DNA of 64,000 nt, from assembly GCA_018607365.1 (NCBI GenBank), contig JABBBT010000015.1, forward strand, positions 15,733-79,732, written 5' to 3'. The stretch comes from SAR86 cluster bacterium. GTDB taxonomy: Bacteria; Pseudomonadota; Gammaproteobacteria; Magnimaribacterales; D2472. Below are positions 1-64,000 of this stretch, one piece after another (position 1 is the stretch's first letter; each line of letters opens with the position of its first letter). The notes beneath the pieces were generated by a model. The model was not told where the DNA came from. It saw only the letters and a program-made list of their open reading frames with translations, and did no database searches. A program made the position numbers and the translations under genes.

Positions 1-850
1 TTCTCTTTTATCTTTATTAGTCAAAGATGGAAATCACCAGGTAGTTATAAAAGATATTAATAATAAATATCACTTTAATGGCTCATTCCACAATGCTAGC
101 TGCTTAATTAGAGAATTAGATAATTTACCATCAAAATATATGGAGTTTGTGAAAGAAGAGAAGGATTTAATACTAGATATTTTTGAAGTTGTATTTGATC
201 ATAAATCTTTTACAGGGAGGTCTGGTACTTTTTATGGTTATGAGGGACTAGGGTCAATTTATTGGCATATGGTATCAAAGTTATTATTAGCCTCAGCAGA
301 AGTTACTCAAGCTTCTATTGATAAAAATATTGATTCAAAAACAATAGGACGATTATTTGATCATTATTTTGAAATAAATGAAGGAATAGGTGTTAACAAG
401 TCTCCAGAACTATATGGAGCCTTTCCAACCGATCCCTACTCTCACACTCCAAGAGGTAGAGGTGTTCAACAGCCAGGAATGACAGGACAAGTAAAAGAGG
501 ATGTCATTAGCAGATTTTATGAGTTAGGTTTTTTTGTTGATAATGGAAAGATTAGTTTTGAACCAACTTTATTGCGCAAAAATGAATTTATGGCTGAAGA
601 AAAATCTTTTAAATTTGTAAATCTAAATAATGAAATTGAATACATGCCTATAGGATCAAATTCATTAGCTTATACGATTTGCCAAGTGCCAGTAATCTAT
701 AGTCTGTCTAATAAAGAAGATATAAAAATTATTTCAATGAACGGTTCTGAGGAAACTGTAAATGGCTATCAGCTAAACTTTGAAAGTTCACAAAATATAT
801 TTAATAGAACAAATTTAATAAAGGCGTTGCATGTAAGCGTTAAAAAATGA
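1..850 (+). CDS. Hypothetical protein, 5'-truncated by the window edge (C-terminal ~283 codons)
   Basis: Frame 2 is open from nt 2 into the listed ORF 140..850. Its stop overlaps the next start (ATGA at 847-850). No motif I can name. First gene of a co-directional glucanase/transporter cluster. Confidence 0.6.
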   Translation, partial: SLLSLLVKDGNHQVVIKDINNKYHFNGSFHNASCLIRELDNLPSKYMEFVKEEKDLILDIFEVVFDHKSFTGRSGTFYGYEGLGSIYWHMVSKLLLASAEVTQASIDKNIDSKTIGRLFDHYFEINEGIGVNKSPELYGAFPTDPYSHTPRGRGVQQPGMTGQVKEDVISRFYELGFFVDNGKISFEPTLLRKNEFMAEEKSFKFVNLNNEIEYMPIGSNSLAYTICQVPVIYSLSNKEDIKIISMNGSEETVNGYQLNFESSQNIFNRTNLIKALHVSVKK

Positions 851-2082
851 AGAAATTACTTCTCATTTCTTTTTTTTTAATAGCTTCATGTAGTAAATCT
901 GGAGATTTGGTTATGAGCAAGAACGCAAAAGATATTATTGGTAATAACAATTATCCTGCTATTTCTTATGGTGGTTACAGAGGAAAATCTCGTGAGGTCC
1001 AGCCTTCAATTGAGGATATCAAAGAAGATCTTCAGATAATGTTTGCTCAAGGCTTTAGGGTTATTAGGACGTATGACCTTCATCATCCTTTTGCTGAAAA
1101 TACGCTAAAAGCAATTAGTGAACTTAAGAGCTCGGATTCAGATTTTGAAATGTATGTGATGCTAGGCGCATGGGTTCAGTGCAAGGATGCATTTACAGAT
1201 CTACCAATTCATAATGAAGAAGATTTAGAGGGTAATAAAGTTGAAATAGCAGAGGCTGTTAGATTGGCTCAAGACTATCAAGATATCGTAAAGGTCATTG
1301 CTGTTGGCAATGAGGCTATGGTGCATTGGGCAACAAGTTATTATTTAGAACCAAAATATATTTTAAAATGGGTAAAGTATCTTCAAGATCTTAAAATTAA
1401 TGGAACTATTAATAATAATATATGGATAACAAGTTCTGATAATTTCGCATCTTGGGGTGGTGGTTCAGAGGAATATCATAATGACGACCTAGATGAATTA
1501 ATAAGGTCTGTAGATTATGTATCTATGCATACCTATGCATTCCATGATACTTATTACAATCCAGTCTTTTGGAATCTGTCTGGTGGTTCAGAAGACTTAA
1601 GTAAAAAAGATATTATTAAAAACGCCATACAAAAATCTGTTGAGTATGAGCTTAGTCAATTCAACAGTGTTCAAGAATATATTCATGGTATTGATTCATC
1701 AAAGCAAGTTCATATTGGAGAAACAGGATGGTCAAGTGTAGCTTCAGATCTATATGGTTATGGTGGTACGGAAGCGGCAGACGAATACAAGCTGGGACTA
1801 TACTATAAGATGATTACCGATGCTTGTGTAGCGAAATCAATTTCTTGTTTTTATTTTTCTGCATTTGATGAGCCATGGAAAGACTCACAAAATGAAAATG
1901 GCTCTGAAAATCACTTTGGACTTTTTACTGTTCATGGCGAAGCAAAATATCCTTTATGGGAAAAAGTAGATCAAAATGTATTTGATGGTTTGTCTAGAGG
2001 GGGCTACCCTATTAAAAAAACTTTTAATGGCGATTTTGATGCTTTATTAGAGACTTCAAACCTACCTCCAATTAATCAATAA
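847..2082 (+). CDS. Exported lipoprotein, glycoside hydrolase family 17-like (beta-1,3-glucanase/transglycosylase)
   Basis: Signal peptide plus lipobox (FLIASC). GH17-style motifs AVGNEAM (acid/base Glu) and HIGETGWSS (nucleophile Glu). Confidence 0.8.
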   Translation: MKKLLLISFFLIASCSKSGDLVMSKNAKDIIGNNNYPAISYGGYRGKSREVQPSIEDIKEDLQIMFAQGFRVIRTYDLHHPFAENTLKAISELKSSDSDFEMYVMLGAWVQCKDAFTDLPIHNEEDLEGNKVEIAEAVRLAQDYQDIVKVIAVGNEAMVHWATSYYLEPKYILKWVKYLQDLKINGTINNNIWITSSDNFASWGGGSEEYHNDDLDELIRSVDYVSMHTYAFHDTYYNPVFWNLSGGSEDLSKKDIIKNAIQKSVEYELSQFNSVQEYIHGIDSSKQVHIGETGWSSVASDLYGYGGTEAADEYKLGLYYKMITDACVAKSISCFYFSAFDEPWKDSQNENGSENHFGLFTVHGEAKYPLWEKVDQNVFDGLSRGGYPIKKTFNGDFDALLETSNLPPINQ

Positions 2083-2087
2083 TAATT

Positions 2088-3083
2088 ATGAAAACTTTTT
2101 TACAATTTCTTTTTTTAATATTTGTAGTTTCAGCACATTCTATTGAAGTTACGATCTCTAACAATACTTTGCTTGTAAATAATAACCCATTTTATATGAA
2201 GGGGATTTGTTATCACCCAGTTGAAATTGGAAAAACAAAAAGAAACTTTATAAACTTGGAAGAAGATTTATCACTCATGAAAGAGGCTGGTATAAATACT
2301 GTTAGAGTCTATGAGCCTATTGATGATATAGCAGTCTTAGATCAATTTAAAAAAGCTGGAATTAAGGTTGTTATTAGTTTTGGATATAACCAACAAGGTA
2401 AATTCGATATCGTTTCAGGTACTTTTATTAACTACATCAGAAAATATAAAAATCATGATGCAATTTTAATGTGGGAGCTTGGAAATGAATATAACTATAA
2501 TCCACAATGGTTTAGTGGGGATATAAATAATTGGTATAAATCCATGGAACTTGTTTCTCAGATTATACAAATAGAAGATCCAAGTAGGCTGGTCTCTAGT
2601 GCACATGGCGATCTGCCAAGTAAAGATGCTCTTAAAATAGCATCCAGTATCAATGTTTGGGGTATGAATGTTTATAGGTGGGATGAGCCGGCATCTATAT
2701 TTGAAGAGTGGGAGAAACTTAGTAAAAAACCTATGTATTTTGCTGAGATTGGAGCTGATAGTTTCATGACAAAATCAACATCTAAATACAATAAAGGCGA
2801 AAATCAACAAGCCCAAGCTGACGCCAATAAAAAAATTATTAGCGATGTATTAAATAATTCAGATAAGAATATTGGCTCTTTTATTTTTCAATTCACAGAT
2901 GGTTTATGGAAAGCAGGAAATCCAAGTGAACAAGATACTGGTGGATCAGCTCCTAATAGCGATGGAACACCATATGACGGCACTGCAAATGAAGAGTACT
3001 GGGGCATAGTAGATATAAATAGAAATAAAAAAATAACTTTTGATGTGATAAAAAATTCTTATACAAATTTTGAAATTAATTAA
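2088..3083 (+). CDS. Secreted (beta/alpha)8 clan GH-A glycoside hydrolase (GH5/GH72-like, family not resolved)
   Basis: N-terminal signal peptide. Motifs GINTVRVYEP, MWELGNEYNY (acid/base-like NE) and YFAEIGADS (nucleophile-like E). Lies 5 nt after the upstream gene. Confidence 0.6.
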   Translation: MKTFLQFLFLIFVVSAHSIEVTISNNTLLVNNNPFYMKGICYHPVEIGKTKRNFINLEEDLSLMKEAGINTVRVYEPIDDIAVLDQFKKAGIKVVISFGYNQQGKFDIVSGTFINYIRKYKNHDAILMWELGNEYNYNPQWFSGDINNWYKSMELVSQIIQIEDPSRLVSSAHGDLPSKDALKIASSINVWGMNVYRWDEPASIFEEWEKLSKKPMYFAEIGADSFMTKSTSKYNKGENQQAQADANKKIISDVLNNSDKNIGSFIFQFTDGLWKAGNPSEQDTGGSAPNSDGTPYDGTANEEYWGIVDINRNKKITFDVIKNSYTNFEIN

Positions 3084-3109
3084 CTATATGAATCCAGGGG
3101 GGATTTCAT

Positions 3110-4540
3110 ATGAATAACGTAGAAAATATAACTAATAGCGTTTCGTTGGGCCAGAAAATAGCATTTGGTCTTGGAATGTTAGCCAATCAACTTTTTCCAG
3201 CATTACTATCAATATTTATTGTTGTGTTAATCCAAGATCTTGGATTTAATCCACTATTGTATGGGGTTATTGCTTTTGTACCTAGATTTATTGATGCTTT
3301 AACAGATCCATTAATGGGTTTTATATCTGATAATACAAAATCTAAATGGGGTAAAAGACGGCAGTATGTTTTTGTTGGCGGCATATTAACAGGCATCGCA
3401 TTCATATTATCTTGGCAGCTTTATCCTGAAAATGGTGAGACTTATAATTTTTGGTATTTCTTAATATTTAATTTAATTTTTTATCTTGGTATTACAATTT
3501 TTGGTGTGCCATTTGTAGCTATGGGTTATGAAATGAGTGACAATTTTCATGAAAGAACTCAAATCATGGCAGTGTCTCAATTTATAGGTCAATTTGCATG
3601 GGTTCTTGCTCCATGGATTTGGATTATTATTTATGATCCTAATATTTTTGTCGATGCTGCAACAGGAACACGAACTCTCTCAATTATATTTGGTGTGTTG
3701 TGCACTTTACTTGCAATAATTCCTGCTATTTTTATTAAGAGTAAATCAACACTTAACGATGATCATTTAGTTCCTCTTACAAGAGACAATGCTGGAAAGA
3801 GTATTATTAATATTTTTTATATATTTGGAGATGCATGGAAAAACATCCCATTTAGAAAACTATGTATTGCAACCTTTTTAGTTTTTAATTCCTTTCAGAC
3901 CATTGCTGCATTCTCATTCTTTATTATTGTGCACTATCTATTTTCTGGAGATGCATCGGCAGCAGGTATATGGCCTGCAATGCATGGAAGTGTTGGTGCT
4001 ATTGTTACCACGTTTCTAGTAATACCCTTGGTATCAAAAATGGCTCAGTCATATGGAAAAAAAGAAACTTTTATAATCTCCCAATGCATATCAATTATTG
4101 GATATGTCCTATTTTGGTTTTTGTTTGTTCCAGGTAAGCCATATATGTTTTTATTTGCTCTGCCTTTCTTCTCATTTGGAATTGGTGGGCTATTTACTTT
4201 AATGATGAGTATGACAGCAGATGCTTGTGATTATGAGGAATTAAGAAAAGGTCTCCCAAGAAAAGAAGGGTCATTTGGAGCAATATATTGGTGGATGATA
4301 AAGCTTGGTACTGCGCTTGCAGGACTTTTATCAGGTTTTATTATGTACTACGTTGGTTTTGCAGGTGATGCTTCAACACAGCCTGAAGGAGCTCTTACTG
4401 GTCTTAGAATCGCTTACTCAACAATACCAGTTGTAGGAACACTATTTGCTATTTATGTAATGCGTGACTACGAGATAGATGAACAAAGAGCAGCTGAAAT
4501 TAAAAAACAATTAAGTCAAAGAAACGAAGGAGCAAATTAA
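3110..4540 (+). CDS. Glycoside-pentoside-hexuronide (GPH)/MFS family sugar:cation symporter
   Basis: About 12 predicted TM segments. GPH signature DPLMGFISDNTKSKWGKRRQY in loop 2-3. SD-like GGGGGA lies upstream of the ATG. Confidence 0.8.
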   Translation: MNNVENITNSVSLGQKIAFGLGMLANQLFPALLSIFIVVLIQDLGFNPLLYGVIAFVPRFIDALTDPLMGFISDNTKSKWGKRRQYVFVGGILTGIAFILSWQLYPENGETYNFWYFLIFNLIFYLGITIFGVPFVAMGYEMSDNFHERTQIMAVSQFIGQFAWVLAPWIWIIIYDPNIFVDAATGTRTLSIIFGVLCTLLAIIPAIFIKSKSTLNDDHLVPLTRDNAGKSIINIFYIFGDAWKNIPFRKLCIATFLVFNSFQTIAAFSFFIIVHYLFSGDASAAGIWPAMHGSVGAIVTTFLVIPLVSKMAQSYGKKETFIISQCISIIGYVLFWFLFVPGKPYMFLFALPFFSFGIGGLFTLMMSMTADACDYEELRKGLPRKEGSFGAIYWWMIKLGTALAGLLSGFIMYYVGFAGDASTQPEGALTGLRIAYSTIPVVGTLFAIYVMRDYEIDEQRAAEIKKQLSQRNEGAN

Positions 4541-4541
4541 A

Positions 4542-5426
4542 ATGTCTTTGAGAGATGAAAAAATTAAATCATTACTTGGGATAAATCTAGATAGTCTTTC
4601 TGAGGATGAATTGAAAGAACTCAGTAGTGAAATTCTTGAAAGCAAAATCCACGGAATATGTTTTAGTTTATATGAAGATGAACAACAGCCAGGTGATTTT
4701 GTATCTGATGAGCAGATCAAAAGAAGATTAAGTATATTAAAGCCTTACACAAACTGGATTAGAACATTTTCTTCAACTGATGAGCATGCAAGGATTGCTC
4801 AAATAGCTGTTGATATGGGTTTTAAAACATTAGTTGGAGCTTGGCTTAGCGATGACCTAAAAAGTAATGATAATGAAATAGAGGGCCTATTAAAACTTGC
4901 TTCAAAAGGGTTAGTAAATATTGCTGCTGTTGGAAATGAAGTTATTTATAGAAAAGAACTATCTGAAGATGAGCTCATCTCTTATATAGATTATGTAAAA
5001 GAAAATATAAACAACATACCTGTTGGTTATGTTGATGCCTACTATGAGTTTAGAGATAGGCCTAATATAACAAATGCTTGTGATGTTATTCTTGCTAACT
5101 GTTACCCATTTTGGGAAGGGTGCGCATCAGAGTATTCTTTACTCTATATGAAAGATATGTTTCAAGAGGCAACAAAGGCTGCTAATGGTAAAAAAGTTAT
5201 AATTACTGAAACGGGTTGGCCTAGTGCTGGAAGTGACCTGTGGGGTGCACATCCATCTTATAAAAACTATTTACAATATTTTATTAATACACAGCTTTGG
5301 TCCAAGAATAATAATATTGATATTTTTTATTTTTCATCTTTTGATGAATCTTGGAAAGTTGATAGTGAAGGTGATGTTGGAGCTTATTGGGGTTTATGGA
5401 ACAAAGATGAAGTGCGTAAGTTTTAA
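4542..5426 (+). CDS. Cytoplasmic GH17-like beta-1,3-glucanase (no signal peptide)
   Basis: Motifs AAVGNEVIY and ITETGWPSAG, plus FYFSSFDESWK, which is shared with the 847..2082 paralogue. Starts 1 nt after the transporter stop. Confidence 0.8.
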   Translation: MSLRDEKIKSLLGINLDSLSEDELKELSSEILESKIHGICFSLYEDEQQPGDFVSDEQIKRRLSILKPYTNWIRTFSSTDEHARIAQIAVDMGFKTLVGAWLSDDLKSNDNEIEGLLKLASKGLVNIAAVGNEVIYRKELSEDELISYIDYVKENINNIPVGYVDAYYEFRDRPNITNACDVILANCYPFWEGCASEYSLLYMKDMFQEATKAANGKKVIITETGWPSAGSDLWGAHPSYKNYLQYFINTQLWSKNNNIDIFYFSSFDESWKVDSEGDVGAYWGLWNKDEVRKF

Positions 5427-5488
5427 GTTGAAATATTAATTTTCTTTTATTCTCATTTTAGTATTTTTGTGTATAATTCCACTCTATT

Positions 5489-5683
5489 ATGGCAGATAAA
5501 AAACAAACAAAAGTATACTTAATTCCTGAAGGCGAAACTCGTGATAGCCATACCTATCATTACACAGCTATCAAGACTAGGAAATTTACTCTTGAAAATA
5601 AAAAGATGAGACTTAAAAAATTCAATCCTGCTAAACGAGTTCATGAATGGTTTGTTGAAGCCAAGCTTCCACCACATAATTAG
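5489..5683 (+). CDS. rpmG: Ribosomal protein L33-like, divergent and Cys-less, standalone
   Basis: By-eye alignment of HYTAIKTRKFTLENKKMRLKKFNPAKRVHEWFVEAKL with the canonical L33 core [42 protein letters not shown] sits at 5472-5477. No rpmB is adjacent. Confidence 0.55.
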   Translation: MADKKQTKVYLIPEGETRDSHTYHYTAIKTRKFTLENKKMRLKKFNPAKRVHEWFVEAKLPPHN

Positions 5684-5687
5684 AATC

Positions 5688-6791
5688 TTATTCCTCCAAT
5701 CTTAACTCTGTTGAAGAGATATCATCTCTAAAACTACCTTCTTCAAATCCAGTGCATCTACTTTTGATATTAGATGGGATGATAATATCTCTAAGCGAGA
5801 TAAATTTATTATTGACCTTTCTACCAAAGACTAGAAAGTTAATATTGTGATCATTAAACCTATCAATATGATCAATCATATCTTTTTTATTTGAATAAAA
5901 TTTTTCATCAAATACTCTCATCAACGTATCAGCTCCAATAATAAAAACAGAGTTAGGAAACATTTCTGCTTTTTCACTAAACCTTCCCGCTGACGTCATT
6001 ACCCAGCTATCATTTTCAGTAAATTGATCTAGAGTTCTTTTAATTTCATGAAATGTTAAGGGCGGCTTATCAGCATTCCTTGCACATATTTCAAATGTTG
6101 CCCTCATTCCTGTCTTTTTTTCAGCCAATTCTCTCATTCTTAAGTGTCCATCATGCAGTGGATTAAAAGATCCAGGAAAAATTAATTCCGGGACGGATCT
6201 ATCGCTTGAAACATAGTTAACATCATTGTTGAGTAATTTTTTCCAAGATTTTTCTGCTTTAACAATATGAATAACTGGAATCTCATCATGGGAGGGCAAT
6301 GGTTTATCAATTCCACAACATTCAGCTAATAGGCATAGAACATATTCAGTTATAAGTTGCTCTTCTTCTTCTCTTGTTCTTGATCCCTTTATTAGCTTGC
6401 ATTCAACTGATTTTGTAAAAGATTCAGTTTGTACTGAAATATAAAACTTATGATCTCCAATTTTTGTATAGGTTGTTGCAAGACTAGCGGTTACAGAGAT
6501 CCCTATAAAGTATTTTTTTTTATATTCATTGTCAATTTGTAAGCATTTTTTATATGCGTTTGCTGCCATACTAAGAGATGTATTAAGGGAGCAATAATGA
6601 TCAGGCTTCCTATTAAGAAATAGATCCATTGATTTCTTTGAGTAAGGTATATATGACTCTAAAACTGTGTTACTTGCTCCAGGCACTTTTAATAATGATG
6701 AAATTGCATTTGTTCCACCACCACTTGAAACAAAAGTAATCTTATACTTAGATTCATGAATCTTTTGAATTAGTTTTATATTATTAGTCAC
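5688..6791 (-). CDS. Fusion protein: N-terminal CinA-C/PncC-like domain plus C-terminal NadD-like nucleotidyltransferase
   Basis: The N-terminal VSSGGGTNAISSLLKVPGASNTVLESYIPYS resembles the PncC ESCTGG...VPGSS...YSN motif. The C-terminus carries the (H/T)xGH motif GSFNPLHDGH and the terminal ISSTELR motif typical of NaMN/NMN adenylyltransferases. Confidence 0.6.
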   Translation of the reverse strand: MTNNIKLIQKIHESKYKITFVSSGGGTNAISSLLKVPGASNTVLESYIPYSKKSMDLFLNRKPDHYCSLNTSLSMAANAYKKCLQIDNEYKKKYFIGISVTASLATTYTKIGDHKFYISVQTESFTKSVECKLIKGSRTREEEEQLITEYVLCLLAECCGIDKPLPSHDEIPVIHIVKAEKSWKKLLNNDVNYVSSDRSVPELIFPGSFNPLHDGHLRMRELAEKKTGMRATFEICARNADKPPLTFHEIKRTLDQFTENDSWVMTSAGRFSEKAEMFPNSVFIIGADTLMRVFDEKFYSNKKDMIDHIDRFNDHNINFLVFGRKVNNKFISLRDIIIPSNIKSRCTGFEEGSFRDDISSTELRLEE

Positions 6792-6858
6792 TTATATTTT
6801 GCTGTATTTTTTTTAGTATTTTAACCTATTAAATATCAATCATTGATAGAATTGATTT

Positions 6859-7719
6859 ATGAAAAGCACTTTCTTATTTGTTTTAATTTTAATAGTTACA
6901 AATACAAATGTATTACATGCATCTGCAATTAATCAAATCACATATGCTTATTGGGACAAACCTGATGTAGAAATTTTTTATATTACACCAAAAAAAATAG
7001 ATAAAGATACACAGTTATTATTTGTTATTCACGGTAATAGCAGAAATGCTAAAGATTATATTTCAGCATGGATTCCATACGTTAGTAATAAAAATATTAT
7101 TGTAGTTGCGCCTCAATTTGATAAGAGTAATTTTAGATATTTTTTTCTTCTAGAGTCTGCAACGTCCTCAGGGTCAATAAATAATAATTCTGATGATTAT
7201 ATTAATAAATCAATATCATCTTTTTTCGATTTTTTCCAAAGTAAATTTTCATTATCAACTAATAAATATAAGATGTTTGGTCATTCAGCCGGTGCTCAAT
7301 TCACCCACAGATATATGTTGCTGAGTAATGATAAAAGAATTTCAAATGCTGTAGTTGCCAATGCTGGTTGGTATACATTCCTTAATGGAAATAATTTTCC
7401 GTATGGAATTAAAAATACACCAATAGATATATCAAGCGAGCACATCAAATGGTTTATGTCCAATAGAACCTCTTTGTTAATAGGAGACAGTGACGTTAAT
7501 TTAAAGAGTGTTAATTCATCCAAAGGAGCTCAAAAACAAGGCATCACAAGGGTTGATAGAGCAAATAGTTTTTTTGAGTCATTGATAAATATTTCTGATA
7601 ATAACAATATTCCATTTAGATGGGGTTATAAGGTTGTTGATAATGCAGGCCATGACTATCTGAAGATGACTCCTGTAGCAGCAAAAATACTATTAGAGGA
7701 TGTTAATTCCTTTGATTAA
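6859..7719 (+). CDS. Secreted alpha/beta-hydrolase (esterase/depolymerase-like)
   Basis: Signal peptide (VLHASA). Nucleophile elbow GHSAGAQ. A late GHD motif is consistent with a catalytic His. Confidence 0.55.
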   Translation: MKSTFLFVLILIVTNTNVLHASAINQITYAYWDKPDVEIFYITPKKIDKDTQLLFVIHGNSRNAKDYISAWIPYVSNKNIIVVAPQFDKSNFRYFFLLESATSSGSINNNSDDYINKSISSFFDFFQSKFSLSTNKYKMFGHSAGAQFTHRYMLLSNDKRISNAVVANAGWYTFLNGNNFPYGIKNTPIDISSEHIKWFMSNRTSLLIGDSDVNLKSVNSSKGAQKQGITRVDRANSFFESLINISDNNNIPFRWGYKVVDNAGHDYLKMTPVAAKILLEDVNSFD

Positions 7720-9212
7720 TTTGTATTATTTTCAATAAATTCTTCAGCTTTACTTAAGATTAATTTCTTTCTTTGAGGGTCTAATTTAGACAATGCATTC
7801 ACCATTAAAGATAGTCTTGGGTTACCTTTAAAAAAATTAAGGTTATTTTCTATAAATCTCCAGTAAAGACCATCAACAACATCACACCATTCACCTTTCT
7901 TATGATTTGACATTCTAAGCATATAGCTAGAACCACAAATGTATGGTTTTGTAGAGAATATCCCACCATCTGCAAAAGTTCCCATCCCATAAACATTCGG
8001 CACCATAACCCAGTCAGCTGAATCTATATACATTTCCATAAACCATTTGTAAATTTCATCAGGATGAATTCCTGAAAGATTCATTAGGTTTGAAATAATC
8101 ATTAACCTATTAATATGATGCGTATATCCAAGGTTATTAGATTCAATAATAGCAGTATCTAGAGGAGGTATGCCCGTCGAACCCATGTACCAGCTGTCTG
8201 TTAGATTTTTGCTATGAGACCAAAAATTGGCTTGCTTATATTGAGGCATGTTATCCCAATAAACTCCCATAATAAATTCTCTCCAACCTAGAATTTGCCT
8301 TATAAAACCTTCTACAGAATTAATTGGAATAGCGCCATTAGATTCAGTGTATTTATTTTCTGCTGCTTTAACGCACTCCATCGGGTCAAGAAGCCCAGCA
8401 TTAAAATATGGTGATAGCAAAGAATGGTACATAAATGGATCATCTTTATTAATAGCATCTTGAAAACTTCCATAATTAGGTAAGTAAATCTCTAGAAATT
8501 CAAGAAATAAACTCCAGGCATCTTCGTGAGTAACAGCCCAATTAAAATTTTCTAAGTCTCCAGGAGATGAATTAAACATCTCCTCAATTTCTATCATTAC
8601 CTCAACAGTTATAGAGTCAGTTTTGATTTTATTTCTTTGAGGAACTTCAGCTTTGAGTTGAGAGATGCCTTTTCTATTTTCTTTATCAAAATTCCACTTC
8701 TCTCCAAGAGGTTTCCCATTATCATCCATAAGGATATTAAATTTCTTTCGTAGCCACCTATAGTAATACTCTTGGATTGTTGTCTTTTTTCCCTCTGACC
8801 AGGCATCATAATCTTCTGTTGTTGATATAAATTTTTTATCATCAAAAACCTTCAAATTAATTTCATGTGACTGGCAGAAGTACATTAGGTCTTTAAGAGT
8901 TTTAAAATCTGATGGTTTTGCCACATAAAGATTATTAAAAGGGCTTTTCTTATGAAGAGAATCAAGATAATTAACAAGACTTAAACTTCTTTCCTTCTCA
9001 ATTTTTACGTGAATTAAATTATCATGTTTTAATAATTTTTTAAAATGCCTAAATGCACTTATTAAAAAGACAAGCTTATGTTTGTGATGAGAAATCTCAT
9101 AAAAAGTCTCTAATGGTTCATACAATAAAATTTGATCATCGCCTTGAATAACCTCAAGAACCTTATTATTAAGTGAAAGTTGATCGGGAAAAATTAAACC
9201 AATTGAGCTCAT
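7716..9212 (-). CDS. Cryptochrome/photolyase-related protein (COG3046 / bacterial (6-4) photolyase-like family)
   Basis: N-terminal IFPDQLS start, then a central FAD-binding-like region GWREFIMGVYW...HHINRLMIISN...DWVMVPNVYGM typical of this family. No CxxC is present. Confidence 0.7.
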   Translation of the reverse strand: MSSIGLIFPDQLSLNNKVLEVIQGDDQILLYEPLETFYEISHHKHKLVFLISAFRHFKKLLKHDNLIHVKIEKERSLSLVNYLDSLHKKSPFNNLYVAKPSDFKTLKDLMYFCQSHEINLKVFDDKKFISTTEDYDAWSEGKKTTIQEYYYRWLRKKFNILMDDNGKPLGEKWNFDKENRKGISQLKAEVPQRNKIKTDSITVEVMIEIEEMFNSSPGDLENFNWAVTHEDAWSLFLEFLEIYLPNYGSFQDAINKDDPFMYHSLLSPYFNAGLLDPMECVKAAENKYTESNGAIPINSVEGFIRQILGWREFIMGVYWDNMPQYKQANFWSHSKNLTDSWYMGSTGIPPLDTAIIESNNLGYTHHINRLMIISNLMNLSGIHPDEIYKWFMEMYIDSADWVMVPNVYGMGTFADGGIFSTKPYICGSSYMLRMSNHKKGEWCDVVDGLYWRFIENNLNFFKGNPRLSLMVNALSKLDPQRKKLILSKAEEFIENNTN

Positions 9213-9251
9213 TAATTAATAGTTTACAAGAAAATAATATTTTTAGATGCT

Positions 9252-10244
9252 TTACAGTTTTAAATCAACACTACTAACTACATTTCCATCTATATTCTTA
9301 ATACTCATTTGAAGTGTTTTTAATTTACTATCAAAAACTAGCAGGCCATAATTTTCTTTATTAAAGACTTTTCCAACCATAAGAGCATCAGTTTCATCTG
9401 CTCTCATCATAACGTTAGCCTTGATAGGCCTATTCATTGATGAGGACGTTACTTCAAATAAATTATTGTCATTGTATATAGCTGCTTTATGCCTATCTCC
9501 AGAGATAATTATAGTTCTAGCATTAATATTTTTAATATTAGCTATGAGTCTTTTCATCTCATTTGGAAAGAGTGACCATTTTTCGTATCCATGTTCTGTA
9601 GGCAACACTTGTATAGAGGATATTAAAATCACAACATCGGCTTTAATTTTGAGAGTTTTCTCTAGCCACACCCATTGATCATTTCCAAGAATAGTTGCTT
9701 CTTCAGTTTTATTAATTCCAAAGAGAGGATAGTTACCCTTAAGCTTTATTAAATCTGATCTAAAAAATCTTGTATCCAATGCCACTAAATGAACTCTTAA
9801 ACCCTCAACATTTATTAGTTTATTGAAGTAAGTGCCATCTCTTTTATATCTATCATCAGCTAAAGGGATATTCCAAAAATTTAAAAATATTTTTTCTGAT
9901 TCAAATTTATTGCTATAAGACCCACCGCCATCATTAATTCCATAGTCGTGGTCATCCCAAACAGCCTCAATTTCTATATTATTTAGCCAATCCGGAATCA
10001 TTGTCTTTTGTTTGTTATATGCGGACTGCATATTTTTTAAATCCCCAGAAGGTATATCCCCATATACATTATCACCAAGAAATATGAATGAATTAATAGA
10101 TTCTTTTTTAATGGAATCCCATATAGGTTGTGGCGCATCCTGATCTAAACATGACCCAAACCCAATGATATATTTTTCAGCGTTAGCAGTATTAGCAATA
10201 AATATAATTATTAAAAATTGGTACAGTCGAGTATATAATTTCAT
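9252..10244 (-). CDS. Secreted PhoD-like metallophosphatase (short form)
   Basis: Sec-type signal (FIANTANA). Motifs GFGSC, FLGDNVYGD and WDDHDYGINDGG. Start moved to the internal ATG that yields the signal peptide; the ORF opens at 10289. Confidence 0.7.
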   Translation of the reverse strand: MKLYTRLYQFLIIIFIANTANAEKYIIGFGSCLDQDAPQPIWDSIKKESINSFIFLGDNVYGDIPSGDLKNMQSAYNKQKTMIPDWLNNIEIEAVWDDHDYGINDGGGSYSNKFESEKIFLNFWNIPLADDRYKRDGTYFNKLINVEGLRVHLVALDTRFFRSDLIKLKGNYPLFGINKTEEATILGNDQWVWLEKTLKIKADVVILISSIQVLPTEHGYEKWSLFPNEMKRLIANIKNINARTIIISGDRHKAAIYNDNNLFEVTSSSMNRPIKANVMMRADETDALMVGKVFNKENYGLLVFDSKLKTLQMSIKNIDGNVVSSVDLKL

Positions 10245-10266
10245 TTGACTATTATAACTTTTGTTC

Positions 10267-11013
10267 ATGAGACTAATACTTAAAAACATTTATTTTTTAT
10301 CACTTTTTCTTTTTTTGGTATCTTGTAATAACAAAGAGGACGATTCGATTTCTTTAAATAGCCTTATTGTTCCTGAATATACATACACACAAGATTTTTT
10401 TTATTGCGATCTTGATGAGTCTTCATCACTAATTAATCTTGAATCTTTTCTTTCATCACTTGTTGCTAAATATCAAAAGGAGCTATCAATATTTAATAAT
10501 ATAGATATTTTATTTCCAGAAGCGCAGCAAGAAGTCAGTAGATTTGTTTTCTCAATTCGTTCAAGTAATAATCTTGATGCCCTTAAGCGTTTCATAGAGA
10601 TATTAGAAACAGAGGGTTTAAGTAGTATTTCTACTTGTATATTTTTAACTGACCAATCAAGCGGTTTGGATATGAATAATTCCATCAAATCAAATACTAG
10701 TGATTTTATAAACGTTGAAATACTGAGGTGTAAATATAATGCTGATTATAACTATGGGACTTTTAGAATAGCCACTGACAGGTTTATAAGTTCAGTAGGG
10801 AGATTAAAAATGCCTTATAGCTTTTCATATATAAATTCATCGCAAGCAGATACAGATTTTTTATGGATTAATTCATTTCCTATAAATGATTACAAAGAGT
10901 TTTTAGAAAAAAACTGGATCAAGGATGAGGAATCAAAAGCTATTAAAGATGAGTTTAATGAAAATGCAACCTGTCTCGATTCGAAGAAGTATAAGTCTTA
11001 TAGCTTAATTTAA
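10267..11013 (+). CDS. Lipoprotein of unknown function (paralogue of 11165..11890)
   Basis: Lipobox LFLVSC. Internally duplicated ~100-aa module with C...DF(L/V)W...TC landmarks shared with the convergent neighbour. The ATG at 10267 is preferred over the TTG at 10261. Confidence 0.7.
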   Translation: MRLILKNIYFLSLFLFLVSCNNKEDDSISLNSLIVPEYTYTQDFFYCDLDESSSLINLESFLSSLVAKYQKELSIFNNIDILFPEAQQEVSRFVFSIRSSNNLDALKRFIEILETEGLSSISTCIFLTDQSSGLDMNNSIKSNTSDFINVEILRCKYNADYNYGTFRIATDRFISSVGRLKMPYSFSYINSSQADTDFLWINSFPINDYKEFLEKNWIKDEESKAIKDEFNENATCLDSKKYKSYSLI

Positions 11014-11040
11014 ATATTAGATTTAATAAGTTCTAAAAAA

Positions 11041-11062
11041 GGAAGCATTTAGCTTCCTTTTT
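11041..11062 (+). terminator. Rho-independent terminator (hairpin GGAAGC-ATTTA-GCTTCC plus T-run), flanked by an A-run
   Basis: Perfect 6-bp stem followed by TTTTT, 28 nt after the stop of 10267..11013. Confidence 0.65.
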
Positions 11063-11085
11063 ATTTATAATGATTTTTCTAAATA

Positions 11086-11160
11086 GCGGGTATCGTATAA
11101 TGGCTATTATAAGAGGTTTCCAACCTTTTGATGAGAGTTCGATCCTCTCTACCCGCTCCA
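11086..11160 (+). tRNA. tRNA-Gly (anticodon UCC), CCA encoded
   Basis: Acceptor stem GCGGGTA/TACCCGC. Anticodon stem AGAGG/CCTTT with loop TT-TCC-AA. T-arm GAGAGTTCGATCCTCTC. 3' TCCA. A TATAAT lies at 11066-11071 upstream. Confidence 0.9.
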
Positions 11161-11164
11161 TTAA

Positions 11165-11890
11165 TTATCTTATTACAACACCACTAAAATCTGCTGTATT
11201 GCATGTAAAACTATCAACATACATATTTGCATATTCAGAATCCATAAACTTTCCAAGTGCAGAATCTTTATCACTCTGATCTGCCCATAAGTCTAACCAA
11301 ACAAAGTCAGATTTAGGGTCTGCATCAAACATAGGGTTTAAGAGGACATTCCAATATGTATCACTCCAAATAGTTGAATCAACAGCATTTTTAAACTCTT
11401 TAAGACTAGTCGAGTCACTACCATCATTAAAATTACAAAAATGAAATCTATTTAAAAAAGACCCTGAGTTATTTTCAACTCTAGGCTGAGCAACATCAGT
11501 GACCTCAAATGGGAAAACATTTTCTATACTAAAGCTCATTATTCCATTTATTGACTCTGCCCAGTTGTCTTGAGCTCCGCTAGAATTCCACCAATCCCAT
11601 CCAGCATTTCTTGCTGACATTGAAGGCCATCTCATGACCCATATAAAATCAAAACCATCATTAGATTGACTGGGAGTGAGTATATTCGCACCCAGCATGT
11701 CCATTCCCGATTCTGTGATAACAACATTCCATTCATTAATTAATTTCGCTAAATTTTCTGCATTAAAATCTGGACCTGCGTTATGCCAAACATATTCAAC
11801 TATAGGTTTTTCTTGTTGTCCTTGTGTATCTGACTGAGAGCAAGAAATTATAAATATTGAGGTAAGTGCTAAGAGTGTTATTTTTTTCAT
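11165..11890 (-). CDS. Lipoprotein of unknown function (paralogue of 10267..11013)
   Basis: Lipobox IFIISC. Two-module architecture. The second module (FCNFN...DFVWLDLW...FTC) aligns with RCKYN...DFLWINSF...ATC of the neighbour. Confidence 0.7.
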   Translation of the reverse strand: MKKITLLALTSIFIISCSQSDTQGQQEKPIVEYVWHNAGPDFNAENLAKLINEWNVVITESGMDMLGANILTPSQSNDGFDFIWVMRWPSMSARNAGWDWWNSSGAQDNWAESINGIMSFSIENVFPFEVTDVAQPRVENNSGSFLNRFHFCNFNDGSDSTSLKEFKNAVDSTIWSDTYWNVLLNPMFDADPKSDFVWLDLWADQSDKDSALGKFMDSEYANMYVDSFTCNTADFSGVVIR

Positions 11891-11952
11891 GATTTATTTT
11901 TTATTAATGGTTAATCTTCATTAATCTATTTATAACACAAATGAATTAAAAA

Positions 11953-11984
11953 TAAAAAAAAGCAGACTATTAAGTCTGCTTTTT
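11953..11984 (-). terminator. Rho-independent terminator ending the acyl-CoA ligase-ggt-pilD transcription unit
   Basis: 8-bp stem AGCAGACT-ATTA-AGTCTGCT flanked by A8 and T4. On the minus strand the hairpin is followed by a U8 run, 46 nt after the pilD stop. Confidence 0.8.
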
Positions 11985-12029
11985 AGTGACCTAGGGGATA
12001 TGAATTAAGATGGTATTCAAAGGTCTCAT

Positions 12030-12830
12030 TTATAAGACAATAAGATTATCTATTAGTTCACAAAAACTTAAAAATACATACACAAAAAATCCGCAAATAA
12101 GACCTGAGCCTAGTGGAATTTCATCTGATGTCGACTTTTTCTTCAACATTAAATAGATTATTAATGAAGACAGGGATCCAAATAATAATACTAATGGCAG
12201 ATAAAAAGGCCCTATAAGCGTTCCAATACCACCAAATAAAATAAAATCTCCACCTCCTATACCATCTTTCTTTGTAAAAAATTTATAAACAGCATTTACA
12301 AGCCATAGCGAAAGAAATCCAACCATAAAACCATAAAAACTATACAAAGCAGGAGTTATATTAAAATATGAACTTTGTTCTGAAATGAATAAACCAAAGA
12401 ACATATTTGAAATTAGGCTAATAAAAATAAATAAAATATTTAAAGAGAGAGGAAGATAGAAAAATTTGAAATCAAGAATAAGAAGAACGTAAAGTAAAGT
12501 AAAAATAATATAGCTAAATAAAGCTATTTCTGAAAACCCAAAATAATGGAAAATACTTAAACCAACCAATAAATGAATAGCTTCATTCATTAGATAAATA
12601 AATGAAATTTTATGATTGCAAAAAGAACACTTACCATAATTTAAAAGATAACCAATTAAGGGGATAAGATTTTTATTTGATAATGTATGTTTGCACTGCG
12701 GGCAATGAGATCTTGGATAAAATAAATTAATTTCTTTTTTACTAGACTCCATCAAAGGCAATCTATAAATTAATACAGACGAAAAGCTACCTATTGATAA
12801 GAATACAATTGATAATATAAATTCATGCAT
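12030..12830 (-). CDS. pilD: Prepilin peptidase / N-methyltransferase (A24 family; GspO/PilD)
   Basis: Cys-rich N-terminal box CPQCKH...CSFCNH. Multiple TM segments. Catalytic-Asp context GGGDFILFG. Confidence 0.85.
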   Translation of the reverse strand: MHEFILSIVFLSIGSFSSVLIYRLPLMESSKKEINLFYPRSHCPQCKHTLSNKNLIPLIGYLLNYGKCSFCNHKISFIYLMNEAIHLLVGLSIFHYFGFSEIALFSYIIFTLLYVLLILDFKFFYLPLSLNILFIFISLISNMFFGLFISEQSSYFNITPALYSFYGFMVGFLSLWLVNAVYKFFTKKDGIGGGDFILFGGIGTLIGPFYLPLVLLFGSLSSLIIYLMLKKKSTSDEIPLGSGLICGFFVYVFLSFCELIDNLIVL

Positions 12831-12842
12831 TGAATTGCAGAG

Positions 12843-12932
12843 TTATTTTTTTCTAGTTATATAAAAACAAAAAAATAATAATAGAATTGCTGGAATAGCA
12901 TAGGCACCTATAACAAGTAATTTATCAATCAT
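12843..12932 (-). CDS. Candidate 29-aa single-TM peptide (MIDKLLVIGAYAIPAILLLFFCFYITRKK)
   Basis: Its ATG overlaps the ggt stop as ATGA (12929-12932). Hydrophobic core with a basic C-terminus. It ends 12 nt before the pilD start. Below the ORF-track size cutoff. Confidence 0.4.
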   Translation of the reverse strand: MIDKLLVIGAYAIPAILLLFFCFYITRKK

Positions 12933-14671
12933 TTAATATCTCCTGAGGCATAACTATCCGGTCTTCTAAAATCACCATATCCATAGTAAGACCCATTTTT
13001 TTTCATAATTAATTGTAAATTAGTTTGAGGTTCAATTATTTTTATATTGTAACCCGCATCCAGCAACCAATTTTTAGAATTCTCTTCAATATTAAATTCT
13101 ATTTGAAGTAGGTCGGGTTGCCATTGATGATGGACTCTTCTTACTTTAATTGCATCTTCCACATTCATGTCAAAATCTACCATATTTAAAATTGATTGAA
13201 GAACTGCTGAAATAATTTTTGCGCCACCTGGTGATCCAGTTGTAAAGTAAAAATCACCATCTTTAAAACCTATTGTTGGAGTCATTGAGCTTAAAGGTCT
13301 TTTATTTGGAATAATCTCATTTGCTTTTGCTCCAAGGAGTCCATATTGGTTTGGAACTCCTGGAGATACTGAGAAGTCATCCATCTCATTATTCATCAAG
13401 ATCCCAGTTCCCCTGATAACAACTCCCGATCCAAAACTTGAATTTAATGTATAAGTTGATGAGACAATATTCCCACTACTATCTACAACTGAGAAATGTG
13501 TGGTTTCATTACTTTCTTTATCTAAGTAGTTGCCTGGTTTGATTTTAGTTGATGGCATAACTTTGCCAATTTCTATTTTATTAAAGATATTATTAGCATA
13601 GGCTTTGCTTGAAAGATTTTTTATCGGAACGTTGAAATAGTCAGGGTCACCTAGATATTTTGATCTATCTGCATATGCATACTTCATAACTTCACCTAGA
13701 ACATTAATATATTCTTTTGAGTTATGACCTAAAGAATTTAGATCAAAGTTTTCAAGAATGTTGAGCATTTGTATTATATGAACTCCGCCGGAGGATGGAG
13801 GAGGCATTGTCACAATTTTTGTATTTCTATACTTAGATACTAAAGGGTCCCTCCATTTAGGTTCATATTCCTCTAGGTCTTTGATGGAGATTATTCCACC
13901 ATTCTTACTCATGTCATCTGCAATTTTTTTAGCAACAGATCCTTTATAAAAACCGTCACGTCCGTTATCTGCAATAACAGATAGAGTTTTAGCTAAATCA
14001 ACCTGAACAAATAACTCACCATTAAATATTGGATACTGTTTTTGAAATATATTTTTTGTTTCCTCAAAAACAGAAAGTTTTGCATTATATTTAATTAGCA
14101 TATCTGACATATAGGGCGAAATTTTAAAACCATCTGATGCTAATTTTATTGCAGGCCTTAATAACTTCTCCCACTCCATTGATCCAAATTTTTGATGAAC
14201 AGCCCACATGCCTGCAACTGTTCCAGGAACTCCGCTTGATAAATATCCTAAAGTTGATTTATTTGGAATCACGGTACCATTTTCATCTAAATACATGTCT
14301 GTGGTTGATAGTAACGGCGCTTTTTCTCTGTAATCAATTGCATAATTCTTTTTTGATTTAATGTCATGAAGGACCATAAACCCGCCGCCGCCTATATTTC
14401 CAGCCCTTGGAAGTACTACTGCTAAAGTGAAGCTTATAGCAATAGCAGCGTCATATGCATTACCACCCTGATTTAAAATATCCTCACCCACTTTTGTTGC
14501 AAGATAGTGTTGAGTAGTTACCATTCCATTGGAACCAAACGCAATCATTTTTTGTTCTGGGATGTATTTAGCAGGATTTACTGTGCCTATTGCAGTAAAT
14601 GATTGAGTTGATAAAGTTGAGCAGAATACTGTTGCTAGAATAATAGAATATATTTTATTTAAATTTATCAT
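12929..14671 (-). CDS. ggt: Gamma-glutamyltranspeptidase, periplasmic
   Basis: Signal peptide. Autoprocessing/nucleophile motif NETTHFSVVD. Also GGGGFM and GSPGGAKII motifs. Confidence 0.9.
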   Translation of the reverse strand: MINLNKIYSIILATVFCSTLSTQSFTAIGTVNPAKYIPEQKMIAFGSNGMVTTQHYLATKVGEDILNQGGNAYDAAIAISFTLAVVLPRAGNIGGGGFMVLHDIKSKKNYAIDYREKAPLLSTTDMYLDENGTVIPNKSTLGYLSSGVPGTVAGMWAVHQKFGSMEWEKLLRPAIKLASDGFKISPYMSDMLIKYNAKLSVFEETKNIFQKQYPIFNGELFVQVDLAKTLSVIADNGRDGFYKGSVAKKIADDMSKNGGIISIKDLEEYEPKWRDPLVSKYRNTKIVTMPPPSSGGVHIIQMLNILENFDLNSLGHNSKEYINVLGEVMKYAYADRSKYLGDPDYFNVPIKNLSSKAYANNIFNKIEIGKVMPSTKIKPGNYLDKESNETTHFSVVDSSGNIVSSTYTLNSSFGSGVVIRGTGILMNNEMDDFSVSPGVPNQYGLLGAKANEIIPNKRPLSSMTPTIGFKDGDFYFTTGSPGGAKIISAVLQSILNMVDFDMNVEDAIKVRRVHHQWQPDLLQIEFNIEENSKNWLLDAGYNIKIIEPQTNLQLIMKKNGSYYGYGDFRRPDSYASGDIK

Positions 14672-14674
14672 GTT

Positions 14675-16312
14675 TTAACTCTTTGCTATTTCTAGGGCCC
14701 ATTTATAATCTGCTTTACCGTTAGGAGCTCTTTTTACCTCATCAACAAACTTTATCATTTTTGGGAGCTTATACCCTGATAAATGATTCCTAGTATTTTT
14801 TATTAATTCATCAAAAAGTATTTCTTTATTTTTTTCAAATGACGCAACAGCGACAACCTTCTGACCAAACCTTTCATCATCTATGCCTACCACCAAGCAA
14901 TCATATATATTCGAATCAAGCTTTATTGCTTCTTCAACCTCTTCTGGGTAAATCTTTTCACCTGCAGAGTTTATACAATTGCTACCTCTTCCAAGAAGAG
15001 TGATGCTACCATCAGATTCGACCATGGCATAGTCTCCAGGAAAGCTGTACCTGATTCCATCAAAATCTTTAAATGTTGATGCAGATTTTTCTGGATCTTT
15101 GTAATAACCTATGGGAACTAATCCACTTGTTCCAATTTTTCCTCTTATACCTGATCCAGGTTCAACAAGCTTATTTTCATCACTTAAAACTATAACGTTG
15201 CTATTCATTTTAAATTTTGCTGTTTGCGCAGGCTTATCTCTTGAAGACATTGATGAACCCATGCCACCCTCACTCGAGCCCATTGAATCAAATAAATTCA
15301 TATCATGATGTTTAAGAAGACCTTCTTTTACCTTTGCACTCCAAATGACACCACTCGAGATTAGTGTTTGTAAGCTTGAAATGTCATAGGGTTTATTCTG
15401 TTCTTTTGCTTTATCAAGTTCAGCAAGAATTGGTTTTGCAAATGCGTCACCAACAATAACCATTGTTTTTGCTTTTGAGGTTTTTACTTGATTAAGGAGC
15501 AATTCTGCATCAAGTCCAAGACTAGGGACGGTAATGATTGTGCCTCCAAGAACATGAGTAAGAAAACCACCTAAAAACATTCCTGTTCCATGCATTAAAG
15601 GGCAGGCTATAAGGCAGCTATTCAATAAATTATTTTTATCCATTTTTTTTAGTATTGGTTCAAGTTTTAATAGATTGTCTCTATTTCTAACATCAGGAAC
15701 TTCGTACCCTTGTTGTTTTAATGTGCCAAACATAGAAGTTGCAAAACCCCCATGAGTATACATAACACCTTTAGGCATTCCTGTAGTTCCGCCTGTATAA
15801 ATCATATAAGTATTATCTTCACTTCTTATGATTCTTTCCATCTGCTGGTGTTGATTAAGTATGTCGTTATATTTAAAAGCAAATGAGAGATCTTTAATAG
15901 AATCATTACCAACCTGAATCCAGGTTTTAATATTTGGAAGCTCTTTTGCAATTTCCTCAACTTGATCTGCGTAACATGCTTGAAAAAAAACCGCTTCAGC
16001 ATCTGAGTTATCAAGAAGATATATCAACTCTCCAGATTTATATCTATAGTTAACATTTATTGGCACTCCCATAACCTTAAATGTTGCAAACTGTGCTTCG
16101 AGATATTCATTACTATTATGAAGATATAGACCAACTTTTGAGTCTTCTTTAATACCTTGTGAGTTCAAAAAAGATGCTAACTTTGCTGAATCTTGCTCGT
16201 ATTCTTTCCATGTTTTCTTATTTTTACCACAAACTAGTGCTATACGATTAGGAATAATGTCTGAGACATGTTCCCAAATATTTGCAAAATGAAGATCGTG
16301 AGAATTGAGCAT
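14675..16312 (-). CDS. AMP-dependent acyl-CoA synthetase/ligase
   Basis: AMP-binding signature YTGGTTGMPKGVMYTH. Also GDYAMVESDG and a C-terminal KxPNGKADY. Confidence 0.85.
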   Translation of the reverse strand: MLNSHDLHFANIWEHVSDIIPNRIALVCGKNKKTWKEYEQDSAKLASFLNSQGIKEDSKVGLYLHNSNEYLEAQFATFKVMGVPINVNYRYKSGELIYLLDNSDAEAVFFQACYADQVEEIAKELPNIKTWIQVGNDSIKDLSFAFKYNDILNQHQQMERIIRSEDNTYMIYTGGTTGMPKGVMYTHGGFATSMFGTLKQQGYEVPDVRNRDNLLKLEPILKKMDKNNLLNSCLIACPLMHGTGMFLGGFLTHVLGGTIITVPSLGLDAELLLNQVKTSKAKTMVIVGDAFAKPILAELDKAKEQNKPYDISSLQTLISSGVIWSAKVKEGLLKHHDMNLFDSMGSSEGGMGSSMSSRDKPAQTAKFKMNSNVIVLSDENKLVEPGSGIRGKIGTSGLVPIGYYKDPEKSASTFKDFDGIRYSFPGDYAMVESDGSITLLGRGSNCINSAGEKIYPEEVEEAIKLDSNIYDCLVVGIDDERFGQKVVAVASFEKNKEILFDELIKNTRNHLSGYKLPKMIKFVDEVKRAPNGKADYKWALEIAKS

Positions 16313-16404
16313 AATTAAATTTATTTTTTGTTGAATTGAGTGGCTATAATAACTTTTCTAATAGTAAAATAAATAACTTTAAAAAAATATACAATAAAAT
16401 AAAT

Positions 16405-18093
16405 ATGAAAGATATCTATAGTGAAGTTCTTGCAGCACACACCGCTCCTGGTCAGCTTTTTGAAACAAAAGATGTAATAAATGATAAGGGAGTAACTTAT
16501 AAAGAGTATGTTCATTTTCCTGATAGCCTAAGAGGTTTTTTAGATTTTGGACTTCTTCATGGAGATAAAGACTGGCTTGTATATGAAGGCGAAAGATTTA
16601 CATATAAAGAAGTTTTTGAAAAAAGTGCTCAGCTTGGTAATGCATTAATTGATGCAGGAATTGAAAAAGGAGATAGGGTTGCAATTTGTATGCAAAATAA
16701 TCCTGAATATGTTTTTGCTTATCTAGGTATTCTAGGTATTGGCGCTGTTTGTGTTCCATTAAATTCCTGGTGGGTGCCCTCTGAAGTTATATATGGACTT
16801 GAACATTCTGATGCTAAATTATTAATCGCCGATGAAAGACGATTAAAAGGCCTTGAATCATTACCAAAAGTAAAAAAAATTTCAACAACATATGCACCAG
16901 ATGATTCCTTTATATTATTTAATGACTTCATAAATGGTCATGATTCTAGTTTCCCAGAAATAAATATTGAAAGAAATGATAACGCAACTATTTATTACAC
17001 CTCTGGTTCTACAGGTAGACCAAAAGGGGTACTTTCATCACAGAAAGGCGTAATAGCAACTATGTTTAGCTGGGGCTGCTATTCTGCTGTTACTGGAGAG
17101 GTTGCAAAAATGAATGATCCAGATGCCACTCCTGTTGTGGGTCCTGATCTTGCTATTCTTCATTGTGTGCCTCTTTTTCATGTTACTGGGAGCCACGCTG
17201 GGCTATTAATGTCTATATTGGCTGGTAGAAAAATAGTAATGATGAGGAAATGGGATGCTGGCCATGCACTTAAGTTAATAGAAGATGAAAAAATATCAGA
17301 TATAACAGGTGTTCCAACTCAAACCTGGGAATTACTCAACCATCCAGATAGGCTAAATTATGATTTATCAAGCTTAAAAACTCTTGGCGGCGGAGGTGGT
17401 CCAAGGCCAGCAGAGCATGTTAAGTTGCTTGATGAGGAGTTCGAAGGCAGGCCAGGTATTGGCTATGGCTTATCTGAAACCAATGCGTGCGGGACTCTAG
17501 GAAATGGAGATGAATATATTAACAACCCATCATCAGCTGGCAGGGTAGTTCCTCCAGTCACAGAGATAAGAATTATTGATGACGAATGGAATGACGTTGA
17601 GGAAGGCGGCTTGGGTGAAATAGCCATTAAATCTATGGCAAATATGGTTTGTTATTGGAAGAATCCAGAAGCTACTAAGGAATGTATAAATGATGATGGT
17701 TGGTTCAAGACAGGCGACTTGGGAAAATTTGACGGACCATTTTTATATATTATAGACAGAGTTAAAGATATGGTTATAAGAGGGGGTGAAAACATTGCAT
17801 GCCCTGAAGTTGAAGGAGTAATATACGAACACTCAGATATTCTTGAAGCATGTGTATTTGGGATACCTGATGAAAGACTGGGTGAGATTTTATGTGCTTC
17901 AATTGTGTTAAGAGATAATAAAGTCATGACATCTGAAGATCTAAAGTTATTTTTGGCAGATAAATTAGCTGCATTTAAAATACCACTACAAATATATTTT
18001 TCTGATTCTATATTACCGCGACTGGCTTCTGGAAAATTTGATAAGCCTTTGCTTAGAAAAGAATTTTCAAGCAAATTTGAAAAAACTCTTTAA
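16405..18093 (+). CDS. AMP-dependent acyl-CoA synthetase/ligase (long-chain-type)
   Basis: Motifs YYTSGSTGRPKGV, GYGLSETN, TGDLG and GKFDK. The ATG at 16405 is preferred over the TTG at 16336. Divergent from the other ligase gene. Confidence 0.85.
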   Translation: MKDIYSEVLAAHTAPGQLFETKDVINDKGVTYKEYVHFPDSLRGFLDFGLLHGDKDWLVYEGERFTYKEVFEKSAQLGNALIDAGIEKGDRVAICMQNNPEYVFAYLGILGIGAVCVPLNSWWVPSEVIYGLEHSDAKLLIADERRLKGLESLPKVKKISTTYAPDDSFILFNDFINGHDSSFPEINIERNDNATIYYTSGSTGRPKGVLSSQKGVIATMFSWGCYSAVTGEVAKMNDPDATPVVGPDLAILHCVPLFHVTGSHAGLLMSILAGRKIVMMRKWDAGHALKLIEDEKISDITGVPTQTWELLNHPDRLNYDLSSLKTLGGGGGPRPAEHVKLLDEEFEGRPGIGYGLSETNACGTLGNGDEYINNPSSAGRVVPPVTEIRIIDDEWNDVEEGGLGEIAIKSMANMVCYWKNPEATKECINDDGWFKTGDLGKFDGPFLYIIDRVKDMVIRGGENIACPEVEGVIYEHSDILEACVFGIPDERLGEILCASIVLRDNKVMTSEDLKLFLADKLAAFKIPLQIYFSDSILPRLASGKFDKPLLRKEFSSKFEKTL

Positions 18094-18142
18094 ATATTCT
18101 GCAAAAAGAGTATAAATATTGCTGTGATTATTAAATATTACT

Positions 18143-18835
18143 ATGTCTAAAAAAATTCTTATTATTGAAGATGAGCCTGATATCCGCAAGACAATTGAAT
18201 ACAATCTTGCAAGAGAAGGTTTCGAAACCCATACTGCAGCATCAATTGGAGAGGGTAGATCAATTCTTACTGATTCATTTGCGTTACTAGTTTTAGATCT
18301 TATGCTTCCAGATGGCTCTGGTTTAGATTTATGTAGAGAAATCAAATCTAATAAAACCTTATCAAATATTCCTATTGTTATATTGACGGCAAAAGATGAC
18401 GAGGTAGACAAAGTGGTTGGTTTTGAGCTGGGTGCAGATGATTATGTAACTAAACCTTTTAGTGTTCGAGAGTTAATTCTAAGAATTAAGGCCATCTTAA
18501 AAAGAGGTAATAAAGAAACTCATGAAACAGTAGAAATAGAACGTCAATTTGGAGATCTTGTTATTGATGTAGACTCTCATGAGGTTTTTGTTAATAAAGA
18601 GCAAGTAGTATTGACTGCCCTGGAGTTTAGATTATTAAAACAACTTATTGACAGAAGAGGTAGAGTTCAATCAAGAGACCAACTTCTTTCAGATGTATGG
18701 GGTTACAGCTCAAATGTAACAACAAGAACTGTTGATACGCATATAAAAAGGCTCCGAGAAAAACTCGGATCAATGGGAAAATATGTGCAAACGATAAGAG
18801 GAGTTGGTTATAAATTCTCTAGAACGCCTGAGTAA
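18143..18835 (+). CDS. phoB: Phosphate regulon response regulator PhoB (OmpR family)
   Basis: Receiver domain (DEPD...LDLMLPDGSG...TAK). Winged-helix LTALEFRLLK...TVDTHIKRLREKL...IRGVGYKF. Followed by a PhoR-type kinase gene. Confidence 0.8.
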   Translation: MSKKILIIEDEPDIRKTIEYNLAREGFETHTAASIGEGRSILTDSFALLVLDLMLPDGSGLDLCREIKSNKTLSNIPIVILTAKDDEVDKVVGFELGADDYVTKPFSVRELILRIKAILKRGNKETHETVEIERQFGDLVIDVDSHEVFVNKEQVVLTALEFRLLKQLIDRRGRVQSRDQLLSDVWGYSSNVTTRTVDTHIKRLREKLGSMGKYVQTIRGVGYKFSRTPE

Positions 18836-18840
18836 AATAT

Positions 18841-20601
18841 ATGGGAATTAGATCCCGGATATTTTTAATTGTTTTCCTGTTATTAACAGTAAGCATTGCA
18901 ATTACATATGTGGTTGCTGAGAGAGACCTAACTAGAACTTTTAAACTTCAAATAGTTGATGAACTAGAAAAACAAGCTAACCTTCTTGTTGCCTCAGTTG
19001 ATAATCTCAATAAATTTTCTAATATAAATGATGCAGATAATGCAGCTAATGAATTAGGCAAAGCTTCAAACTCAAGAGTAACATTTATAACTAATAATGG
19101 TAACGTAATTGGTGATTCGCAGCTAGAAATAGAGCAAATATCATCTCTTGATAATCATGCTTTAAGAGAGGAGTTTGTTGATGCCTTAAAAAACGGAAAT
19201 GGGTGGTCGTCGAGGTACAGCAATACCCTTAATCAAGATCTTCTATATTTTGCAATTAAAGACAACCAAGAAATCAACCCTAATATAATTAGAATTGCAG
19301 TGCCTTTAAATTATCTGGATAAAATAACAGATACACTAAGTCTATCTGTTATTTTGCTATTTGCAGTTGTATTTATTGTGTCAATTATAGCAAGTGGTGT
19401 TGCTGCCAATTTTCTATATTCAAATATTCAGGATTTAGCTGAAGCGGCTAATAGTATCTCTAAAGGTGTTCTTAAAAATGATAATTTGAAAGCATTACCA
19501 ACTCAAAGAGTTGATGAATTTGGCACAGTTGCCCGATCAATATCTCAAATATCTGAAGATTTAAAAAATCAAATAAAAATGATTGCTAAACAAAGAGATC
19601 AATTTGGTTTAGTTTTAGATGATCTTGGAGAGGGTATTATTGTAACAAATAAAAAAGGTGACGTTGTTTTTACTAATGAGCAAGCATCAATTATTTTACA
19701 TATAGACGATTTATCAAATACAAATATAAAAAAATTAGATATTCCAGCTCTTAATTATCTTTTTAAGAGAGTAAAAAATAAAAAAAGTGCAGATATTGAA
19801 TTTGAAATTGAAATAGATAACAAAAATACTCAATGGGTTCTTGGTTCAATGAATCAATCTAAGACCACTGGAGAATTTATTTTAGTTGTTCATGATATAA
19901 CCCAACTTCGTCAGCTTAACTCAATGAGAAGAGATTTTATATCGAACTTATCACATGAATTAAGAACCCCTGTGAGTGTTATTAGGGCAAATTCCGAAAC
20001 TCTACTTGATGGCGCATTAGAAAATAAAAAGGATGCAAAGGTATTTGCTAAAGCCATCTTACGTAACTCTGAAAGATTGTCGTTAATGGTTTCCGATTTA
20101 ATAGATTTATCAAGAATTGAATATGGCGACTTGAAACTTAATATTGTTCCGATCGATCTTGATAGTTTTATTGAACCTTTTATTTTATCCATGGAAAGCC
20201 TCACAAAAAAGAAGGGCATTAATCTTACATACAAGCCAGCACATAAAACAAAAATTAAAGCTGATGTTCAGGCACTTGAAAGAATTTTAACTAATTTGAT
20301 TGATAACGCCTTCAAGTACTCTCCTGAAGAATCTTTCATTGAGATCTCTACCAAGCAAGATGATAATAATGTAAGGGTTATGGTTTCTGATAATGGTATT
20401 GGAATTTCAGAAGCTGATAAAGGATATATCTTTGATAGATTTTATAGAGCTGCGTCGGCAAGAGCTTCACACAATAAAGGAAGTGGTCTAGGGCTGGCTA
20501 TTGTAAAAAATCTAGTTAATAGTCTAAACGGAGAAGTTGGGGTTTCGTCTGGCTCACCTGAGGGCTCTACCTTTTGGTTTACATTGCCATCAGGGAAGTA
20601 G
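18841..20601 (+). CDS. phoR: PhoR-like sensor histidine kinase (2 TM, ~135-aa periplasmic domain, HAMP, PAS, HisKA, HATPase)
   Basis: H-box FISNLSHELRTPVS. N-box LIDNAFKYS. G-boxes DNGIGI and GSGLGLAIV. Starts 5 nt after phoB. Confidence 0.75.
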   Translation: MGIRSRIFLIVFLLLTVSIAITYVVAERDLTRTFKLQIVDELEKQANLLVASVDNLNKFSNINDADNAANELGKASNSRVTFITNNGNVIGDSQLEIEQISSLDNHALREEFVDALKNGNGWSSRYSNTLNQDLLYFAIKDNQEINPNIIRIAVPLNYLDKITDTLSLSVILLFAVVFIVSIIASGVAANFLYSNIQDLAEAANSISKGVLKNDNLKALPTQRVDEFGTVARSISQISEDLKNQIKMIAKQRDQFGLVLDDLGEGIIVTNKKGDVVFTNEQASIILHIDDLSNTNIKKLDIPALNYLFKRVKNKKSADIEFEIEIDNKNTQWVLGSMNQSKTTGEFILVVHDITQLRQLNSMRRDFISNLSHELRTPVSVIRANSETLLDGALENKKDAKVFAKAILRNSERLSLMVSDLIDLSRIEYGDLKLNIVPIDLDSFIEPFILSMESLTKKKGINLTYKPAHKTKIKADVQALERILTNLIDNAFKYSPEESFIEISTKQDDNNVRVMVSDNGIGISEADKGYIFDRFYRAASARASHNKGSGLGLAIVKNLVNSLNGEVGVSSGSPEGSTFWFTLPSGK

Positions 20602-20632
20602 TTACTTTACTTTTTCTATAAATTATATTATT

Positions 20633-20672
20633 CTGTCACATGAATGTCACATAAGTGTTACATTAATGAAAT
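20633..20672 (+). promoter_or_regulatory. Pho-box array (putative PhoB binding site): four 7-nt repeats at 11-bp pitch
   Basis: Sequence CTGTCAC atga ATGTCAC ataa GTGTTAC atta ATGAAAT. The first 18 nt match the consensus CTGTCATA(A/T)A(T/A)CTGTCA(C/T) at 15/18 positions. Confidence 0.7.
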
Positions 20673-20692
20673 ACACATACGGGAGTGTTTTG

Positions 20693-20779
20693 ATGGTTAA
20701 GACAATATGGAAAAAATTTCATACTTTTATGAAAGCAGGAAGACTTAATAAGGTTGTAAAGATATCTGGCCTTAGATAA
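20693..20779 (+). CDS. Candidate 28-aa highly basic peptide (MVKTIWKKFHTFMKAGRLNKVVKISGLR) downstream of the Pho box
   Basis: SD GGGAG (20681-20685) lies 7 nt before the ATG at 20693. It sits ~20-30 nt after the Pho-box array. No acidic residues; 6 Lys and 2 Arg. Confidence 0.35.
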   Translation: MVKTIWKKFHTFMKAGRLNKVVKISGLR

Positions 20780-20837
20780 GAGATTATTTTACCTATCTCG
20801 TTTAGTTTATATTTTTTTATTTACCTTTTTAGTAAAT

Positions 20838-20873
20838 AATTATCATTTAATTTTTATTGAAATTATCACTTAA
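20838..20873 (+). repeat. 13-bp direct repeat AATTATCA(T/C)TTAA x2, 23-bp pitch, 50-85 nt upstream of gspC
   Basis: Copies at 20838-20850 and 20861-20873, 12/13 identical. Confidence 0.5.
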
Positions 20874-20921
20874 ATATTTAGCTACCATTATAAAATAAGC
20901 TACACTTAGAACATATTTTGT

Positions 20922-21326
20922 ATGTTTAATTTTAAGTTAATAAAAAAGATTATAATTTTGGTTATCGCTATTCCATCGATACTATTACTTATATTTTTTG
21001 TAACTCAGCTTAACATCAATCCAAAGATTAATAGTTTTGAAATACTCAATGTTGTTGATGTCAATGCATCTGGGAATTCTCAAATCGAAGAGCTCAATAA
21101 CGATTCAAGCAAACAATCAAATATATCCTTTCAATATAAATTAATTGGGTATCGGTCTGGTGGGCCTGACGCTTCTGTTATAGTAAAAAAATCTAATAAG
21201 GAATTTGTTGTATCTATTGGACAAAAACTAGAGGGTGTCTTTGAGCTAATTGAAGTTAACCAAAATGAGGTAATTTTTAAAGATGGTGATAAATTATATA
21301 AAATTGAAAATTTAGTGGGTAAATAA
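20922..21326 (+). CDS. gspC: Type II secretion protein GspC, minimal form (TM plus HR domain only, no PDZ/coiled coil)
   Basis: N-terminal TM (IIILVIAIPSILLLIFFV). HR-like C-terminus GYRSGGPDASVIVKKSNKEFVVSIGQKLEGVFELIEVNQNEVIFKDGDKLYKIEN. Immediately precedes gspD. Confidence 0.7.
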   Translation: MFNFKLIKKIIILVIAIPSILLLIFFVTQLNINPKINSFEILNVVDVNASGNSQIEELNNDSSKQSNISFQYKLIGYRSGGPDASVIVKKSNKEFVVSIGQKLEGVFELIEVNQNEVIFKDGDKLYKIENLVGK

Positions 21327-21327
21327 G

Positions 21328-23181
21328 ATGAATTTAGATTTGAATAAACTATTAATATTATGCATTTTTGTGTCCTCATCGCAGCTTTTTGCAGATGATT
21401 CTTTCATATTAAATTATGAGGATGTTGATATTAAAAAAGTAACTCAAGACATAGCTCAGTTTTCAAAAAAAACCATAATCTTAGATCCTAGAGTTAAGGG
21501 TAAAATTACTATTTATTCTAATGCAGAACTAGATAGAGACCAAGTATGGAATGTATATCTCAGAACACTTCAGGTAAATGGATTTAGTATTATTTCAGAA
21601 GAGGGTTTTGTTAGAATTATTCCAGAAAATGAAGCTACAAGAGATTTAAGCATTGCAACAAAAACTTTAGGTGACTTTGAGACTGTTGTAATACCGCTTA
21701 CTAACAGATCTGCTGATGAGATTCTTCCTATGGTAAAGCCTATTACCGGTAGGCAAGCTCATCTATCTAGCATTCCATCAATTAATTCTATTCTTTTGGT
21801 AGATAGGGGGAGTAATGTTGAAAGAGTTAATCGACTTATTTTAGATCTTGATAAAAATAATACTGCAAAAATATCAATAACTAAGCTTGAAAACTTGTCG
21901 CCTATTGAAGCTGTAAGAATTTTAGACAAGTTAAAAGCACAAAACAATCCAACAATAAGTAAGTTTATTGCAATACCTTTTAGCCCAACTAATTCAGTCA
22001 TAATATCTGCAAATGATTTTGTTACTAATAATATTAATCTTACTTTGCAATCTCTTGATGCTGATGTGACTTCTGATGATTCAGTGGATGTTATTTATTT
22101 AAAATATGCAAAGGCAGCTGATATTTCTGCAATTCTTAGTTCTATATCAAGTAGTTTTATTGCAGATGCAGATGGTAAGAAAACTGTTATTACACATCAT
22201 GAAAAAACTAATTCTTTAATAATTTCATCTGCTGAAGCTAACCTCGATACGATTAAAAATATTATTTCAAAGCTAGACATTAGAAGAGCTCAAGTTCTTG
22301 TTGAAGCTATTATTGTTGAGCTTTCTGAGACCGCTGCAAAAAATCTTGGTGTTGAAACTATTTATAATGGAAGTAATAGTGACAGTGTGCCTATTGGAGT
22401 TACAAGGTTCGGAGGAGCTGGGCCTGATTTATTATCTATTGTTGGAGCTGCCAGCAATGATCAGGATGTTAACTTAAACACTTCAGCTATATCCTCGCTC
22501 CTAAACACTCAAGGACTCGTTACAGGATTTGGTGATCTTTCTGATGGCGGTGATAAATTTATAGGAATAATTAATGCTATTGCTCAGGACACTAACTCAA
22601 ATATCCTATCAACTCCATCAATTTTGGCAATGGATAATGAAACTGCTAATCTAGTTATTGGTCAGGAAATACCCATTACAACAGGTGAAAGCCTGGGCAC
22701 CAGTAATGCTAACCCATTTAGAACTACATCAAGACAGGAAGTTGGGATTAAGCTTGAAGTTACACCACAAATAAATGAAGGAAGCTCTGTAATACTTAAT
22801 ATTAAACAAGAGGTATCTGGAGTAGCTGGTGTTATTACAAGTGGAATAGACTTAATTACAAATAAGAGAGTCATAGAAACAACAGTGCTAGTCGATAATG
22901 GTCAAATCATTGTTCTAGGTGGCTTAATTGATGAAGATACACAAGAAACAGTTTCAAAGGTTCCAATTTTAGGTTCAATTCCAATACTTGGTAAGTTGTT
23001 TCAGTCCTCTTCATCTACCGTGGTTCAAAAAAATCTAATGGTTTTTTTAAGGCCTACCATCATTCTTGATTCAGATATATCAAATCAATTGTCTAATGAT
23101 AAATATAATTATATTAAAGCTAGGCAAGTTCTTACTGGAGAATCAACACAGCTTATTGACCTTACACAGTCTGAAAATTAA
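21328..23181 (+). CDS. gspD: Type II secretion outer-membrane secretin GspD
   Basis: Signal peptide. N0-like NYEDVDIKKVTQDIAQFSKKTIILDPRVKG. Secretin core VLVDNGQIIVLGGLIDE...VSKVPILGSIPILGKLF. Confidence 0.9.
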   Translation: MNLDLNKLLILCIFVSSSQLFADDSFILNYEDVDIKKVTQDIAQFSKKTIILDPRVKGKITIYSNAELDRDQVWNVYLRTLQVNGFSIISEEGFVRIIPENEATRDLSIATKTLGDFETVVIPLTNRSADEILPMVKPITGRQAHLSSIPSINSILLVDRGSNVERVNRLILDLDKNNTAKISITKLENLSPIEAVRILDKLKAQNNPTISKFIAIPFSPTNSVIISANDFVTNNINLTLQSLDADVTSDDSVDVIYLKYAKAADISAILSSISSSFIADADGKKTVITHHEKTNSLIISSAEANLDTIKNIISKLDIRRAQVLVEAIIVELSETAAKNLGVETIYNGSNSDSVPIGVTRFGGAGPDLLSIVGAASNDQDVNLNTSAISSLLNTQGLVTGFGDLSDGGDKFIGIINAIAQDTNSNILSTPSILAMDNETANLVIGQEIPITTGESLGTSNANPFRTTSRQEVGIKLEVTPQINEGSSVILNIKQEVSGVAGVITSGIDLITNKRVIETTVLVDNGQIIVLGGLIDEDTQETVSKVPILGSIPILGKLFQSSSSTVVQKNLMVFLRPTIILDSDISNQLSNDKYNYIKARQVLTGESTQLIDLTQSEN

Positions 23182-23189
23182 TCTTAGTA

Positions 23190-24689
23190 ATGGAAAACTT
23201 TAAGGATCAAGAAGATCTCTCCAACATACTCCCGTATGATTTTGTAAAAGAAAATGATGTTTTGGCATTCAGTGACGGAGATTCCTTTTCAGTAATATCG
23301 CCAAATAATTTATCTGATGACATTTATCATGAAATACAAAGATTTCTTAAATCTAATTTCTCTTTTTCATTATGCAAGTCTGATTATTTTAATGATTTGT
23401 TAACAAGTAGCTTTTCAATCAATAAAGACTCAACGTCACTCTCCGAAGAACTTACAGATGAGTTTGATTTGCAAAGTTTTGCTGGAAGCATTTCTGCTAC
23501 CGAAGATTTACTAAGTGGAAGTAACGATACACCAATAATAAAGTTAATAAATGGGATAATTAGCCAAGCTGTTAAAAATAGAGCCTCCGATATTCATTTT
23601 GAACCATACGAAAATACCCTTATTGTAAGATTTAGAGTTGATGGTATTTTAAAAGAAATTCTTAAGCAGGATAGTAAAATAAGCTCTGTGTTAATATCAA
23701 GAATAAAGATAATATCAGGACTTGATATATCTGAACGAAGACTACCTCAAGATGGAAGGGTATCTTTATCGCTTGGAGATAAGGATATTGATGTAAGAGT
23801 ATCTACGTTGCCATCATCTTATGGTGAAAGAATAGTGCTAAGACTTTTAGATAAGCAAGCTTCTCAAATTAATATTGATGACCTTGGATTGCCGTCAGTA
23901 ATTCTAAAAAACTACAAATCATCTTTAAAAAATTCCGAAGGCATAATTTTATTTACAGGTCCTACAGGATCAGGTAAAACAACAACACTATATTCTGGAT
24001 TAAGACATCTAAGCGATTCTTCTCAAAATATTTTAACTGTTGAAGATCCTATTGAATATACGTTAAATGGGATTGGTCAAACCCAGGTAAATACAAAAAC
24101 AGGATATACCTTTGCAAAAGGATTAAGAGCCATACTTCGTCAAGATCCTGATGTTGTCATGGTTGGTGAGATGAGGGATGTTGAAACAGCACAGATTGGC
24201 ATTCAGGCTAGTCTTACGGGCCATCTTGTGCTATCTACAGTTCATACTAATAGTGCTGTGGCTGCTATAACCAGATTAAGAGACATGGGAATCGAGTCAT
24301 TTCTGCTTGCATCTAGTTTAAGAACTGTAATCTCACAAAGATTAGTCAGACGTCTATGTTTAATATGTAAAAAAGAAGAATCACCTTCAAAGGATTCTAT
24401 TAAGCTATTTAATTTAAATACTAATAAAAAGGTGTTTATATCTTCTGGGTGTGATGCCTGTTCAAATACAGGTTACCAAGGAAGAATTGCAATTGCTGAA
24501 TGCATTCAAGTAGATAAAACTTTAAAAGAAATGATACATAATAATGCTTCAGAAAATTTAATATCAGAACATGTCTTTAAAAACAATCAATCAATCGATG
24601 AGGCTTCCTCAGAATTAATTTCAAAAGGTATTACATCTTGCGAAGAGCTCATAAGAATTAACAATCTTCAAGAAAATGCCAGCTTATAG
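23190..24689 (+). CDS. gspE: Type II secretion ATPase GspE
   Basis: Walker A GPTGSGKTTT. Asp/His boxes (ILRQDPDVVMVGEMRD, GHLVLSTVHTN). Tetracysteine CLIC...CDAC. Confidence 0.95.
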   Translation: MENFKDQEDLSNILPYDFVKENDVLAFSDGDSFSVISPNNLSDDIYHEIQRFLKSNFSFSLCKSDYFNDLLTSSFSINKDSTSLSEELTDEFDLQSFAGSISATEDLLSGSNDTPIIKLINGIISQAVKNRASDIHFEPYENTLIVRFRVDGILKEILKQDSKISSVLISRIKIISGLDISERRLPQDGRVSLSLGDKDIDVRVSTLPSSYGERIVLRLLDKQASQINIDDLGLPSVILKNYKSSLKNSEGIILFTGPTGSGKTTTLYSGLRHLSDSSQNILTVEDPIEYTLNGIGQTQVNTKTGYTFAKGLRAILRQDPDVVMVGEMRDVETAQIGIQASLTGHLVLSTVHTNSAVAAITRLRDMGIESFLLASSLRTVISQRLVRRLCLICKKEESPSKDSIKLFNLNTNKKVFISSGCDACSNTGYQGRIAIAECIQVDKTLKEMIHNNASENLISEHVFKNNQSIDEASSELISKGITSCEELIRINNLQENASL

Positions 24690-25872
24690 CTACTCAGCAA
24701 TAGACCCAAATGGTTTAAAAAAGAAGGGTTTACTTAGTGCTCAGTCTGAAAGAGAAGCAAGAAAATTAATAAAAGAATTAAACCTCACACCAATTAATGT
24801 ATCTGAAACTAACGGTAATCTTTCAAGAATATCTAGAGTAAAAACAAAAGATATTGTCATAATGACTCGGCAGATGGCTACATTGCTAGAAGCTAATACA
24901 TCGATTATAGATGCATTAAAGATAACCTCAGATCAATGTGTTAACAAGAATCTAGTTCATATTTTATTAAATCTAAGGGAAGATATTATTCAAGGAAAAA
25001 GGCTAGGGGTCTCTATGAATAAGTATCCAGGAGTATTTACTAATACTTATACTTCACTGGTTACAGCAGGAGATTCCTCAGGTAATTTGGACGTGATATT
25101 TGATAGGCTGGCTGACTATTTAGAGGAAAGCGCATCCATAAGACAGAAAGTTATTTCAGCTTTAACCTACCCAGTTATATTAATAGGATTTTCAATAATA
25201 GTAATAATATCCTTACTAGCATTTGTTTTGCCACAGGTTGTAGGGCAGTTTGTTAAAGCTGGAGCTGAATTACCTTTTATTACTAAAGCTTTGCTGGCAA
25301 TTTCGAATAATATAGGAATTATAATTATTTCGTCTGTTTTGGTAATAATTTGCTTCACTTATTTTTATAAATATTTTGTTAAACAAGCTAACAACCATAC
25401 CAATGTTCATGAAAAAATACTTGGAATCCCTTTGATTGGAAACTTTTTATTAAATTCAGAAATTGAAAGGTTTTCAAGCACCATGAGTTTGCTTCTTGAG
25501 TCAGGGACTAATTTAGATGTAGCTCTTGATGAGTCATCTAAAATATTCACTAATAAATTTTTATCGAAGAGTATTTCAGACACTAGGCAAGATGTTGTTG
25601 AAGGAAAGGATTTTATATTTTCGTTAAAGAAAAAAAATGTTTTCCCAGATATTTTTATACAACTTGTATCTAGTGGGTATAAATCAGGTAACTTGGTAAA
25701 AATGTTTTCTAAAGTCTCAGAATTTATGAAAAATGAAATTGAATCAAAGAGATCAGTACTCTTGTCATTATTGGAGCCATTAGTAATTATATTTATGGGT
25801 GGATTTATTATGCTTATAGTTCTAGCTATACTAATACCTATAATGCAAATGAATACTTTAGCTTTAGGATAA
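24676..25872 (+). CDS. gspF: Type II secretion inner-membrane platform protein GspF
   Basis: Duplicated GspF domain, 3 TM segments, 14-nt overlap with gspE. Confidence 0.9.
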   Translation: MPAYSYSAIDPNGLKKKGLLSAQSEREARKLIKELNLTPINVSETNGNLSRISRVKTKDIVIMTRQMATLLEANTSIIDALKITSDQCVNKNLVHILLNLREDIIQGKRLGVSMNKYPGVFTNTYTSLVTAGDSSGNLDVIFDRLADYLEESASIRQKVISALTYPVILIGFSIIVIISLLAFVLPQVVGQFVKAGAELPFITKALLAISNNIGIIIISSVLVIICFTYFYKYFVKQANNHTNVHEKILGIPLIGNFLLNSEIERFSSTMSLLLESGTNLDVALDESSKIFTNKFLSKSISDTRQDVVEGKDFIFSLKKKNVFPDIFIQLVSSGYKSGNLVKMFSKVSEFMKNEIESKRSVLLSLLEPLVIIFMGGFIMLIVLAILIPIMQMNTLALG

Positions 25873-25875
25873 ATT

Positions 25876-26304
25876 ATGAATAAATATAATAAAGGTTTTA
25901 CAATGATTGAACTTATGGCTGTTCTGGTTATTTTAGGTATTTTAGCCACTATAGTTGTTGTAAATACTGCCCCAGTATTCCAAAGAGCTAACCTTGAAAA
26001 AATTAAAGCTGATATGTCTCAAACAGGAAAAGCCTTGGAGCTATACAAGTTTAATGAGCTGTCATACCCAACAACTTCACAGGGCTTAATAGCGCTTGTT
26101 AACCCACATTCAGAATTAAGAAATCCATTTTTATATCCTGAGGGTGGTTATATCTCATCTGAACCTCTTGATCCATGGGGCAGGGAGTATATTTATGAAA
26201 ACCCACCCAGAAGGGCAAAAAAATATGATCTATACACTTTAGGTGCAGATGGGATGCCTGGGGGAACTGGTGAGGATTCTGATATTGGAAATTGGATGCA
26301 ATAA
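25876..26304 (+). CDS. gspG: Major pseudopilin GspG
   Basis: Prepilin leader MNKYNKG|FTMIELMAVLVILGILA. Conserved C-terminal DPWGREY...LGADGMPGG. Confidence 0.95.
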   Translation: MNKYNKGFTMIELMAVLVILGILATIVVVNTAPVFQRANLEKIKADMSQTGKALELYKFNELSYPTTSQGLIALVNPHSELRNPFLYPEGGYISSEPLDPWGREYIYENPPRRAKKYDLYTLGADGMPGGTGEDSDIGNWMQ

Positions 26305-26785
26305 AAAAAAGAAAGGCTTCACTTTAATTGAGGTTCTTGTTGTACTAGTTATTATAGGCATAACATCATCATTGTTATTTCTTAATATAGGCCTGTCTGA
26401 AACAGTTTCAAAAAATAAGCTGTCTTTAAATACTCTTTTTAATTATCTTTCTGAAGAAAGCATTATTACTGGAAATCTAATAGCTTGGCATGCCAATGAT
26501 AAGAAAGATTTTATATACATAATAGACCATCAGATGCAAAAACAAATGCTTTTAGATAATACTCAGTCGCCATGGAAAAATTTTTCTTCCAACAGTAAAA
26601 CATTTAAGTATTTTGATGGTTCTATTATGCAATTAGATAAGAATGATTTGAGTAAACCGCTTATTATTTTCTACCCTTCAGGAGAAAATTCGGGAGGAGT
26701 AATAAGTATTTCTTTTTCAAATTTCATCCAAGAGATTACAATTAACAATAATGGAAAAATTGAAACCAAAATTATTGAATACTAA
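26285..26785 (+). CDS. gspH: Minor pseudopilin GspH
   Basis: Prepilin motif KKKKG|FTLIEVLVVLVIIGI. Start uncertain: the ORF opens at 26243 and a TTG at 26285 gives a short leader. Confidence 0.75.
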   Translation: MEIGCNKKKKGFTLIEVLVVLVIIGITSSLLFLNIGLSETVSKNKLSLNTLFNYLSEESIITGNLIAWHANDKKDFIYIIDHQMQKQMLLDNTQSPWKNFSSNSKTFKYFDGSIMQLDKNDLSKPLIIFYPSGENSGGVISISFSNFIQEITINNNGKIETKIIEY

Positions 26786-27137
26786 AAAAGGCTTCAGTCT
26801 TTTTGAAATTGTTATTGCTTTGGCAATTTTAAGCACATCCCTATTAGTAATTTATAACTTAATTTTATCTACGAGCGTATCTGTATATAAATTAGAAGAT
26901 CATTACTTGGCTAAAGAAGTAGCTAATAATAGAATCGCACTAATTAATACCATTGAAAAGCCCTCAAAGCCCATAAATAGAAATGGAATGGACCCAATGG
27001 GAGGCAAGAATTGGAAGTGGGAAGAATCGTTTTATATTGGAATTAGTGATGAATTTCTAGAATATGAGATATTAATTAAGTCTGAAGGCTCAACACAATA
27101 TATCTATAGAACAAAAGGATATTTAGTTAATGAATAG
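26751..27137 (+). CDS. gspI: Minor pseudopilin GspI
   Basis: Prepilin motif KKG|FSLFEIVIALAILS. Size and position are typical. Confidence 0.85.
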   Translation: MEKLKPKLLNTKKGFSLFEIVIALAILSTSLLVIYNLILSTSVSVYKLEDHYLAKEVANNRIALINTIEKPSKPINRNGMDPMGGKNWKWEESFYIGISDEFLEYEILIKSEGSTQYIYRTKGYLVNE

Positions 27138-27723
27138 GGGGTTTACAATAATAGAAGTACTAATTTCACTTGTCATACTTTCGATAATTACATTAATCAC
27201 ATCAAATATACTTAAATCATCTTTAGATACAGAGTATCAAACAACAAATTATCTTAATAAAATAAAAGATATCAATTTATCTTCAAGTAAAATCAGAAGA
27301 GATCTTAGGCAAATTGTAAACATCACATCTCGTGACTTTTATGGAAATAATATGTCTGGCAGTTTTGTTGCAAATCAAGGTATGAATTCAATTATTTTTA
27401 ATAGCAAAATTAGTTCTATTGCTAATGATGTATCTCCAATTAAAAGGGTTGAATATATTTATGAAGAAAAACAAATTAAGAGAAGACAATATTTTTCTTC
27501 AAATCCATATGATCAAAACCAATTTATAGAGTCATTGATCCTAAGGAATGTTGATGATTTAAGTTTTAGTTTTTTAAGTTCTAATAAGTGGCACTCTTTT
27601 TGGCCTGTTAACAATGCTTCATCAAAGCAAATACCAAGGTTAATTAAGATAGAATTCACTTTAGATAAAAAATCATATACATGGATAATTGAACCTAACA
27701 TCTCGTATGTATCTCAAAACTAG
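27130..27723 (+). CDS. gspJ: Minor pseudopilin GspJ
   Basis: Prepilin motif MNRG|FTIIEVLISLVILSI. 8-nt overlap with gspI. Confidence 0.85.
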   Translation: MNRGFTIIEVLISLVILSIITLITSNILKSSLDTEYQTTNYLNKIKDINLSSSKIRRDLRQIVNITSRDFYGNNMSGSFVANQGMNSIIFNSKISSIANDVSPIKRVEYIYEEKQIKRRQYFSSNPYDQNQFIESLILRNVDDLSFSFLSSNKWHSFWPVNNASSKQIPRLIKIEFTLDKKSYTWIIEPNISYVSQN

Positions 27724-28681
27724 TAATAAAGGGGTTGTTTTAATATCAGTCTTGTTAATAATTTTATTATTGTCATCTGTTGCTGTTGTTATTGGAAATA
27801 ATTATTTAATATCTTTAAAAAGAGCTACTTATCTTGAATTCCAGTCTACTTCATTAAATGTCTTTAAAAATCTTGAGTCTTTGGCATTAAAAAAAATAGA
27901 CATAGAGCTTAAATTTAATTCCAATAAGCTGTCCCGAAATAACCCCTTACTTAATAACGATTTATATTTTGAGACTGATGGAGGGATAGTTACTGCAAAA
28001 ATTTCAGATAATTCAAATTGTTTCAATATAAATGCGTTGGTTATTAAAAATAAAAAAAATTATATCGAAAATAAGAAATCAATAGATGCTTTTAGAAAAT
28101 TTATGAGATTTCAATCTGTTGATAATAATTTAATTGAAGAGATGGTCGACCAAGTTATTGATTGGATTGATCTTGACTCTGATCCTCGCGCATATGGTCT
28201 TGAAGACTATTTTTATTCTGGACCACTAAACAACCCAAAAGAATATACAGGAAGAAGATTATTTTTTAGTGTTGATGAACTAAAAGGCATTCCAGCTTTT
28301 AGAAAGATTAATTGGCAGATTATAAAAAATAATTTTTGTAGTATTAATACTAACTCAGAACTTACACTAAACTTAAATACATTAAATCTTGATGACTCTT
28401 ATTTATTGTCTTCCTTTTTTCCAAATATAGCTTTGAGTGAAGCTGAGTATATTATTGATACTATTCCTGATGAAGGCATTGAAAACTTCAACTCTTTAAA
28501 ATCTCTTCACCCTATGAAAGATTTTGAGGCGCAATATGGAAATATTAAATTTTCTTCATCAACCTTTGACCTTACTACTCTCATAACTAATGATAACTTT
28601 TCTGTTTTATCTATTAGCAAAATAATTCATGATAAGAACAAAAATAGCTATATTATTTCAAGAACATATAATGGTATTTAA
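27707..28681 (+). CDS. gspK: Minor pseudopilin GspK
   Basis: N-terminal KGVVLISVLLIILLL without Glu5. Motif DWIDLDSDPR...EDYFY typical of GspK. The ATG at 27707 is preferred over the TTG at 27689. Confidence 0.8.
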   Translation: MYLKTSNKGVVLISVLLIILLLSSVAVVIGNNYLISLKRATYLEFQSTSLNVFKNLESLALKKIDIELKFNSNKLSRNNPLLNNDLYFETDGGIVTAKISDNSNCFNINALVIKNKKNYIENKKSIDAFRKFMRFQSVDNNLIEEMVDQVIDWIDLDSDPRAYGLEDYFYSGPLNNPKEYTGRRLFFSVDELKGIPAFRKINWQIIKNNFCSINTNSELTLNLNTLNLDDSYLLSSFFPNIALSEAEYIIDTIPDEGIENFNSLKSLHPMKDFEAQYGNIKFSSSTFDLTTLITNDNFSVLSISKIIHDKNKNSYIISRTYNGI

Positions 28682-29830
28682 ATGAATACCTATATTGCAA
28701 ATTTTCTAGACAGCTCATGCAAATCCTTTGATTTATATTCTTCTAATAAAGGACTTATATCTAGTGAACGTTTCTTAGATATAGATGACTTAAAAAACCT
28801 AGATAATAGTTCTTTATTGGTAGTTTTAATACCTTCAATATTGATAACTTCATATCAAAACTTAAAAAATACAGGCTTATCTGAAGATATTAATTTAGCT
28901 AATTTTATATCAGATATTGATAATAAAATCGTAGATCAAATTTCATATAATGAGTTTCTTTTTCACGAGAAGAATGCTTTTATTATTAACAAGGTGATAT
29001 TAGAAGATTTAAACAAATCACTAACTCAGCTAGACATTAATATTATATTAATGCCAGAGTATTCTTTTTTTAGGCATGAGAATGACGAAGATGTAATATT
29101 TGAACTAAATAATAAATTTATTTTTTCTAACTCAGATGGAACTGGTACAAGCGTATCAAGAGATAATCTGGAACAATACTGTCAGATAATTTCTGAATTC
29201 AAGGATTGCTATGACCCTGTAATTTATAGTAAACATAAATTTTTAAAAGCAAAATATCCTCATTCAAGTTTTGTTACTTCTGGTCTTGAGGGCTTTTTCA
29301 ACCAAGACTTTAAAAGATTTCCTAACTTTTATGAGTTTTATTTGTCATATCAATCAGTAAAAAGAAAATTTAATTTTACTATTGCCCAATTATTTATAAT
29401 TCTAATAGGACTGTCTTCTTTCTTTTTTTTACCATCAATGCTTATTAAAAATAATAATAATAATGCATTGGTTTATAAAAAAGCGACATTTGATATTTTT
29501 ACTGCCATAAATCAAGATATCAAAAAAGTAGTTAGGCCGAGATCCCAAATAGATTCAATCATGAATCAAATTCCTTTAGATAAAGTAAATAATGTTGAAC
29601 TTCCATCTTTAGGTTTTCTTGATCAAGTTGGCGATGAGTACTTAGATCGAATTTATGTCAATTTTAATGACTCAACTGTTGTAATAGATATTAGTGGAAT
29701 GCCTTTAATGCAATACAATCTGACAAAAAACCTTTCACAACAATTTGGTGTAGGTATTCTTAACGAAGAGGTTCTATCACCAAACAACATTGTTTCTGGA
29801 ACAATAACATTGAGCCTGCTAAATGAATAA
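28682..29830 (+). CDS. gspL: Type II secretion protein GspL
   Basis: Position after gspK, ~380 aa, one central TM (FIILIGLSSFFFLP). Sequence divergent; the call rests mainly on order and topology. Confidence 0.65.
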   Translation: MNTYIANFLDSSCKSFDLYSSNKGLISSERFLDIDDLKNLDNSSLLVVLIPSILITSYQNLKNTGLSEDINLANFISDIDNKIVDQISYNEFLFHEKNAFIINKVILEDLNKSLTQLDINIILMPEYSFFRHENDEDVIFELNNKFIFSNSDGTGTSVSRDNLEQYCQIISEFKDCYDPVIYSKHKFLKAKYPHSSFVTSGLEGFFNQDFKRFPNFYEFYLSYQSVKRKFNFTIAQLFIILIGLSSFFFLPSMLIKNNNNNALVYKKATFDIFTAINQDIKKVVRPRSQIDSIMNQIPLDKVNNVELPSLGFLDQVGDEYLDRIYVNFNDSTVVIDISGMPLMQYNLTKNLSQQFGVGILNEEVLSPNNIVSGTITLSLLNE

Positions 29831-30266
29831 ACTATTAAAAAGCTTAAAATCTCGTGAAATTTATTTACTTATAGCTTCTTTTCTTTTATTACTATTATTT
29901 GGGGTTGGCATCTTGTTATCTTCAACTTATAACACTTACAACATATCAGTAAAAAATTTAGATAAAGAAAGGGGCGACTATGAATATGTATTTAAAAAGT
30001 CATACCCGCTAACTCAGGCCACCAAACAAGCTAATATAAATCTTGCCTTGGTGAATAAGATTATCCTTTCAAATGAGATCTATAAGGGTATTTCAAATGT
30101 ATCTCTTGAGGACTCAGATATGCTAGTCATATCTTTTAACTCAATTGATCTTGGTATGGCTATTCTGCTAGCCGAGGAAATAGTCAATTCATCCTCAATG
30201 AGTATTTTAACGATAGAATCAAATAGAGTTGATGAGGGCGTAACTATTAAACTTTCGTTTATTTAA
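29823..30266 (+). CDS. gspM: Type II secretion protein GspM
   Basis: ~147 aa with one N-terminal TM (IYLLIASFLLLLLFGVGILL). Overlaps gspL by 8 nt. Call rests on order and topology. Confidence 0.6.
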   Translation: MNKLLKSLKSREIYLLIASFLLLLLFGVGILLSSTYNTYNISVKNLDKERGDYEYVFKKSYPLTQATKQANINLALVNKIILSNEIYKGISNVSLEDSDMLVISFNSIDLGMAILLAEEIVNSSSMSILTIESNRVDEGVTIKLSFI

Positions 30267-31123
30267 TCTTTATAGATTGATATTTTTTTTGAATAAAGTT
30301 CGTGGAATGTTTTTACAGCAATTGAATCTGAAACTCCCCACTTTGTTGATTCAATATCCCTAATCTCAAGATTATTTATTATCATGAGATAAATTTTTAA
30401 AGCATAATCTATAACATCTGCTCTATCTGGCTGAAGTTTAAATTGAAATATTTTTTCTTCTTGATTTAAGGTAGTTAATTCTTTAGATTTTTTAATAAAC
30501 AAATTCGAAGTTATTTGTTTGCATTTATAGATATTTAAAAACGATTTTATACTTCCACCTAGTCCGATGAGTGTATCTATGTCACTTTGTTTATTAAGCC
30601 ACTCAGAAAGGCGCAACCATTCATTTTTATCGTCTTTACCGAGCATAGATCTTACCGCACCCAACTGAAAAGATTGAATAATATGGTCTCCATTTTTATA
30701 TATATAAATTTCAGTACTGCCACCACCAACATCAACGTAAATCTTATTTTTACCTTCTTGAGCTTTTGGATGAAACCGTATTAATTTAGCCTCTTCTAAC
30801 CCTGAAATAATTCTTATAGGATGGTTAATGTTATTCTCAACATACCTCCTAGCATTTTCTGAATTTGATGTATCACGAAATGCACTAGTTGCAACGATCT
30901 CATACATTTTAATATTATTATTTAAAAAATTAGTCTGATACTTTATTAATGTTTTAATGAGCTCATCTAATTTATTATCTGACAGTATGCCTGTACTAAA
31001 AACCTCTGCGCCAAGTCTTATTGGTGATCTTATGCCTTCAATAAAATCAATAGTTGTGGGACTGGTATTAAACACTTTTGATTTAATAGCATTTGTACCA
31101 ATATCAATAGATGCTATTTTCAT
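30263..31123 (-). CDS. ppx: Ppx/GppA-family phosphatase, short form (exopolyphosphatase-like)
   Basis: ASKHA-fold motifs IASIDIGTNAIK and YVDVGGGSTEI. 286 aa with no C-terminal HD-like domains. ATGA-coupled to ppk2. Confidence 0.75.
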   Translation of the reverse strand: MKIASIDIGTNAIKSKVFNTSPTTIDFIEGIRSPIRLGAEVFSTGILSDNKLDELIKTLIKYQTNFLNNNIKMYEIVATSAFRDTSNSENARRYVENNINHPIRIISGLEEAKLIRFHPKAQEGKNKIYVDVGGGSTEIYIYKNGDHIIQSFQLGAVRSMLGKDDKNEWLRLSEWLNKQSDIDTLIGLGGSIKSFLNIYKCKQITSNLFIKKSKELTTLNQEEKIFQFKLQPDRADVIDYALKIYLMIINNLEIRDIESTKWGVSDSIAVKTFHELYSKKISIYKD

Positions 31124-31962
31124 TCTGTATCATCACTATATTTGGTAATTATCATAAATTGCTCATAAGTAAGATTGTCAAAATGAACCCCCTCAATACT
31201 TGCTGAGTAGTTAGATATAGCTTTTGACCATTTCACTGGCTTTAGTATTTTTTTATTTTCATAATCCATCTTATTCAGAAGGTACCTTAAGGCTGTTAAT
31301 CTACCTATCATCTTATTATTTGAATTAATCATTACCCATGGCGATAGCTCAGTAGCAGTTCTTGAAAACATTTGTTCCTTATAGAAAGTAAAAGCATCCC
31401 ATTTAGTTATGATTTTTTCGTCGTTTTTAGATAATTTCCAGTATTTAAGTTGAGAGTTTTTTCTTGCGTTCATCCTTCTTTCTTGCTGATCTCTTGATAG
31501 TGAAAAATAAAATTTAGTTATTTCTACATTATTTAAAATATGATCCTCTTCCCATTTATTAACTCTACTCATAAATGTTCTATATTGATTTTCAGAACAA
31601 TATCCCATAATTGGCTCTGTTATTGCTCGCGTATACCATGATCTGTCTAAGAATGAGATCTCACCATTTTGGGGTATAACTTTCCCCCATCTTTGAAACC
31701 AATGAGATGACTCCCATTTAGATGGAATTCCTAATTGAACGTAGTTAAAATTATTAGGCCTCAAGTATTCAGAGAAGAATTTTATTGCAGAACTTTTTCC
31801 TGCAGTGTCTCTGCCTTCAAATACAATGCATAACTTCCTATTATTTTTAATAACATCTTCTTGAAGCTTTAATAATTCAATTTGAAGTCTTCTTTTTTCC
31901 AATGCATATGCTTTAGCATGAAGTCTTTTGTATTCCGATTGATCTAAAGATATAAGATTCAT
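31120..31962 (-). CDS. ppk2: Polyphosphate kinase 2 family protein
   Basis: Motifs FEGRDTAGKSS (Walker A-like), FLDRSWY and the lid region RMNARKNSQLKYWKLS. Confidence 0.8.
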   Translation of the reverse strand: MNLISLDQSEYKRLHAKAYALEKRRLQIELLKLQEDVIKNNRKLCIVFEGRDTAGKSSAIKFFSEYLRPNNFNYVQLGIPSKWESSHWFQRWGKVIPQNGEISFLDRSWYTRAITEPIMGYCSENQYRTFMSRVNKWEEDHILNNVEITKFYFSLSRDQQERRMNARKNSQLKYWKLSKNDEKIITKWDAFTFYKEQMFSRTATELSPWVMINSNNKMIGRLTALRYLLNKMDYENKKILKPVKWSKAISNYSASIEGVHFDNLTYEQFMIITKYSDDTE

Positions 31963-32002
31963 TTATATTTGTATTGTTTATTTCACTAAAAAGTAATTGT
32001 AA

Positions 32003-32020
32003 ATTCACATGAATGTAACA
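32003..32020 (+). promoter_or_regulatory. Pho-box-like site in the ppk2<>pitA divergent spacer
   Basis: ATTCACATGAATGTAACA. The exact 12-mer TCACATGAATGT (32005-32016) is identical to 20636-20647 in the phoR-gspC Pho box. A partial repeat ATTCACATG lies at 32034-32042. Confidence 0.5.
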
Positions 32021-32067
32021 ACCAGAAGTTCTAATTCACATGTTAAATTTATATAACAGGTAAAACA

Positions 32068-33330
32068 ATGGAAAATTTATTCTTAGATCCTACACTTATT
32101 CTTATTATAGCGGCTTTTGCTGGGTTTTTCATGGCATTCGGAATTGGTGCAAATGATGTTGCTAATGCTATGGGAACATCTGTAGGAAGCAAGGCCATAA
32201 CATTTAAGCAGGCTATATTTATTGCTGCGATCTTTGAATTTTTAGGCGCATATTTAGCTGGAGGTGAAGTTACATCAACTATTAGAAAAGGAATAGTCGA
32301 TCCAGATCTCTACATAGGAAAAGAAAATATATTTATTATTGGGATGCTATCTGCATTATTAGCTGCAGGTACATGGCTTCTAATAGCAAGCTCTAAGGGC
32401 TGGCCAGTATCTACAACGCATTCTATTGTTGGTTCTATAGTTGGGTTTGTAATAATATCAATGGGCTTTCAAGCCGTTTCTTGGGATAAAGTTGGAACCA
32501 TTGCTGCTAGCTGGGTTGTCTCGCCTGCAATTTCAGGAACAATGGCATTTTTTATATTTTTAAGTGCTAAGAAATTTATCCTAGATAGAAGAGATCCAGC
32601 ACAAGCGGCTGTATCTTTAATACCTCTTTACAGTTTCTTTGTAGCCGTAATTATAGGTTTAGTTACTGCTAGAAAAGGTTTGAAACATGTAGGTTTGCCT
32701 CTCACTGATAATGAGGTTGTTTTAGTTACAATAGCATTTGGATTAGTTGTCACAGTAATTACATATATTCTTTTAAATATAAACAAAGAAAAAATTAAAA
32801 AGAATGGTGTTGAATCAGCTTTTGCTGTTCTTATGATAGTTACTGCATCAGCTATGGCTTTTGCTCATGGCTCAAATGATGTAGCAAATGCTATCGGTCC
32901 AATGTCTGCAATAATTAGCGTTGCCTCAGAAGGAGCAATTGGAGCAAAATCAGCAGTTAGTCCCTGGGTTTTATTGATTGGTGGAGTGGGTATAGTTTTT
33001 GGTTTGGCTATGCTGGGAGGTAGAGTTATCAAAACTGTTGGTAGTAAAATTACTACACTAACTCCTAGTCTAGGATTTTCAGCTGAGATGGCAGCCGCAT
33101 CTACTGTTGTAGCTGCGACTTACATAGGATTTCCTATATCAACAACACATACGCTTGTAGGAGCTGTTATTGGGGTAGGTCTTGCTAAAGGTGTTTCTCA
33201 TCTAGATCTGAGCTCTATAGGTAGAATCATCCTTTCTTGGGTAGTAACAATACCTGCTGGCGCTACATTAACAGTATTGTTTTATGTTTTATTAAGATTT
33301 ATTGAAACCTTAATGACAGTAGGGGTTTAA
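32068..33330 (+). CDS. pitA: Inorganic phosphate transporter, PiT family
   Basis: Duplicated GANDVANA(M/I)G signature (GIGANDVANAMGTSVGS and HGSNDVANAIGP). About 10-12 TM segments. Confidence 0.9.
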   Translation: MENLFLDPTLILIIAAFAGFFMAFGIGANDVANAMGTSVGSKAITFKQAIFIAAIFEFLGAYLAGGEVTSTIRKGIVDPDLYIGKENIFIIGMLSALLAAGTWLLIASSKGWPVSTTHSIVGSIVGFVIISMGFQAVSWDKVGTIAASWVVSPAISGTMAFFIFLSAKKFILDRRDPAQAAVSLIPLYSFFVAVIIGLVTARKGLKHVGLPLTDNEVVLVTIAFGLVVTVITYILLNINKEKIKKNGVESAFAVLMIVTASAMAFAHGSNDVANAIGPMSAIISVASEGAIGAKSAVSPWVLLIGGVGIVFGLAMLGGRVIKTVGSKITTLTPSLGFSAEMAAASTVVAATYIGFPISTTHTLVGAVIGVGLAKGVSHLDLSSIGRIILSWVVTIPAGATLTVLFYVLLRFIETLMTVGV

Positions 33331-33344
33331 TTAATAGCTTAAAT

Positions 33345-33941
33345 TCAAGAGCTTTGATTAATCCAATTAAGTAAATAGGAAAGGCCCGCTCTGTGGGCCT
33401 CGATCCTTCCAACCTCATTTAACTCTCCGTTTTCTTTTGCATTTAATGCAAATACAGATAGGATAAGTTGAGTAAGTACTCTATAGACACCACTTTTATT
33501 GTACATGTCAGGAAGCTCAATATTTTTATCAATAAAGTATTCAATAGAACTTGCTAAACCATGCATAGATTCAGAGGACATTGGAGGACTTACTGTATTT
33601 TTTAAAATAATTAATTGAGCAGGTTTGGATGATCTAAAATATTCATACATTACCTCAACCGTCTTTAAAACAATTACAGAAACTTGATTAGTTTCAAGTG
33701 GCGTTAATTCCTCTCTAAATACATTTTCACAATCTTTAAAATAACCCTTAATCATCATTGCTTTTAAAGAGTCAGTTGTAGGAAAAAATTTGTAAGTAGA
33801 TGTTCTCTTTAGACCTGAATATTTTGCAATATTTGCAATTGTTATGGCATCAAGCCCATCTCTAAGAAGAATTGATTCGGCAGTTTGAAGAATAAGTTCA
33901 ACTCTTTTTTTACTTCTTTCTTGCTTGGCAATTATTTCCAT
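33345..33941 (-). CDS. TetR/AcrR-family transcriptional regulator
   Basis: N-terminal HTH (ITIANIAKYSGLKRTSTYKFFPT), ~200 aa, divergent from the porin gene. Confidence 0.8.
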   Translation of the reverse strand: MEIIAKQERSKKRVELILQTAESILLRDGLDAITIANIAKYSGLKRTSTYKFFPTTDSLKAMMIKGYFKDCENVFREELTPLETNQVSVIVLKTVEVMYEYFRSSKPAQLIILKNTVSPPMSSESMHGLASSIEYFIDKNIELPDMYNKSGVYRVLTQLILSVFALNAKENGELNEVGRIEAHRAGLSYLLNWINQSS

Positions 33942-34010
33942 TATTAGATTATGGACAAATGTTTAGAAAAGTAAAATACATAGAGTAAATATTTTTAAGA
34001 ATCACACTTC

Positions 34011-34050
34011 TATACATAACTTATTATATGTTGAAGTTATTTTATGTATA
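34011..34050. promoter_or_regulatory. Imperfect inverted repeat, candidate TetR operator
   Basis: TATACATAA(ctt)...(aagttatt)TTATGTATA. The 9-bp outer arms are perfect, with inner AACTT/AAGTT arms. Lies in the tetR<>porin spacer. Confidence 0.4.
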
Positions 34051-34105
34051 TAATTTTATTATTAATGATAATTGATATAAAGAACAACATTAAACATAAA
34101 TAAAC

Positions 34106-35056
34106 ATGAAACAAAATATTTACAAAACTCAAAAAAGAACTACTCAATCAAATAATAATTTTTCTATATTTTTTTTATTACTTTGTATGAGTACTATTAA
34201 CCTAACTGCTGCTGATGCTGAGATTTATGGAAAAATAAATTTAGATCGTCTTTCTACAGAAGTAGACTCTAAACCTTCTTCTGAAACTAATAGCAATGCA
34301 TCAAGGCTAGGATATAAGGCAAAGTTTAAGTTATCAAGTAAAGTAAATTTTCTAATTCAAATTGAAAATGAAATAGATGTCACAGACGGAAAAGCAGATA
34401 AAAATAAAGTACTTAAACAACGTAATACATTTATAGGTATTTCAGGTGATTTTGGAAAACTTTTTGCTGGAACTCATGATACTGCTTTTAAGAAATCACA
34501 ATTAAAAGTTGATTTATTTAATGACACTAAATCAGATATAAAAAACCTTTTTGTAGGTGAAAACAGATCCCAAGATTTAGTTGGCTATATATCTCCAGAA
34601 ATAATAGAAGGATTGAAGGTTACTCTTAATAATATCAAAACATCTAGTAAAAGTTATCAGTCCTATTCATTTGACTATAACGCAAACAATTTCAAATCAT
34701 CATTTGGAATAGATTCAGGTCTTAAGGGTTATGAAAGTAAAAGATTTGCTATTTTAAAACCAATAAATAACAGCACTTTTGGCTTTTTATATCAAGAATC
34801 TATAAATGTTGAAACATCTAACAAAGAATCAGGTTATGTTGCTAGCTTAAAACATAAATTATCATCAAGATCTTCTTTAATGTTTCAAACATCCGAGTCT
34901 GATATCAAGCTTATTGGTGGAAAGCAGAATGCTGTTGGGTACTCATACCAATATAATTCAATATTAAAATTATTTACAAGTTACTCTAAAAGATCACAAT
35001 CAGATAGTTTAAAAAATAAAAAAATGATTAGTGTAGGGTTTGAACTAAAGTTCTAG
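34106..35056 (+). CDS. Outer-membrane porin (Gram-negative general porin-like beta-barrel)
   Basis: Signal peptide ending TAADA. Mature start EIYGKINL. Alternating amphipathic strands. C-terminal ...VGFELKF (terminal Phe). Confidence 0.7.
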   Translation: MKQNIYKTQKRTTQSNNNFSIFFLLLCMSTINLTAADAEIYGKINLDRLSTEVDSKPSSETNSNASRLGYKAKFKLSSKVNFLIQIENEIDVTDGKADKNKVLKQRNTFIGISGDFGKLFAGTHDTAFKKSQLKVDLFNDTKSDIKNLFVGENRSQDLVGYISPEIIEGLKVTLNNIKTSSKSYQSYSFDYNANNFKSSFGIDSGLKGYESKRFAILKPINNSTFGFLYQESINVETSNKESGYVASLKHKLSSRSSLMFQTSESDIKLIGGKQNAVGYSYQYNSILKLFTSYSKRSQSDSLKNKKMISVGFELKF

Positions 35057-35078
35057 ATTCAACGTTTTACTTTCTCTT

Positions 35079-35097
35079 AAGGCTCCTATGGAGCCTT
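35079..35097. terminator. Bidirectional hairpin terminator between the convergent porin and epoxide hydrolase genes
   Basis: AAGGCTCC-TAT-GGAGCCTT followed by ATTTTATT. Overlaps the stop codon of the minus-strand gene. Confidence 0.65.
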
Positions 35098-36214
35098 ATT
35101 TTATTAACTTTGATATAAAATTTACTATGTCTTCAGCCAAGACTTCAGGCTTTTCCATGGCAGCAAAATGGCCACCATCATACTCATTCCACTGAACTAC
35201 ATTATAGATTTTTTCAGCCCAGATTTTTGGAGGTATCATAATATCTTTTTTAAAAATAGCACCAGCCATTGGTTGAGAGACTTTATTAAATGAAAAGCCA
35301 AACTCCCCATTTTCCTTATATAACCGCGCTGATGAAGGCGCTGATTCTGTAAACCAATACAATGAAATAATACTTAATACTTCATCATTCGTAACAACTA
35401 ATTTATTAGTCTTTTCATCAAACCAGCCATAATATTTTTCTGCAATCCATGCAGCTAGACCAACAGGTGAGTCATTTAGACTATAGCCTATAGTTTGTGG
35501 TTTTGTTCGTTGTATTTCATAGTAACCGTATCCTTGTGTTTTATATTTATTAAAATTTTCTAGTAACTTTAATTCATTTTCGGTAACGCCTTGCATAGGA
35601 TCTTGATTATCAGGAGGGAATGCAATTACAAGGTTTAAATGAATACCAATACAATTATTAGGATACAGCTCTGCCATCCACTTACTCACAGTTGCACCCC
35701 AGTCACCGCCTTGAACAATATACTTATCATAATTAAGAGCACACATTAACTCATGTTGAATTTTTGCAATTTTCTCGGAATTCATCCCTTTCTCAGTTGG
35801 CTTGTCAGAAAATCCGAAACCTGGCATAGAAGGGCATATTATATCTATTGGTATTTTTGATTTTCTATGGATTATAGGAATAATTTTTAAAAATTCTTGA
35901 ATGCTGCCTGGCCACCCATGAGTCATAATAAGGGGAACTGCTCCTTCTTTATCTGATTTAGAATGTAGAAAATGAATTTTAAGTCCAGAATTGGATTTAA
36001 ATTTGTAACTACCAATTTTATTTATCTCATCTTCATGAGCCCTCCAGTCAAAGGAGTTCAACCATTCATATGATAAGTCTTTTAAAAAACTCATTCCTGT
36101 TCCATATGACCAGTATTCATCATTTATCTCATCGGGCCACCTTGTAAGGGTTATTTTTTGATGTAATTTTTTTATTTCGTCGTCAGAAATATGAATATTA
36201 AATTTTTCTATCAT
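35096..36214 (-). CDS. Epoxide hydrolase (alpha/beta hydrolase with N-terminal EH domain)
   Basis: N-terminal FNIHISDDEI...LTRWPDE. Oxyanion HGWPGS. Nucleophile GGDWGA. C-terminal GGHFAAME. Confidence 0.8.
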   Translation of the reverse strand: MIEKFNIHISDDEIKKLHQKITLTRWPDEINDEYWSYGTGMSFLKDLSYEWLNSFDWRAHEDEINKIGSYKFKSNSGLKIHFLHSKSDKEGAVPLIMTHGWPGSIQEFLKIIPIIHRKSKIPIDIICPSMPGFGFSDKPTEKGMNSEKIAKIQHELMCALNYDKYIVQGGDWGATVSKWMAELYPNNCIGIHLNLVIAFPPDNQDPMQGVTENELKLLENFNKYKTQGYGYYEIQRTKPQTIGYSLNDSPVGLAAWIAEKYYGWFDEKTNKLVVTNDEVLSIISLYWFTESAPSSARLYKENGEFGFSFNKVSQPMAGAIFKKDIMIPPKIWAEKIYNVVQWNEYDGGHFAAMEKPEVLAEDIVNFISKLIK

Positions 36215-36301
36215 TTTATAAAACGGTTGTTCATCTTGAACATACTATATGCGAAACTAATAATTAAAGTAAAATATCCTTATTAACTTCTATCTAATAT
36301 T

Positions 36302-36805
36302 ATGTTTGAAAAAATTGAATTATATTTAAATACAAATGCTGAATATGCCTGGATGGTTATTCTTTTCTTTGCTTTTATTGAATCCTTTGTTTTATCAGGA
36401 ATTGTTACATCCAGTGCAATTTTGTTTTCAATTTGCATATTCATATACAACACAGAACTCTTATCTATCTACTATATTGTCCCATTAGCAGTATTGGGTG
36501 CCCATTTAGGTGACATGACGAGTTTCTTATTTGGCAAAACCATAGGCCCACAAATCCTAACCACAAAAGTCATGGTGAAAAGACAGAAAACAATAACAAG
36601 AGCTCAAAAATTTTTAGATAAAACTGGTTCTTTCACAGTTCTGCTTGGAAGATTTATACCTGCGGTAAGACCAATAGTTCCTTTTTTACTTGGTATTTCT
36701 GACTTAAAGGTTGTAAGATTTTATATTGCAGATCTCATTGCTTGTCTGTTGTGGGGATTAGCTTTAGGATTTTTAGTAACTGGAGTTGGCTCCTTTTTTG
36801 GATAA
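36302..36805 (+). CDS. DedA-family inner-membrane protein
   Basis: Motifs FIESFVLSG and LLGRFIPAVRPIVPFLLGIS, with 4-5 TM segments. Confidence 0.75.
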   Translation: MFEKIELYLNTNAEYAWMVILFFAFIESFVLSGIVTSSAILFSICIFIYNTELLSIYYIVPLAVLGAHLGDMTSFLFGKTIGPQILTTKVMVKRQKTITRAQKFLDKTGSFTVLLGRFIPAVRPIVPFLLGISDLKVVRFYIADLIACLLWGLALGFLVTGVGSFFG

Positions 36806-36810
36806 TTCAA

Positions 36811-36996
36811 ATGTTGAGTATATTTATATTAACAATTAGCACTATAGCTTTAATTTATTTGCTTGTGCAGTTAGTGAAAGCTAAACAGCAGGGTAAGTTT
36901 CTGCAAACTCTTAGAGACTTGCTTATTATTACATTGGCTATACTAATGACGTTTGCAATTTTCTATATTGGTTATAGGGTCTTTAGAGTTTTTTAA
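36811..36996 (+). CDS. Candidate small 2-TM membrane protein (61 aa)
   Basis: ATG 6 nt after the dedA stop. Two hydrophobic helices separated by KAKQQGK. The ORF-track entry 36742..36996 begins inside dedA. Confidence 0.4.
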   Translation: MLSIFILTISTIALIYLLVQLVKAKQQGKFLQTLRDLLIITLAILMTFAIFYIGYRVFRVF

Positions 36997-37000
36997 TTTT

Positions 37001-37342
37001 ATGACTGAAACTCTATTCGATAAAATCATCAATAAAGATATTCCTGCTGATATCATTTATGAAGATGAAAAATCTATTGTTATAAAAGATATCAACCCGC
37101 AGGCTCCAATTCACTTACTAATTATTCCAAAAAAAACTATACCAATGCTCTCAAGTGCAGATGAGGAAGACAAGGAAATATTAGGTCATCTTATGTTAGT
37201 TGCTGTAAAGGTTTCAAAAATACTAAAGTTAGATAATACATTTAATATTATTATTAATAACGGAGCAAATGCAGGCCAAACTGTATTTCACCTTCACCTA
37301 CATTTACTATCTGGTAAATCTTTAAGCTGGTTGCCGGCTTAA
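37001..37342 (+). CDS. hinT: HIT-family (histidine triad) nucleotide hydrolase, HinT-like
   Basis: Triad motif VFHLHLHLL and N-terminal LFDKIINKDIPADIIYED. The ATG at 37001 is preferred over the upstream start in the ORF track. Confidence 0.85.
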   Translation: MTETLFDKIINKDIPADIIYEDEKSIVIKDINPQAPIHLLIIPKKTIPMLSSADEEDKEILGHLMLVAVKVSKILKLDNTFNIIINNGANAGQTVFHLHLHLLSGKSLSWLPA

Positions 37343-37437
37343 TAATAAATATAAGCGGCTAGGCCCAGTAGAAATACTACAAAACCAATTCCTACCACAA
37401 AGAATGAAACAAATTTAATTGTTGTTATATCGTCCAT
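37339..37437 (-). CDS. Candidate 32-aa hydrophobic peptide (MDDITTIKFVSFFVVGIGFVVFLLGLAAYIYY)
   Basis: Strong SD (AAAGGGGGA) 8 nt upstream of the ATG on the minus strand. Single TM. 4-nt convergent overlap with the hinT stop. Below the ORF-track cutoff. Confidence 0.45.
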   Translation of the reverse strand: MDDITTIKFVSFFVVGIGFVVFLLGLAAYIYY

Positions 37438-37534
37438 TTTAAAAGTCCCCCTTTAAAAAATATAACAAAAATATAATGATTAGCAAGGTAAAAATTAATA
37501 TAGAATATCAATACAATACTTATATTTATAAATT

Positions 37535-38794
37535 TTGAATAATTCAACATCTACAGTTTTCAATAAAAAAGTAAAGTCATGGATAGCATACGATGCTGGA
37601 AATTCTGCTTTTGCAACTACTGTGGTTGCTGGTTTTTTTCCCGTTTTTTATAATCAATATTGGGCTAGTGGTATTGATGTGGATGACGCAACTGTATACA
37701 AAACTTTAGCTTTAGCAATTTGTAATTCAATTGTTTTACTTACTGCACCTTTGATTGGTGCTATCACTGATATAAACAACGCTACTAAAAAAACACTTGT
37801 TTTATTTACAACTATTGGTGCTTTATTTGTAGGCTTACTATCCATTCTTCCATTAGGTTCATGGTTGTATGCCTTAGTTTTCTTTTGTATTGCAAACTAT
37901 TGTTTTGCCGTAGGTCAAATACCATACGATAAGATTTTAACTAAAATAGCACCAGCAAATAAGCTTTCACAAATATCGAATCAAGGATATGCATGGGGTT
38001 ATCTTGGCGGTGGGACTTTATTTCTTATTAATGCATTAATGTTTCTATACTGGGATAAAATAGGTCTTCAGTCCTCTGTGGATGCAGTTAAAATATCATT
38101 TATTATGGTCTCTATCTGGTGGTTTGCCTTTATGCTTCCTATTAGAAAAAACTATAAAGAAGATATTCTCCATCACAAAAAAACATTTTTAATAAAGGAG
38201 TCTTTCAAAAATATTCTGACTACATTAAGATCTATTTCTCAATATAGAAATGTTTCTTTATTTCTAATAGCCTTCTTTCTTTTTATTGATGGTGCGCATA
38301 CTGTTATTTATTTAGCAGCAGATTTTGCTCTTAATGTTGGCTTAAAGGCTAATGATGTTATTCCTGCACTAATTTTAGTGCAATTTGTAGCATTTCCAGC
38401 AACAATTTTATGGGGTTTTATAGCTGATAAATATGGTGACAAGCCAGTTTTATTTATTACTATTATTTTTTATATATTTATTATATTTTTTTCAACCACT
38501 CTTTCATCTGCTTTTGAATTTTATATTTTAGCAATTCTCGTTGGAGGTGTTCAGGGTGGAATTCAGGGAAGCTCTAGAAGTTTATATGGAAAGATTATTC
38601 CGCCTGAGAAAGCAGGAGAATTTTTTGGAATCTATAATGTGTTGGGAAGAGCAGGTGCTATATTTGGACCATTAATGGTTGGTGGCTTATTGGCTCTTTA
38701 TGGTGATATAAGAATTTCACTACTTCCTATAGCAGTTCTTTTTATTCTTGGCGGTTTGGTCTTATTAAAAGTAAAAGAATCAAATGAAATTTAG
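37535..38794 (+). CDS. MFS transporter (UMF1/Atg22-like subgroup)
   Basis: N-terminal SWIAYDAGNSAFATTVVAGFFPVFY. 12 TM segments. TTG start as given in the ORF track. Confidence 0.7.
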   Translation: MNNSTSTVFNKKVKSWIAYDAGNSAFATTVVAGFFPVFYNQYWASGIDVDDATVYKTLALAICNSIVLLTAPLIGAITDINNATKKTLVLFTTIGALFVGLLSILPLGSWLYALVFFCIANYCFAVGQIPYDKILTKIAPANKLSQISNQGYAWGYLGGGTLFLINALMFLYWDKIGLQSSVDAVKISFIMVSIWWFAFMLPIRKNYKEDILHHKKTFLIKESFKNILTTLRSISQYRNVSLFLIAFFLFIDGAHTVIYLAADFALNVGLKANDVIPALILVQFVAFPATILWGFIADKYGDKPVLFITIIFYIFIIFFSTTLSSAFEFYILAILVGGVQGGIQGSSRSLYGKIIPPEKAGEFFGIYNVLGRAGAIFGPLMVGGLLALYGDIRISLLPIAVLFILGGLVLLKVKESNEI

Positions 38795-39554
38795 TCTTAA
38801 TCTAAACAAGATAGCTCTTTTAAGAAATGCAAGAGGTGAAAATAATCCTTCTCTTGAAGAGTTTGCAATCTTAGCTATTAATCTTGGTGTGGATGGTCTT
38901 ACACTTCATCCACGACCAGATCACAGGCATGCAACAAGTGACGATGTTATTTCATTAGCAAGCTTAGCTAAATCTAGAAATATTGATTTTAATTTAGAAG
39001 GCAATCCATTTTCAGAGGGATTTAAAAAGTTCATGGGTTTTAATAATCTTGTAGAAGTATGTCAGCCAGAGCAAATAACACTTGTGCCTGACATGCCTGA
39101 TCAAATCACATCAGATCATGGTTGGGAGTCTGGAGATCACGACCAGAAATTAAGAGAGTCAGTAAAGTTGCTCAAAAGTTTATCTAGCCATTCACAAATC
39201 TCTTTATTTGTAGATCAGCTCAAGGGTAATAAAGCCAATATTGATATTATTGACTATGCACAAGATATGGGTGTTGATGGAATAGAAATTCATACTGGTC
39301 AATTCTCTAAATGTATAGAAACTGGAGATCTTTCAATTATTTCCTCACTTTCAGAATTAATTTCAAAAGCAAATTCTACAGACCTATTCGTTAATGCTGG
39401 CCATGATTTAAATCTAATGAATTTACCAGAGCTTATTAAAATTGGTGGGGTTAATGAAGTCTCTATTGGGCATGCAGTTATAGTTGATGCCTTGAAAAAT
39501 GGCTTTGAAGACACTATAAAGAGTTATATAAATACAATTAAGGAACAAGTATGA
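38784..39554 (+). CDS. pdxJ: Pyridoxine 5'-phosphate synthase
   Basis: Motifs LNKIALLRNARG, LTLHPRPDHRH, IEIHTG, VNAGHDL and VSIGHAVI are collinear with E. coli PdxJ. Confidence 0.85.
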   Translation: MKFSLNLNKIALLRNARGENNPSLEEFAILAINLGVDGLTLHPRPDHRHATSDDVISLASLAKSRNIDFNLEGNPFSEGFKKFMGFNNLVEVCQPEQITLVPDMPDQITSDHGWESGDHDQKLRESVKLLKSLSSHSQISLFVDQLKGNKANIDIIDYAQDMGVDGIEIHTGQFSKCIETGDLSIISSLSELISKANSTDLFVNAGHDLNLMNLPELIKIGGVNEVSIGHAVIVDALKNGFEDTIKSYINTIKEQV

Positions 39555-39865
39555 GCATTGAAGAAAAATTAAGAGAGCAAATTAAAGACAATGACCTTTT
39601 AATCTATATGAAAGGGACGCCTTATGAACCAAAATGTGGCTTTTCGGCTAAAACAGTTCAAGCATTGATAGAATGCGAGGCACAGTTCTCCTATGTAGAT
39701 ATTTTAGAAAATAATGATGCTAGAGCCACATTGCCTTCTGTGTCTGATTGGCCAACTTTTCCGCAAGTGTTTGTGAAAGGCGAGCTGATAGGGGGTGCTG
39801 ATATTGTTACTCAAATGCATGAGTCTGGAGACTTAAAAAAGTTTATTGAAAGTTCTCTTAGCTAG
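39551..39865 (+). CDS. grxD: Monothiol glutaredoxin (Grx4 family)
   Basis: CGFS active site. Also WPTFPQVFVKGELIGGADI. Confidence 0.9.
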   Translation: MSIEEKLREQIKDNDLLIYMKGTPYEPKCGFSAKTVQALIECEAQFSYVDILENNDARATLPSVSDWPTFPQVFVKGELIGGADIVTQMHESGDLKKFIESSLS

Positions 39866-40442
39866 AATAGTCATTTAAAACTCTACAAAATACCTTGGCG
39901 GTAACATCAGAGTCATAGGCAGCTGAATGAGCCTCTTTGGAATCATAATCAATAGAGAGAGAATCACAAATTCTAGCAAGTACCGTTTGGTTTGTTGCTA
40001 AAACACCAAGGCTTACTGTATCTAATACCGAAAAAGGGTGAAAAGGCGATCTTTTGATATTATTTCTTGCTATAGCTTCGTTTAAAAATGCTAAGTCAAA
40101 ATGTGCATTATGGCCAACAAGTATTGCTCTTGAACACTCATATTTAGCTTTAGCTTTATTGATAATAGTAAATAGCTCTTGTAATGCATGGCTTTCAGGG
40201 ACAGCATTCCTTAGTGGATGATTTAGATTAATTTTTGTAAATTCTAATGACTCATCTTCTACAACAAGCCCCTCATAGGGTTCAATATGGAATCGGTGAG
40301 TTTCACCAACTAACAGAGTATTTTCAGACTCTTCTATAAGAGTTATAGCAATTTCAAGAATTGCATTTTCTTTTGAATCAAAACCACCTGTTTCTAGATC
40401 CACTACAACAGGTAAGTATTTTCTAAATCTATTTTTTAGCAT
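39858..40442 (-). CDS. rnt: Ribonuclease T (DEDDh exonuclease)
   Basis: Exo motifs VVVDLETGGF, VGHNAHFDLAFL and HSAAYDS. Adjacent to grxD as in enterobacteria. Confidence 0.8.
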   Translation of the reverse strand: MLKNRFRKYLPVVVDLETGGFDSKENAILEIAITLIEESENTLLVGETHRFHIEPYEGLVVEDESLEFTKINLNHPLRNAVPESHALQELFTIINKAKAKYECSRAILVGHNAHFDLAFLNEAIARNNIKRSPFHPFSVLDTVSLGVLATNQTVLARICDSLSIDYDSKEAHSAAYDSDVTAKVFCRVLNDYSS

Positions 40443-41113
40443 TAATTATCATCCTGAAGAAATGTATTAATTTCATTTTCATCAAAGCGATGTAATTTAG
40501 ATAAATCAGATTTTATAATTTTATTTTGCATCTCATCAATCATTTTAGATTTATCTATATTTCTGTTCTTGAGTTGAAGGTTTAGAGTATCGCTAATCTC
40601 CATATTTTTATTGCTAAAGTTAATCAGCTTATTTCTTTTTTTATTAATTGTTAAATTTTCCTTTGAGTCATAAAAAAACTGTGAAACTTCTCTTGGCTTG
40701 GCTGCATCTTGATCAGAAAGAGGAATTATTTCAATACAATCAACGGGACATGGTTCAATACAGAGCTCACATCCTGTGCATAAATCATCAATTATTGAAT
40801 GCATCATATTAGTTCCACCAGTGATAGCATCAACCGGGCAGGCTGATATGCATTTCTTACATCCGATACATTCTTCTTCAATAATTTTAACTTTTTGACT
40901 TTTAATTGTTGGACCATATTCAGAATTTACAGAAATATAATTTGTATTAGTAATGGCATTTAATTTTTTTAAAGTTTTAAACCCCCCTGGAACACATCTA
41001 TCATGAGGAGAGCCATTAACTATGGCTTCAGCATATTGCTTGCACCCAGGCGTGTCACATCTTCCACACTGTATCTGTGGTAACTCTTTATGTATTAAAT
41101 CAATTAGTTCCAA
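40442..41113 (-). CDS. RnfB-like Fe-S protein without the N-terminal membrane anchor
   Basis: CGRCDTPGCKQYAEAI...RCVPGG cluster domain, then 2x[4Fe-4S] motifs CIGCKKCISACP and CTGCELCIEPCP, collinear with RsxB/RnfB. Confidence 0.75.
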   Translation of the reverse strand: MELIDLIHKELPQIQCGRCDTPGCKQYAEAIVNGSPHDRCVPGGFKTLKKLNAITNTNYISVNSEYGPTIKSQKVKIIEEECIGCKKCISACPVDAITGGTNMMHSIIDDLCTGCELCIEPCPVDCIEIIPLSDQDAAKPREVSQFFYDSKENLTINKKRNKLINFSNKNMEISDTLNLQLKNRNIDKSKMIDEMQNKIIKSDLSKLHRFDENEINTFLQDDN

Positions 41114-41114
41114 T

Positions 41115-42158
41115 TTATTTTTTTAATACGCCAAGTTTTTCTTGGAGTTTTGAGTTAGATGTTGTGTAACCAAAAGGAACTCTTTCACCAGGATAAATCC
41201 TCTTATATGCTTTTTGAACAGCCAAAGTTGTTTCATGAAAACCAGATAGAATTAAATCAAGCTTTCCAGGATAGTCATTTATATCTCCTACAGCAAAAAT
41301 TCCTTCCCTTGAGGTTTCAAAATTTTCAGTATTAACATTAATTTTTTTATTGTTAAGTTCTAATTCCCAATCAAGAATAGGGCCAAGCTTTTTATTTAAT
41401 CCAAACAAAAATATTAATTCATCTGCTTTATGAGTGATAATTTCTTTTGTATCAAAGTTTTTTAAAGAAACTTCACTAACTTTTTCTTCACCATGAATAT
41501 CTTCTATCACATATGGAGTTAAGAGATTAATTTTTTTATCTTTTACAAGGTCTCTCATTAGTTCTTCAGTATGAGGAGCCCCTCTAAAAGCATCTCTTCG
41601 ATGAACCAATGAAAGACTTTTTGATTCTTTTGCTAGTTCTACAGACCAATCTAATGCTGAGTCACCGCCACCAAAAATAAATATGTCTTTGTCCTTATAT
41701 TTTTCTTTTGATCTAACTGCATAATTAACTCCATGATTAAGAAACTTATCAGGATCTTCTATATTTGGCGGTCTGCGTGCTTCAAATGAGCCAGCACCAG
41801 CTGCTATAAATATATTTTTTGAAATAAATGAATTATTTTCGTTTGTAGTTACTTTCCAGAACATATCATCTGCTTGGTTTGTCTCTTCTATAGTTTCAAC
41901 TCTTTGATTTAAATATAAGTCATAATCAAAAGGTTTAATCTGCATAAGAAGTGCATCAACATGCTCTTGCGCAGTCTGAAAAGCTACTCCTGGTATGTCG
42001 TATATAGGTTTTTCTGGATAAAGCTCAGCACATTGCCCACCAGGTTTATCAAGGTTGTCTATAAGAACACAATTAAGACCCAATAAACCAGCTTCAAATA
42101 CAGTGAATAAACCAACCGGCCCTGCACCAATAACGATAATATCTGTTTCTTTAATCAT
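41115..42158 (-). CDS. Thioredoxin-reductase-like ferredoxin-NADP+ reductase
   Basis: FAD GxGxxG (VIGAGPVGLF), GGQ...LYPEKPIYDIPG and an NADPH-site GGGDSALDW. Confidence 0.75.
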   Translation of the reverse strand: MIKETDIIVIGAGPVGLFTVFEAGLLGLNCVLIDNLDKPGGQCAELYPEKPIYDIPGVAFQTAQEHVDALLMQIKPFDYDLYLNQRVETIEETNQADDMFWKVTTNENNSFISKNIFIAAGAGSFEARRPPNIEDPDKFLNHGVNYAVRSKEKYKDKDIFIFGGGDSALDWSVELAKESKSLSLVHRRDAFRGAPHTEELMRDLVKDKKINLLTPYVIEDIHGEEKVSEVSLKNFDTKEIITHKADELIFLFGLNKKLGPILDWELELNNKKINVNTENFETSREGIFAVGDINDYPGKLDLILSGFHETTLAVQKAYKRIYPGERVPFGYTTSNSKLQEKLGVLKK

Positions 42159-44113
42159 TACTTAACTCTCAAACCTGGCTTTGCTCCACTATCTGGTGAT
42201 ATTAGATATATACCTTCATCATCACTTGAGGCTAGAACCATACCCTCAGATAATCCAAATTTCATTTGCCTTGGTTCAAGATTGCTGACTAATATGACTA
42301 ACTTGTCTGTTAAATCTTCTGGATTGTAAGCTTTTTTAATACCAGCAAAAACCTGTCTATCACCTAATTCACCAACATTAAGATTTAACTTAAGTAATTT
42401 ATCAGCACCTTCAACAAGTGACGCTTCTACAATTTGCGCAACCCTAAGGTCAACATCAGCAAATTGTTTTATATCAATAAAATTATTATCATTCATAGGT
42501 TCATCCTTCTTTAAATTAATTGGTTCTAGCCTGTTTAACAATGGCACATAGTTATTTATTGGCTTTTTAAGCATTTTATCTAAATCTTCAAAACTATTTT
42601 CAGTACTGTTAAGAAATTCAAACGCATTTTTTGTAATATTAGGAATTATTGGTTGTAAATAGATGCTAACTAATCTGAATGCATATAAAGCTGAAGATGA
42701 TATATCTATCGCTTCATTTAGTTCTTTTTTCCACGGAGTGCTGTCATTAATATATTTATTTATATCATCTGCCATTTCCATGATTAGCCTAACAGCCTTG
42801 GAGTAATTTCTTGAATTATAATGACTAGTTACTAAAGGTTTTTTTGATTTAATGCTTTCAATTAATTCATTATTAATATTATCTGATAATTTATTGTCAT
42901 TTTTTTTGATAAATGATGAGCAACGGCTGGCAATATTACAGTATTTACCAACTAAGTCAGAATTAATTCTTGTTACATAATCTTCAAGGTTCAAGTCAAT
43001 ATCTTCAACTTTATCATTGAGTTTTGCTGCAAAATAATAGCGCAATGTTTCAGGATCACATACCTCTGCAAATTCTCTTGCTAAGATGCCAGTACCCTTT
43101 GATTTTGACATTTTTTCGCCATTTATAGTTAAAAAACCATGTACATATATTCCATCTGGCAATTTTAAGTTAGCTGAATCTAACAATGCAGGCCAAAATA
43201 AACCATGAAAATATGCAATATCTTTTCCAATGAAATGATAGATCTCATAGTTAGAATCTTTAGACCATAATTCTTCCATTTTTTTATCATTTGAGGCTGC
43301 CCAGTTTTCAATGGCTGCTAAATAGCCAATAGGAGCGTCAAGCCAAACATAAAAATATTTATCAATCTCTCCAGGAATACTAAAACCAAAGTAGGGGGCA
43401 TCTCTTGATATGTCCCATTGCTGAAGATCATCGTTTACCCATTCACTTAATTTATTAACAATAGGTTTTTGAAGATCACTCTTTTGAAGAAAGTCTTTTA
43501 AAACGTTGATTTGTTTAGGTAAATTAAAAAATATATGCTCACTATCCTTATGAATTGGCGTAGTACCAGAAAGAGCAGATATCGGGTTTTTAATTTCACT
43601 TACGTCGTATGTTGCCCCACATTTACTGCAACCATCTCCATACTGGTTCTCTTCGTTGCACTTTGGACATGCGCCTTTTACGAACCGATCTGATAAAAAC
43701 ATAGATTCTTGTTCATCAAATAGCTGTTTAATAGTTTTTCTTGTTATTAAATCTTTATTTTTTGCTTCGTTATAAATAAATTCTGAGTACTTTTTATTTT
43801 CATCCGAATGAGTGGTGTGAAAATTTGTAAAATCGATGTCATATAATTTATATGTTTCTATATGATCTAATTTCACATCCTTGATAAGTTGCTCTGGTTC
43901 AACGCCCAATTCTTTTGCTTTAAGCATTACTGGAGTTCCATGAGTGTCATCAGCACAAAAGAATAAGCACTCGTTACCAATCAAGTTATTAAATCTCACC
44001 CATATATCAGTCTGTACCGCTTCTAAAATATGACCTAGATGCAGGGACGAATTAGCATAAGGAAGTGCTTGAGTAACAAGTATTTTTCTTTTTTTTGTAT
44101 TAGCAACGTCCAT
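42158..44113 (-). CDS. metG: Methionyl-tRNA synthetase with C-terminal tRNA-binding (Trbp111-like) domain
   Basis: HIGH-type LHLGH, KMSKS, Zn knuckles CPKC...CSKCG and C-terminal DLRVAQIVEA. Confidence 0.95.
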   Translation of the reverse strand: MDVANTKKRKILVTQALPYANSSLHLGHILEAVQTDIWVRFNNLIGNECLFFCADDTHGTPVMLKAKELGVEPEQLIKDVKLDHIETYKLYDIDFTNFHTTHSDENKKYSEFIYNEAKNKDLITRKTIKQLFDEQESMFLSDRFVKGACPKCNEENQYGDGCSKCGATYDVSEIKNPISALSGTTPIHKDSEHIFFNLPKQINVLKDFLQKSDLQKPIVNKLSEWVNDDLQQWDISRDAPYFGFSIPGEIDKYFYVWLDAPIGYLAAIENWAASNDKKMEELWSKDSNYEIYHFIGKDIAYFHGLFWPALLDSANLKLPDGIYVHGFLTINGEKMSKSKGTGILAREFAEVCDPETLRYYFAAKLNDKVEDIDLNLEDYVTRINSDLVGKYCNIASRCSSFIKKNDNKLSDNINNELIESIKSKKPLVTSHYNSRNYSKAVRLIMEMADDINKYINDSTPWKKELNEAIDISSSALYAFRLVSIYLQPIIPNITKNAFEFLNSTENSFEDLDKMLKKPINNYVPLLNRLEPINLKKDEPMNDNNFIDIKQFADVDLRVAQIVEASLVEGADKLLKLNLNVGELGDRQVFAGIKKAYNPEDLTDKLVILVSNLEPRQMKFGLSEGMVLASSDDEGIYLISPDSGAKPGLRVK

Positions 44114-44146
44114 AACAACTGTATTATATGTGAAAATACATTTTAT

Positions 44147-44839
44147 ATGAGTATTAAAAAAATAATATCTGTAGCCTCTGCCAAGGGCGGGGTAGGGAAA
44201 AGTACTATCACCGCATTGCTTGCAATGAATTTTGCAAAAAATTTTAAAGTAGGCATTTTAGATGCAGATATATATGGACCAAACCAACACATTCTATTTA
44301 ACGTAGAAAATAAAAAACCTAACTATATTAAGGATAAAGATAAAACATTAATGGAGCCTATCGAGTCTATGGGCGTTAAATTAAATTCTATGGGTTTTAT
44401 TTTAGATGATGATAGGGCTGCTATATGGAGAGGCCCAATGTTAAGTGGGGCTATTAAGCAATTAATGAGCTTAACAATTTGGGGTGAATTAGATTATTTG
44501 TTTATTGATATGCCTCCAGGGACGGGTGATGCATACTTAACAGTTGCGTCTGAAGTAAAACCTGATCACAGTCTTTTGGTAACAACTCCAAATAAATTAG
44601 CAATTCACGATACTTTAAAATCAGTATCTTTTTTTAACAAATTAGATATAAATCTAATAGGGTTTATTGAAAATAATACCTCAAATCAGCTATTTGAAGC
44701 TGACTATGAATCTTTACTATCAAAAGATCAGCCCTGTATAGGTAAAATATTGTATAACGAAGATATATATAATTTAAATTTAAATAAGTCCTCAAACTTG
44801 GTTTCAGATATATCAAGCGCAATTCAAACCCTTGTATAA
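44147..44839 (+). CDS. apbC: Mrp/ApbC-family P-loop ATPase, short form lacking the N-terminal domain and the CxxC loop
   Basis: Motifs SAKGGVGKST, LDADIYGP, WRGPM and DMPPGTGD. Divergent from metG as in E. coli. Start at the ATG 44147; the ORF-track extension overlaps metG. Confidence 0.75.
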   Translation: MSIKKIISVASAKGGVGKSTITALLAMNFAKNFKVGILDADIYGPNQHILFNVENKKPNYIKDKDKTLMEPIESMGVKLNSMGFILDDDRAAIWRGPMLSGAIKQLMSLTIWGELDYLFIDMPPGTGDAYLTVASEVKPDHSLLVTTPNKLAIHDTLKSVSFFNKLDINLIGFIENNTSNQLFEADYESLLSKDQPCIGKILYNEDIYNLNLNKSSNLVSDISSAIQTLV

Positions 44840-44846
44840 TAAAGTT

Positions 44847-45542
44847 ATGAGGTCATTTGTTTTCACAATTTTTGTTTGTTCTTCATTTCTAATTGCTGAA
44901 GATATAAATGATCCCTTTGAAGATTTAAATAGATTGTCATTTGAATTTAATGAATCTTTGGATGCAAATTTTCTTAAACCCATTGCCGAAACGTATTCAA
45001 AATCCCCCAGACTATTAAAAAAAGGCGTCACGAATTTTTTTGATAACCTTGAAGAGGTAGATACTACTGTAAACCAGCTATTACAAGGAAAAATTGGATA
45101 TGCAGTCAATGATCTTACAAGATTTGTTTTAAATTCTACTATTGGTCTTGGTGGTGTTCTAGATGTTGCAACTCCCTTGGGACTCAAAAGACATGAAGAA
45201 GATTTTAGTCAAACTCTTGCATTATGGGGGGTTCCTTCTGGACCATACATAATGTTGCCACTTTTAGGCCCATCTAGTGTCAGGGATATCTTTAGCAGGC
45301 CTGTATCATCGCTTTTATCAGTCACCTTCCATATGACAGAGAGTGATGTAAATATTGCTCTTAAAGCTGTTGATGCGCTTGAAACAAGAGAAAGATTGCT
45401 GGAGATTGAATCATTAATATATGGAGATAGGTATGATTTTGTAAAAGATTCTTATGTCCAGTATATGATTTATGAAGTTAGTGATGGCGAAAATGTTGTT
45501 GATGAATTTGTAGATGATATGGATGATTTTTTAATAGAATAA
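44847..45542 (+). CDS. mlaA: MlaA/VacJ-family outer-membrane lipoprotein
   Basis: Motifs DPFEDLNRLSFEFNESLD, NQLLQGK, NSTIGLGGVLDVA and WGVPSGPYIMLPLLGPSSVRD. Confidence 0.85.
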   Translation: MRSFVFTIFVCSSFLIAEDINDPFEDLNRLSFEFNESLDANFLKPIAETYSKSPRLLKKGVTNFFDNLEEVDTTVNQLLQGKIGYAVNDLTRFVLNSTIGLGGVLDVATPLGLKRHEEDFSQTLALWGVPSGPYIMLPLLGPSSVRDIFSRPVSSLLSVTFHMTESDVNIALKAVDALETRERLLEIESLIYGDRYDFVKDSYVQYMIYEVSDGENVVDEFVDDMDDFLIE

Positions 45543-46502
45543 AAGATCTTCTAAATCTTTTCGTTGAGACTTTATCTCACCCAGTCTAATAATCTCCAAA
45601 ATTTTTAAACGAAATGTTTTTGCAAATTTATCACCCCTTGATAACCCAAATAAATGCTTCATCATTCTCGAGATTTCATGACCTTCTGTAATTTTTTCTT
45701 CAACGTAATCTAAATATTGATTTAAGATAATTTTTTTTGATTTTTTGATATATTCAAGACCATATATCTCAGAATCTATATCTTTAATTAAAAAAGGGTT
45801 CTCATAAGCAGCTCTTCCAATCATAACCCCATCAACATGCTCAAGATGTTGCTTTGTTTCGTCAATTGATTTAATCCCACCATTAATAATAATATTAAGG
45901 TTCGGGAAATCTTTTTTTAAGTTATACACATAGTCATATTTTAATGGAGGTATATGCCTATTTTGTCTTGGACTTAAGCCTTTCAAAATTCCATTTCTTG
46001 CATGTATAACAAAATTATTAATACCTGATTCTTGTATTATGTTTACAAAATTATATAAGAACTCATAGTCAACATGATCATCTACGCCTAACCTACATTT
46101 AATTGATACTGGAATAGATACATTATCTTGCATCGAGCTCAAACAATCAGCTACATGATTAGGCTCAAGCATCAGACATGCTCCAAATCTACCTTTTTGA
46201 ACTCTATCTGAAGGACAACCAACATTTAAATTAATCTCATCATAACCATAGTCTTCAGATATTTTTGCGCATTCAACTAAGTCTTTAATATCAGAGCCTC
46301 CTAGCTGAACAGCTACAGGGTGTTCTTGAGGGTTATATTCTAATTGATGAAAGCATTTCCCAAATAGAATGGCTCCTGTGGTGACCATCTCGGTATATAA
46401 ATAAACTTTTTTTGAAATCAACCTCAAGAGATACCTATCATGCATATCTGTGTACTGCATCATTGGGGCAATACAAACCTTGTGCTCTTTGGCAAAAGAC
46501 AT
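45531..46502 (-). CDS. dusA: tRNA-dihydrouridine synthase A
   Basis: Motifs CIAPMMQYTDMHDRYLLR, INLNVGCPS and HARNGIL. Confidence 0.85.
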   Translation of the reverse strand: MSFAKEHKVCIAPMMQYTDMHDRYLLRLISKKVYLYTEMVTTGAILFGKCFHQLEYNPQEHPVAVQLGGSDIKDLVECAKISEDYGYDEINLNVGCPSDRVQKGRFGACLMLEPNHVADCLSSMQDNVSIPVSIKCRLGVDDHVDYEFLYNFVNIIQESGINNFVIHARNGILKGLSPRQNRHIPPLKYDYVYNLKKDFPNLNIIINGGIKSIDETKQHLEHVDGVMIGRAAYENPFLIKDIDSEIYGLEYIKKSKKIILNQYLDYVEEKITEGHEISRMMKHLFGLSRGDKFAKTFRLKILEIIRLGEIKSQRKDLEDLLFY

Positions 46503-46504
46503 AT

Positions 46505-48016
46505 CTAAAGCAGAAATACTATTGATATAAAACCAACTATTGAGAGAACTATAGTATAAGGCAAGGCCATCATTACCATTCTTAGGTAGGATAAGTTAAT
46601 TAAAGGTGCTAATGACGATGTAAGTAGAAATAAAAATGCAGCTTGTCCATTTGGGGTTGCAACACTTGGTATATTTGTACCTGTATTGATTGCAACAGCT
46701 AAATTGTCAAACTCCTGTCTTGTAATTAACCCGTTATCAAGTGCGGCCTTAACTTCATTAATATATATTGTTGCCACAAAAACATTATCACTAATAGCAG
46801 ACAACACTCCATTTGCTACAAAAAATAGAGGAGGTTGGGTATCAGCGCTTTGTGCTAGAACAAAGTTAATTACAGGAGAAAATAGATGTTGATCATGGAT
46901 AACACTAACAATTGCAAAAAAGACTGCTAACAAAGCTGTAAATGGAAGAGCTTCATGGAATGCTTCTCCTAAATCATGCTCTTGAGTAATACCTTTAAAA
47001 GATGTTAAAAGAATGATGACTGCTAAACCAATCAGACCAACAGCAGCCACATGAAGTGCAAGTGCTACAACTAGGAAGATAGCAACTAATCCCTCTACTA
47101 ATAGCTCAGCTTTATGTGTTGCAGTTGTATTTTGTTTTTCATACTCATCAAAATCATTAAAGATTTTTCTAATATTTTCTGGCAATTGATTACCAAAACC
47201 TGCTATTGAAAATCTTTCTACAAAAACACATGTTATTAAACCTGCTACAAATACAGGCATTGTAATAGGCGCCATTCTCATAAAGAATTCTATAAACTCC
47301 CAACCAGCAATTTTAGCTATTAATAAGTTTTGTGGTTCCCCAACAATTGTACAAACACCACCAAGAGCTGTTCCAATTGCACCATGCATGACCAAGTCTC
47401 TTAGAAACCCTTTGAATTTTTCCATATCTTCATGACCAGCACCATCAAGTAATGAGTTATCAAGATAATCATGCCCATGATCACTGAAAACTTTTCCTGA
47501 AGATACTGTATGAAATACTCTATAAAATCCTATAGTTACTCCAATCAAAACAGCTGTAACAGTAAGCGCATCTAAGAATGCTGATAATACCGCTGCTGAA
47601 ATACAGAAAAGAAGTGAAAGTAAGGTTTTAGATTCTATCTTAAGAAGAAGTTTAGTAAAAATTGTTAACATTAAATTCTTCATAAAGAATATTCCGGCAA
47701 CCATAAATACTAGTAAAAGTATAACTTCAAGATTATTTTCAATTTCATGCAGAATGTTATCAGTGGTTGTAAGACCTAAAACTATGGCTTCAATTGCAAG
47801 AAGACCTCCTGGTTGGAGGGGATAGCACTTTAAAGCTAATGCCAATGTAAAAATAAACTCTAATAGAAACATCCAACCAACAATAAATTCACCATTGTAA
47901 TTAAGTGAATTTAAAACTATTAAGGCTATTGGATTAATTATTAGAAACACTACAATGGTAGACTTGTACCAACTTGGTGAATTGCCTAAAAACATTTTTT
48001 GTATTGTATTTATCAT
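46505..48016 (-). CDS. nhaB: Na+/H+ antiporter NhaB
   Basis: ~500 aa polytopic protein. N-terminal [10 protein letters not shown] and overall collinearity with NhaB. Confidence 0.8.
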
Positions 48017-48051
48017 AGGTATAAGTAATTAAATAAATTTATAAGTTATAT

Positions 48052-48873
48052 ATGTATTTTAAAAGATTTTTCGAGTTTAAACCTAATAATAATAATATTT
48101 TTATTATGTATAAGGATGGCAAAGTCATTTATGACCTAGATCAAAAAACTTTCATGCTTGAGGAATCCTTCTTAAATTATGAGGTTGAGTGCACAAAAAT
48201 AGGTATTGCTATCAATGGTAAATCCAATATCTATGCAGTAGATGTCACTTATTCTAACTTCCAATTGAATGAGCAGGGATATACATCACTAGTTGAATAT
48301 GACTTACGTCAAATGATGTCTATGCTTAATGAAGATGATTTAAATCTTGTTGGTAGAGCTAACCAATTGTTGCATTGGCTAAAAAGCAATAAACATTGTG
48401 GATATTGTGGAGCTGTTAAAAATGAGGATAAAAAAGAAGGAGCTTTATTTTGTTCTTGTAATAATATTATGACTTATCCGACCATATCACCATGTGTGCT
48501 TTGTTTAATTAAGAAAGATAATCAAATTCTTTTGGCTAGAAATGCTATGTTTCCAGAAGGACTCTTTAGTGTCTTAGCTGGATTTATAGAAACTTCTGAG
48601 ACTGCCGAGCAAACTCTTGAAAGAGAAGTTGAAGAAGAGGTTGGTCTTAAAGTTAAAAATATTAAGTATTTTGGAAGCCAATCGTGGCCATTTCCAAGCC
48701 AGTTAATGATTGGTTACGAGTGTGAATACGCATCTGGTGAAATTAATGTAGATGGAATAGAAATAGTTGAAGCAAAATGGTTTGGTATCAACAACTTACC
48801 AAAGACGCCACCTAACTCTACCTTATCTGGAAGACTAATTAACTCTTATATCGCGGATCGTTCGAAGCTCTAG
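48052..48873 (+). CDS. nudC: NADH pyrophosphatase (Nudix, zinc-ribbon)
   Basis: Zn ribbon CGYCG...CSC. Nudix box AGFIETSETAEQTLEREVEEEVGL. Downstream SQSWPFPSQLM. Confidence 0.85.
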   Translation: MYFKRFFEFKPNNNNIFIMYKDGKVIYDLDQKTFMLEESFLNYEVECTKIGIAINGKSNIYAVDVTYSNFQLNEQGYTSLVEYDLRQMMSMLNEDDLNLVGRANQLLHWLKSNKHCGYCGAVKNEDKKEGALFCSCNNIMTYPTISPCVLCLIKKDNQILLARNAMFPEGLFSVLAGFIETSETAEQTLEREVEEEVGLKVKNIKYFGSQSWPFPSQLMIGYECEYASGEINVDGIEIVEAKWFGINNLPKTPPNSTLSGRLINSYIADRSKL

Positions 48874-50941
48874 TTGGAATTTTTACCTTTGCTTTTGGCT
48901 CTTTAACAATCTCTCTAATAGCAGGTTCTTTTTTTACTTGTTTTTTAGGCTCTTGTACAATTTTTTTATCAACCTTTGGTTTGGTATTTACAGGATTTTT
49001 ATTAGTAGTTTTCTCCGAAGGTTTACTCTGAGTGGCATTGTTTTCAGCAACTTTTTTTGGCTCAACTGGCTTATCAATCTTGACATTAGCTTTTTTTACA
49101 GAAGACTCATTCGAATTCTTAGTATTTTGATTCCTTGTATTTTTTTGATTAGGGCTTGGCTTCTGATTCGGGTTTGATCTCTGATTAGGATTCCTTTGTG
49201 TATTTTTTTGAGCTGCTCCTTTGTTGTTTGTTCTTGGCTTAGAATTTTGTCTAGGTTTTTTGTTCCTATTTTGATTAGTTGATCTGGTTGTTTTCTTTTT
49301 AGGTTTTTCTTCTTTATCTATACCCGCAATACTTTTTATCCAGCCTACGAGGCCTTCTTTTTTCTTCTTGGGCATTTTTGGTGGTTTAATTCCATCAACT
49401 AATGGCTTCATGGCCTTAGATTGATTTTTATCATCTCTCCAGTCTGTACTAGGCTCAGGGCTATTAGGAGTTAGTTTATAAGAATCAATATTTTTTATAT
49501 CCGAGGCTTTAATTCTAACCACCTTATAGTAAGGTCGAGATTTATAAGGGTCAGCAATAACCATTACTCTAATATTATTGGTTTTTTCAATGTTTATAAT
49601 GTCTTGTCTTTTTTCATTTAACAGATAACTAGCTACGTCAGCTGGAACATAAACCTGTATTTCTCCAGTATTATCTTTAGCTGAATCCTCTCCTATTATT
49701 CTTAAGATTGATAAGCCTAGCGATCTAGGCCCTCTAACCAAAACATGTTCTATATCATAGGATTCATTAAGTGATGGTCTAAGTCTTTGTCTTGATACTT
49801 CTAATAATCCAAACTTAGATATTCCTGATATTTGGACTCTAGCTCTATCTGAGTAAACTGCTTTTCTAAAAGCTGACTCAACCTTTTCCTGGTGAGCTGT
49901 ATCAAGCATGTCTATAAAATCTATAACAACCAATCCACCAACATCTCTAAGTCTTAGTTGTCTTGCTACTTCTTTTGCAGCTTCAAGATTTGTCTTATAA
50001 GCTGTATCTTCAATGTCTTTACCTTTGGTTGATCTTGCAGAGTTTACATCTACTGCTGTCATTGCTTCAGTTGGGTCTATGACAATAGATCCACCGGATG
50101 TTAAGGATATTTCTCTTTGAAAAGCTAATTCAATTTGTGATTCAATTTGATAGCGATTAAATAATGGGATTTCCTCATCATATAACTTTACTTTATCAGC
50201 ATGATCTGGAATTACAGATTCGATGAACTCTTTTGCTTCAATATATGTATCTTTATCATCAATTAAAATTTCTTCAATATCATCTTTGAAATAATCTTTT
50301 ACAACTCTTACTATCAACTTATCATCTCTGTATATAAGTGCAGGAGAGGGTGCCTCAGGTATAGTTTTATTAATCTCTTCCCATAAGGCTAGCAGGTATG
50401 CAAGATCAAGACTTAATTCTTCAGAGCTTCTTCCAAGTCCATTAGTTCTAACTATAGCGCTCATATTATCTGGAATATTGATTGAATCTAACGCTTGCTT
50501 GATTTGATCTCTCTCTTCTCCACTTATTCTTCTTGATATACCACCAGATCTTGATGAGTTTGGAATAAGTACAATAAACCTTCCGGCCAATCCTATTTGA
50601 GTTGTAAGAGCTGCGCCTTTAGTTCCTCTTTCCTCTTTTGTTACTTGAACAATTATTTCCTGACCTTCTTTCAAAGTACATTCTTTTCTACCTTCCGAGT
50701 TCTTTTTAAAGAAATCATTAGATAAATCTTTTAATGGAAGAAAGCCATGCCTTTCTGAACCAAAGTTAACAAAAGCAGCATCAAGGCTTGACTCTACTCT
50801 TGAGACAGTTGCTTTAAATATACTACCCTTTAGAAGGACCTTATCAGGTGACTCAGTATCAAAATCATATAGCTTAGCCCCATCAACTAAAGCCACGCGA
50901 AGCTCATCACCATATGATGAGTTTATTAAAATTCTTTTCAT
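48839..50941 (-). CDS. rne: Ribonuclease E (short, 700 aa) with a K/N/Q/P-rich low-complexity tail
   Basis: N-terminal MKRILINS...ELRVALVDG, S1 domain, DNase-I-like VIDFIDM and Zn-link region. Divergent from rluC as in E. coli. Confidence 0.9.
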   Translation of the reverse strand: MKRILINSSYGDELRVALVDGAKLYDFDTESPDKVLLKGSIFKATVSRVESSLDAAFVNFGSERHGFLPLKDLSNDFFKKNSEGRKECTLKEGQEIIVQVTKEERGTKGAALTTQIGLAGRFIVLIPNSSRSGGISRRISGEERDQIKQALDSINIPDNMSAIVRTNGLGRSSEELSLDLAYLLALWEEINKTIPEAPSPALIYRDDKLIVRVVKDYFKDDIEEILIDDKDTYIEAKEFIESVIPDHADKVKLYDEEIPLFNRYQIESQIELAFQREISLTSGGSIVIDPTEAMTAVDVNSARSTKGKDIEDTAYKTNLEAAKEVARQLRLRDVGGLVVIDFIDMLDTAHQEKVESAFRKAVYSDRARVQISGISKFGLLEVSRQRLRPSLNESYDIEHVLVRGPRSLGLSILRIIGEDSAKDNTGEIQVYVPADVASYLLNEKRQDIINIEKTNNIRVMVIADPYKSRPYYKVVRIKASDIKNIDSYKLTPNSPEPSTDWRDDKNQSKAMKPLVDGIKPPKMPKKKKEGLVGWIKSIAGIDKEEKPKKKTTRSTNQNRNKKPRQNSKPRTNNKGAAQKNTQRNPNQRSNPNQKPSPNQKNTRNQNTKNSNESSVKKANVKIDKPVEPKKVAENNATQSKPSEKTTNKNPVNTKPKVDKKIVQEPKKQVKKEPAIREIVKEPKAKVKIPTRASNDPRYKS
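49144..49197 (-). repeat. Three imperfect 18-bp tandem units inside rne, encoding NPNQ(K/R)-type hexapeptide repeats
   Basis: Plus-strand units TTGATTAGGGCTTGGCTT / CTGATTCGGGTTTGATCT / CTGATTAGGATTCCTTTG. Protein ...RNPNQRSNPNQKPSPNQKN... Confidence 0.6.
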
Positions 50942-51134
50942 TTTATTCTCCCTATGTATAGGAAGATAAGTCAGCAGTGTGCTTATTTTAAAGCTTCTAT
51001 CATCAAGTCTTACGTTATATTGCTTGGATGATTAACTCTTTAAGAGAGTTGTATTTAAACTGTTGTATTTATCTTTCTTTAATATTTAACTAGTTTATCT
51101 AGTTATTTAGGACTATATCCTATAGATTTGTCAC
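50942..51134 (-). promoter_or_regulatory. rne leader / rne<>rluC divergent control region with several short hairpins
   Basis: Hairpins AACTCT-TTAAG-AGAGTT (51034-51050), TAACTAG-TTTAT-CTAGTTA (51087-51105) and TAGGA-CTATA-TCCTA (51108-51122). E. coli rne is autoregulated through a structured 5' UTR. Confidence 0.4.
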
Positions 51135-52052
51135 ATGCCTGTCAAAAAAATAGAAGTTAATGATGATAATCACGGAAGAAGATTAGATAATTTTCTTCTA
51201 TCTATATATAAAGATGTACCTAAATCTAAAATTTATAGCATTATTCGAAAAGGGGAGGTAAGAATTAATTCTGGAAGAGTTAAGCCTCATACTAAAATTA
51301 ATAAAGATGATATTATCAGAATACCTCCATATTTAATAAATGATCCAAGTTTAGAAAAAAAATCAGTTTTCTCTGAAAGTCTCATTAATCTTATTAAAAA
51401 TAATATTATCCATGAAGATGATAACTATCTAATACTTAATAAACCACACGGCCTACCAGTCCATGGAGGTACAAATAGCCCAAATGGTGTGATATCTATC
51501 TTGAGATCTTTTATGAATGATTCATTAGATCTTTGTCATAGAATTGATAAGGAGACTTCTGGATGTCTTGTTGTATCAAAAAATAAGAAATCTAATAGAC
51601 ATTTTAATGAACAACTTGTGCTTAAAAAAGTCAATAAAACCTATCTTGCTATATTGAAAGGTCATTTAAAGAAAAAAATTAAAGTTGATTTATTTATCGA
51701 GACATCTTCTGAAGAAAATACACAAAAATCTATAATTTCAGATAATGGTAAAGAGGCTGTTTCAACATTTAAACCTTTAAAAAAACTTAATCAGTCTTGC
51801 TTAGTTAGTGTAAATATTGCCACTGGAAGAACTCATCAGATTCGAGTTCAGGCTAATCATATTGGCCATCCTGTTTTAAATGATGATAAATATGGCGATC
51901 GCACATTCAATAAAAGCAAACCATTTAATAAAACAAAAAGAATGACATTACATGCATCAGAAATAGAGTTTATAGATCAGAACAATAATTTAATTAAAGG
52001 TAAGGCAGATATCGATGATTCCTTTGAAAAAATTCTTAATTTATTAGAATAA
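51135..52052 (+). CDS. rluC: 23S rRNA pseudouridine synthase RluC (RluA family with S4 domain)
   Basis: S4-like N-terminus (RLDNFL...). Catalytic HRIDKETSG. Also TGRTHQIRVQ. Confidence 0.85.
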   Translation: MPVKKIEVNDDNHGRRLDNFLLSIYKDVPKSKIYSIIRKGEVRINSGRVKPHTKINKDDIIRIPPYLINDPSLEKKSVFSESLINLIKNNIIHEDDNYLILNKPHGLPVHGGTNSPNGVISILRSFMNDSLDLCHRIDKETSGCLVVSKNKKSNRHFNEQLVLKKVNKTYLAILKGHLKKKIKVDLFIETSSEENTQKSIISDNGKEAVSTFKPLKKLNQSCLVSVNIATGRTHQIRVQANHIGHPVLNDDKYGDRTFNKSKPFNKTKRMTLHASEIEFIDQNNNLIKGKADIDDSFEKILNLLE

Positions 52053-52110
52053 AAAAATCTATCAATAATGGTATATATTTGTTAGGATACGTTTTTTTTA
52101 AAGGGTTAGT

Positions 52111-52317
52111 ATGGCAGTTCAAAAAAGTAAAGTTACAAGGTCTAGAAGAGGTCAAAGAAGATCTCATGATTCACTCACAGCATCTACATTATCTATAGAT
52201 CCTGTATCTGGTGAAAAACATGCTAGACATCAAATGACTAAAGATGGTTTTTATAAAGGAAGACTTGTTAAAGACTTAAGAAAAGTAGAAAAAGAAGTAG
52301 AAGAAACATCTGCTTAG
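52111..52317 (+). CDS. rpmF: Ribosomal protein L32 (with a short acidic C-terminal extension)
   Basis: [22 protein letters not shown] is the canonical L32 N-terminus. Confidence 0.9.
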
Positions 52318-52320
52318 TTT

Positions 52321-53244
52321 ATGCCTAGGCATATAAGTTTACTTTTCCCTGGACAGGGGTCCCAATCCCTGGGGATGTTATCCTCATTTAATAGCGAAGA
52401 TCTCGATTTTATTTCCTCTGCATCAAAAGAGACACTATCTTTTGATTTATTGGATGTTATTCAAAGTGGCCCTGATGATAAGTTAAACCAAACCTCTTTT
52501 ACCCAACCTGCTTTACTTGCAACATCTTACTTATATTATAAAAAATTTTTATCTATTACAGAATTAACACCTAATATCATGGCAGGGCATTCACTTGGTG
52601 AATATTCAGCACTTGTTGCCTCTGGTAGCATTGATTTCAAAACAGCTTTGAACCTTGTTTATAAAAGAGGTCTATTTATGGAAAAATCAGATGTTGGGTC
52701 TATGTTTGCAATACTTAACCTTAATATTGAGACCATATATTCAATTTGTGATGAGGTTAGAGAAACCTTAGATGAAATTGTAGCTCCTGCTAATATTAAC
52801 TCTGCAAACCAAGTTGTTATAGCTGGCTCACATGAGGCTGCAGCCTTAGCTGCTGAAAAGTGCAAAGTCGCTGGTGCCAAAAGAACTATTCAACTAAAGG
52901 TTAGTGTTGCCTCTCATTGTAATTTAATGCAATCAGCCTCAATACTTCTTTCTGAAGAAATGAAAAATATTAAGTTTAATAATCCTACTATTCCTATTAT
53001 TCACAATGTGGATGCATTAGAAGGTAATAACGATGATGATATAGCTCAAAAATTAACTGACCAACTTATAAAACCAGTTCAATGGCTCAAGACAATGGAA
53101 AAGATTAATATGCTTGATGGAATTGTTGTCGAATGCGGGCCGGGAAGAGTTCTTTCAGGTCTTGCTAAAACCAATGGCCTGAGTAATATATTAACAATGA
53201 GTTCTGATAATTTTAAAGATAATTTTAATAACATATATGGATAA
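52321..53244 (+). CDS. fabD: Malonyl-CoA:ACP transacylase
   Basis: Motifs FPGQGSQ, GHSLGEYSALV and VASHC. Confidence 0.95.
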   Translation: MPRHISLLFPGQGSQSLGMLSSFNSEDLDFISSASKETLSFDLLDVIQSGPDDKLNQTSFTQPALLATSYLYYKKFLSITELTPNIMAGHSLGEYSALVASGSIDFKTALNLVYKRGLFMEKSDVGSMFAILNLNIETIYSICDEVRETLDEIVAPANINSANQVVIAGSHEAAALAAEKCKVAGAKRTIQLKVSVASHCNLMQSASILLSEEMKNIKFNNPTIPIIHNVDALEGNNDDDIAQKLTDQLIKPVQWLKTMEKINMLDGIVVECGPGRVLSGLAKTNGLSNILTMSSDNFKDNFNNIYG

Positions 53245-53953
53245 AAAAGTAGTACTTATTTCAGGTGCCTCTAGAGGAATCGGCGCAGCTATAGCAATTC
53301 ATCTTGCTAGTCTTGGATACAAAGTCATAGGAACTGCAAGAAGTGAGTTTAAATTTGATAAACCCTCAGACAATCTAATTCCACTAAAACTTGATATTAC
53401 ATGTCGAGAGTCTATTAAGGATTGTGCAACCAAACTCAAGGAGCAAAACTTATTACCAGACATATTAATTAATAACGCTGGCATAACGTCTGATCAGCTC
53501 TTTCTTCGCATGAAAGACGATGAATGGGATAATGTTTTGGCAACTAATTTAACTGGAACATTTAATTTAACAAAAGCTTTTATAAAAAATATGATCAAGA
53601 ATAGATATGGAAGAATTATAAACATATCATCTATATCTGGATTAATGGGAAATCCAGGTCAGGTAAATTATTCATCTGCAAAGGCTGGATTAAGCGGGTT
53701 TACTAAATCCTTGGCAAAAGAAGTAGGATCCAGAAATATTACAGTCAATTCTGTAGCGCCAGGTTTTATAGAAACTGATATGACCTCTTTTTTGGATGAG
53801 GGTTCTAAAAATACTATTATTAAAGATATACCTTTAAATAGGCTTGGCTCACCCGAAGATGTTTCAGAGTTAGTTGCATTTCTTGCTGGTGACGAATCTC
53901 AATATATAACAGGGCAAACTATCTCTATTGATGGCGGGCTATTTATGCATTAA
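53237..53953 (+). CDS. fabG: 3-oxoacyl-ACP reductase
   Basis: Motifs GASRGIG, NNAG and YSSAKAG. Lies between fabD and acpP. Confidence 0.95.
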   Translation: MDKKVVLISGASRGIGAAIAIHLASLGYKVIGTARSEFKFDKPSDNLIPLKLDITCRESIKDCATKLKEQNLLPDILINNAGITSDQLFLRMKDDEWDNVLATNLTGTFNLTKAFIKNMIKNRYGRIINISSISGLMGNPGQVNYSSAKAGLSGFTKSLAKEVGSRNITVNSVAPGFIETDMTSFLDEGSKNTIIKDIPLNRLGSPEDVSELVAFLAGDESQYITGQTISIDGGLFMH

Positions 53954-54013
53954 TAAATGTGCATCTTTTTGATATTAGATGTAAAATGAGCCTCTTTTCA
54001 ATTGGGAGAAATT

Positions 54014-54244
54014 ATGAGCGTTGAAGATAAAGTAAAGAAAATAGTTAGTGACCAACTTGGTACAGCAATTGATGAAATACAAAGTGATTCATCTTTTGTA
54101 GATGATCTTGGTGCTGACTCTTTAGACACTGTTGAACTTGTTATGGCACTTGAAGAAGAATTTGATCTTGAAATAGCAGACGAAGATGCTGAAAAGATTT
54201 CTACTGTTAACGAAGCGGTAGATTACATTAATTCTAATTCTTAG
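54014..54244 (+). CDS. acpP: Acyl carrier protein
   Basis: [19 protein letters not shown], with the phosphopantetheine Ser in DSL. SD GGGAGAA lies upstream of the ATG at 54014. Confidence 0.95.
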
Positions 54245-54292
54245 AAATACCAACTAGCAAAATTATTCATTTCTTACATGAAATGATATTCG

Positions 54293-54321
54293 AAAGGATT
54301 CTTTAATAGAATCCTTTTTTT
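54293..54321 (+). terminator. Rho-independent terminator after acpP
   Basis: AAAGGATTC-TTTAATA-GAATCCTTT followed by TTTT. Preceded by a second 7-bp hairpin TCATTTC/GAAATGA at 54267-54286. Confidence 0.8.
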
Positions 54322-54343
54322 ATTTATGACACTATAAGTTTTA

Positions 54344-55297
54344 ATGAAAACACTCTTTTACATTAATTTAATAATAATATTTACTATATCTATTGTAGGG
54401 CCATATCATGCCTTTATTAATTTTGAACCCGCCAAAGATGAATATATTGTTGTAAAACAAGGTGAGTCAATGACAAGAACTTTAGATAATTTAGTAAAGA
54501 GTAATATTTTAGATACTATTTTTTTTAAAGTATTTCTTGTGATTGAAAATATTGATAGTTTTCAAGCTGGTAAATACAAAGTAGAAGAAAAAAATTTAAA
54601 AGAGATTTTCTTAGATTTAAGCCAGGGAAATACTTCGACTCATAAGTTAGTTATCAAAGATGGGGCAAATATTTATGATGTACAAAAAGAGCTTGAGAAT
54701 AGCTTTTTAGATATTGATTGCTTTAATCTAAACTGCATAAAGAGACAAACACCATTTGTAGAAGGAATTCTTTATCCTGATACTTATTTCTATAAAGACT
54801 CAATGAAGGCATCATCTTTATTGCAAGCCAGTCATGATCGTTTATTCAATACAGTATCAAAACTTTGGTTAAATAAGCCACCTAATAATCCTTTAAAAAA
54901 CATTAATGAAGCTATTATTCTTGCCTCTATAATTGAAAAAGAAGCAGGTAATAATCAAGAAAAACCATTAATTGCAGGAGTCTTTCTTAAAAGATTAACA
55001 TTGGGCATGAGACTTCAAGCAGACCCAACAATTATCTATGGTTTATTACCAAATTTTGATGGAGATATAAAAAAATCTGATATTCTTAATAAAAATAATT
55101 TATACAATACATATATGATAAAAGGCTTACCACCAACTCCAATATCTATGGCATCTCTTTCTTCAATAGAGGCTGCTATAAATTCAGTTCCAGGTAATTA
55201 TTTATATTTTGTCGCTAATTCAAAAACTTCTCATTATTTTTCTAAAACCTATGAAGAGCATTTAGAAATGATTAATATATTAGGTCTTAACAAGTGA
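54344..55297 (+). CDS. mltG: Endolytic murein transglycosylase MltG (YceG)
   Basis: N-terminal TM. Motifs ASIIEKEAG, RLQADPTIIYG, YNTYMIKGLPPTPI and HYFSKTYEEH. Confidence 0.9.
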   Translation: MKTLFYINLIIIFTISIVGPYHAFINFEPAKDEYIVVKQGESMTRTLDNLVKSNILDTIFFKVFLVIENIDSFQAGKYKVEEKNLKEIFLDLSQGNTSTHKLVIKDGANIYDVQKELENSFLDIDCFNLNCIKRQTPFVEGILYPDTYFYKDSMKASSLLQASHDRLFNTVSKLWLNKPPNNPLKNINEAIILASIIEKEAGNNQEKPLIAGVFLKRLTLGMRLQADPTIIYGLLPNFDGDIKKSDILNKNNLYNTYMIKGLPPTPISMASLSSIEAAINSVPGNYLYFVANSKTSHYFSKTYEEHLEMINILGLNK

Positions 55298-55890
55298 AAA
55301 TATTTAGTTTTGAAGGAATAGAAGGCGTTGGTAAATCTACTCAGATTAATTTACTAAAAGAATATCTTGAGACCAATGGATATAATACTGAAATTTTAAG
55401 AGAGCCAGGTTCAACCATTACTGGCGAAAGCATAAGATCAATACTATTAGATTCAAAAGAAAATCTTTCAAGTGAGTCAGAGCTATTATTAATGTTTGCT
55501 GCTAGGGCGCAGCTCATCTCAGAAAAGGTTAACAACTCTAACTCAGATATTATTCTATTTGATAGATTTTATGATGCATCTTTAGCATATCAAGGTTTTG
55601 GTAGGAATCTCCCTATTGATTTTATTCAGAGTCTAATTACTTTCATTAATTGCCCAGAACCTTGTTTGACTTTCCTTTTAGATATTTCTGTTCAAGATGG
55701 CTTTGAAAGAAAAGTTAATGATGTGAAAGATAGAATTGAATCTGCAGGCAACGAGTTCTTTAAAAAAGTTAGAGAGGGCTATCTAGAAATAGCTAACAAT
55801 AACCAAAGTAGAATAAAAGTTATTGATGCAATGCAATCTATAGATGATATAAATAAAAGTATTATTGATCATGTAAACCCTCTTTTATGA
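55294..55890 (+). CDS. tmk: Thymidylate kinase
   Basis: Motifs FEGIEGVGKST (P-loop), REPG and DRFYDASLAYQG. The GTG start overlaps the mltG stop (GTGA). Confidence 0.9.
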   Translation: MKIFSFEGIEGVGKSTQINLLKEYLETNGYNTEILREPGSTITGESIRSILLDSKENLSSESELLLMFAARAQLISEKVNNSNSDIILFDRFYDASLAYQGFGRNLPIDFIQSLITFINCPEPCLTFLLDISVQDGFERKVNDVKDRIESAGNEFFKKVREGYLEIANNNQSRIKVIDAMQSIDDINKSIIDHVNPLL

Positions 55891-56867
55891 GTATAGAGAA
55901 ATATAAATGGCTTAATGATATTTATATAGATATAAATTTTAAAAACTTGCCCCACGGAATAATAATTAATGGACCTAGTGGAATAGGTAAAAACATTCTT
56001 GCAAATAAAATATGCGAGAGCATTATTATTAACCCTTCTGAAAATAGCAGCAGGGATCACATGAGCCTTATTCATAATAATAGCCATCCTGACATGTATG
56101 TTCTTGATAAAGACAAGCTTGGCGTTAATGACATTAGCAGAAGAAAAGAAAGCAAAAACTGGGATGATGAAAAGGGCTTTAGAGATGTAATATCTTTTTT
56201 AAATTTAACACCATCTATAGCTAAAAATAAAGTTGCTTTGATACATAATGCAGATTTAATGACTAACGAAGCTCAAAACGCGCTTTTAAAGTCCCTCGAA
56301 GAGCCAGCATCATTCTCATATATCATTATGACAACAAATAGACCAAGGTCTCTGAATCAGACGATATATAGCAGATGCCAACTTATTAATATAAAAAATT
56401 TATCACCTGAAGGTGTTAATAATTGGCTCTCTAATGAAGGTATTACTGAATATACGGCAATGGATTTTCCTAGTTTCGCAACCCCATTTAATATTCTGGA
56501 AGATATACAAAATAACAACCAAAACTCATATAAAGATTTTGTTATTTTAATTGATAAATTTACTTCTAATAAAGTTGATCAAGTTCAAGTATTAAAAGAT
56601 CTTAATGACATCGATATTGGCTTTATAGAAAAAATTAACTATTTAATAGAGTTTTTAAAGATACTTCTTAAATCAAGATTAACTGGAAGTGGATTAAGCG
56701 GTACTTATAAAGAATTTAATAAAACTAATTTTAATAAATTAAAAATCTCCAATATTATTGATGAATTAAATAATCTTAGGTTTGATTTTTATTCCGTAAG
56801 CTCAATTAATGAAACTCATGTAATGAATTATTTTTTAAGTCAGCTAAAAATATCTATTAAGCAATAG
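55887..56867 (+). CDS. holB: DNA polymerase III delta' subunit
   Basis: Degenerate P-loop GPSGIGKN, SLEEP motif (LLKSLEEP) and SRCQ. ATGA overlap with tmk. Confidence 0.8.
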   Translation: MSIEKYKWLNDIYIDINFKNLPHGIIINGPSGIGKNILANKICESIIINPSENSSRDHMSLIHNNSHPDMYVLDKDKLGVNDISRRKESKNWDDEKGFRDVISFLNLTPSIAKNKVALIHNADLMTNEAQNALLKSLEEPASFSYIIMTTNRPRSLNQTIYSRCQLINIKNLSPEGVNNWLSNEGITEYTAMDFPSFATPFNILEDIQNNNQNSYKDFVILIDKFTSNKVDQVQVLKDLNDIDIGFIEKINYLIEFLKILLKSRLTGSGLSGTYKEFNKTNFNKLKISNIIDELNNLRFDFYSVSSINETHVMNYFLSQLKISIKQ

Positions 56868-57624
56868 TAGTTCCACCATCAACAACTATTGTTTCTCCAT
56901 TAATATAGCTTCCAGCTTTTGACGCAAGCATTACTGCGACACCAGCTATTTCATCAGCTTCACCAATTCTTCTCATTGGAGTGGTTGTCAGAACACTTTT
57001 TAAAATATCAGGATTCTCCCATAAACCTTTAGCAAAATCTGTTTTGATTAAGCCAGGAGCAATAGAGTTTGCTCTAATATTATAGTGACCAAATTCAGCC
57101 GCTATATTTTTAACAATCATCACATCAGCTGCTTTGCTTATATTGTAAGCACCTAAAATAGAACTTCCTTTGATAGCAGCTATACTTGAAATAATAATTA
57201 TTGACCCATCATTTTTATCTCTCATGTGAGGAATACAAAGATTACATAATGTTTGAGTAGATTTAATATTGTTATTCATAACCTTATCAAACTGTTCTCC
57301 AGTCATATCAAGCATTGATCCCATGTGTGTATTCGTTGCTGCATTGCAAACTAGCGTATCTATCCCGCCCAATAAATCAATTGTGGTTGTTACTAGATTT
57401 TGAAGTTGCTCTTGATCACTTATATTGCAGGCAATGGGGAATGCAACTTCCTCACCAATTTCGTTATTAATTTCCGAAGCAGTTTCATTGCATGCATCAA
57501 TTTTTCTTGAAGAGATAATAACTTTTGCACCATGAAGAGCAGAATGACGTGCTATAGCCTTGCCAATTCCTCTAGAGGAACCAGTTATAAGAATTGATTT
57601 GTTTTTAAGGTTAAATAATGACAT
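56857..57624 (-). CDS. Short-chain dehydrogenase/reductase (SDR)
   Basis: Motifs TGSSRGIG, NAA and YNISKAA. The ATG at 57624 gives a canonical N-terminus (the ORF opens at 57666). Confidence 0.85.
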   Translation of the reverse strand: MSLFNLKNKSILITGSSRGIGKAIARHSALHGAKVIISSRKIDACNETASEINNEIGEEVAFPIACNISDQEQLQNLVTTTIDLLGGIDTLVCNAATNTHMGSMLDMTGEQFDKVMNNNIKSTQTLCNLCIPHMRDKNDGSIIIISSIAAIKGSSILGAYNISKAADVMIVKNIAAEFGHYNIRANSIAPGLIKTDFAKGLWENPDILKSVLTTTPMRRIGEADEIAGVAVMLASKAGSYINGETIVVDGGTTIA

Positions 57625-57664
57625 TTTTTGTTTATAATTAATTAAATATTTAAGGAATACTAAC

Positions 57665-57889
57665 ATGATTGAGATATACGGAAAACTTCAGTGCCCATAC
57701 TGCGATAAAGCAAAAGCGTTATGTGAGCGCGAAAATTATGAATACTCATATAAACAGTTAGATGAAGATTTTACTAGAGAAGATTTTTTTGCAATGTTTC
57801 CAATGGCAAGAACCTTTCCACAAATAAAAATTGATAGTGAGCTGGTTGGTGGGTATACCGAATTGGAAGCTTGGTCTAATAATCAATAG
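57665..57889 (+). CDS. Small dithiol glutaredoxin (CPYC)
   Basis: CPYC active site, TFPQIKI and GGYTEL. Confidence 0.8.
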   Translation: MIEIYGKLQCPYCDKAKALCERENYEYSYKQLDEDFTREDFFAMFPMARTFPQIKIDSELVGGYTELEAWSNNQ

Positions 57890-57898
57890 AGGCAAACA

Positions 57899-59569
57899 AT
57901 GAATCAATTTAATGAATTTTTATTATTATTAGATAGTAACCTGAGTGGTTCTTGGTGGTTTCCCATATTGCTAGTTGGGACAGGTATATTCTTTACTATT
58001 TATTTAGGGTTTCCTCAGTTTAGATTTTTTTCCAAGGCATGGAAATTAGTTTCAGGTAAAAATACTAAAGCAGACGCAGAAGGAGAAACAACAGCTTTTG
58101 AAGCGCTTACTACTGCTATGTCTGGAGCAGTTGGTACTGGAAATATAGGTGGTGTTGCATTGGCTATCTGGACTGGTGGTCCAGCGGCAATATTCTGGAT
58201 GTGGATAACGGCTATTTTTGGAATGACTACTAAGTTTGTTGAAGTAACAATGGGTCATAAATATAGGACTAAGCTTGAAGATGGGTCTATTTCTGGCGGA
58301 CCAATGTACTATATAGAACACGCTTTAAATATGAAATGGGCGGGAATACTTTTTGCTTTTTTAATGATGATTACTGCTATTGGTTCGGGAAATATGCCGC
58401 AAATTAATAATATAGCTCTAGTAATGAATACTGAGTTTGCAGTTCCTAAACTATTTACTGGATTGTTTTTAGGTATTTTGCTTTGGTTTATTATAATTGG
58501 TGGCATAAAAAGGATTGCTTCTGTTGCAAGTAAAATTATCCCTATTATGGGACTAATCTATTTTGGAGGAGCTCTTTTTATTCTTATAGAAAACTATCAA
58601 AATATTATTCCTTCTTTCAACGCTATTTTTGCTCAAGTTTTCACTGGATCAGCTGCTGTTGGTGGATTTTTAGGTGCAAGTTTTGCTATGAGCTTGAAAT
58701 ATGGTGTTGCTAGAGGATTATATTCTAATGAGGCAGGGCAAGGCTCCTCTCCAATTGCTCATGCATCTTCAAAAAATACTTCGATTGATCAAGGTGTTGT
58801 TTCTATATTAGAGCCATTTATTGACACGATTGTTGTATGTAGTGTTACAGCCTTAGTTATATTATCAAGTGGAGTCTGGACCGAAAAATTTGATACTACT
58901 TTCTCTAAGACTGATATGGTAATTCTTGAGGGTACATATAGTGACCAAGAGAATGTTGATGGTACATATATGCATCCTGAACATATGGAACAGTTAACAA
59001 AGTATGTTCAATCTATTAATTCTGATGTGAGTGAATTTTCTGGATCTATAAATATTGAAAATGGTAAATTAATAAATTCTGATATTACAATACTTCATTC
59101 TAGATCAATTGCTGAGAATGTGGTTGTTAAGTCTGCTGATAATAAAAACCTTTATACCGGTACCTTAAATGTAATTAAAGGTAAGGTCTTAGAACCTGTA
59201 TTAGTTGAAGGTAAGTCCTTGGTAAGCTCAGCTGAGCTTACTGCTAAAGCATTTTCACAAGGTGCGCTTGGAGAATATGGTGGTAAGTTGGTAGCTATCG
59301 CATTACTTTTATTTGCTTTTTCTACTGCAATAACCTGGTGTTATTACGGAGATAGATCTACAGCATATATTTTTGGTGAGAAGGGTGTGTTTTGGTATAG
59401 AAATTTTTATGTTTTATGTTTTATATTAGCGGCCGTTATAGATACAACAATAGTATGGAATATTGCTTATGTGGTTGTAGCTTTAGTCTCTATTCCAAAC
59501 TTAATAGCACTTTTCGTTCTAAGAAAAGAAATGAAAAATTTAACTAATGAATTTATAAATCAAAATTAA
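57899..59569 (+). CDS. Alanine/glycine:cation symporter (AGCS) family transporter with a ~115-aa inserted soluble domain
   Basis: Motifs FEALTTAMSGAVGTGNIGGVA, SNEAGQGSSPIAHA and FAFSTAITWCYYGD. 556 aa versus my recollection of about 450-480 aa for the family. Confidence 0.8.
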   Translation: MNQFNEFLLLLDSNLSGSWWFPILLVGTGIFFTIYLGFPQFRFFSKAWKLVSGKNTKADAEGETTAFEALTTAMSGAVGTGNIGGVALAIWTGGPAAIFWMWITAIFGMTTKFVEVTMGHKYRTKLEDGSISGGPMYYIEHALNMKWAGILFAFLMMITAIGSGNMPQINNIALVMNTEFAVPKLFTGLFLGILLWFIIIGGIKRIASVASKIIPIMGLIYFGGALFILIENYQNIIPSFNAIFAQVFTGSAAVGGFLGASFAMSLKYGVARGLYSNEAGQGSSPIAHASSKNTSIDQGVVSILEPFIDTIVVCSVTALVILSSGVWTEKFDTTFSKTDMVILEGTYSDQENVDGTYMHPEHMEQLTKYVQSINSDVSEFSGSINIENGKLINSDITILHSRSIAENVVVKSADNKNLYTGTLNVIKGKVLEPVLVEGKSLVSSAELTAKAFSQGALGEYGGKLVAIALLLFAFSTAITWCYYGDRSTAYIFGEKGVFWYRNFYVLCFILAAVIDTTIVWNIAYVVVALVSIPNLIALFVLRKEMKNLTNEFINQN

Positions 59570-59653
59570 TATAGCTTGGATTACAAATTAACTAGATAAT
59601 TTTTTTTATATCTATAAAATTTCCCTATTCAATAAATTTTACTAACATATTCA

Positions 59654-60964
59654 ATGAAAATTAAATTTTATATTCTTATTAGTTTATTTATAGTTTCATG
59701 TGGTGGTGGGGGAGGTATGGGTGACTCATCAAGTGACAACAATGGTGGAACTGGAATGCCATCAGATCCAATGATTAACACATTCGCATCAACTGCTAGC
59801 TCTGTATCAATCAACACTTCAGTAACATTATCTTGGACAACAAGTAATACAAACTCTTGCTCTGCTTCTGGTGATTGGAGTGGGACAAAATCATTAAACG
59901 GTTCTGAGGATATTACTCTTGATGAAGCTAAAACCTATTCATTCACTTTGACATGTTCTGGTGCAAGTGGAACATCAAATGCAACCAGTACCATAACCGT
60001 TGAGGTATCAAGTGTAGATGGTTCAGATATTTATAGTGAAGATAAAGCTTCATATTGCAAAGACCCAATTAATAATTCATCTAGCTATTGGATCGAAAAT
60101 TTTGACTCTAATACATTCAATGAAGACATATTTACTTACCAACTAGGTAATGGTTTTAGTGCTAGTGATGGCTCCTGGGTAGGTGGTTGGGGTAATAATG
60201 AACTTCAATACTATACTGGACCAGGAGAAGGTTATGCTAAAAACTATGACTCAATAACAAATACTACAGAAAATCTTTTTATTGAAGATGGGTATCTTAA
60301 AATACAACCTATTTATAACACTAGTAATGTTTTTCAAGATCCGTATTGCGCTGATGGAAGTTGTTCTTATGAATGGCCGCATACATCAGCAAGAGTCATA
60401 ACATCTTCCAAGAAAATTTTTGAAAAACCTTCTAGGATTACGATTTGCTTTAAGGTTCCTGATGGAACTGGGCACTGGCCAGCTGTATGGATGCTTCCTC
60501 AAGGATTCATTGAAGGCACAAAAACATGGCCAACTGACGGCGAAATAGATCTAATGGAAGCAAGGGGAAGGGTTGCCAATGAAATTGGTGCGACTCTTCA
60601 TTTTGGTAACTCTATGAGCAGAGTTATGATTAACAAGGCTGAAACTGTTCCTAATTCAGTAAACTTTCATGACAAATTTCATTCTGTTACTTTTGAATGG
60701 CAAGAGAACTCTATCAAAGTTTACCTAGATACGCAGGAAACTCCATTTTATGAGGAATCATCGGACTCTACAGAATTTAATTCAAACTATTACCCATTTA
60801 ATGAGAGTTTTTATTTATTACTTAATGTCGCCTCGGGTGGAGACTATGATACTTTTGGTGTAGATACTAATATGTACTGTCATGATGAAGAATGTAGTAA
60901 CTTAGCAGATCCAGATAGGGGTCGGTTAATTATTGATTACATCGAGTATAAATCTATTGATTAG
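59654..60964 (+). CDS. Exported lipoprotein, GH16 beta-1,3-glucanase (laminarinase) with an N-terminal Ig-like domain
   Basis: Lipobox FIVSC followed by a Gly-rich linker. GH16 catalytic motif DGEIDLMEA. WPAVWMLP precedes it. Confidence 0.85.
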   Translation: MKIKFYILISLFIVSCGGGGGMGDSSSDNNGGTGMPSDPMINTFASTASSVSINTSVTLSWTTSNTNSCSASGDWSGTKSLNGSEDITLDEAKTYSFTLTCSGASGTSNATSTITVEVSSVDGSDIYSEDKASYCKDPINNSSSYWIENFDSNTFNEDIFTYQLGNGFSASDGSWVGGWGNNELQYYTGPGEGYAKNYDSITNTTENLFIEDGYLKIQPIYNTSNVFQDPYCADGSCSYEWPHTSARVITSSKKIFEKPSRITICFKVPDGTGHWPAVWMLPQGFIEGTKTWPTDGEIDLMEARGRVANEIGATLHFGNSMSRVMINKAETVPNSVNFHDKFHSVTFEWQENSIKVYLDTQETPFYEESSDSTEFNSNYYPFNESFYLLLNVASGGDYDTFGVDTNMYCHDEECSNLADPDRGRLIIDYIEYKSID

Positions 60965-61553
60965 CACTTCTTTCATATAATTTATCCGTTACATCTTCCA
61001 TTTTTTTATCTTGGGACCTTAATAATACCAATAAGTGAAAAACAAGATCAGCTGCTTCTTCTATAAGCCTTCCATCATTTGTTACAGCAGCTATTGCAGT
61101 TTCACCAGCTTCTTCATTAACTTTTTTAGCAATTTCTTTAACACCTTTTTTGAAAAGACTAGAAATGTATGAACCCTCGTTCATTGAAGTTTTTCTTTCG
61201 TCAATAATCGATTCTAGTTTTTGTATCATATCAAAGGATAAATGATCATTTCCAAAACAAGAAATAGTACCTGTGTGACATGTTGGCCCTAATGGTGTGG
61301 CTTGGATTAGGAGAGTGTCTCGGTCACAATCTAAAATAATATTTTTAATTATTAATTTATTGCCGGACTCTTCACCTTTTGTCCATAGCCTATTTTTAGA
61401 TCTACTAAAAAAAGTAACCTCATTAGATTTCAAGGACTTCTTCAAAGAATCTTGATTCATATAACCCAGCATTAATACAGAGGATGTTACATCATCTTGA
61501 ATTACAGCAGGTATAAGTCCTTTCTCATTCCATTTAATATTATCAAAATTCAT
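60954..61553 (-). CDS. hisI: Bifunctional phosphoribosyl-AMP cyclohydrolase / phosphoribosyl-ATP pyrophosphatase
   Basis: Motifs GLIPAVIQD, CDRDTLL and CHTG..SCF, followed by a HisE-like helical C-terminus (EEAADLVFHLLVLL). Confidence 0.9.
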   Translation of the reverse strand: MNFDNIKWNEKGLIPAVIQDDVTSSVLMLGYMNQDSLKKSLKSNEVTFFSRSKNRLWTKGEESGNKLIIKNIILDCDRDTLLIQATPLGPTCHTGTISCFGNDHLSFDMIQKLESIIDERKTSMNEGSYISSLFKKGVKEIAKKVNEEAGETAIAAVTNDGRLIEEAADLVFHLLVLLRSQDKKMEDVTDKLYERSANQ

Positions 61554-61557
61554 TTTT

Positions 61558-62322
61558 TTACCTTATGTGTATATTATTTTGTTTAAGAAAATTCTTTAAA
61601 TCCTCTATTTGTATTTCACTATTATGAAAGACAGATGCAGCTAAAGCTCCACTTATTTTAGGATTATTTAAAACATTGAAAAAATCTATTTCTTTACCGG
61701 CACCGCCAGATGCTATAAGAGGGACATTAATGACATCACTCATATAGTTCAATTGTTTTATATCAAAACCTCTTTTAACACCATCTTGATTCATGCAATT
61801 AAGTACAATCTCACCAGCTCCAAGCTCTTGAACTTTTATTATCCAATCTTTAGTTAAAATTTTTGTATTAAATGAAGTATTAACATTCCCGGTTTTTGAA
61901 TAAACAATGTATTGATCGCTCTCCTGCATAGAATCTATTCCTACTGTTACACATTGACTGCCAAAAGCTTTTGCTAGTTCATTTATTAAAATTGGATTTT
62001 CTATTGCTGGTGTATTTACTGATATTTTGTCTGCACCAGAGTTAAGAATTAATCTGGCGCTTTCAATACTGTTAATTCCACCTGCTACACAGAATGGTAT
62101 ATTTATATTCTTAGCTATTTCTTCAATCCATTTTTTTGAAACCATTGTATTATTTGTACTTGCACTGATATCGTAAAATACGAGCTCATCAGCTCCTTCA
62201 TCAGAATATTTTTTGGCTAAATCTAAAATAGAACCAACTACTTTATGGTTCTTAAACTTTACGCCTTTTACAACTTGACCATCCTTAACATCAAGGCATG
62301 GAATTATCCTTTTAGTTAGCAT
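61558..62322 (-). CDS. hisF: Imidazole glycerol phosphate synthase cyclase subunit
   Basis: Motifs RIIPCLDV, GADKISVNT and ASGGAG. Confidence 0.95.
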   Translation of the reverse strand: MLTKRIIPCLDVKDGQVVKGVKFKNHKVVGSILDLAKKYSDEGADELVFYDISASTNNTMVSKKWIEEIAKNINIPFCVAGGINSIESARLILNSGADKISVNTPAIENPILINELAKAFGSQCVTVGIDSMQESDQYIVYSKTGNVNTSFNTKILTKDWIIKVQELGAGEIVLNCMNQDGVKRGFDIKQLNYMSDVINVPLIASGGAGKEIDFFNVLNNPKISGALAASVFHNSEIQIEDLKNFLKQNNIHIR

Positions 62323-63031
62323 TTAAAAGATCCTTAAGTAATATTTTATTCTCATAAATAGCTTTTCCAACAACACACTCCTGACTTCCGATATCTATTA
62401 GATTTTTAATATCATCCAAACATCCAATACCGCCAGACGCTGTTAAATTAATATTTTTGTTTAAAAGTAACTGTTTATATATATCTATATTGGGTCCATC
62501 AAGCGTTCCATCTTTTGATATGTCTGTGGCGAGGACGTTTTTAATCCATTTATTATTATTTATGTAATCAAAAAGACCTATATTTGTATCCTCAGTCCAG
62601 CCATTAACAGAAAGCATTGGCTGGTTATTTGTTATTTTAAAATCTAGACCAAATACTATTTTTGAATAATTAACTTGTTGATAAATATTATTGCGAAAAT
62701 CTTTATCTGTTATTGCAGCAGTACCAACAATCAACCTATCAACACCAGTAGAAAATAAATTTTTAATCCTTTCAATTGACCTTATGCCACCTCCAACCTG
62801 AATACTTAAGCCATTTATTTTAGCAACCGTCTCAATCAATTTTAAATTCTTACATTCCCCTGATAGGGCTGCATCAAGATCTATAATATGAATATATGTA
62901 AAACCTTCATCCATGAATCTTTTAACCTGTTCTACCGGGTCTTCTGAATATGTTGTTACTTTATTAAAATCACCTTTATATAATCGAACACATTTACCAT
63001 CAAGAATATCAATTGCAGGAATTATTTTCAT
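62312..63031 (-). CDS. hisA: ProFAR isomerase
   Basis: Motifs IIPAIDILDGKCVRL, VGGGIRS and ASGGIG. Confidence 0.9.
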   Translation of the reverse strand: MKIIPAIDILDGKCVRLYKGDFNKVTTYSEDPVEQVKRFMDEGFTYIHIIDLDAALSGECKNLKLIETVAKINGLSIQVGGGIRSIERIKNLFSTGVDRLIVGTAAITDKDFRNNIYQQVNYSKIVFGLDFKITNNQPMLSVNGWTEDTNIGLFDYINNNKWIKNVLATDISKDGTLDGPNIDIYKQLLLNKNINLTASGGIGCLDDIKNLIDIGSQECVVGKAIYENKILLKDLLNAN

Positions 63032-63606
63032 ATTTGGCTTATAAAATATTTAAGGAAGTTTTCACCAGCTAGTGATGATTTTTCAGGGTGAAACTGACAA
63101 CCAATATAGTTATCTTTCTGAACTATAGATGTAAATTTATTAATATATTCACTGTAACCAAACGCTCTAGTAGTATTATCTGAGTAGAAGCTATTCGCAA
63201 AATAATAGTAATTACTTAGATCTTTGTAATCATCTAATCCCTCAATGTGATTCCATCCCATCTGAGGAATTGAAAAGTCTGTTGAAATAAATTTTTTTAT
63301 TTGTCCACTTATTATTCCAAGGCACTGAGTATCATTTTCTTCTGAAGAATCAAATAGTATATGCATGCCAATACAAATTCCAAGAGTCATCTTATTGGTA
63401 TTAAATATAAAATTATCTAGTTTTTTATCATTAAGATAATTCATGACCACACCAGCAGACCCAACCCCAGGTAATATCAAGCCATCAGTTTTTTCTAACT
63501 CATTTTTAGATGATGAGATTACAACATCAATACCAAGTCTGTTTTTTAAGGAGTAATATATAGAATTAAGATTAGCACCACCGCAGTCTACAATTCCTAT
63601 TTTCAC
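63028..63606 (-). CDS. hisH: Imidazole glycerol phosphate synthase glutaminase subunit
   Basis: Motifs LPGVGS, GICIGMH (nucleophile Cys) and QFHPEKS. Confidence 0.9.
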   Translation of the reverse strand: MKIGIVDCGGANLNSIYYSLKNRLGIDVVISSSKNELEKTDGLILPGVGSAGVVMNYLNDKKLDNFIFNTNKMTLGICIGMHILFDSSEENDTQCLGIISGQIKKFISTDFSIPQMGWNHIEGLDDYKDLSNYYYFANSFYSDNTTRAFGYSEYINKFTSIVQKDNYIGCQFHPEKSSLAGENFLKYFISQI

Positions 63607-64000
63607 AATATTCCTTTTGTAGAGAGAATTTGTGAATTGTTGAATTTCAATGCTTTGCTCAATGCTCTAGTAAAGCTCTTAAAAGTAGCCTCAACAATGT
63701 GATGAGAGTTATTACCTTTTGTAGAAATATGACAAGTAAATCCTAGGGCATTAATAAATGAAATAAAGAAGTGTTCAAACATTTCAGTTGGAAAGTCACC
63801 AACATATTCTTTTAATACTGGATAATCCATCTGCAGCATTGTTCTAGAGGCCATATCTATAGATACAGTAGAAAGCGTCTCATCCATTACAAGAGTTTCA
63901 TTTGAGGAATACCTCTCAATGCCAGATCTTTTTCCTATTGCTTTATTAAAGGCTTCCCCAAGGGTTATCGCTACATCTTCGATTGTATGATGCTCATCTA
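63603..64000 (-). CDS. hisB: Imidazoleglycerol-phosphate dehydratase (domain), 5'-truncated by the window edge
   Basis: The reading frame stays open to nt 64000 (...DEHHTIEDVAITLGEAF...). Also NSHHIVEATFK. The ORF-track entry 63603..63887 is only the part after an internal Met. Confidence 0.85.
   Translation of the reverse strand, partial: DEHHTIEDVAITLGEAFNKAIGKRSGIERYSSNETLVMDETLSTVSIDMASRTMLQMDYPVLKEYVGDFPTEMFEHFFISFINALGFTCHISTKGNNSHHIVEATFKSFTRALSKALKFNNSQILSTKGIL

Follow-up and report, generated by a model that had tools for sequence, protein, structure and literature searches.

A type II secretion system (T2SS) operon lies among phosphate genes in the 64,000-nucleotide stretch of SAR86 cluster bacterium DNA that we analysed (hereafter, the window). 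The reading that we prefer, to which we give about an even chance of being correct, is of a SAR86 phosphate island in which the T2SS operon of the lineage is embedded, with a secretion machine that is largely independent of phosphate (Pi). The island would comprise a PhoB/PhoR-like pair, a 28-codon gene driven by a Pho box, a ppk2-ppx pair for polyphosphate turnover and a PiT transporter gene driven by a second Pho box. Any tie of the T2SS to phosphorus (P) scavenging would then run through its cargo and not through control of the machine.

The gene content and coordinates given in the initial annotation (phoB/phoR-like genes, a Pho box, gspC to gspM, ppx/ppk2 and a PiT gene) held up against Pfam, NCBIfam and the sequence itself. 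The sensor pair, on the forward strand, consists of an OmpR-family response regulator with Response_reg and Trans_reg_C domains (18143-18835), whose top NCBIfam model was PhoB (TIGR02154; 233 bits, under the cutoff of 296), and a long-form PhoR-like histidine kinase (18841-20601), whose top NCBIfam matches were PnpS and PhoR, under the PhoR cutoff. The kinase is laid out as a transmembrane (TM) segment, a periplasmic domain of ~140 residues, a second TM segment, HAMP, PAS, HisKA and HATPase; relatives such as L002 have a short form of 449 residues without the periplasmic domain.

The secretion genes are also on the forward strand. The secretin GspD (21328-23181), ATPase GspE (23190-24689), platform protein GspF (24676-25872), major pseudopilin GspG (25876-26304) and four minor pseudopilins, GspH (26243-26785), GspI (26751-27137), GspJ (27130-27723) and GspK (27689-28681), together spanning 21328-28681, were identified by Pfam (Secretin, Secretin_N, GspD_N0, T2SSE, T2SSF, T2SSG, N_methyl, T2SSI, T2SSJ and T2SSK) and NCBIfam, with GspH matching TIGR01708 under its cutoff. 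The proposed GspC, GspL and GspM of the window had no Pfam match and were compared with Pfam-verified GspC, GspL and GspM from other loci. The divergent GspL (28682-29830) was matched over its full length, as a SAR86 alignment, to verified GspL (hhalign, E=2.8e-5, residues 31-378), and its orthologues in L007 and P0242 match GspL_C. The similarly divergent GspM (29823-30266) was matched to verified GspM (hhalign, E=8.9e-5), and orthologues in L007, L168 and L169 match Pfam T2SSM. GspC (20922-21326), encoded immediately 5' of gspD, is a minimal form of 134 residues with a TM segment and an HR-like domain, and with neither a PDZ nor a coiled-coil domain; its profile-profile match to verified GspC covered the HR domain only (hhalign, E=0.045), and its alignment to Pfam T2SSC (E=0.14, residues 72-122) was below a Pfam assignment. 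A prepilin peptidase, GspO/PilD (12030-12830, reverse strand; Pfam A24_N_bact and Peptidase_A24), is encoded 8 kb upstream of gspC and supplies the T2SS component otherwise missing. The gspO gene, which had gone unnoticed in the initial annotation, is syntenic in relatives and adjoins gspC directly in L163, L168 and L171.

Beyond the operon are, on the reverse strand, genes for a short exopolyphosphatase with a Ppx/GppA N-terminal domain (30263-31123; Pfam Ppx-GppA, 87 bits; TIGR03706, 153 bits, under cutoff) and a single-domain polyphosphate kinase 2 (31120-31962; Pfam PPK2, 211 bits; TIGR03707, 285 bits against a cutoff of 302). The ATGA coupling of ppk2 to ppx (31120-31123) and the overlap of the convergent gspM and ppx stop codons (TTAA, 30263-30266) are both present as first described. 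A PiT/PHO4-family inorganic phosphate transporter gene follows on the forward strand (32068-33330; Pfam PHO4, 377 bits). Its assignment as the equivalog of E. coli PitA was rejected, with the NCBIfam PitA and CysP models far under cutoff.

The Pho box reported downstream of phoR is real. It is an array of three direct half-sites with an 11-bp period (TGTCAC at 20634-20639, TGTCAC at 20645-20650 and TGTTAC at 20656-20661; array 20633-20665, forward strand), with position weight matrix (PWM) scores of 30.6 and 22.5 bits. Directly downstream is an unannotated 28-codon gene (MVKTIWKKFHTFMKAGRLNKVVKISGLR; 20693-20779, forward strand) with a Shine-Dalgarno sequence, GGGAG, at 20681-20685 and a start codon about 30 nt from the array. 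This open reading frame (ORF), overlooked in the initial annotation, had no match in Pfam. Every one of its 34 distinct nucleotide versions had 28 codons and an ATG start, and pN/pS was 0.27 in frame against 1.2 and 2.1 when the frame was shifted; the ORF is coding and under purifying selection in that frame.

In 40+ loci the array is kept ahead of the small ORF, and in L004, L151 and L153 both ORF and Pho box are missing while gspC retains its own -10-like element. This co-variation indicates that the Pho box belongs to the 28-codon gene and not to gspC. Since the PWM was trained on sites upstream of the small ORF, only its matches at pit and at a lipoprotein gene are independent. Across ~1 Mb of SAR86 loci, scores of at least 11 bits were found only between phoR and the small ORF, between ppk2 and pit (toward pit), and 5' of a beta-helix lipoprotein gene. 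The maximum Pho-box score among 65 distinct gspC-proximal upstream segments was 1.0 bit, no better than shuffled sequence, and the PWM scan of the window found no Pho box upstream of phoB or gspO. A second, weaker Pho box (TTCACATGAATGTAAC; 32002-32023, forward strand), directed toward the PiT gene, ends 45 nt upstream of its ATG (44 nt intervening). Although this box scored 8.2 bits in the window, those of relatives reached up to 20 bits, and it lies 44-49 nt from the ATG in the same orientation in nine of 12 distinct loci with the spacer. SAR86 pit transcripts have been reported to be higher when P was limiting than when it was added (PMC12981677). The predicted PhoB sites, binding being assigned at the level of consensus, would serve the small gene and the transporter only.

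The gsp operon probably has its own promoter, as judged from consensus. A -10-like octamer (GCTACACT/GCTACAAT; 20899-20906, forward strand) lies about 15-20 nt upstream of the gspC ATG, and is the sole intergenic occurrence of this octamer in the window. Among relatives, the octamer precedes gspC whichever gene is upstream (small ORF, TonB receptor, acyl-CoA ligase or phoR), and in many of them it sits inside a hairpin of -13 to -16 kcal/mol followed by a T run. In most relatives this terminator-like hairpin would shield gsp from upstream transcription, while the conserved -10-like element would drive the operon; with both, phosphate most likely has little influence on gsp, which would be expressed as the secretion machine of the cell. 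In the window the hairpin before gspC is degenerate, no terminator is predicted to separate the small ORF from gspC, and the -10-like element is weaker (TACACT). With the insulating hairpin decayed, Pho-dependent transcription of the small gene may to some extent read through into gspC there, and as nothing predicted would block it and the -10-like element is weaker, the T2SS of this strain could be Pho-induced after all.

We compared gene order and its modular variants over about 90 loci. Dozens of SAR86 contigs, with GspD 73-100% identical, keep the phoBR, gsp, ppx/ppk2 and PiT genes in synteny, and the layout recurred in about 60 related contigs. The adjacency is therefore not confined to this genome, as it would have had to be under the refuting outcome named in the initial annotation. 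The whole ~25-kb neighbourhood, including GGT, two acyl-CoA ligases, gspO and a tRNA, is equally syntenic, however, and conservation is thus not specific to the pairing. The linkage is modular: some relatives lack phoBR (L151 and L153, upstream of gspC) or the Pho box beside gspC, and an L007-like lineage keeps acyl-CoA ligase, gspO, gspC to gspM and thioesterase with zero phosphate genes beside its orthologous T2SS.

The synteny of the whole neighbourhood and the L007-like arrangement favour a reading of historical contiguity only, which we consider unlikely but the stronger of two alternatives, in which the T2SS has no functional relation to phosphate. It would lie by chance within an ancestral phoBR-ppx-ppk2-pit island, or have entered it by insertion or recombination, and would have stayed because streamlined SAR86 genomes rearrange little. 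Both junctions between gsp and the P genes carry unrelated insertions in relatives (an aquaporin in L002 and L009; a lipoprotein and receptor), and in co-occurring strains gsp is a divergence island, 82-90% identical in nucleotides within flanks of 97-99%, which points to an exchangeable cassette. In a deeply divergent SAR86 family phoBR is fused to ppx-ppk2, with phoR abutting ppx directly and the T2SS elsewhere in the island, so the P genes are contiguous without a T2SS inside. However, that family still clusters phoBR, ppx, ppk2, a beta-helix protein, receptors, phytase, PiT, gspO and gspCDE, in a different order, with GspD only 40% identical and wholly different outer flanks. Proximity kept despite such rearrangement is more than simple inertia predicts, and the slot beside gspC has repeatedly been filled with Pho-associated outer-membrane proteins.

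It is this slot that suggests the tie through cargo in our preferred reading. In many relatives a beta-helix lipoprotein gene, preceded by a Pho box, and a TonB receptor gene fill the slot between the phoR-side Pho box and gspC, and are candidate Pho-regulated cargo. The module is absent from the window, where the slot is empty; remnants of the receptor 3' end upstream of gspC in L099, L100, L130 and L134 point to its repeated loss. A homologous pair lies beside pstSCAB-phoU in a Halieaceae genome, and one divergent SAR86 family has a phytase and TonB receptor in its phosphate island. The SAR86 lipoprotein-receptor and phytase-receptor pairs may plausibly be surface or secreted proteins that depend on the T2SS. 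The PhoD-like metallophosphatase (9252-10244, reverse strand; Pfam PhoD, 39 bits; PDB PhoD 2yeq, E=4e-4), which the initial annotation had listed as possible cargo, has a Sec-type signal peptide (MKLYTRLYQFLIIIFIANTANA) and is only a candidate exported phosphatase. Neither its gene nor the other cargo genes proposed with it had a Pho box in the PWM scan, nor is there anything to link them with the T2SS.

The initial proposal of a single Pho-regulated module, in which PhoB at the Pho box would turn on the T2SS under phosphate limitation for the secretion of enzymes that scavenge P, the PhoD-like phosphatase among them, we regard as improbable, the least likely of the three: the array does share its strand with gspC, 260 bp downstream of it, T2SS and P genes lie side by side, in differing arrangements, in two deeply divergent families, and Hxc components and the LapA phosphatase of P. 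aeruginosa accumulate under Pi limitation (PMC9769906), but the box tracks the 28-codon gene, a strong hairpin directly precedes gspC in many relatives, the PhoD-like gene is 10.7 kb from the Pho box/gspC region on the other strand, and ppx-ppk2, being convergent to gsp, cannot be co-transcribed with it. Of that proposal the clustering remains, with support from the Pho-boxed slot of relatives, while its Pho switch appears to be the small gene's and not the secretion genes', which leaves a role of the T2SS in phosphate scavenging plausible only.

The sensor pair, with its OmpR-family regulator and PAS-containing kinase, resembles that of the canonical Pho regulon (PhoBR, Pho boxes and PstSCAB-PhoU). 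The SAR86 direct-repeat boxes (CTGTCAC, 11-bp period) come close to the E. coli Pho-box consensus, CTGTCATA(A/T)A(T/A)CTGTCA(C/T). The window kinase differs from E. coli PhoR in its extra ~140-residue periplasmic domain, and the Pho boxes precede the 28-codon gene and the PiT transporter gene rather than pstS or phoA. There are no pst or phoU genes within the window; pit is core in SAR86 whereas Pst occurs only in a subset (PMC11582366).

The Pho-box-preceded lipoprotein beside gspC in relatives has a parallel in ElpS of Caulobacter crescentus, a surface lipoprotein induced by Pi starvation whose gene adjoins a complete T2SS, itself expressed in rich and poor media alike (PMC2996285). The two lipoproteins belong to unrelated families, and the SAR86 protein is paired with a TonB-dependent receptor, unlike ElpS. 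In the Hxc systems (P. aeruginosa LapA/LapB; P. fluorescens Psp DING), a T2SS cluster with phosphate-scavenging cargo likewise lies beside phosphate-starvation genes. Hxc is, however, a dedicated second T2SS and has a cargo gene, for a phosphatase or a DING protein, next to it, whereas the SAR86 operon has no adjoining phosphatase gene and no Pho box at gspC, its neighbours being the regulator pair, the polyphosphate enzymes and the PiT transporter. In P. fluorescens, Pi induction has been found for the cargo gene but not for hxcR (PMC2225411), which matches the picture we infer for SAR86, of Pho-regulated neighbours beside a separately promoted machine.

The gene list and coordinates that the initial annotation had proposed for the region were borne out by Pfam and NCBIfam. 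The window has a GC content of ~31%, and the closest relatives of its GspE are from SAR86 MAGs and single-cell genomes. Within the T2SS operon, which runs from gspC (20922-21326) to gspM (29823-30266) on the plus strand, the outer-membrane secretin GspD matched Pfam N0, Secretin_N and Secretin (81, 90 and 154 bits) and the ATPase GspE matched T2SSE (467 bits), while the platform protein GspF, the major pseudopilin GspG and the minor pseudopilins GspI, GspJ and GspK were recognized by T2SSF, T2SSG, T2SSI, T2SSJ, T2SSK and N_methyl. GspH was identified solely by N_methyl and a match to TIGR01708 below its cutoff. The prepilin peptidase GspO (Peptidase A24), which had not been listed previously, is encoded outside the operon on the minus strand (12030-12830). 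Two loci, L045 and L051, were rejected as T2SS references, both being type IV pilus pilBCD loci.

Neither GspL nor GspM had a direct sequence match in Pfam or PDB, and PDB sequence searches with SAR86 GspL, GspM and GspC profiles returned nothing useful. Profile-profile comparisons were made instead against Pfam-verified proteins from other loci. Orthologues in L007, L168 and P0242 match Pfam GspL_C and T2SSM. By hhalign, GspL aligned to verified GspL over approximately its full length (E=2.8e-5) and GspM to verified GspM over nearly its full length (E=8.9e-5). The candidate GspC is only 134 aa, comprising a TM segment and an HR-like region; its match to Pfam T2SSC was weak (E=0.14), its hhalign match to verified GspC (E=0.045) was limited to the HR domain, and both the PDZ domain and its usual alternative, a coiled-coil domain, are absent. 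The place of gspC directly 5' of gspD is conserved in relatives. Because of their conserved positions and these profile-profile matches, the three Pfam-less proteins were accepted as the predicted GspC, GspL and GspM. A short GspC (119–139 aa) also occurs in a lineage typified by L007, and that of a family represented by the genome CP097974 has 276 aa and a full T2SSC match.

The regulator upstream of the operon (phoB, 18143-18835, plus strand) is an OmpR-family protein for which PhoB was the top-ranked NCBIfam regulator model, despite a score of 233 bits against the TIGR02154 cutoff of 296. The adjacent histidine kinase (phoR, 18841-20601, plus strand) has 586 aa with PAS, HisKA and HATPase domains and scored 239 against a cutoff of 334 for phoR_proteo and 312 against 400 for PnpS; thus neither protein reaches the NCBIfam equivalog cutoffs for PhoB or PhoR, and we refer to them as PhoB-like and PhoR-like. 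Classical PhoB/PhoR systems signal through PstSCAB-PhoU and have a PhoR with no periplasmic sensor domain, whereas the window kinase has a periplasmic domain of ~140 aa between two TM segments, with a sub-threshold match to sCache_like. Two PhoR architectures were found within SAR86, the long form of the window and a short form of 449–450 aa with almost no periplasmic loop, the latter in L002 (6151-7500), L003, L160 and the CP097974 family. No pst or phoU gene was found among the window ORFs scanned (~45 of the 67 of at least 100 aa), and an isolate-anchored survey of SAR86 reported that pit is core and that Pst is patchy across the order and mostly absent (PMC11582366). The difference in PhoR architecture bears on phosphate sensing in cells without Pst, and the long form hints at phosphate sensing that is independent of Pst.

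Downstream of the operon, the short Ppx (30263-31123, minus strand) matched only the N-terminal half of the Pfam Ppx-GppA model (87 bits), and the single-domain PPK2 (31120-31962, minus strand) scored 211 bits with Pfam PPK2 and 285 against a cutoff of 302 for TIGR03707. All matches in the PPK2 homologue search were 84–96% identical, so that more distant genomic contexts were out of its reach. As the initial annotation described, the gspM and ppx stop codons overlap (TTAA in the sequence) and ppk2 is coupled to ppx through ATGA. The PHO4/PiT family transporter (32068-33330, plus strand; Pfam, 377 bits) was rejected as an E. coli-type PitA, scoring 75 bits against the NCBIfam cutoff of 800.

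To determine how widely this arrangement is conserved, genomes were scanned with GspE and metagenomes with GspD, and the window proteins were then placed on the resulting loci by tblastn. The arrangement had been queried as possibly unique to this genome; it is not. The commonest order, seen in contigs whose GspD is 73–100% identical to that of the window, was GGT, acyl-CoA ligase(s), phoB, phoR, a small ORF, gspC-M, ppx, ppk2 and pit. The closest of the contigs, OREM01000019 (141.6 kb), has 95.6% nucleotide identity to the window across the region. The linkage of the T2SS to the phosphate genes is modular. In L004 phoR lies directly before gspC, with both the Pho box and the small ORF absent, and in L151 and L153 an acyl-CoA ligase gene lies directly before gspC, without phoBR. 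In L002 (17064-17705) and L009 (6347-7015) gspM and ppx are separated by an aquaporin (MIP) gene. More than 12 of the 87 mapped loci have genes for a 971-aa lipoprotein and a TonB-dependent receptor between phoR/small ORF and gspC, and in L099, L100, L130 and L134 the 3' end of the receptor gene survives as a remnant, from which we conclude that the module was lost repeatedly; alignment of the window's own small ORF-gspC spacer with the receptor 3' ends was only suggestive. In the L007-like lineage (GspD ~65% identical) the order is acyl-CoA ligase, gspO, gspC-M and thioesterase, and the phosphate genes are absent. Directly upstream of gspC in L007 (67-3555) are genes for a cadherin/Big_9-repeat protein of >1160 aa and a 342-aa protein with no assigned function, which are possible lineage-specific cargo.

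Pure historical contiguity is a plausible explanation for the proximity of the T2SS and phosphate genes. The entire 25-kb neighbourhood is syntenic, and the gsp cluster acts as an exchangeable cassette between co-occurring strains: relative to L087, the flanks of the window are 97–99% identical at the nucleotide level, and identity drops to 82–90% over the stretch that starts with the small ORF-gspC spacer and runs to the end of gspM (within 20500-30500). Relative to L081, divergence was limited to gspK-L-M (28000-30500) and the Pho-box spacer. These patterns suggest either that alleles were replaced through recombination or that exposed parts of the T2SS are under diversifying selection.

The Pho-box array between phoR and gspC (20633-20665) consists of three TGTCAC/TGTTAC half-sites with an 11-bp period (20634-20661). 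Pho boxes of PhoB/PhoR systems are direct repeats of 7 bp, spaced at 11 bp and placed ahead of phosphate genes, and the window has this pattern in the array and in the box of the PiT gene. A 22-bp weight matrix built from the sites upstream of the small ORF scored 30.6 bits at 20633 and 22.5 bits at 20644; in the spacer between ppk2 and pit it scored 8.2 bits, at 32002. The only other matches in the window, at 29168 within gspL and at 51128 before a pseudouridine synthase gene, look like chance occurrences. In ~1 Mb of SAR86 loci, matches of at least 11 bits were confined to three places: the phoR-small ORF interval, the ppk2-pit spacer (pointing to pit), and the sequence upstream of the 971-aa lipoprotein gene. 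The distance from the end of the pit box to the start codon was 44–49 nt in nine of the 12 distinct loci with this spacer, a conserved position which fits the report that SAR86 pit transcripts were higher in P-limited treatments than in the P-amended treatment (PMC12981677). In the window, the matrix found no Pho box upstream of phoB, the PhoD-like phosphatase gene (9252-10244, minus strand), gspO or the other proposed cargo genes. The initial annotation had listed the array directly before gspC-M; the nearest gene is instead an unannotated ORF of 28 codons, and the best score in 65 distinct gspC-proximal upstream segments was 1.0 bit, the level of shuffled sequence. An Rfam search of 18000-34200 identified no known RNA.

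This small ORF (20693-20779, plus strand) begins after a GGGAG Shine-Dalgarno sequence ~20 nt past the array, and the same arrangement of boxes, Shine-Dalgarno and 28 codons was found in more than 40 related SAR86 loci; the ORF was missing from lineages without the Pho box. All 34 distinct nucleotide versions have an ATG start and 28 codons, and nine residues of the product are invariant among them. Variation piles up at third codon positions, and pN/pS was 0.27 in frame versus 1.2 and 2.1 in the other frames. This pattern of substitution marks the ORF as a real protein-coding gene. Its product is highly basic, with the 28-residue consensus M[IV]KxxWxKFHxFMK[SA]GRLNKV[IV]K[IL]SG[LI]x, and had no Pfam match, ten variants scanned to an E of 10 returning noise only; a likeness to the DUF1127 small proteins found no support in those scans. 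With 87 nt, stop codon included, the gene probably falls below the length that standard gene callers accept, and would be a clear example of a conserved small protein overlooked for that reason. Other small genes were observed in Pho contexts, encoding 41-residue proteins with a C-terminal TM segment (L163:17180-17305; L161:21094-21219; L166:6660-6785). That of L163 follows a Pho-box-like array and is just upstream of the PiT gene, and a 41-residue gene in a Halieaceae locus lies between phoU and a phosphate porin gene.

The sequence immediately before gspC has a separate conserved feature. An octamer, GCTACAAT, GCTACACT or GCTAAAAT, is located ~15–20 nt upstream of the gspC ATG, and is kept irrespective of the gene before it, be it the small ORF, a TonB receptor, the acyl-CoA ligase or phoR. 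The motif occurs nowhere else in the intergenic sequence of the window, and we read it as a putative -10 element; GCTAMAMT was rejected as a general promoter motif, not being enriched in the window. Many relatives (e.g., L001:7710-7742 and L138:2355-2394) have a strong hairpin here (-13 to -16 kcal/mol, z -3.5 to -7), a perfect stem of 9–14 bp with the octamer as its 5' arm; a T run comes next and reaches to the gspC ATG. Changes in one arm are compensated in the other (GGGCTAC/GTAGCCC, GAGCTAC/GTAGCTC, AAGCTAC/GTAGCTT). Such a structure would be terminator-like for the upstream transcript, and a transcript begun inside the hairpin could not form it; the element may be a terminator that overlaps a promoter, or else an operator palindrome. 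The corresponding segment of the window (20880-20924) has a GCTACAAT-type octamer, but in this lineage the hairpin is degenerate, at -4 kcal/mol, which is not significant, and the small ORF-gspC interval has no predicted terminator. It is therefore possible that transcription from the Pho promoter reads through into gspC in this strain.

Based on these observations, the best-supported picture is of a phosphate island whose Pho boxes would control the small protein and the PiT transporter, together with the outer-membrane acquisition modules that relatives have, with the T2SS operon embedded in the island under what would be its own promoter. Direct Pho control of the T2SS is a live rival to such separate promotion: the terminator before gspC is missing in the window, and in P. 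aeruginosa Hxc components accumulate under Pi limitation (PMC9769906). However, the upstream box belongs to the 28-codon gene, and not one of the gspC-proximal segments has a box of its own.

The picture of an island with a separately promoted T2SS can be compared with the arrangement in the CP097974 family, named for a complete 1.19-Mb SAR86 genome whose island order is shared by related assemblies. The order is phoB, phoR (450 aa), ppx, ppk2, Beta_helix_4 lipoprotein, receptor, aquaporin, LMW phosphatase/ArsC-like protein, an optional receptor and phytase, PiT, gspO, gspC, gspD and gspE. Identity to the window proteins is 32% for PhoR, 32–34% for Ppx, 48% for PPK2 and 40% for GspD, and the outer flanks are also unlike those of the window. 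The phosphate island in this family is contiguous and the T2SS is beside it, not within it, and therefore the T2SS is no intrinsic part of the island; their proximity has either survived deep divergence or arisen twice across it. The MIP and LMW phosphatase/ArsC-like genes inside the divergent island (e.g., L161:15972-17032) may represent arsenate handling tied to phosphate uptake.

The lipoprotein of these loci is ~970–1160 aa with an internal duplication and was always paired with the TonB-dependent receptor (L001:2072-7652; L166:10001-16290). The 971-aa form had no sequence relative in PDB and no match in the copy of Pfam used; all of its homologues have the newer family Beta_helix_4 (PF28492). 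In SAR86 the pair is preceded by a Pho box, and in a Halieaceae genome it adjoins pstSCAB-phoU and the phosphate porin gene, with no T2SS nearby, a context that marks it as a Pho-associated uptake module. Judging from its gene contexts, it is likely an uncharacterised P-acquisition pair.

The PhoD-like phosphatase had been proposed as cargo of the T2SS, a role that its distance (10.7 kb) and lack of a Pho box do not favour. Relatives have genes for the beta-helix lipoprotein and receptor, or for a phytase. At 847-5426 the window encodes a GH17-like lipoprotein, a TIM-barrel glycosidase with a signal peptide, an MFS_2 sugar transporter and a second GH17-like protein, together a putative beta-glucan (laminarin-type) utilisation cluster, whose exported members have as good a claim as any phosphatase to be cargo of the T2SS. 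A tRNA-Gly (TCC) gene (11086-11160, plus strand) is flanked by two lipoprotein genes with no assigned function (10261-11013 and 11165-11890). We consider it unlikely that all of the following hold jointly: that the SAR86 T2SS is inherited together with the Pho island as an organelle for acquiring phosphate, displaying or releasing Pho-regulated outer-membrane proteins (the beta-helix lipoprotein working with the TonB receptor; phytase); that the 28-residue basic protein, with the strongest Pho box, is a novel small regulator through which phosphate starvation acts on PhoR or on the secretion genes downstream; and that the decayed terminator puts the whole T2SS under Pho control by read-through in this strain.

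SAR86 are among the most abundant bacteria of the surface ocean. All of the components described here are standard families and phosphate-linked T2SS loci are already known, so that this locus is a further example in an ecologically important lineage; more original are the apparently Pho-box-driven 28-codon gene, the long-form PhoR with its periplasmic domain and the candidate combined terminator/promoter element at gspC. The word “secretion” is nowhere in the text of the SAR86 isolate paper (PMC11582366). If the T2SS serves Pho-regulated surface proteins, this would explain how a streamlined cell gains access to organic or particulate phosphorus, and the small gene, PiT transporter, and lipoprotein and receptor would provide a compact readout of P stress in metatranscriptomes.

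In a Pho-regulated T2SS of the Hxc type, a Pho box at the T2SS promoter (or Pi-dependent expression of the T2SS genes) and an adjacent gene for a phosphatase or phosphate-binding cargo protein are expected, in contrast to the window, where gspC is without such a box and the T2SS without such a neighbour. The SAR86 picture mirrors those of Psp/Hxc in P. fluorescens (PMC2225411) and ElpS in Caulobacter (PMC2996285), in each of which Pi limitation induces the cargo gene but not the neighbouring T2SS.
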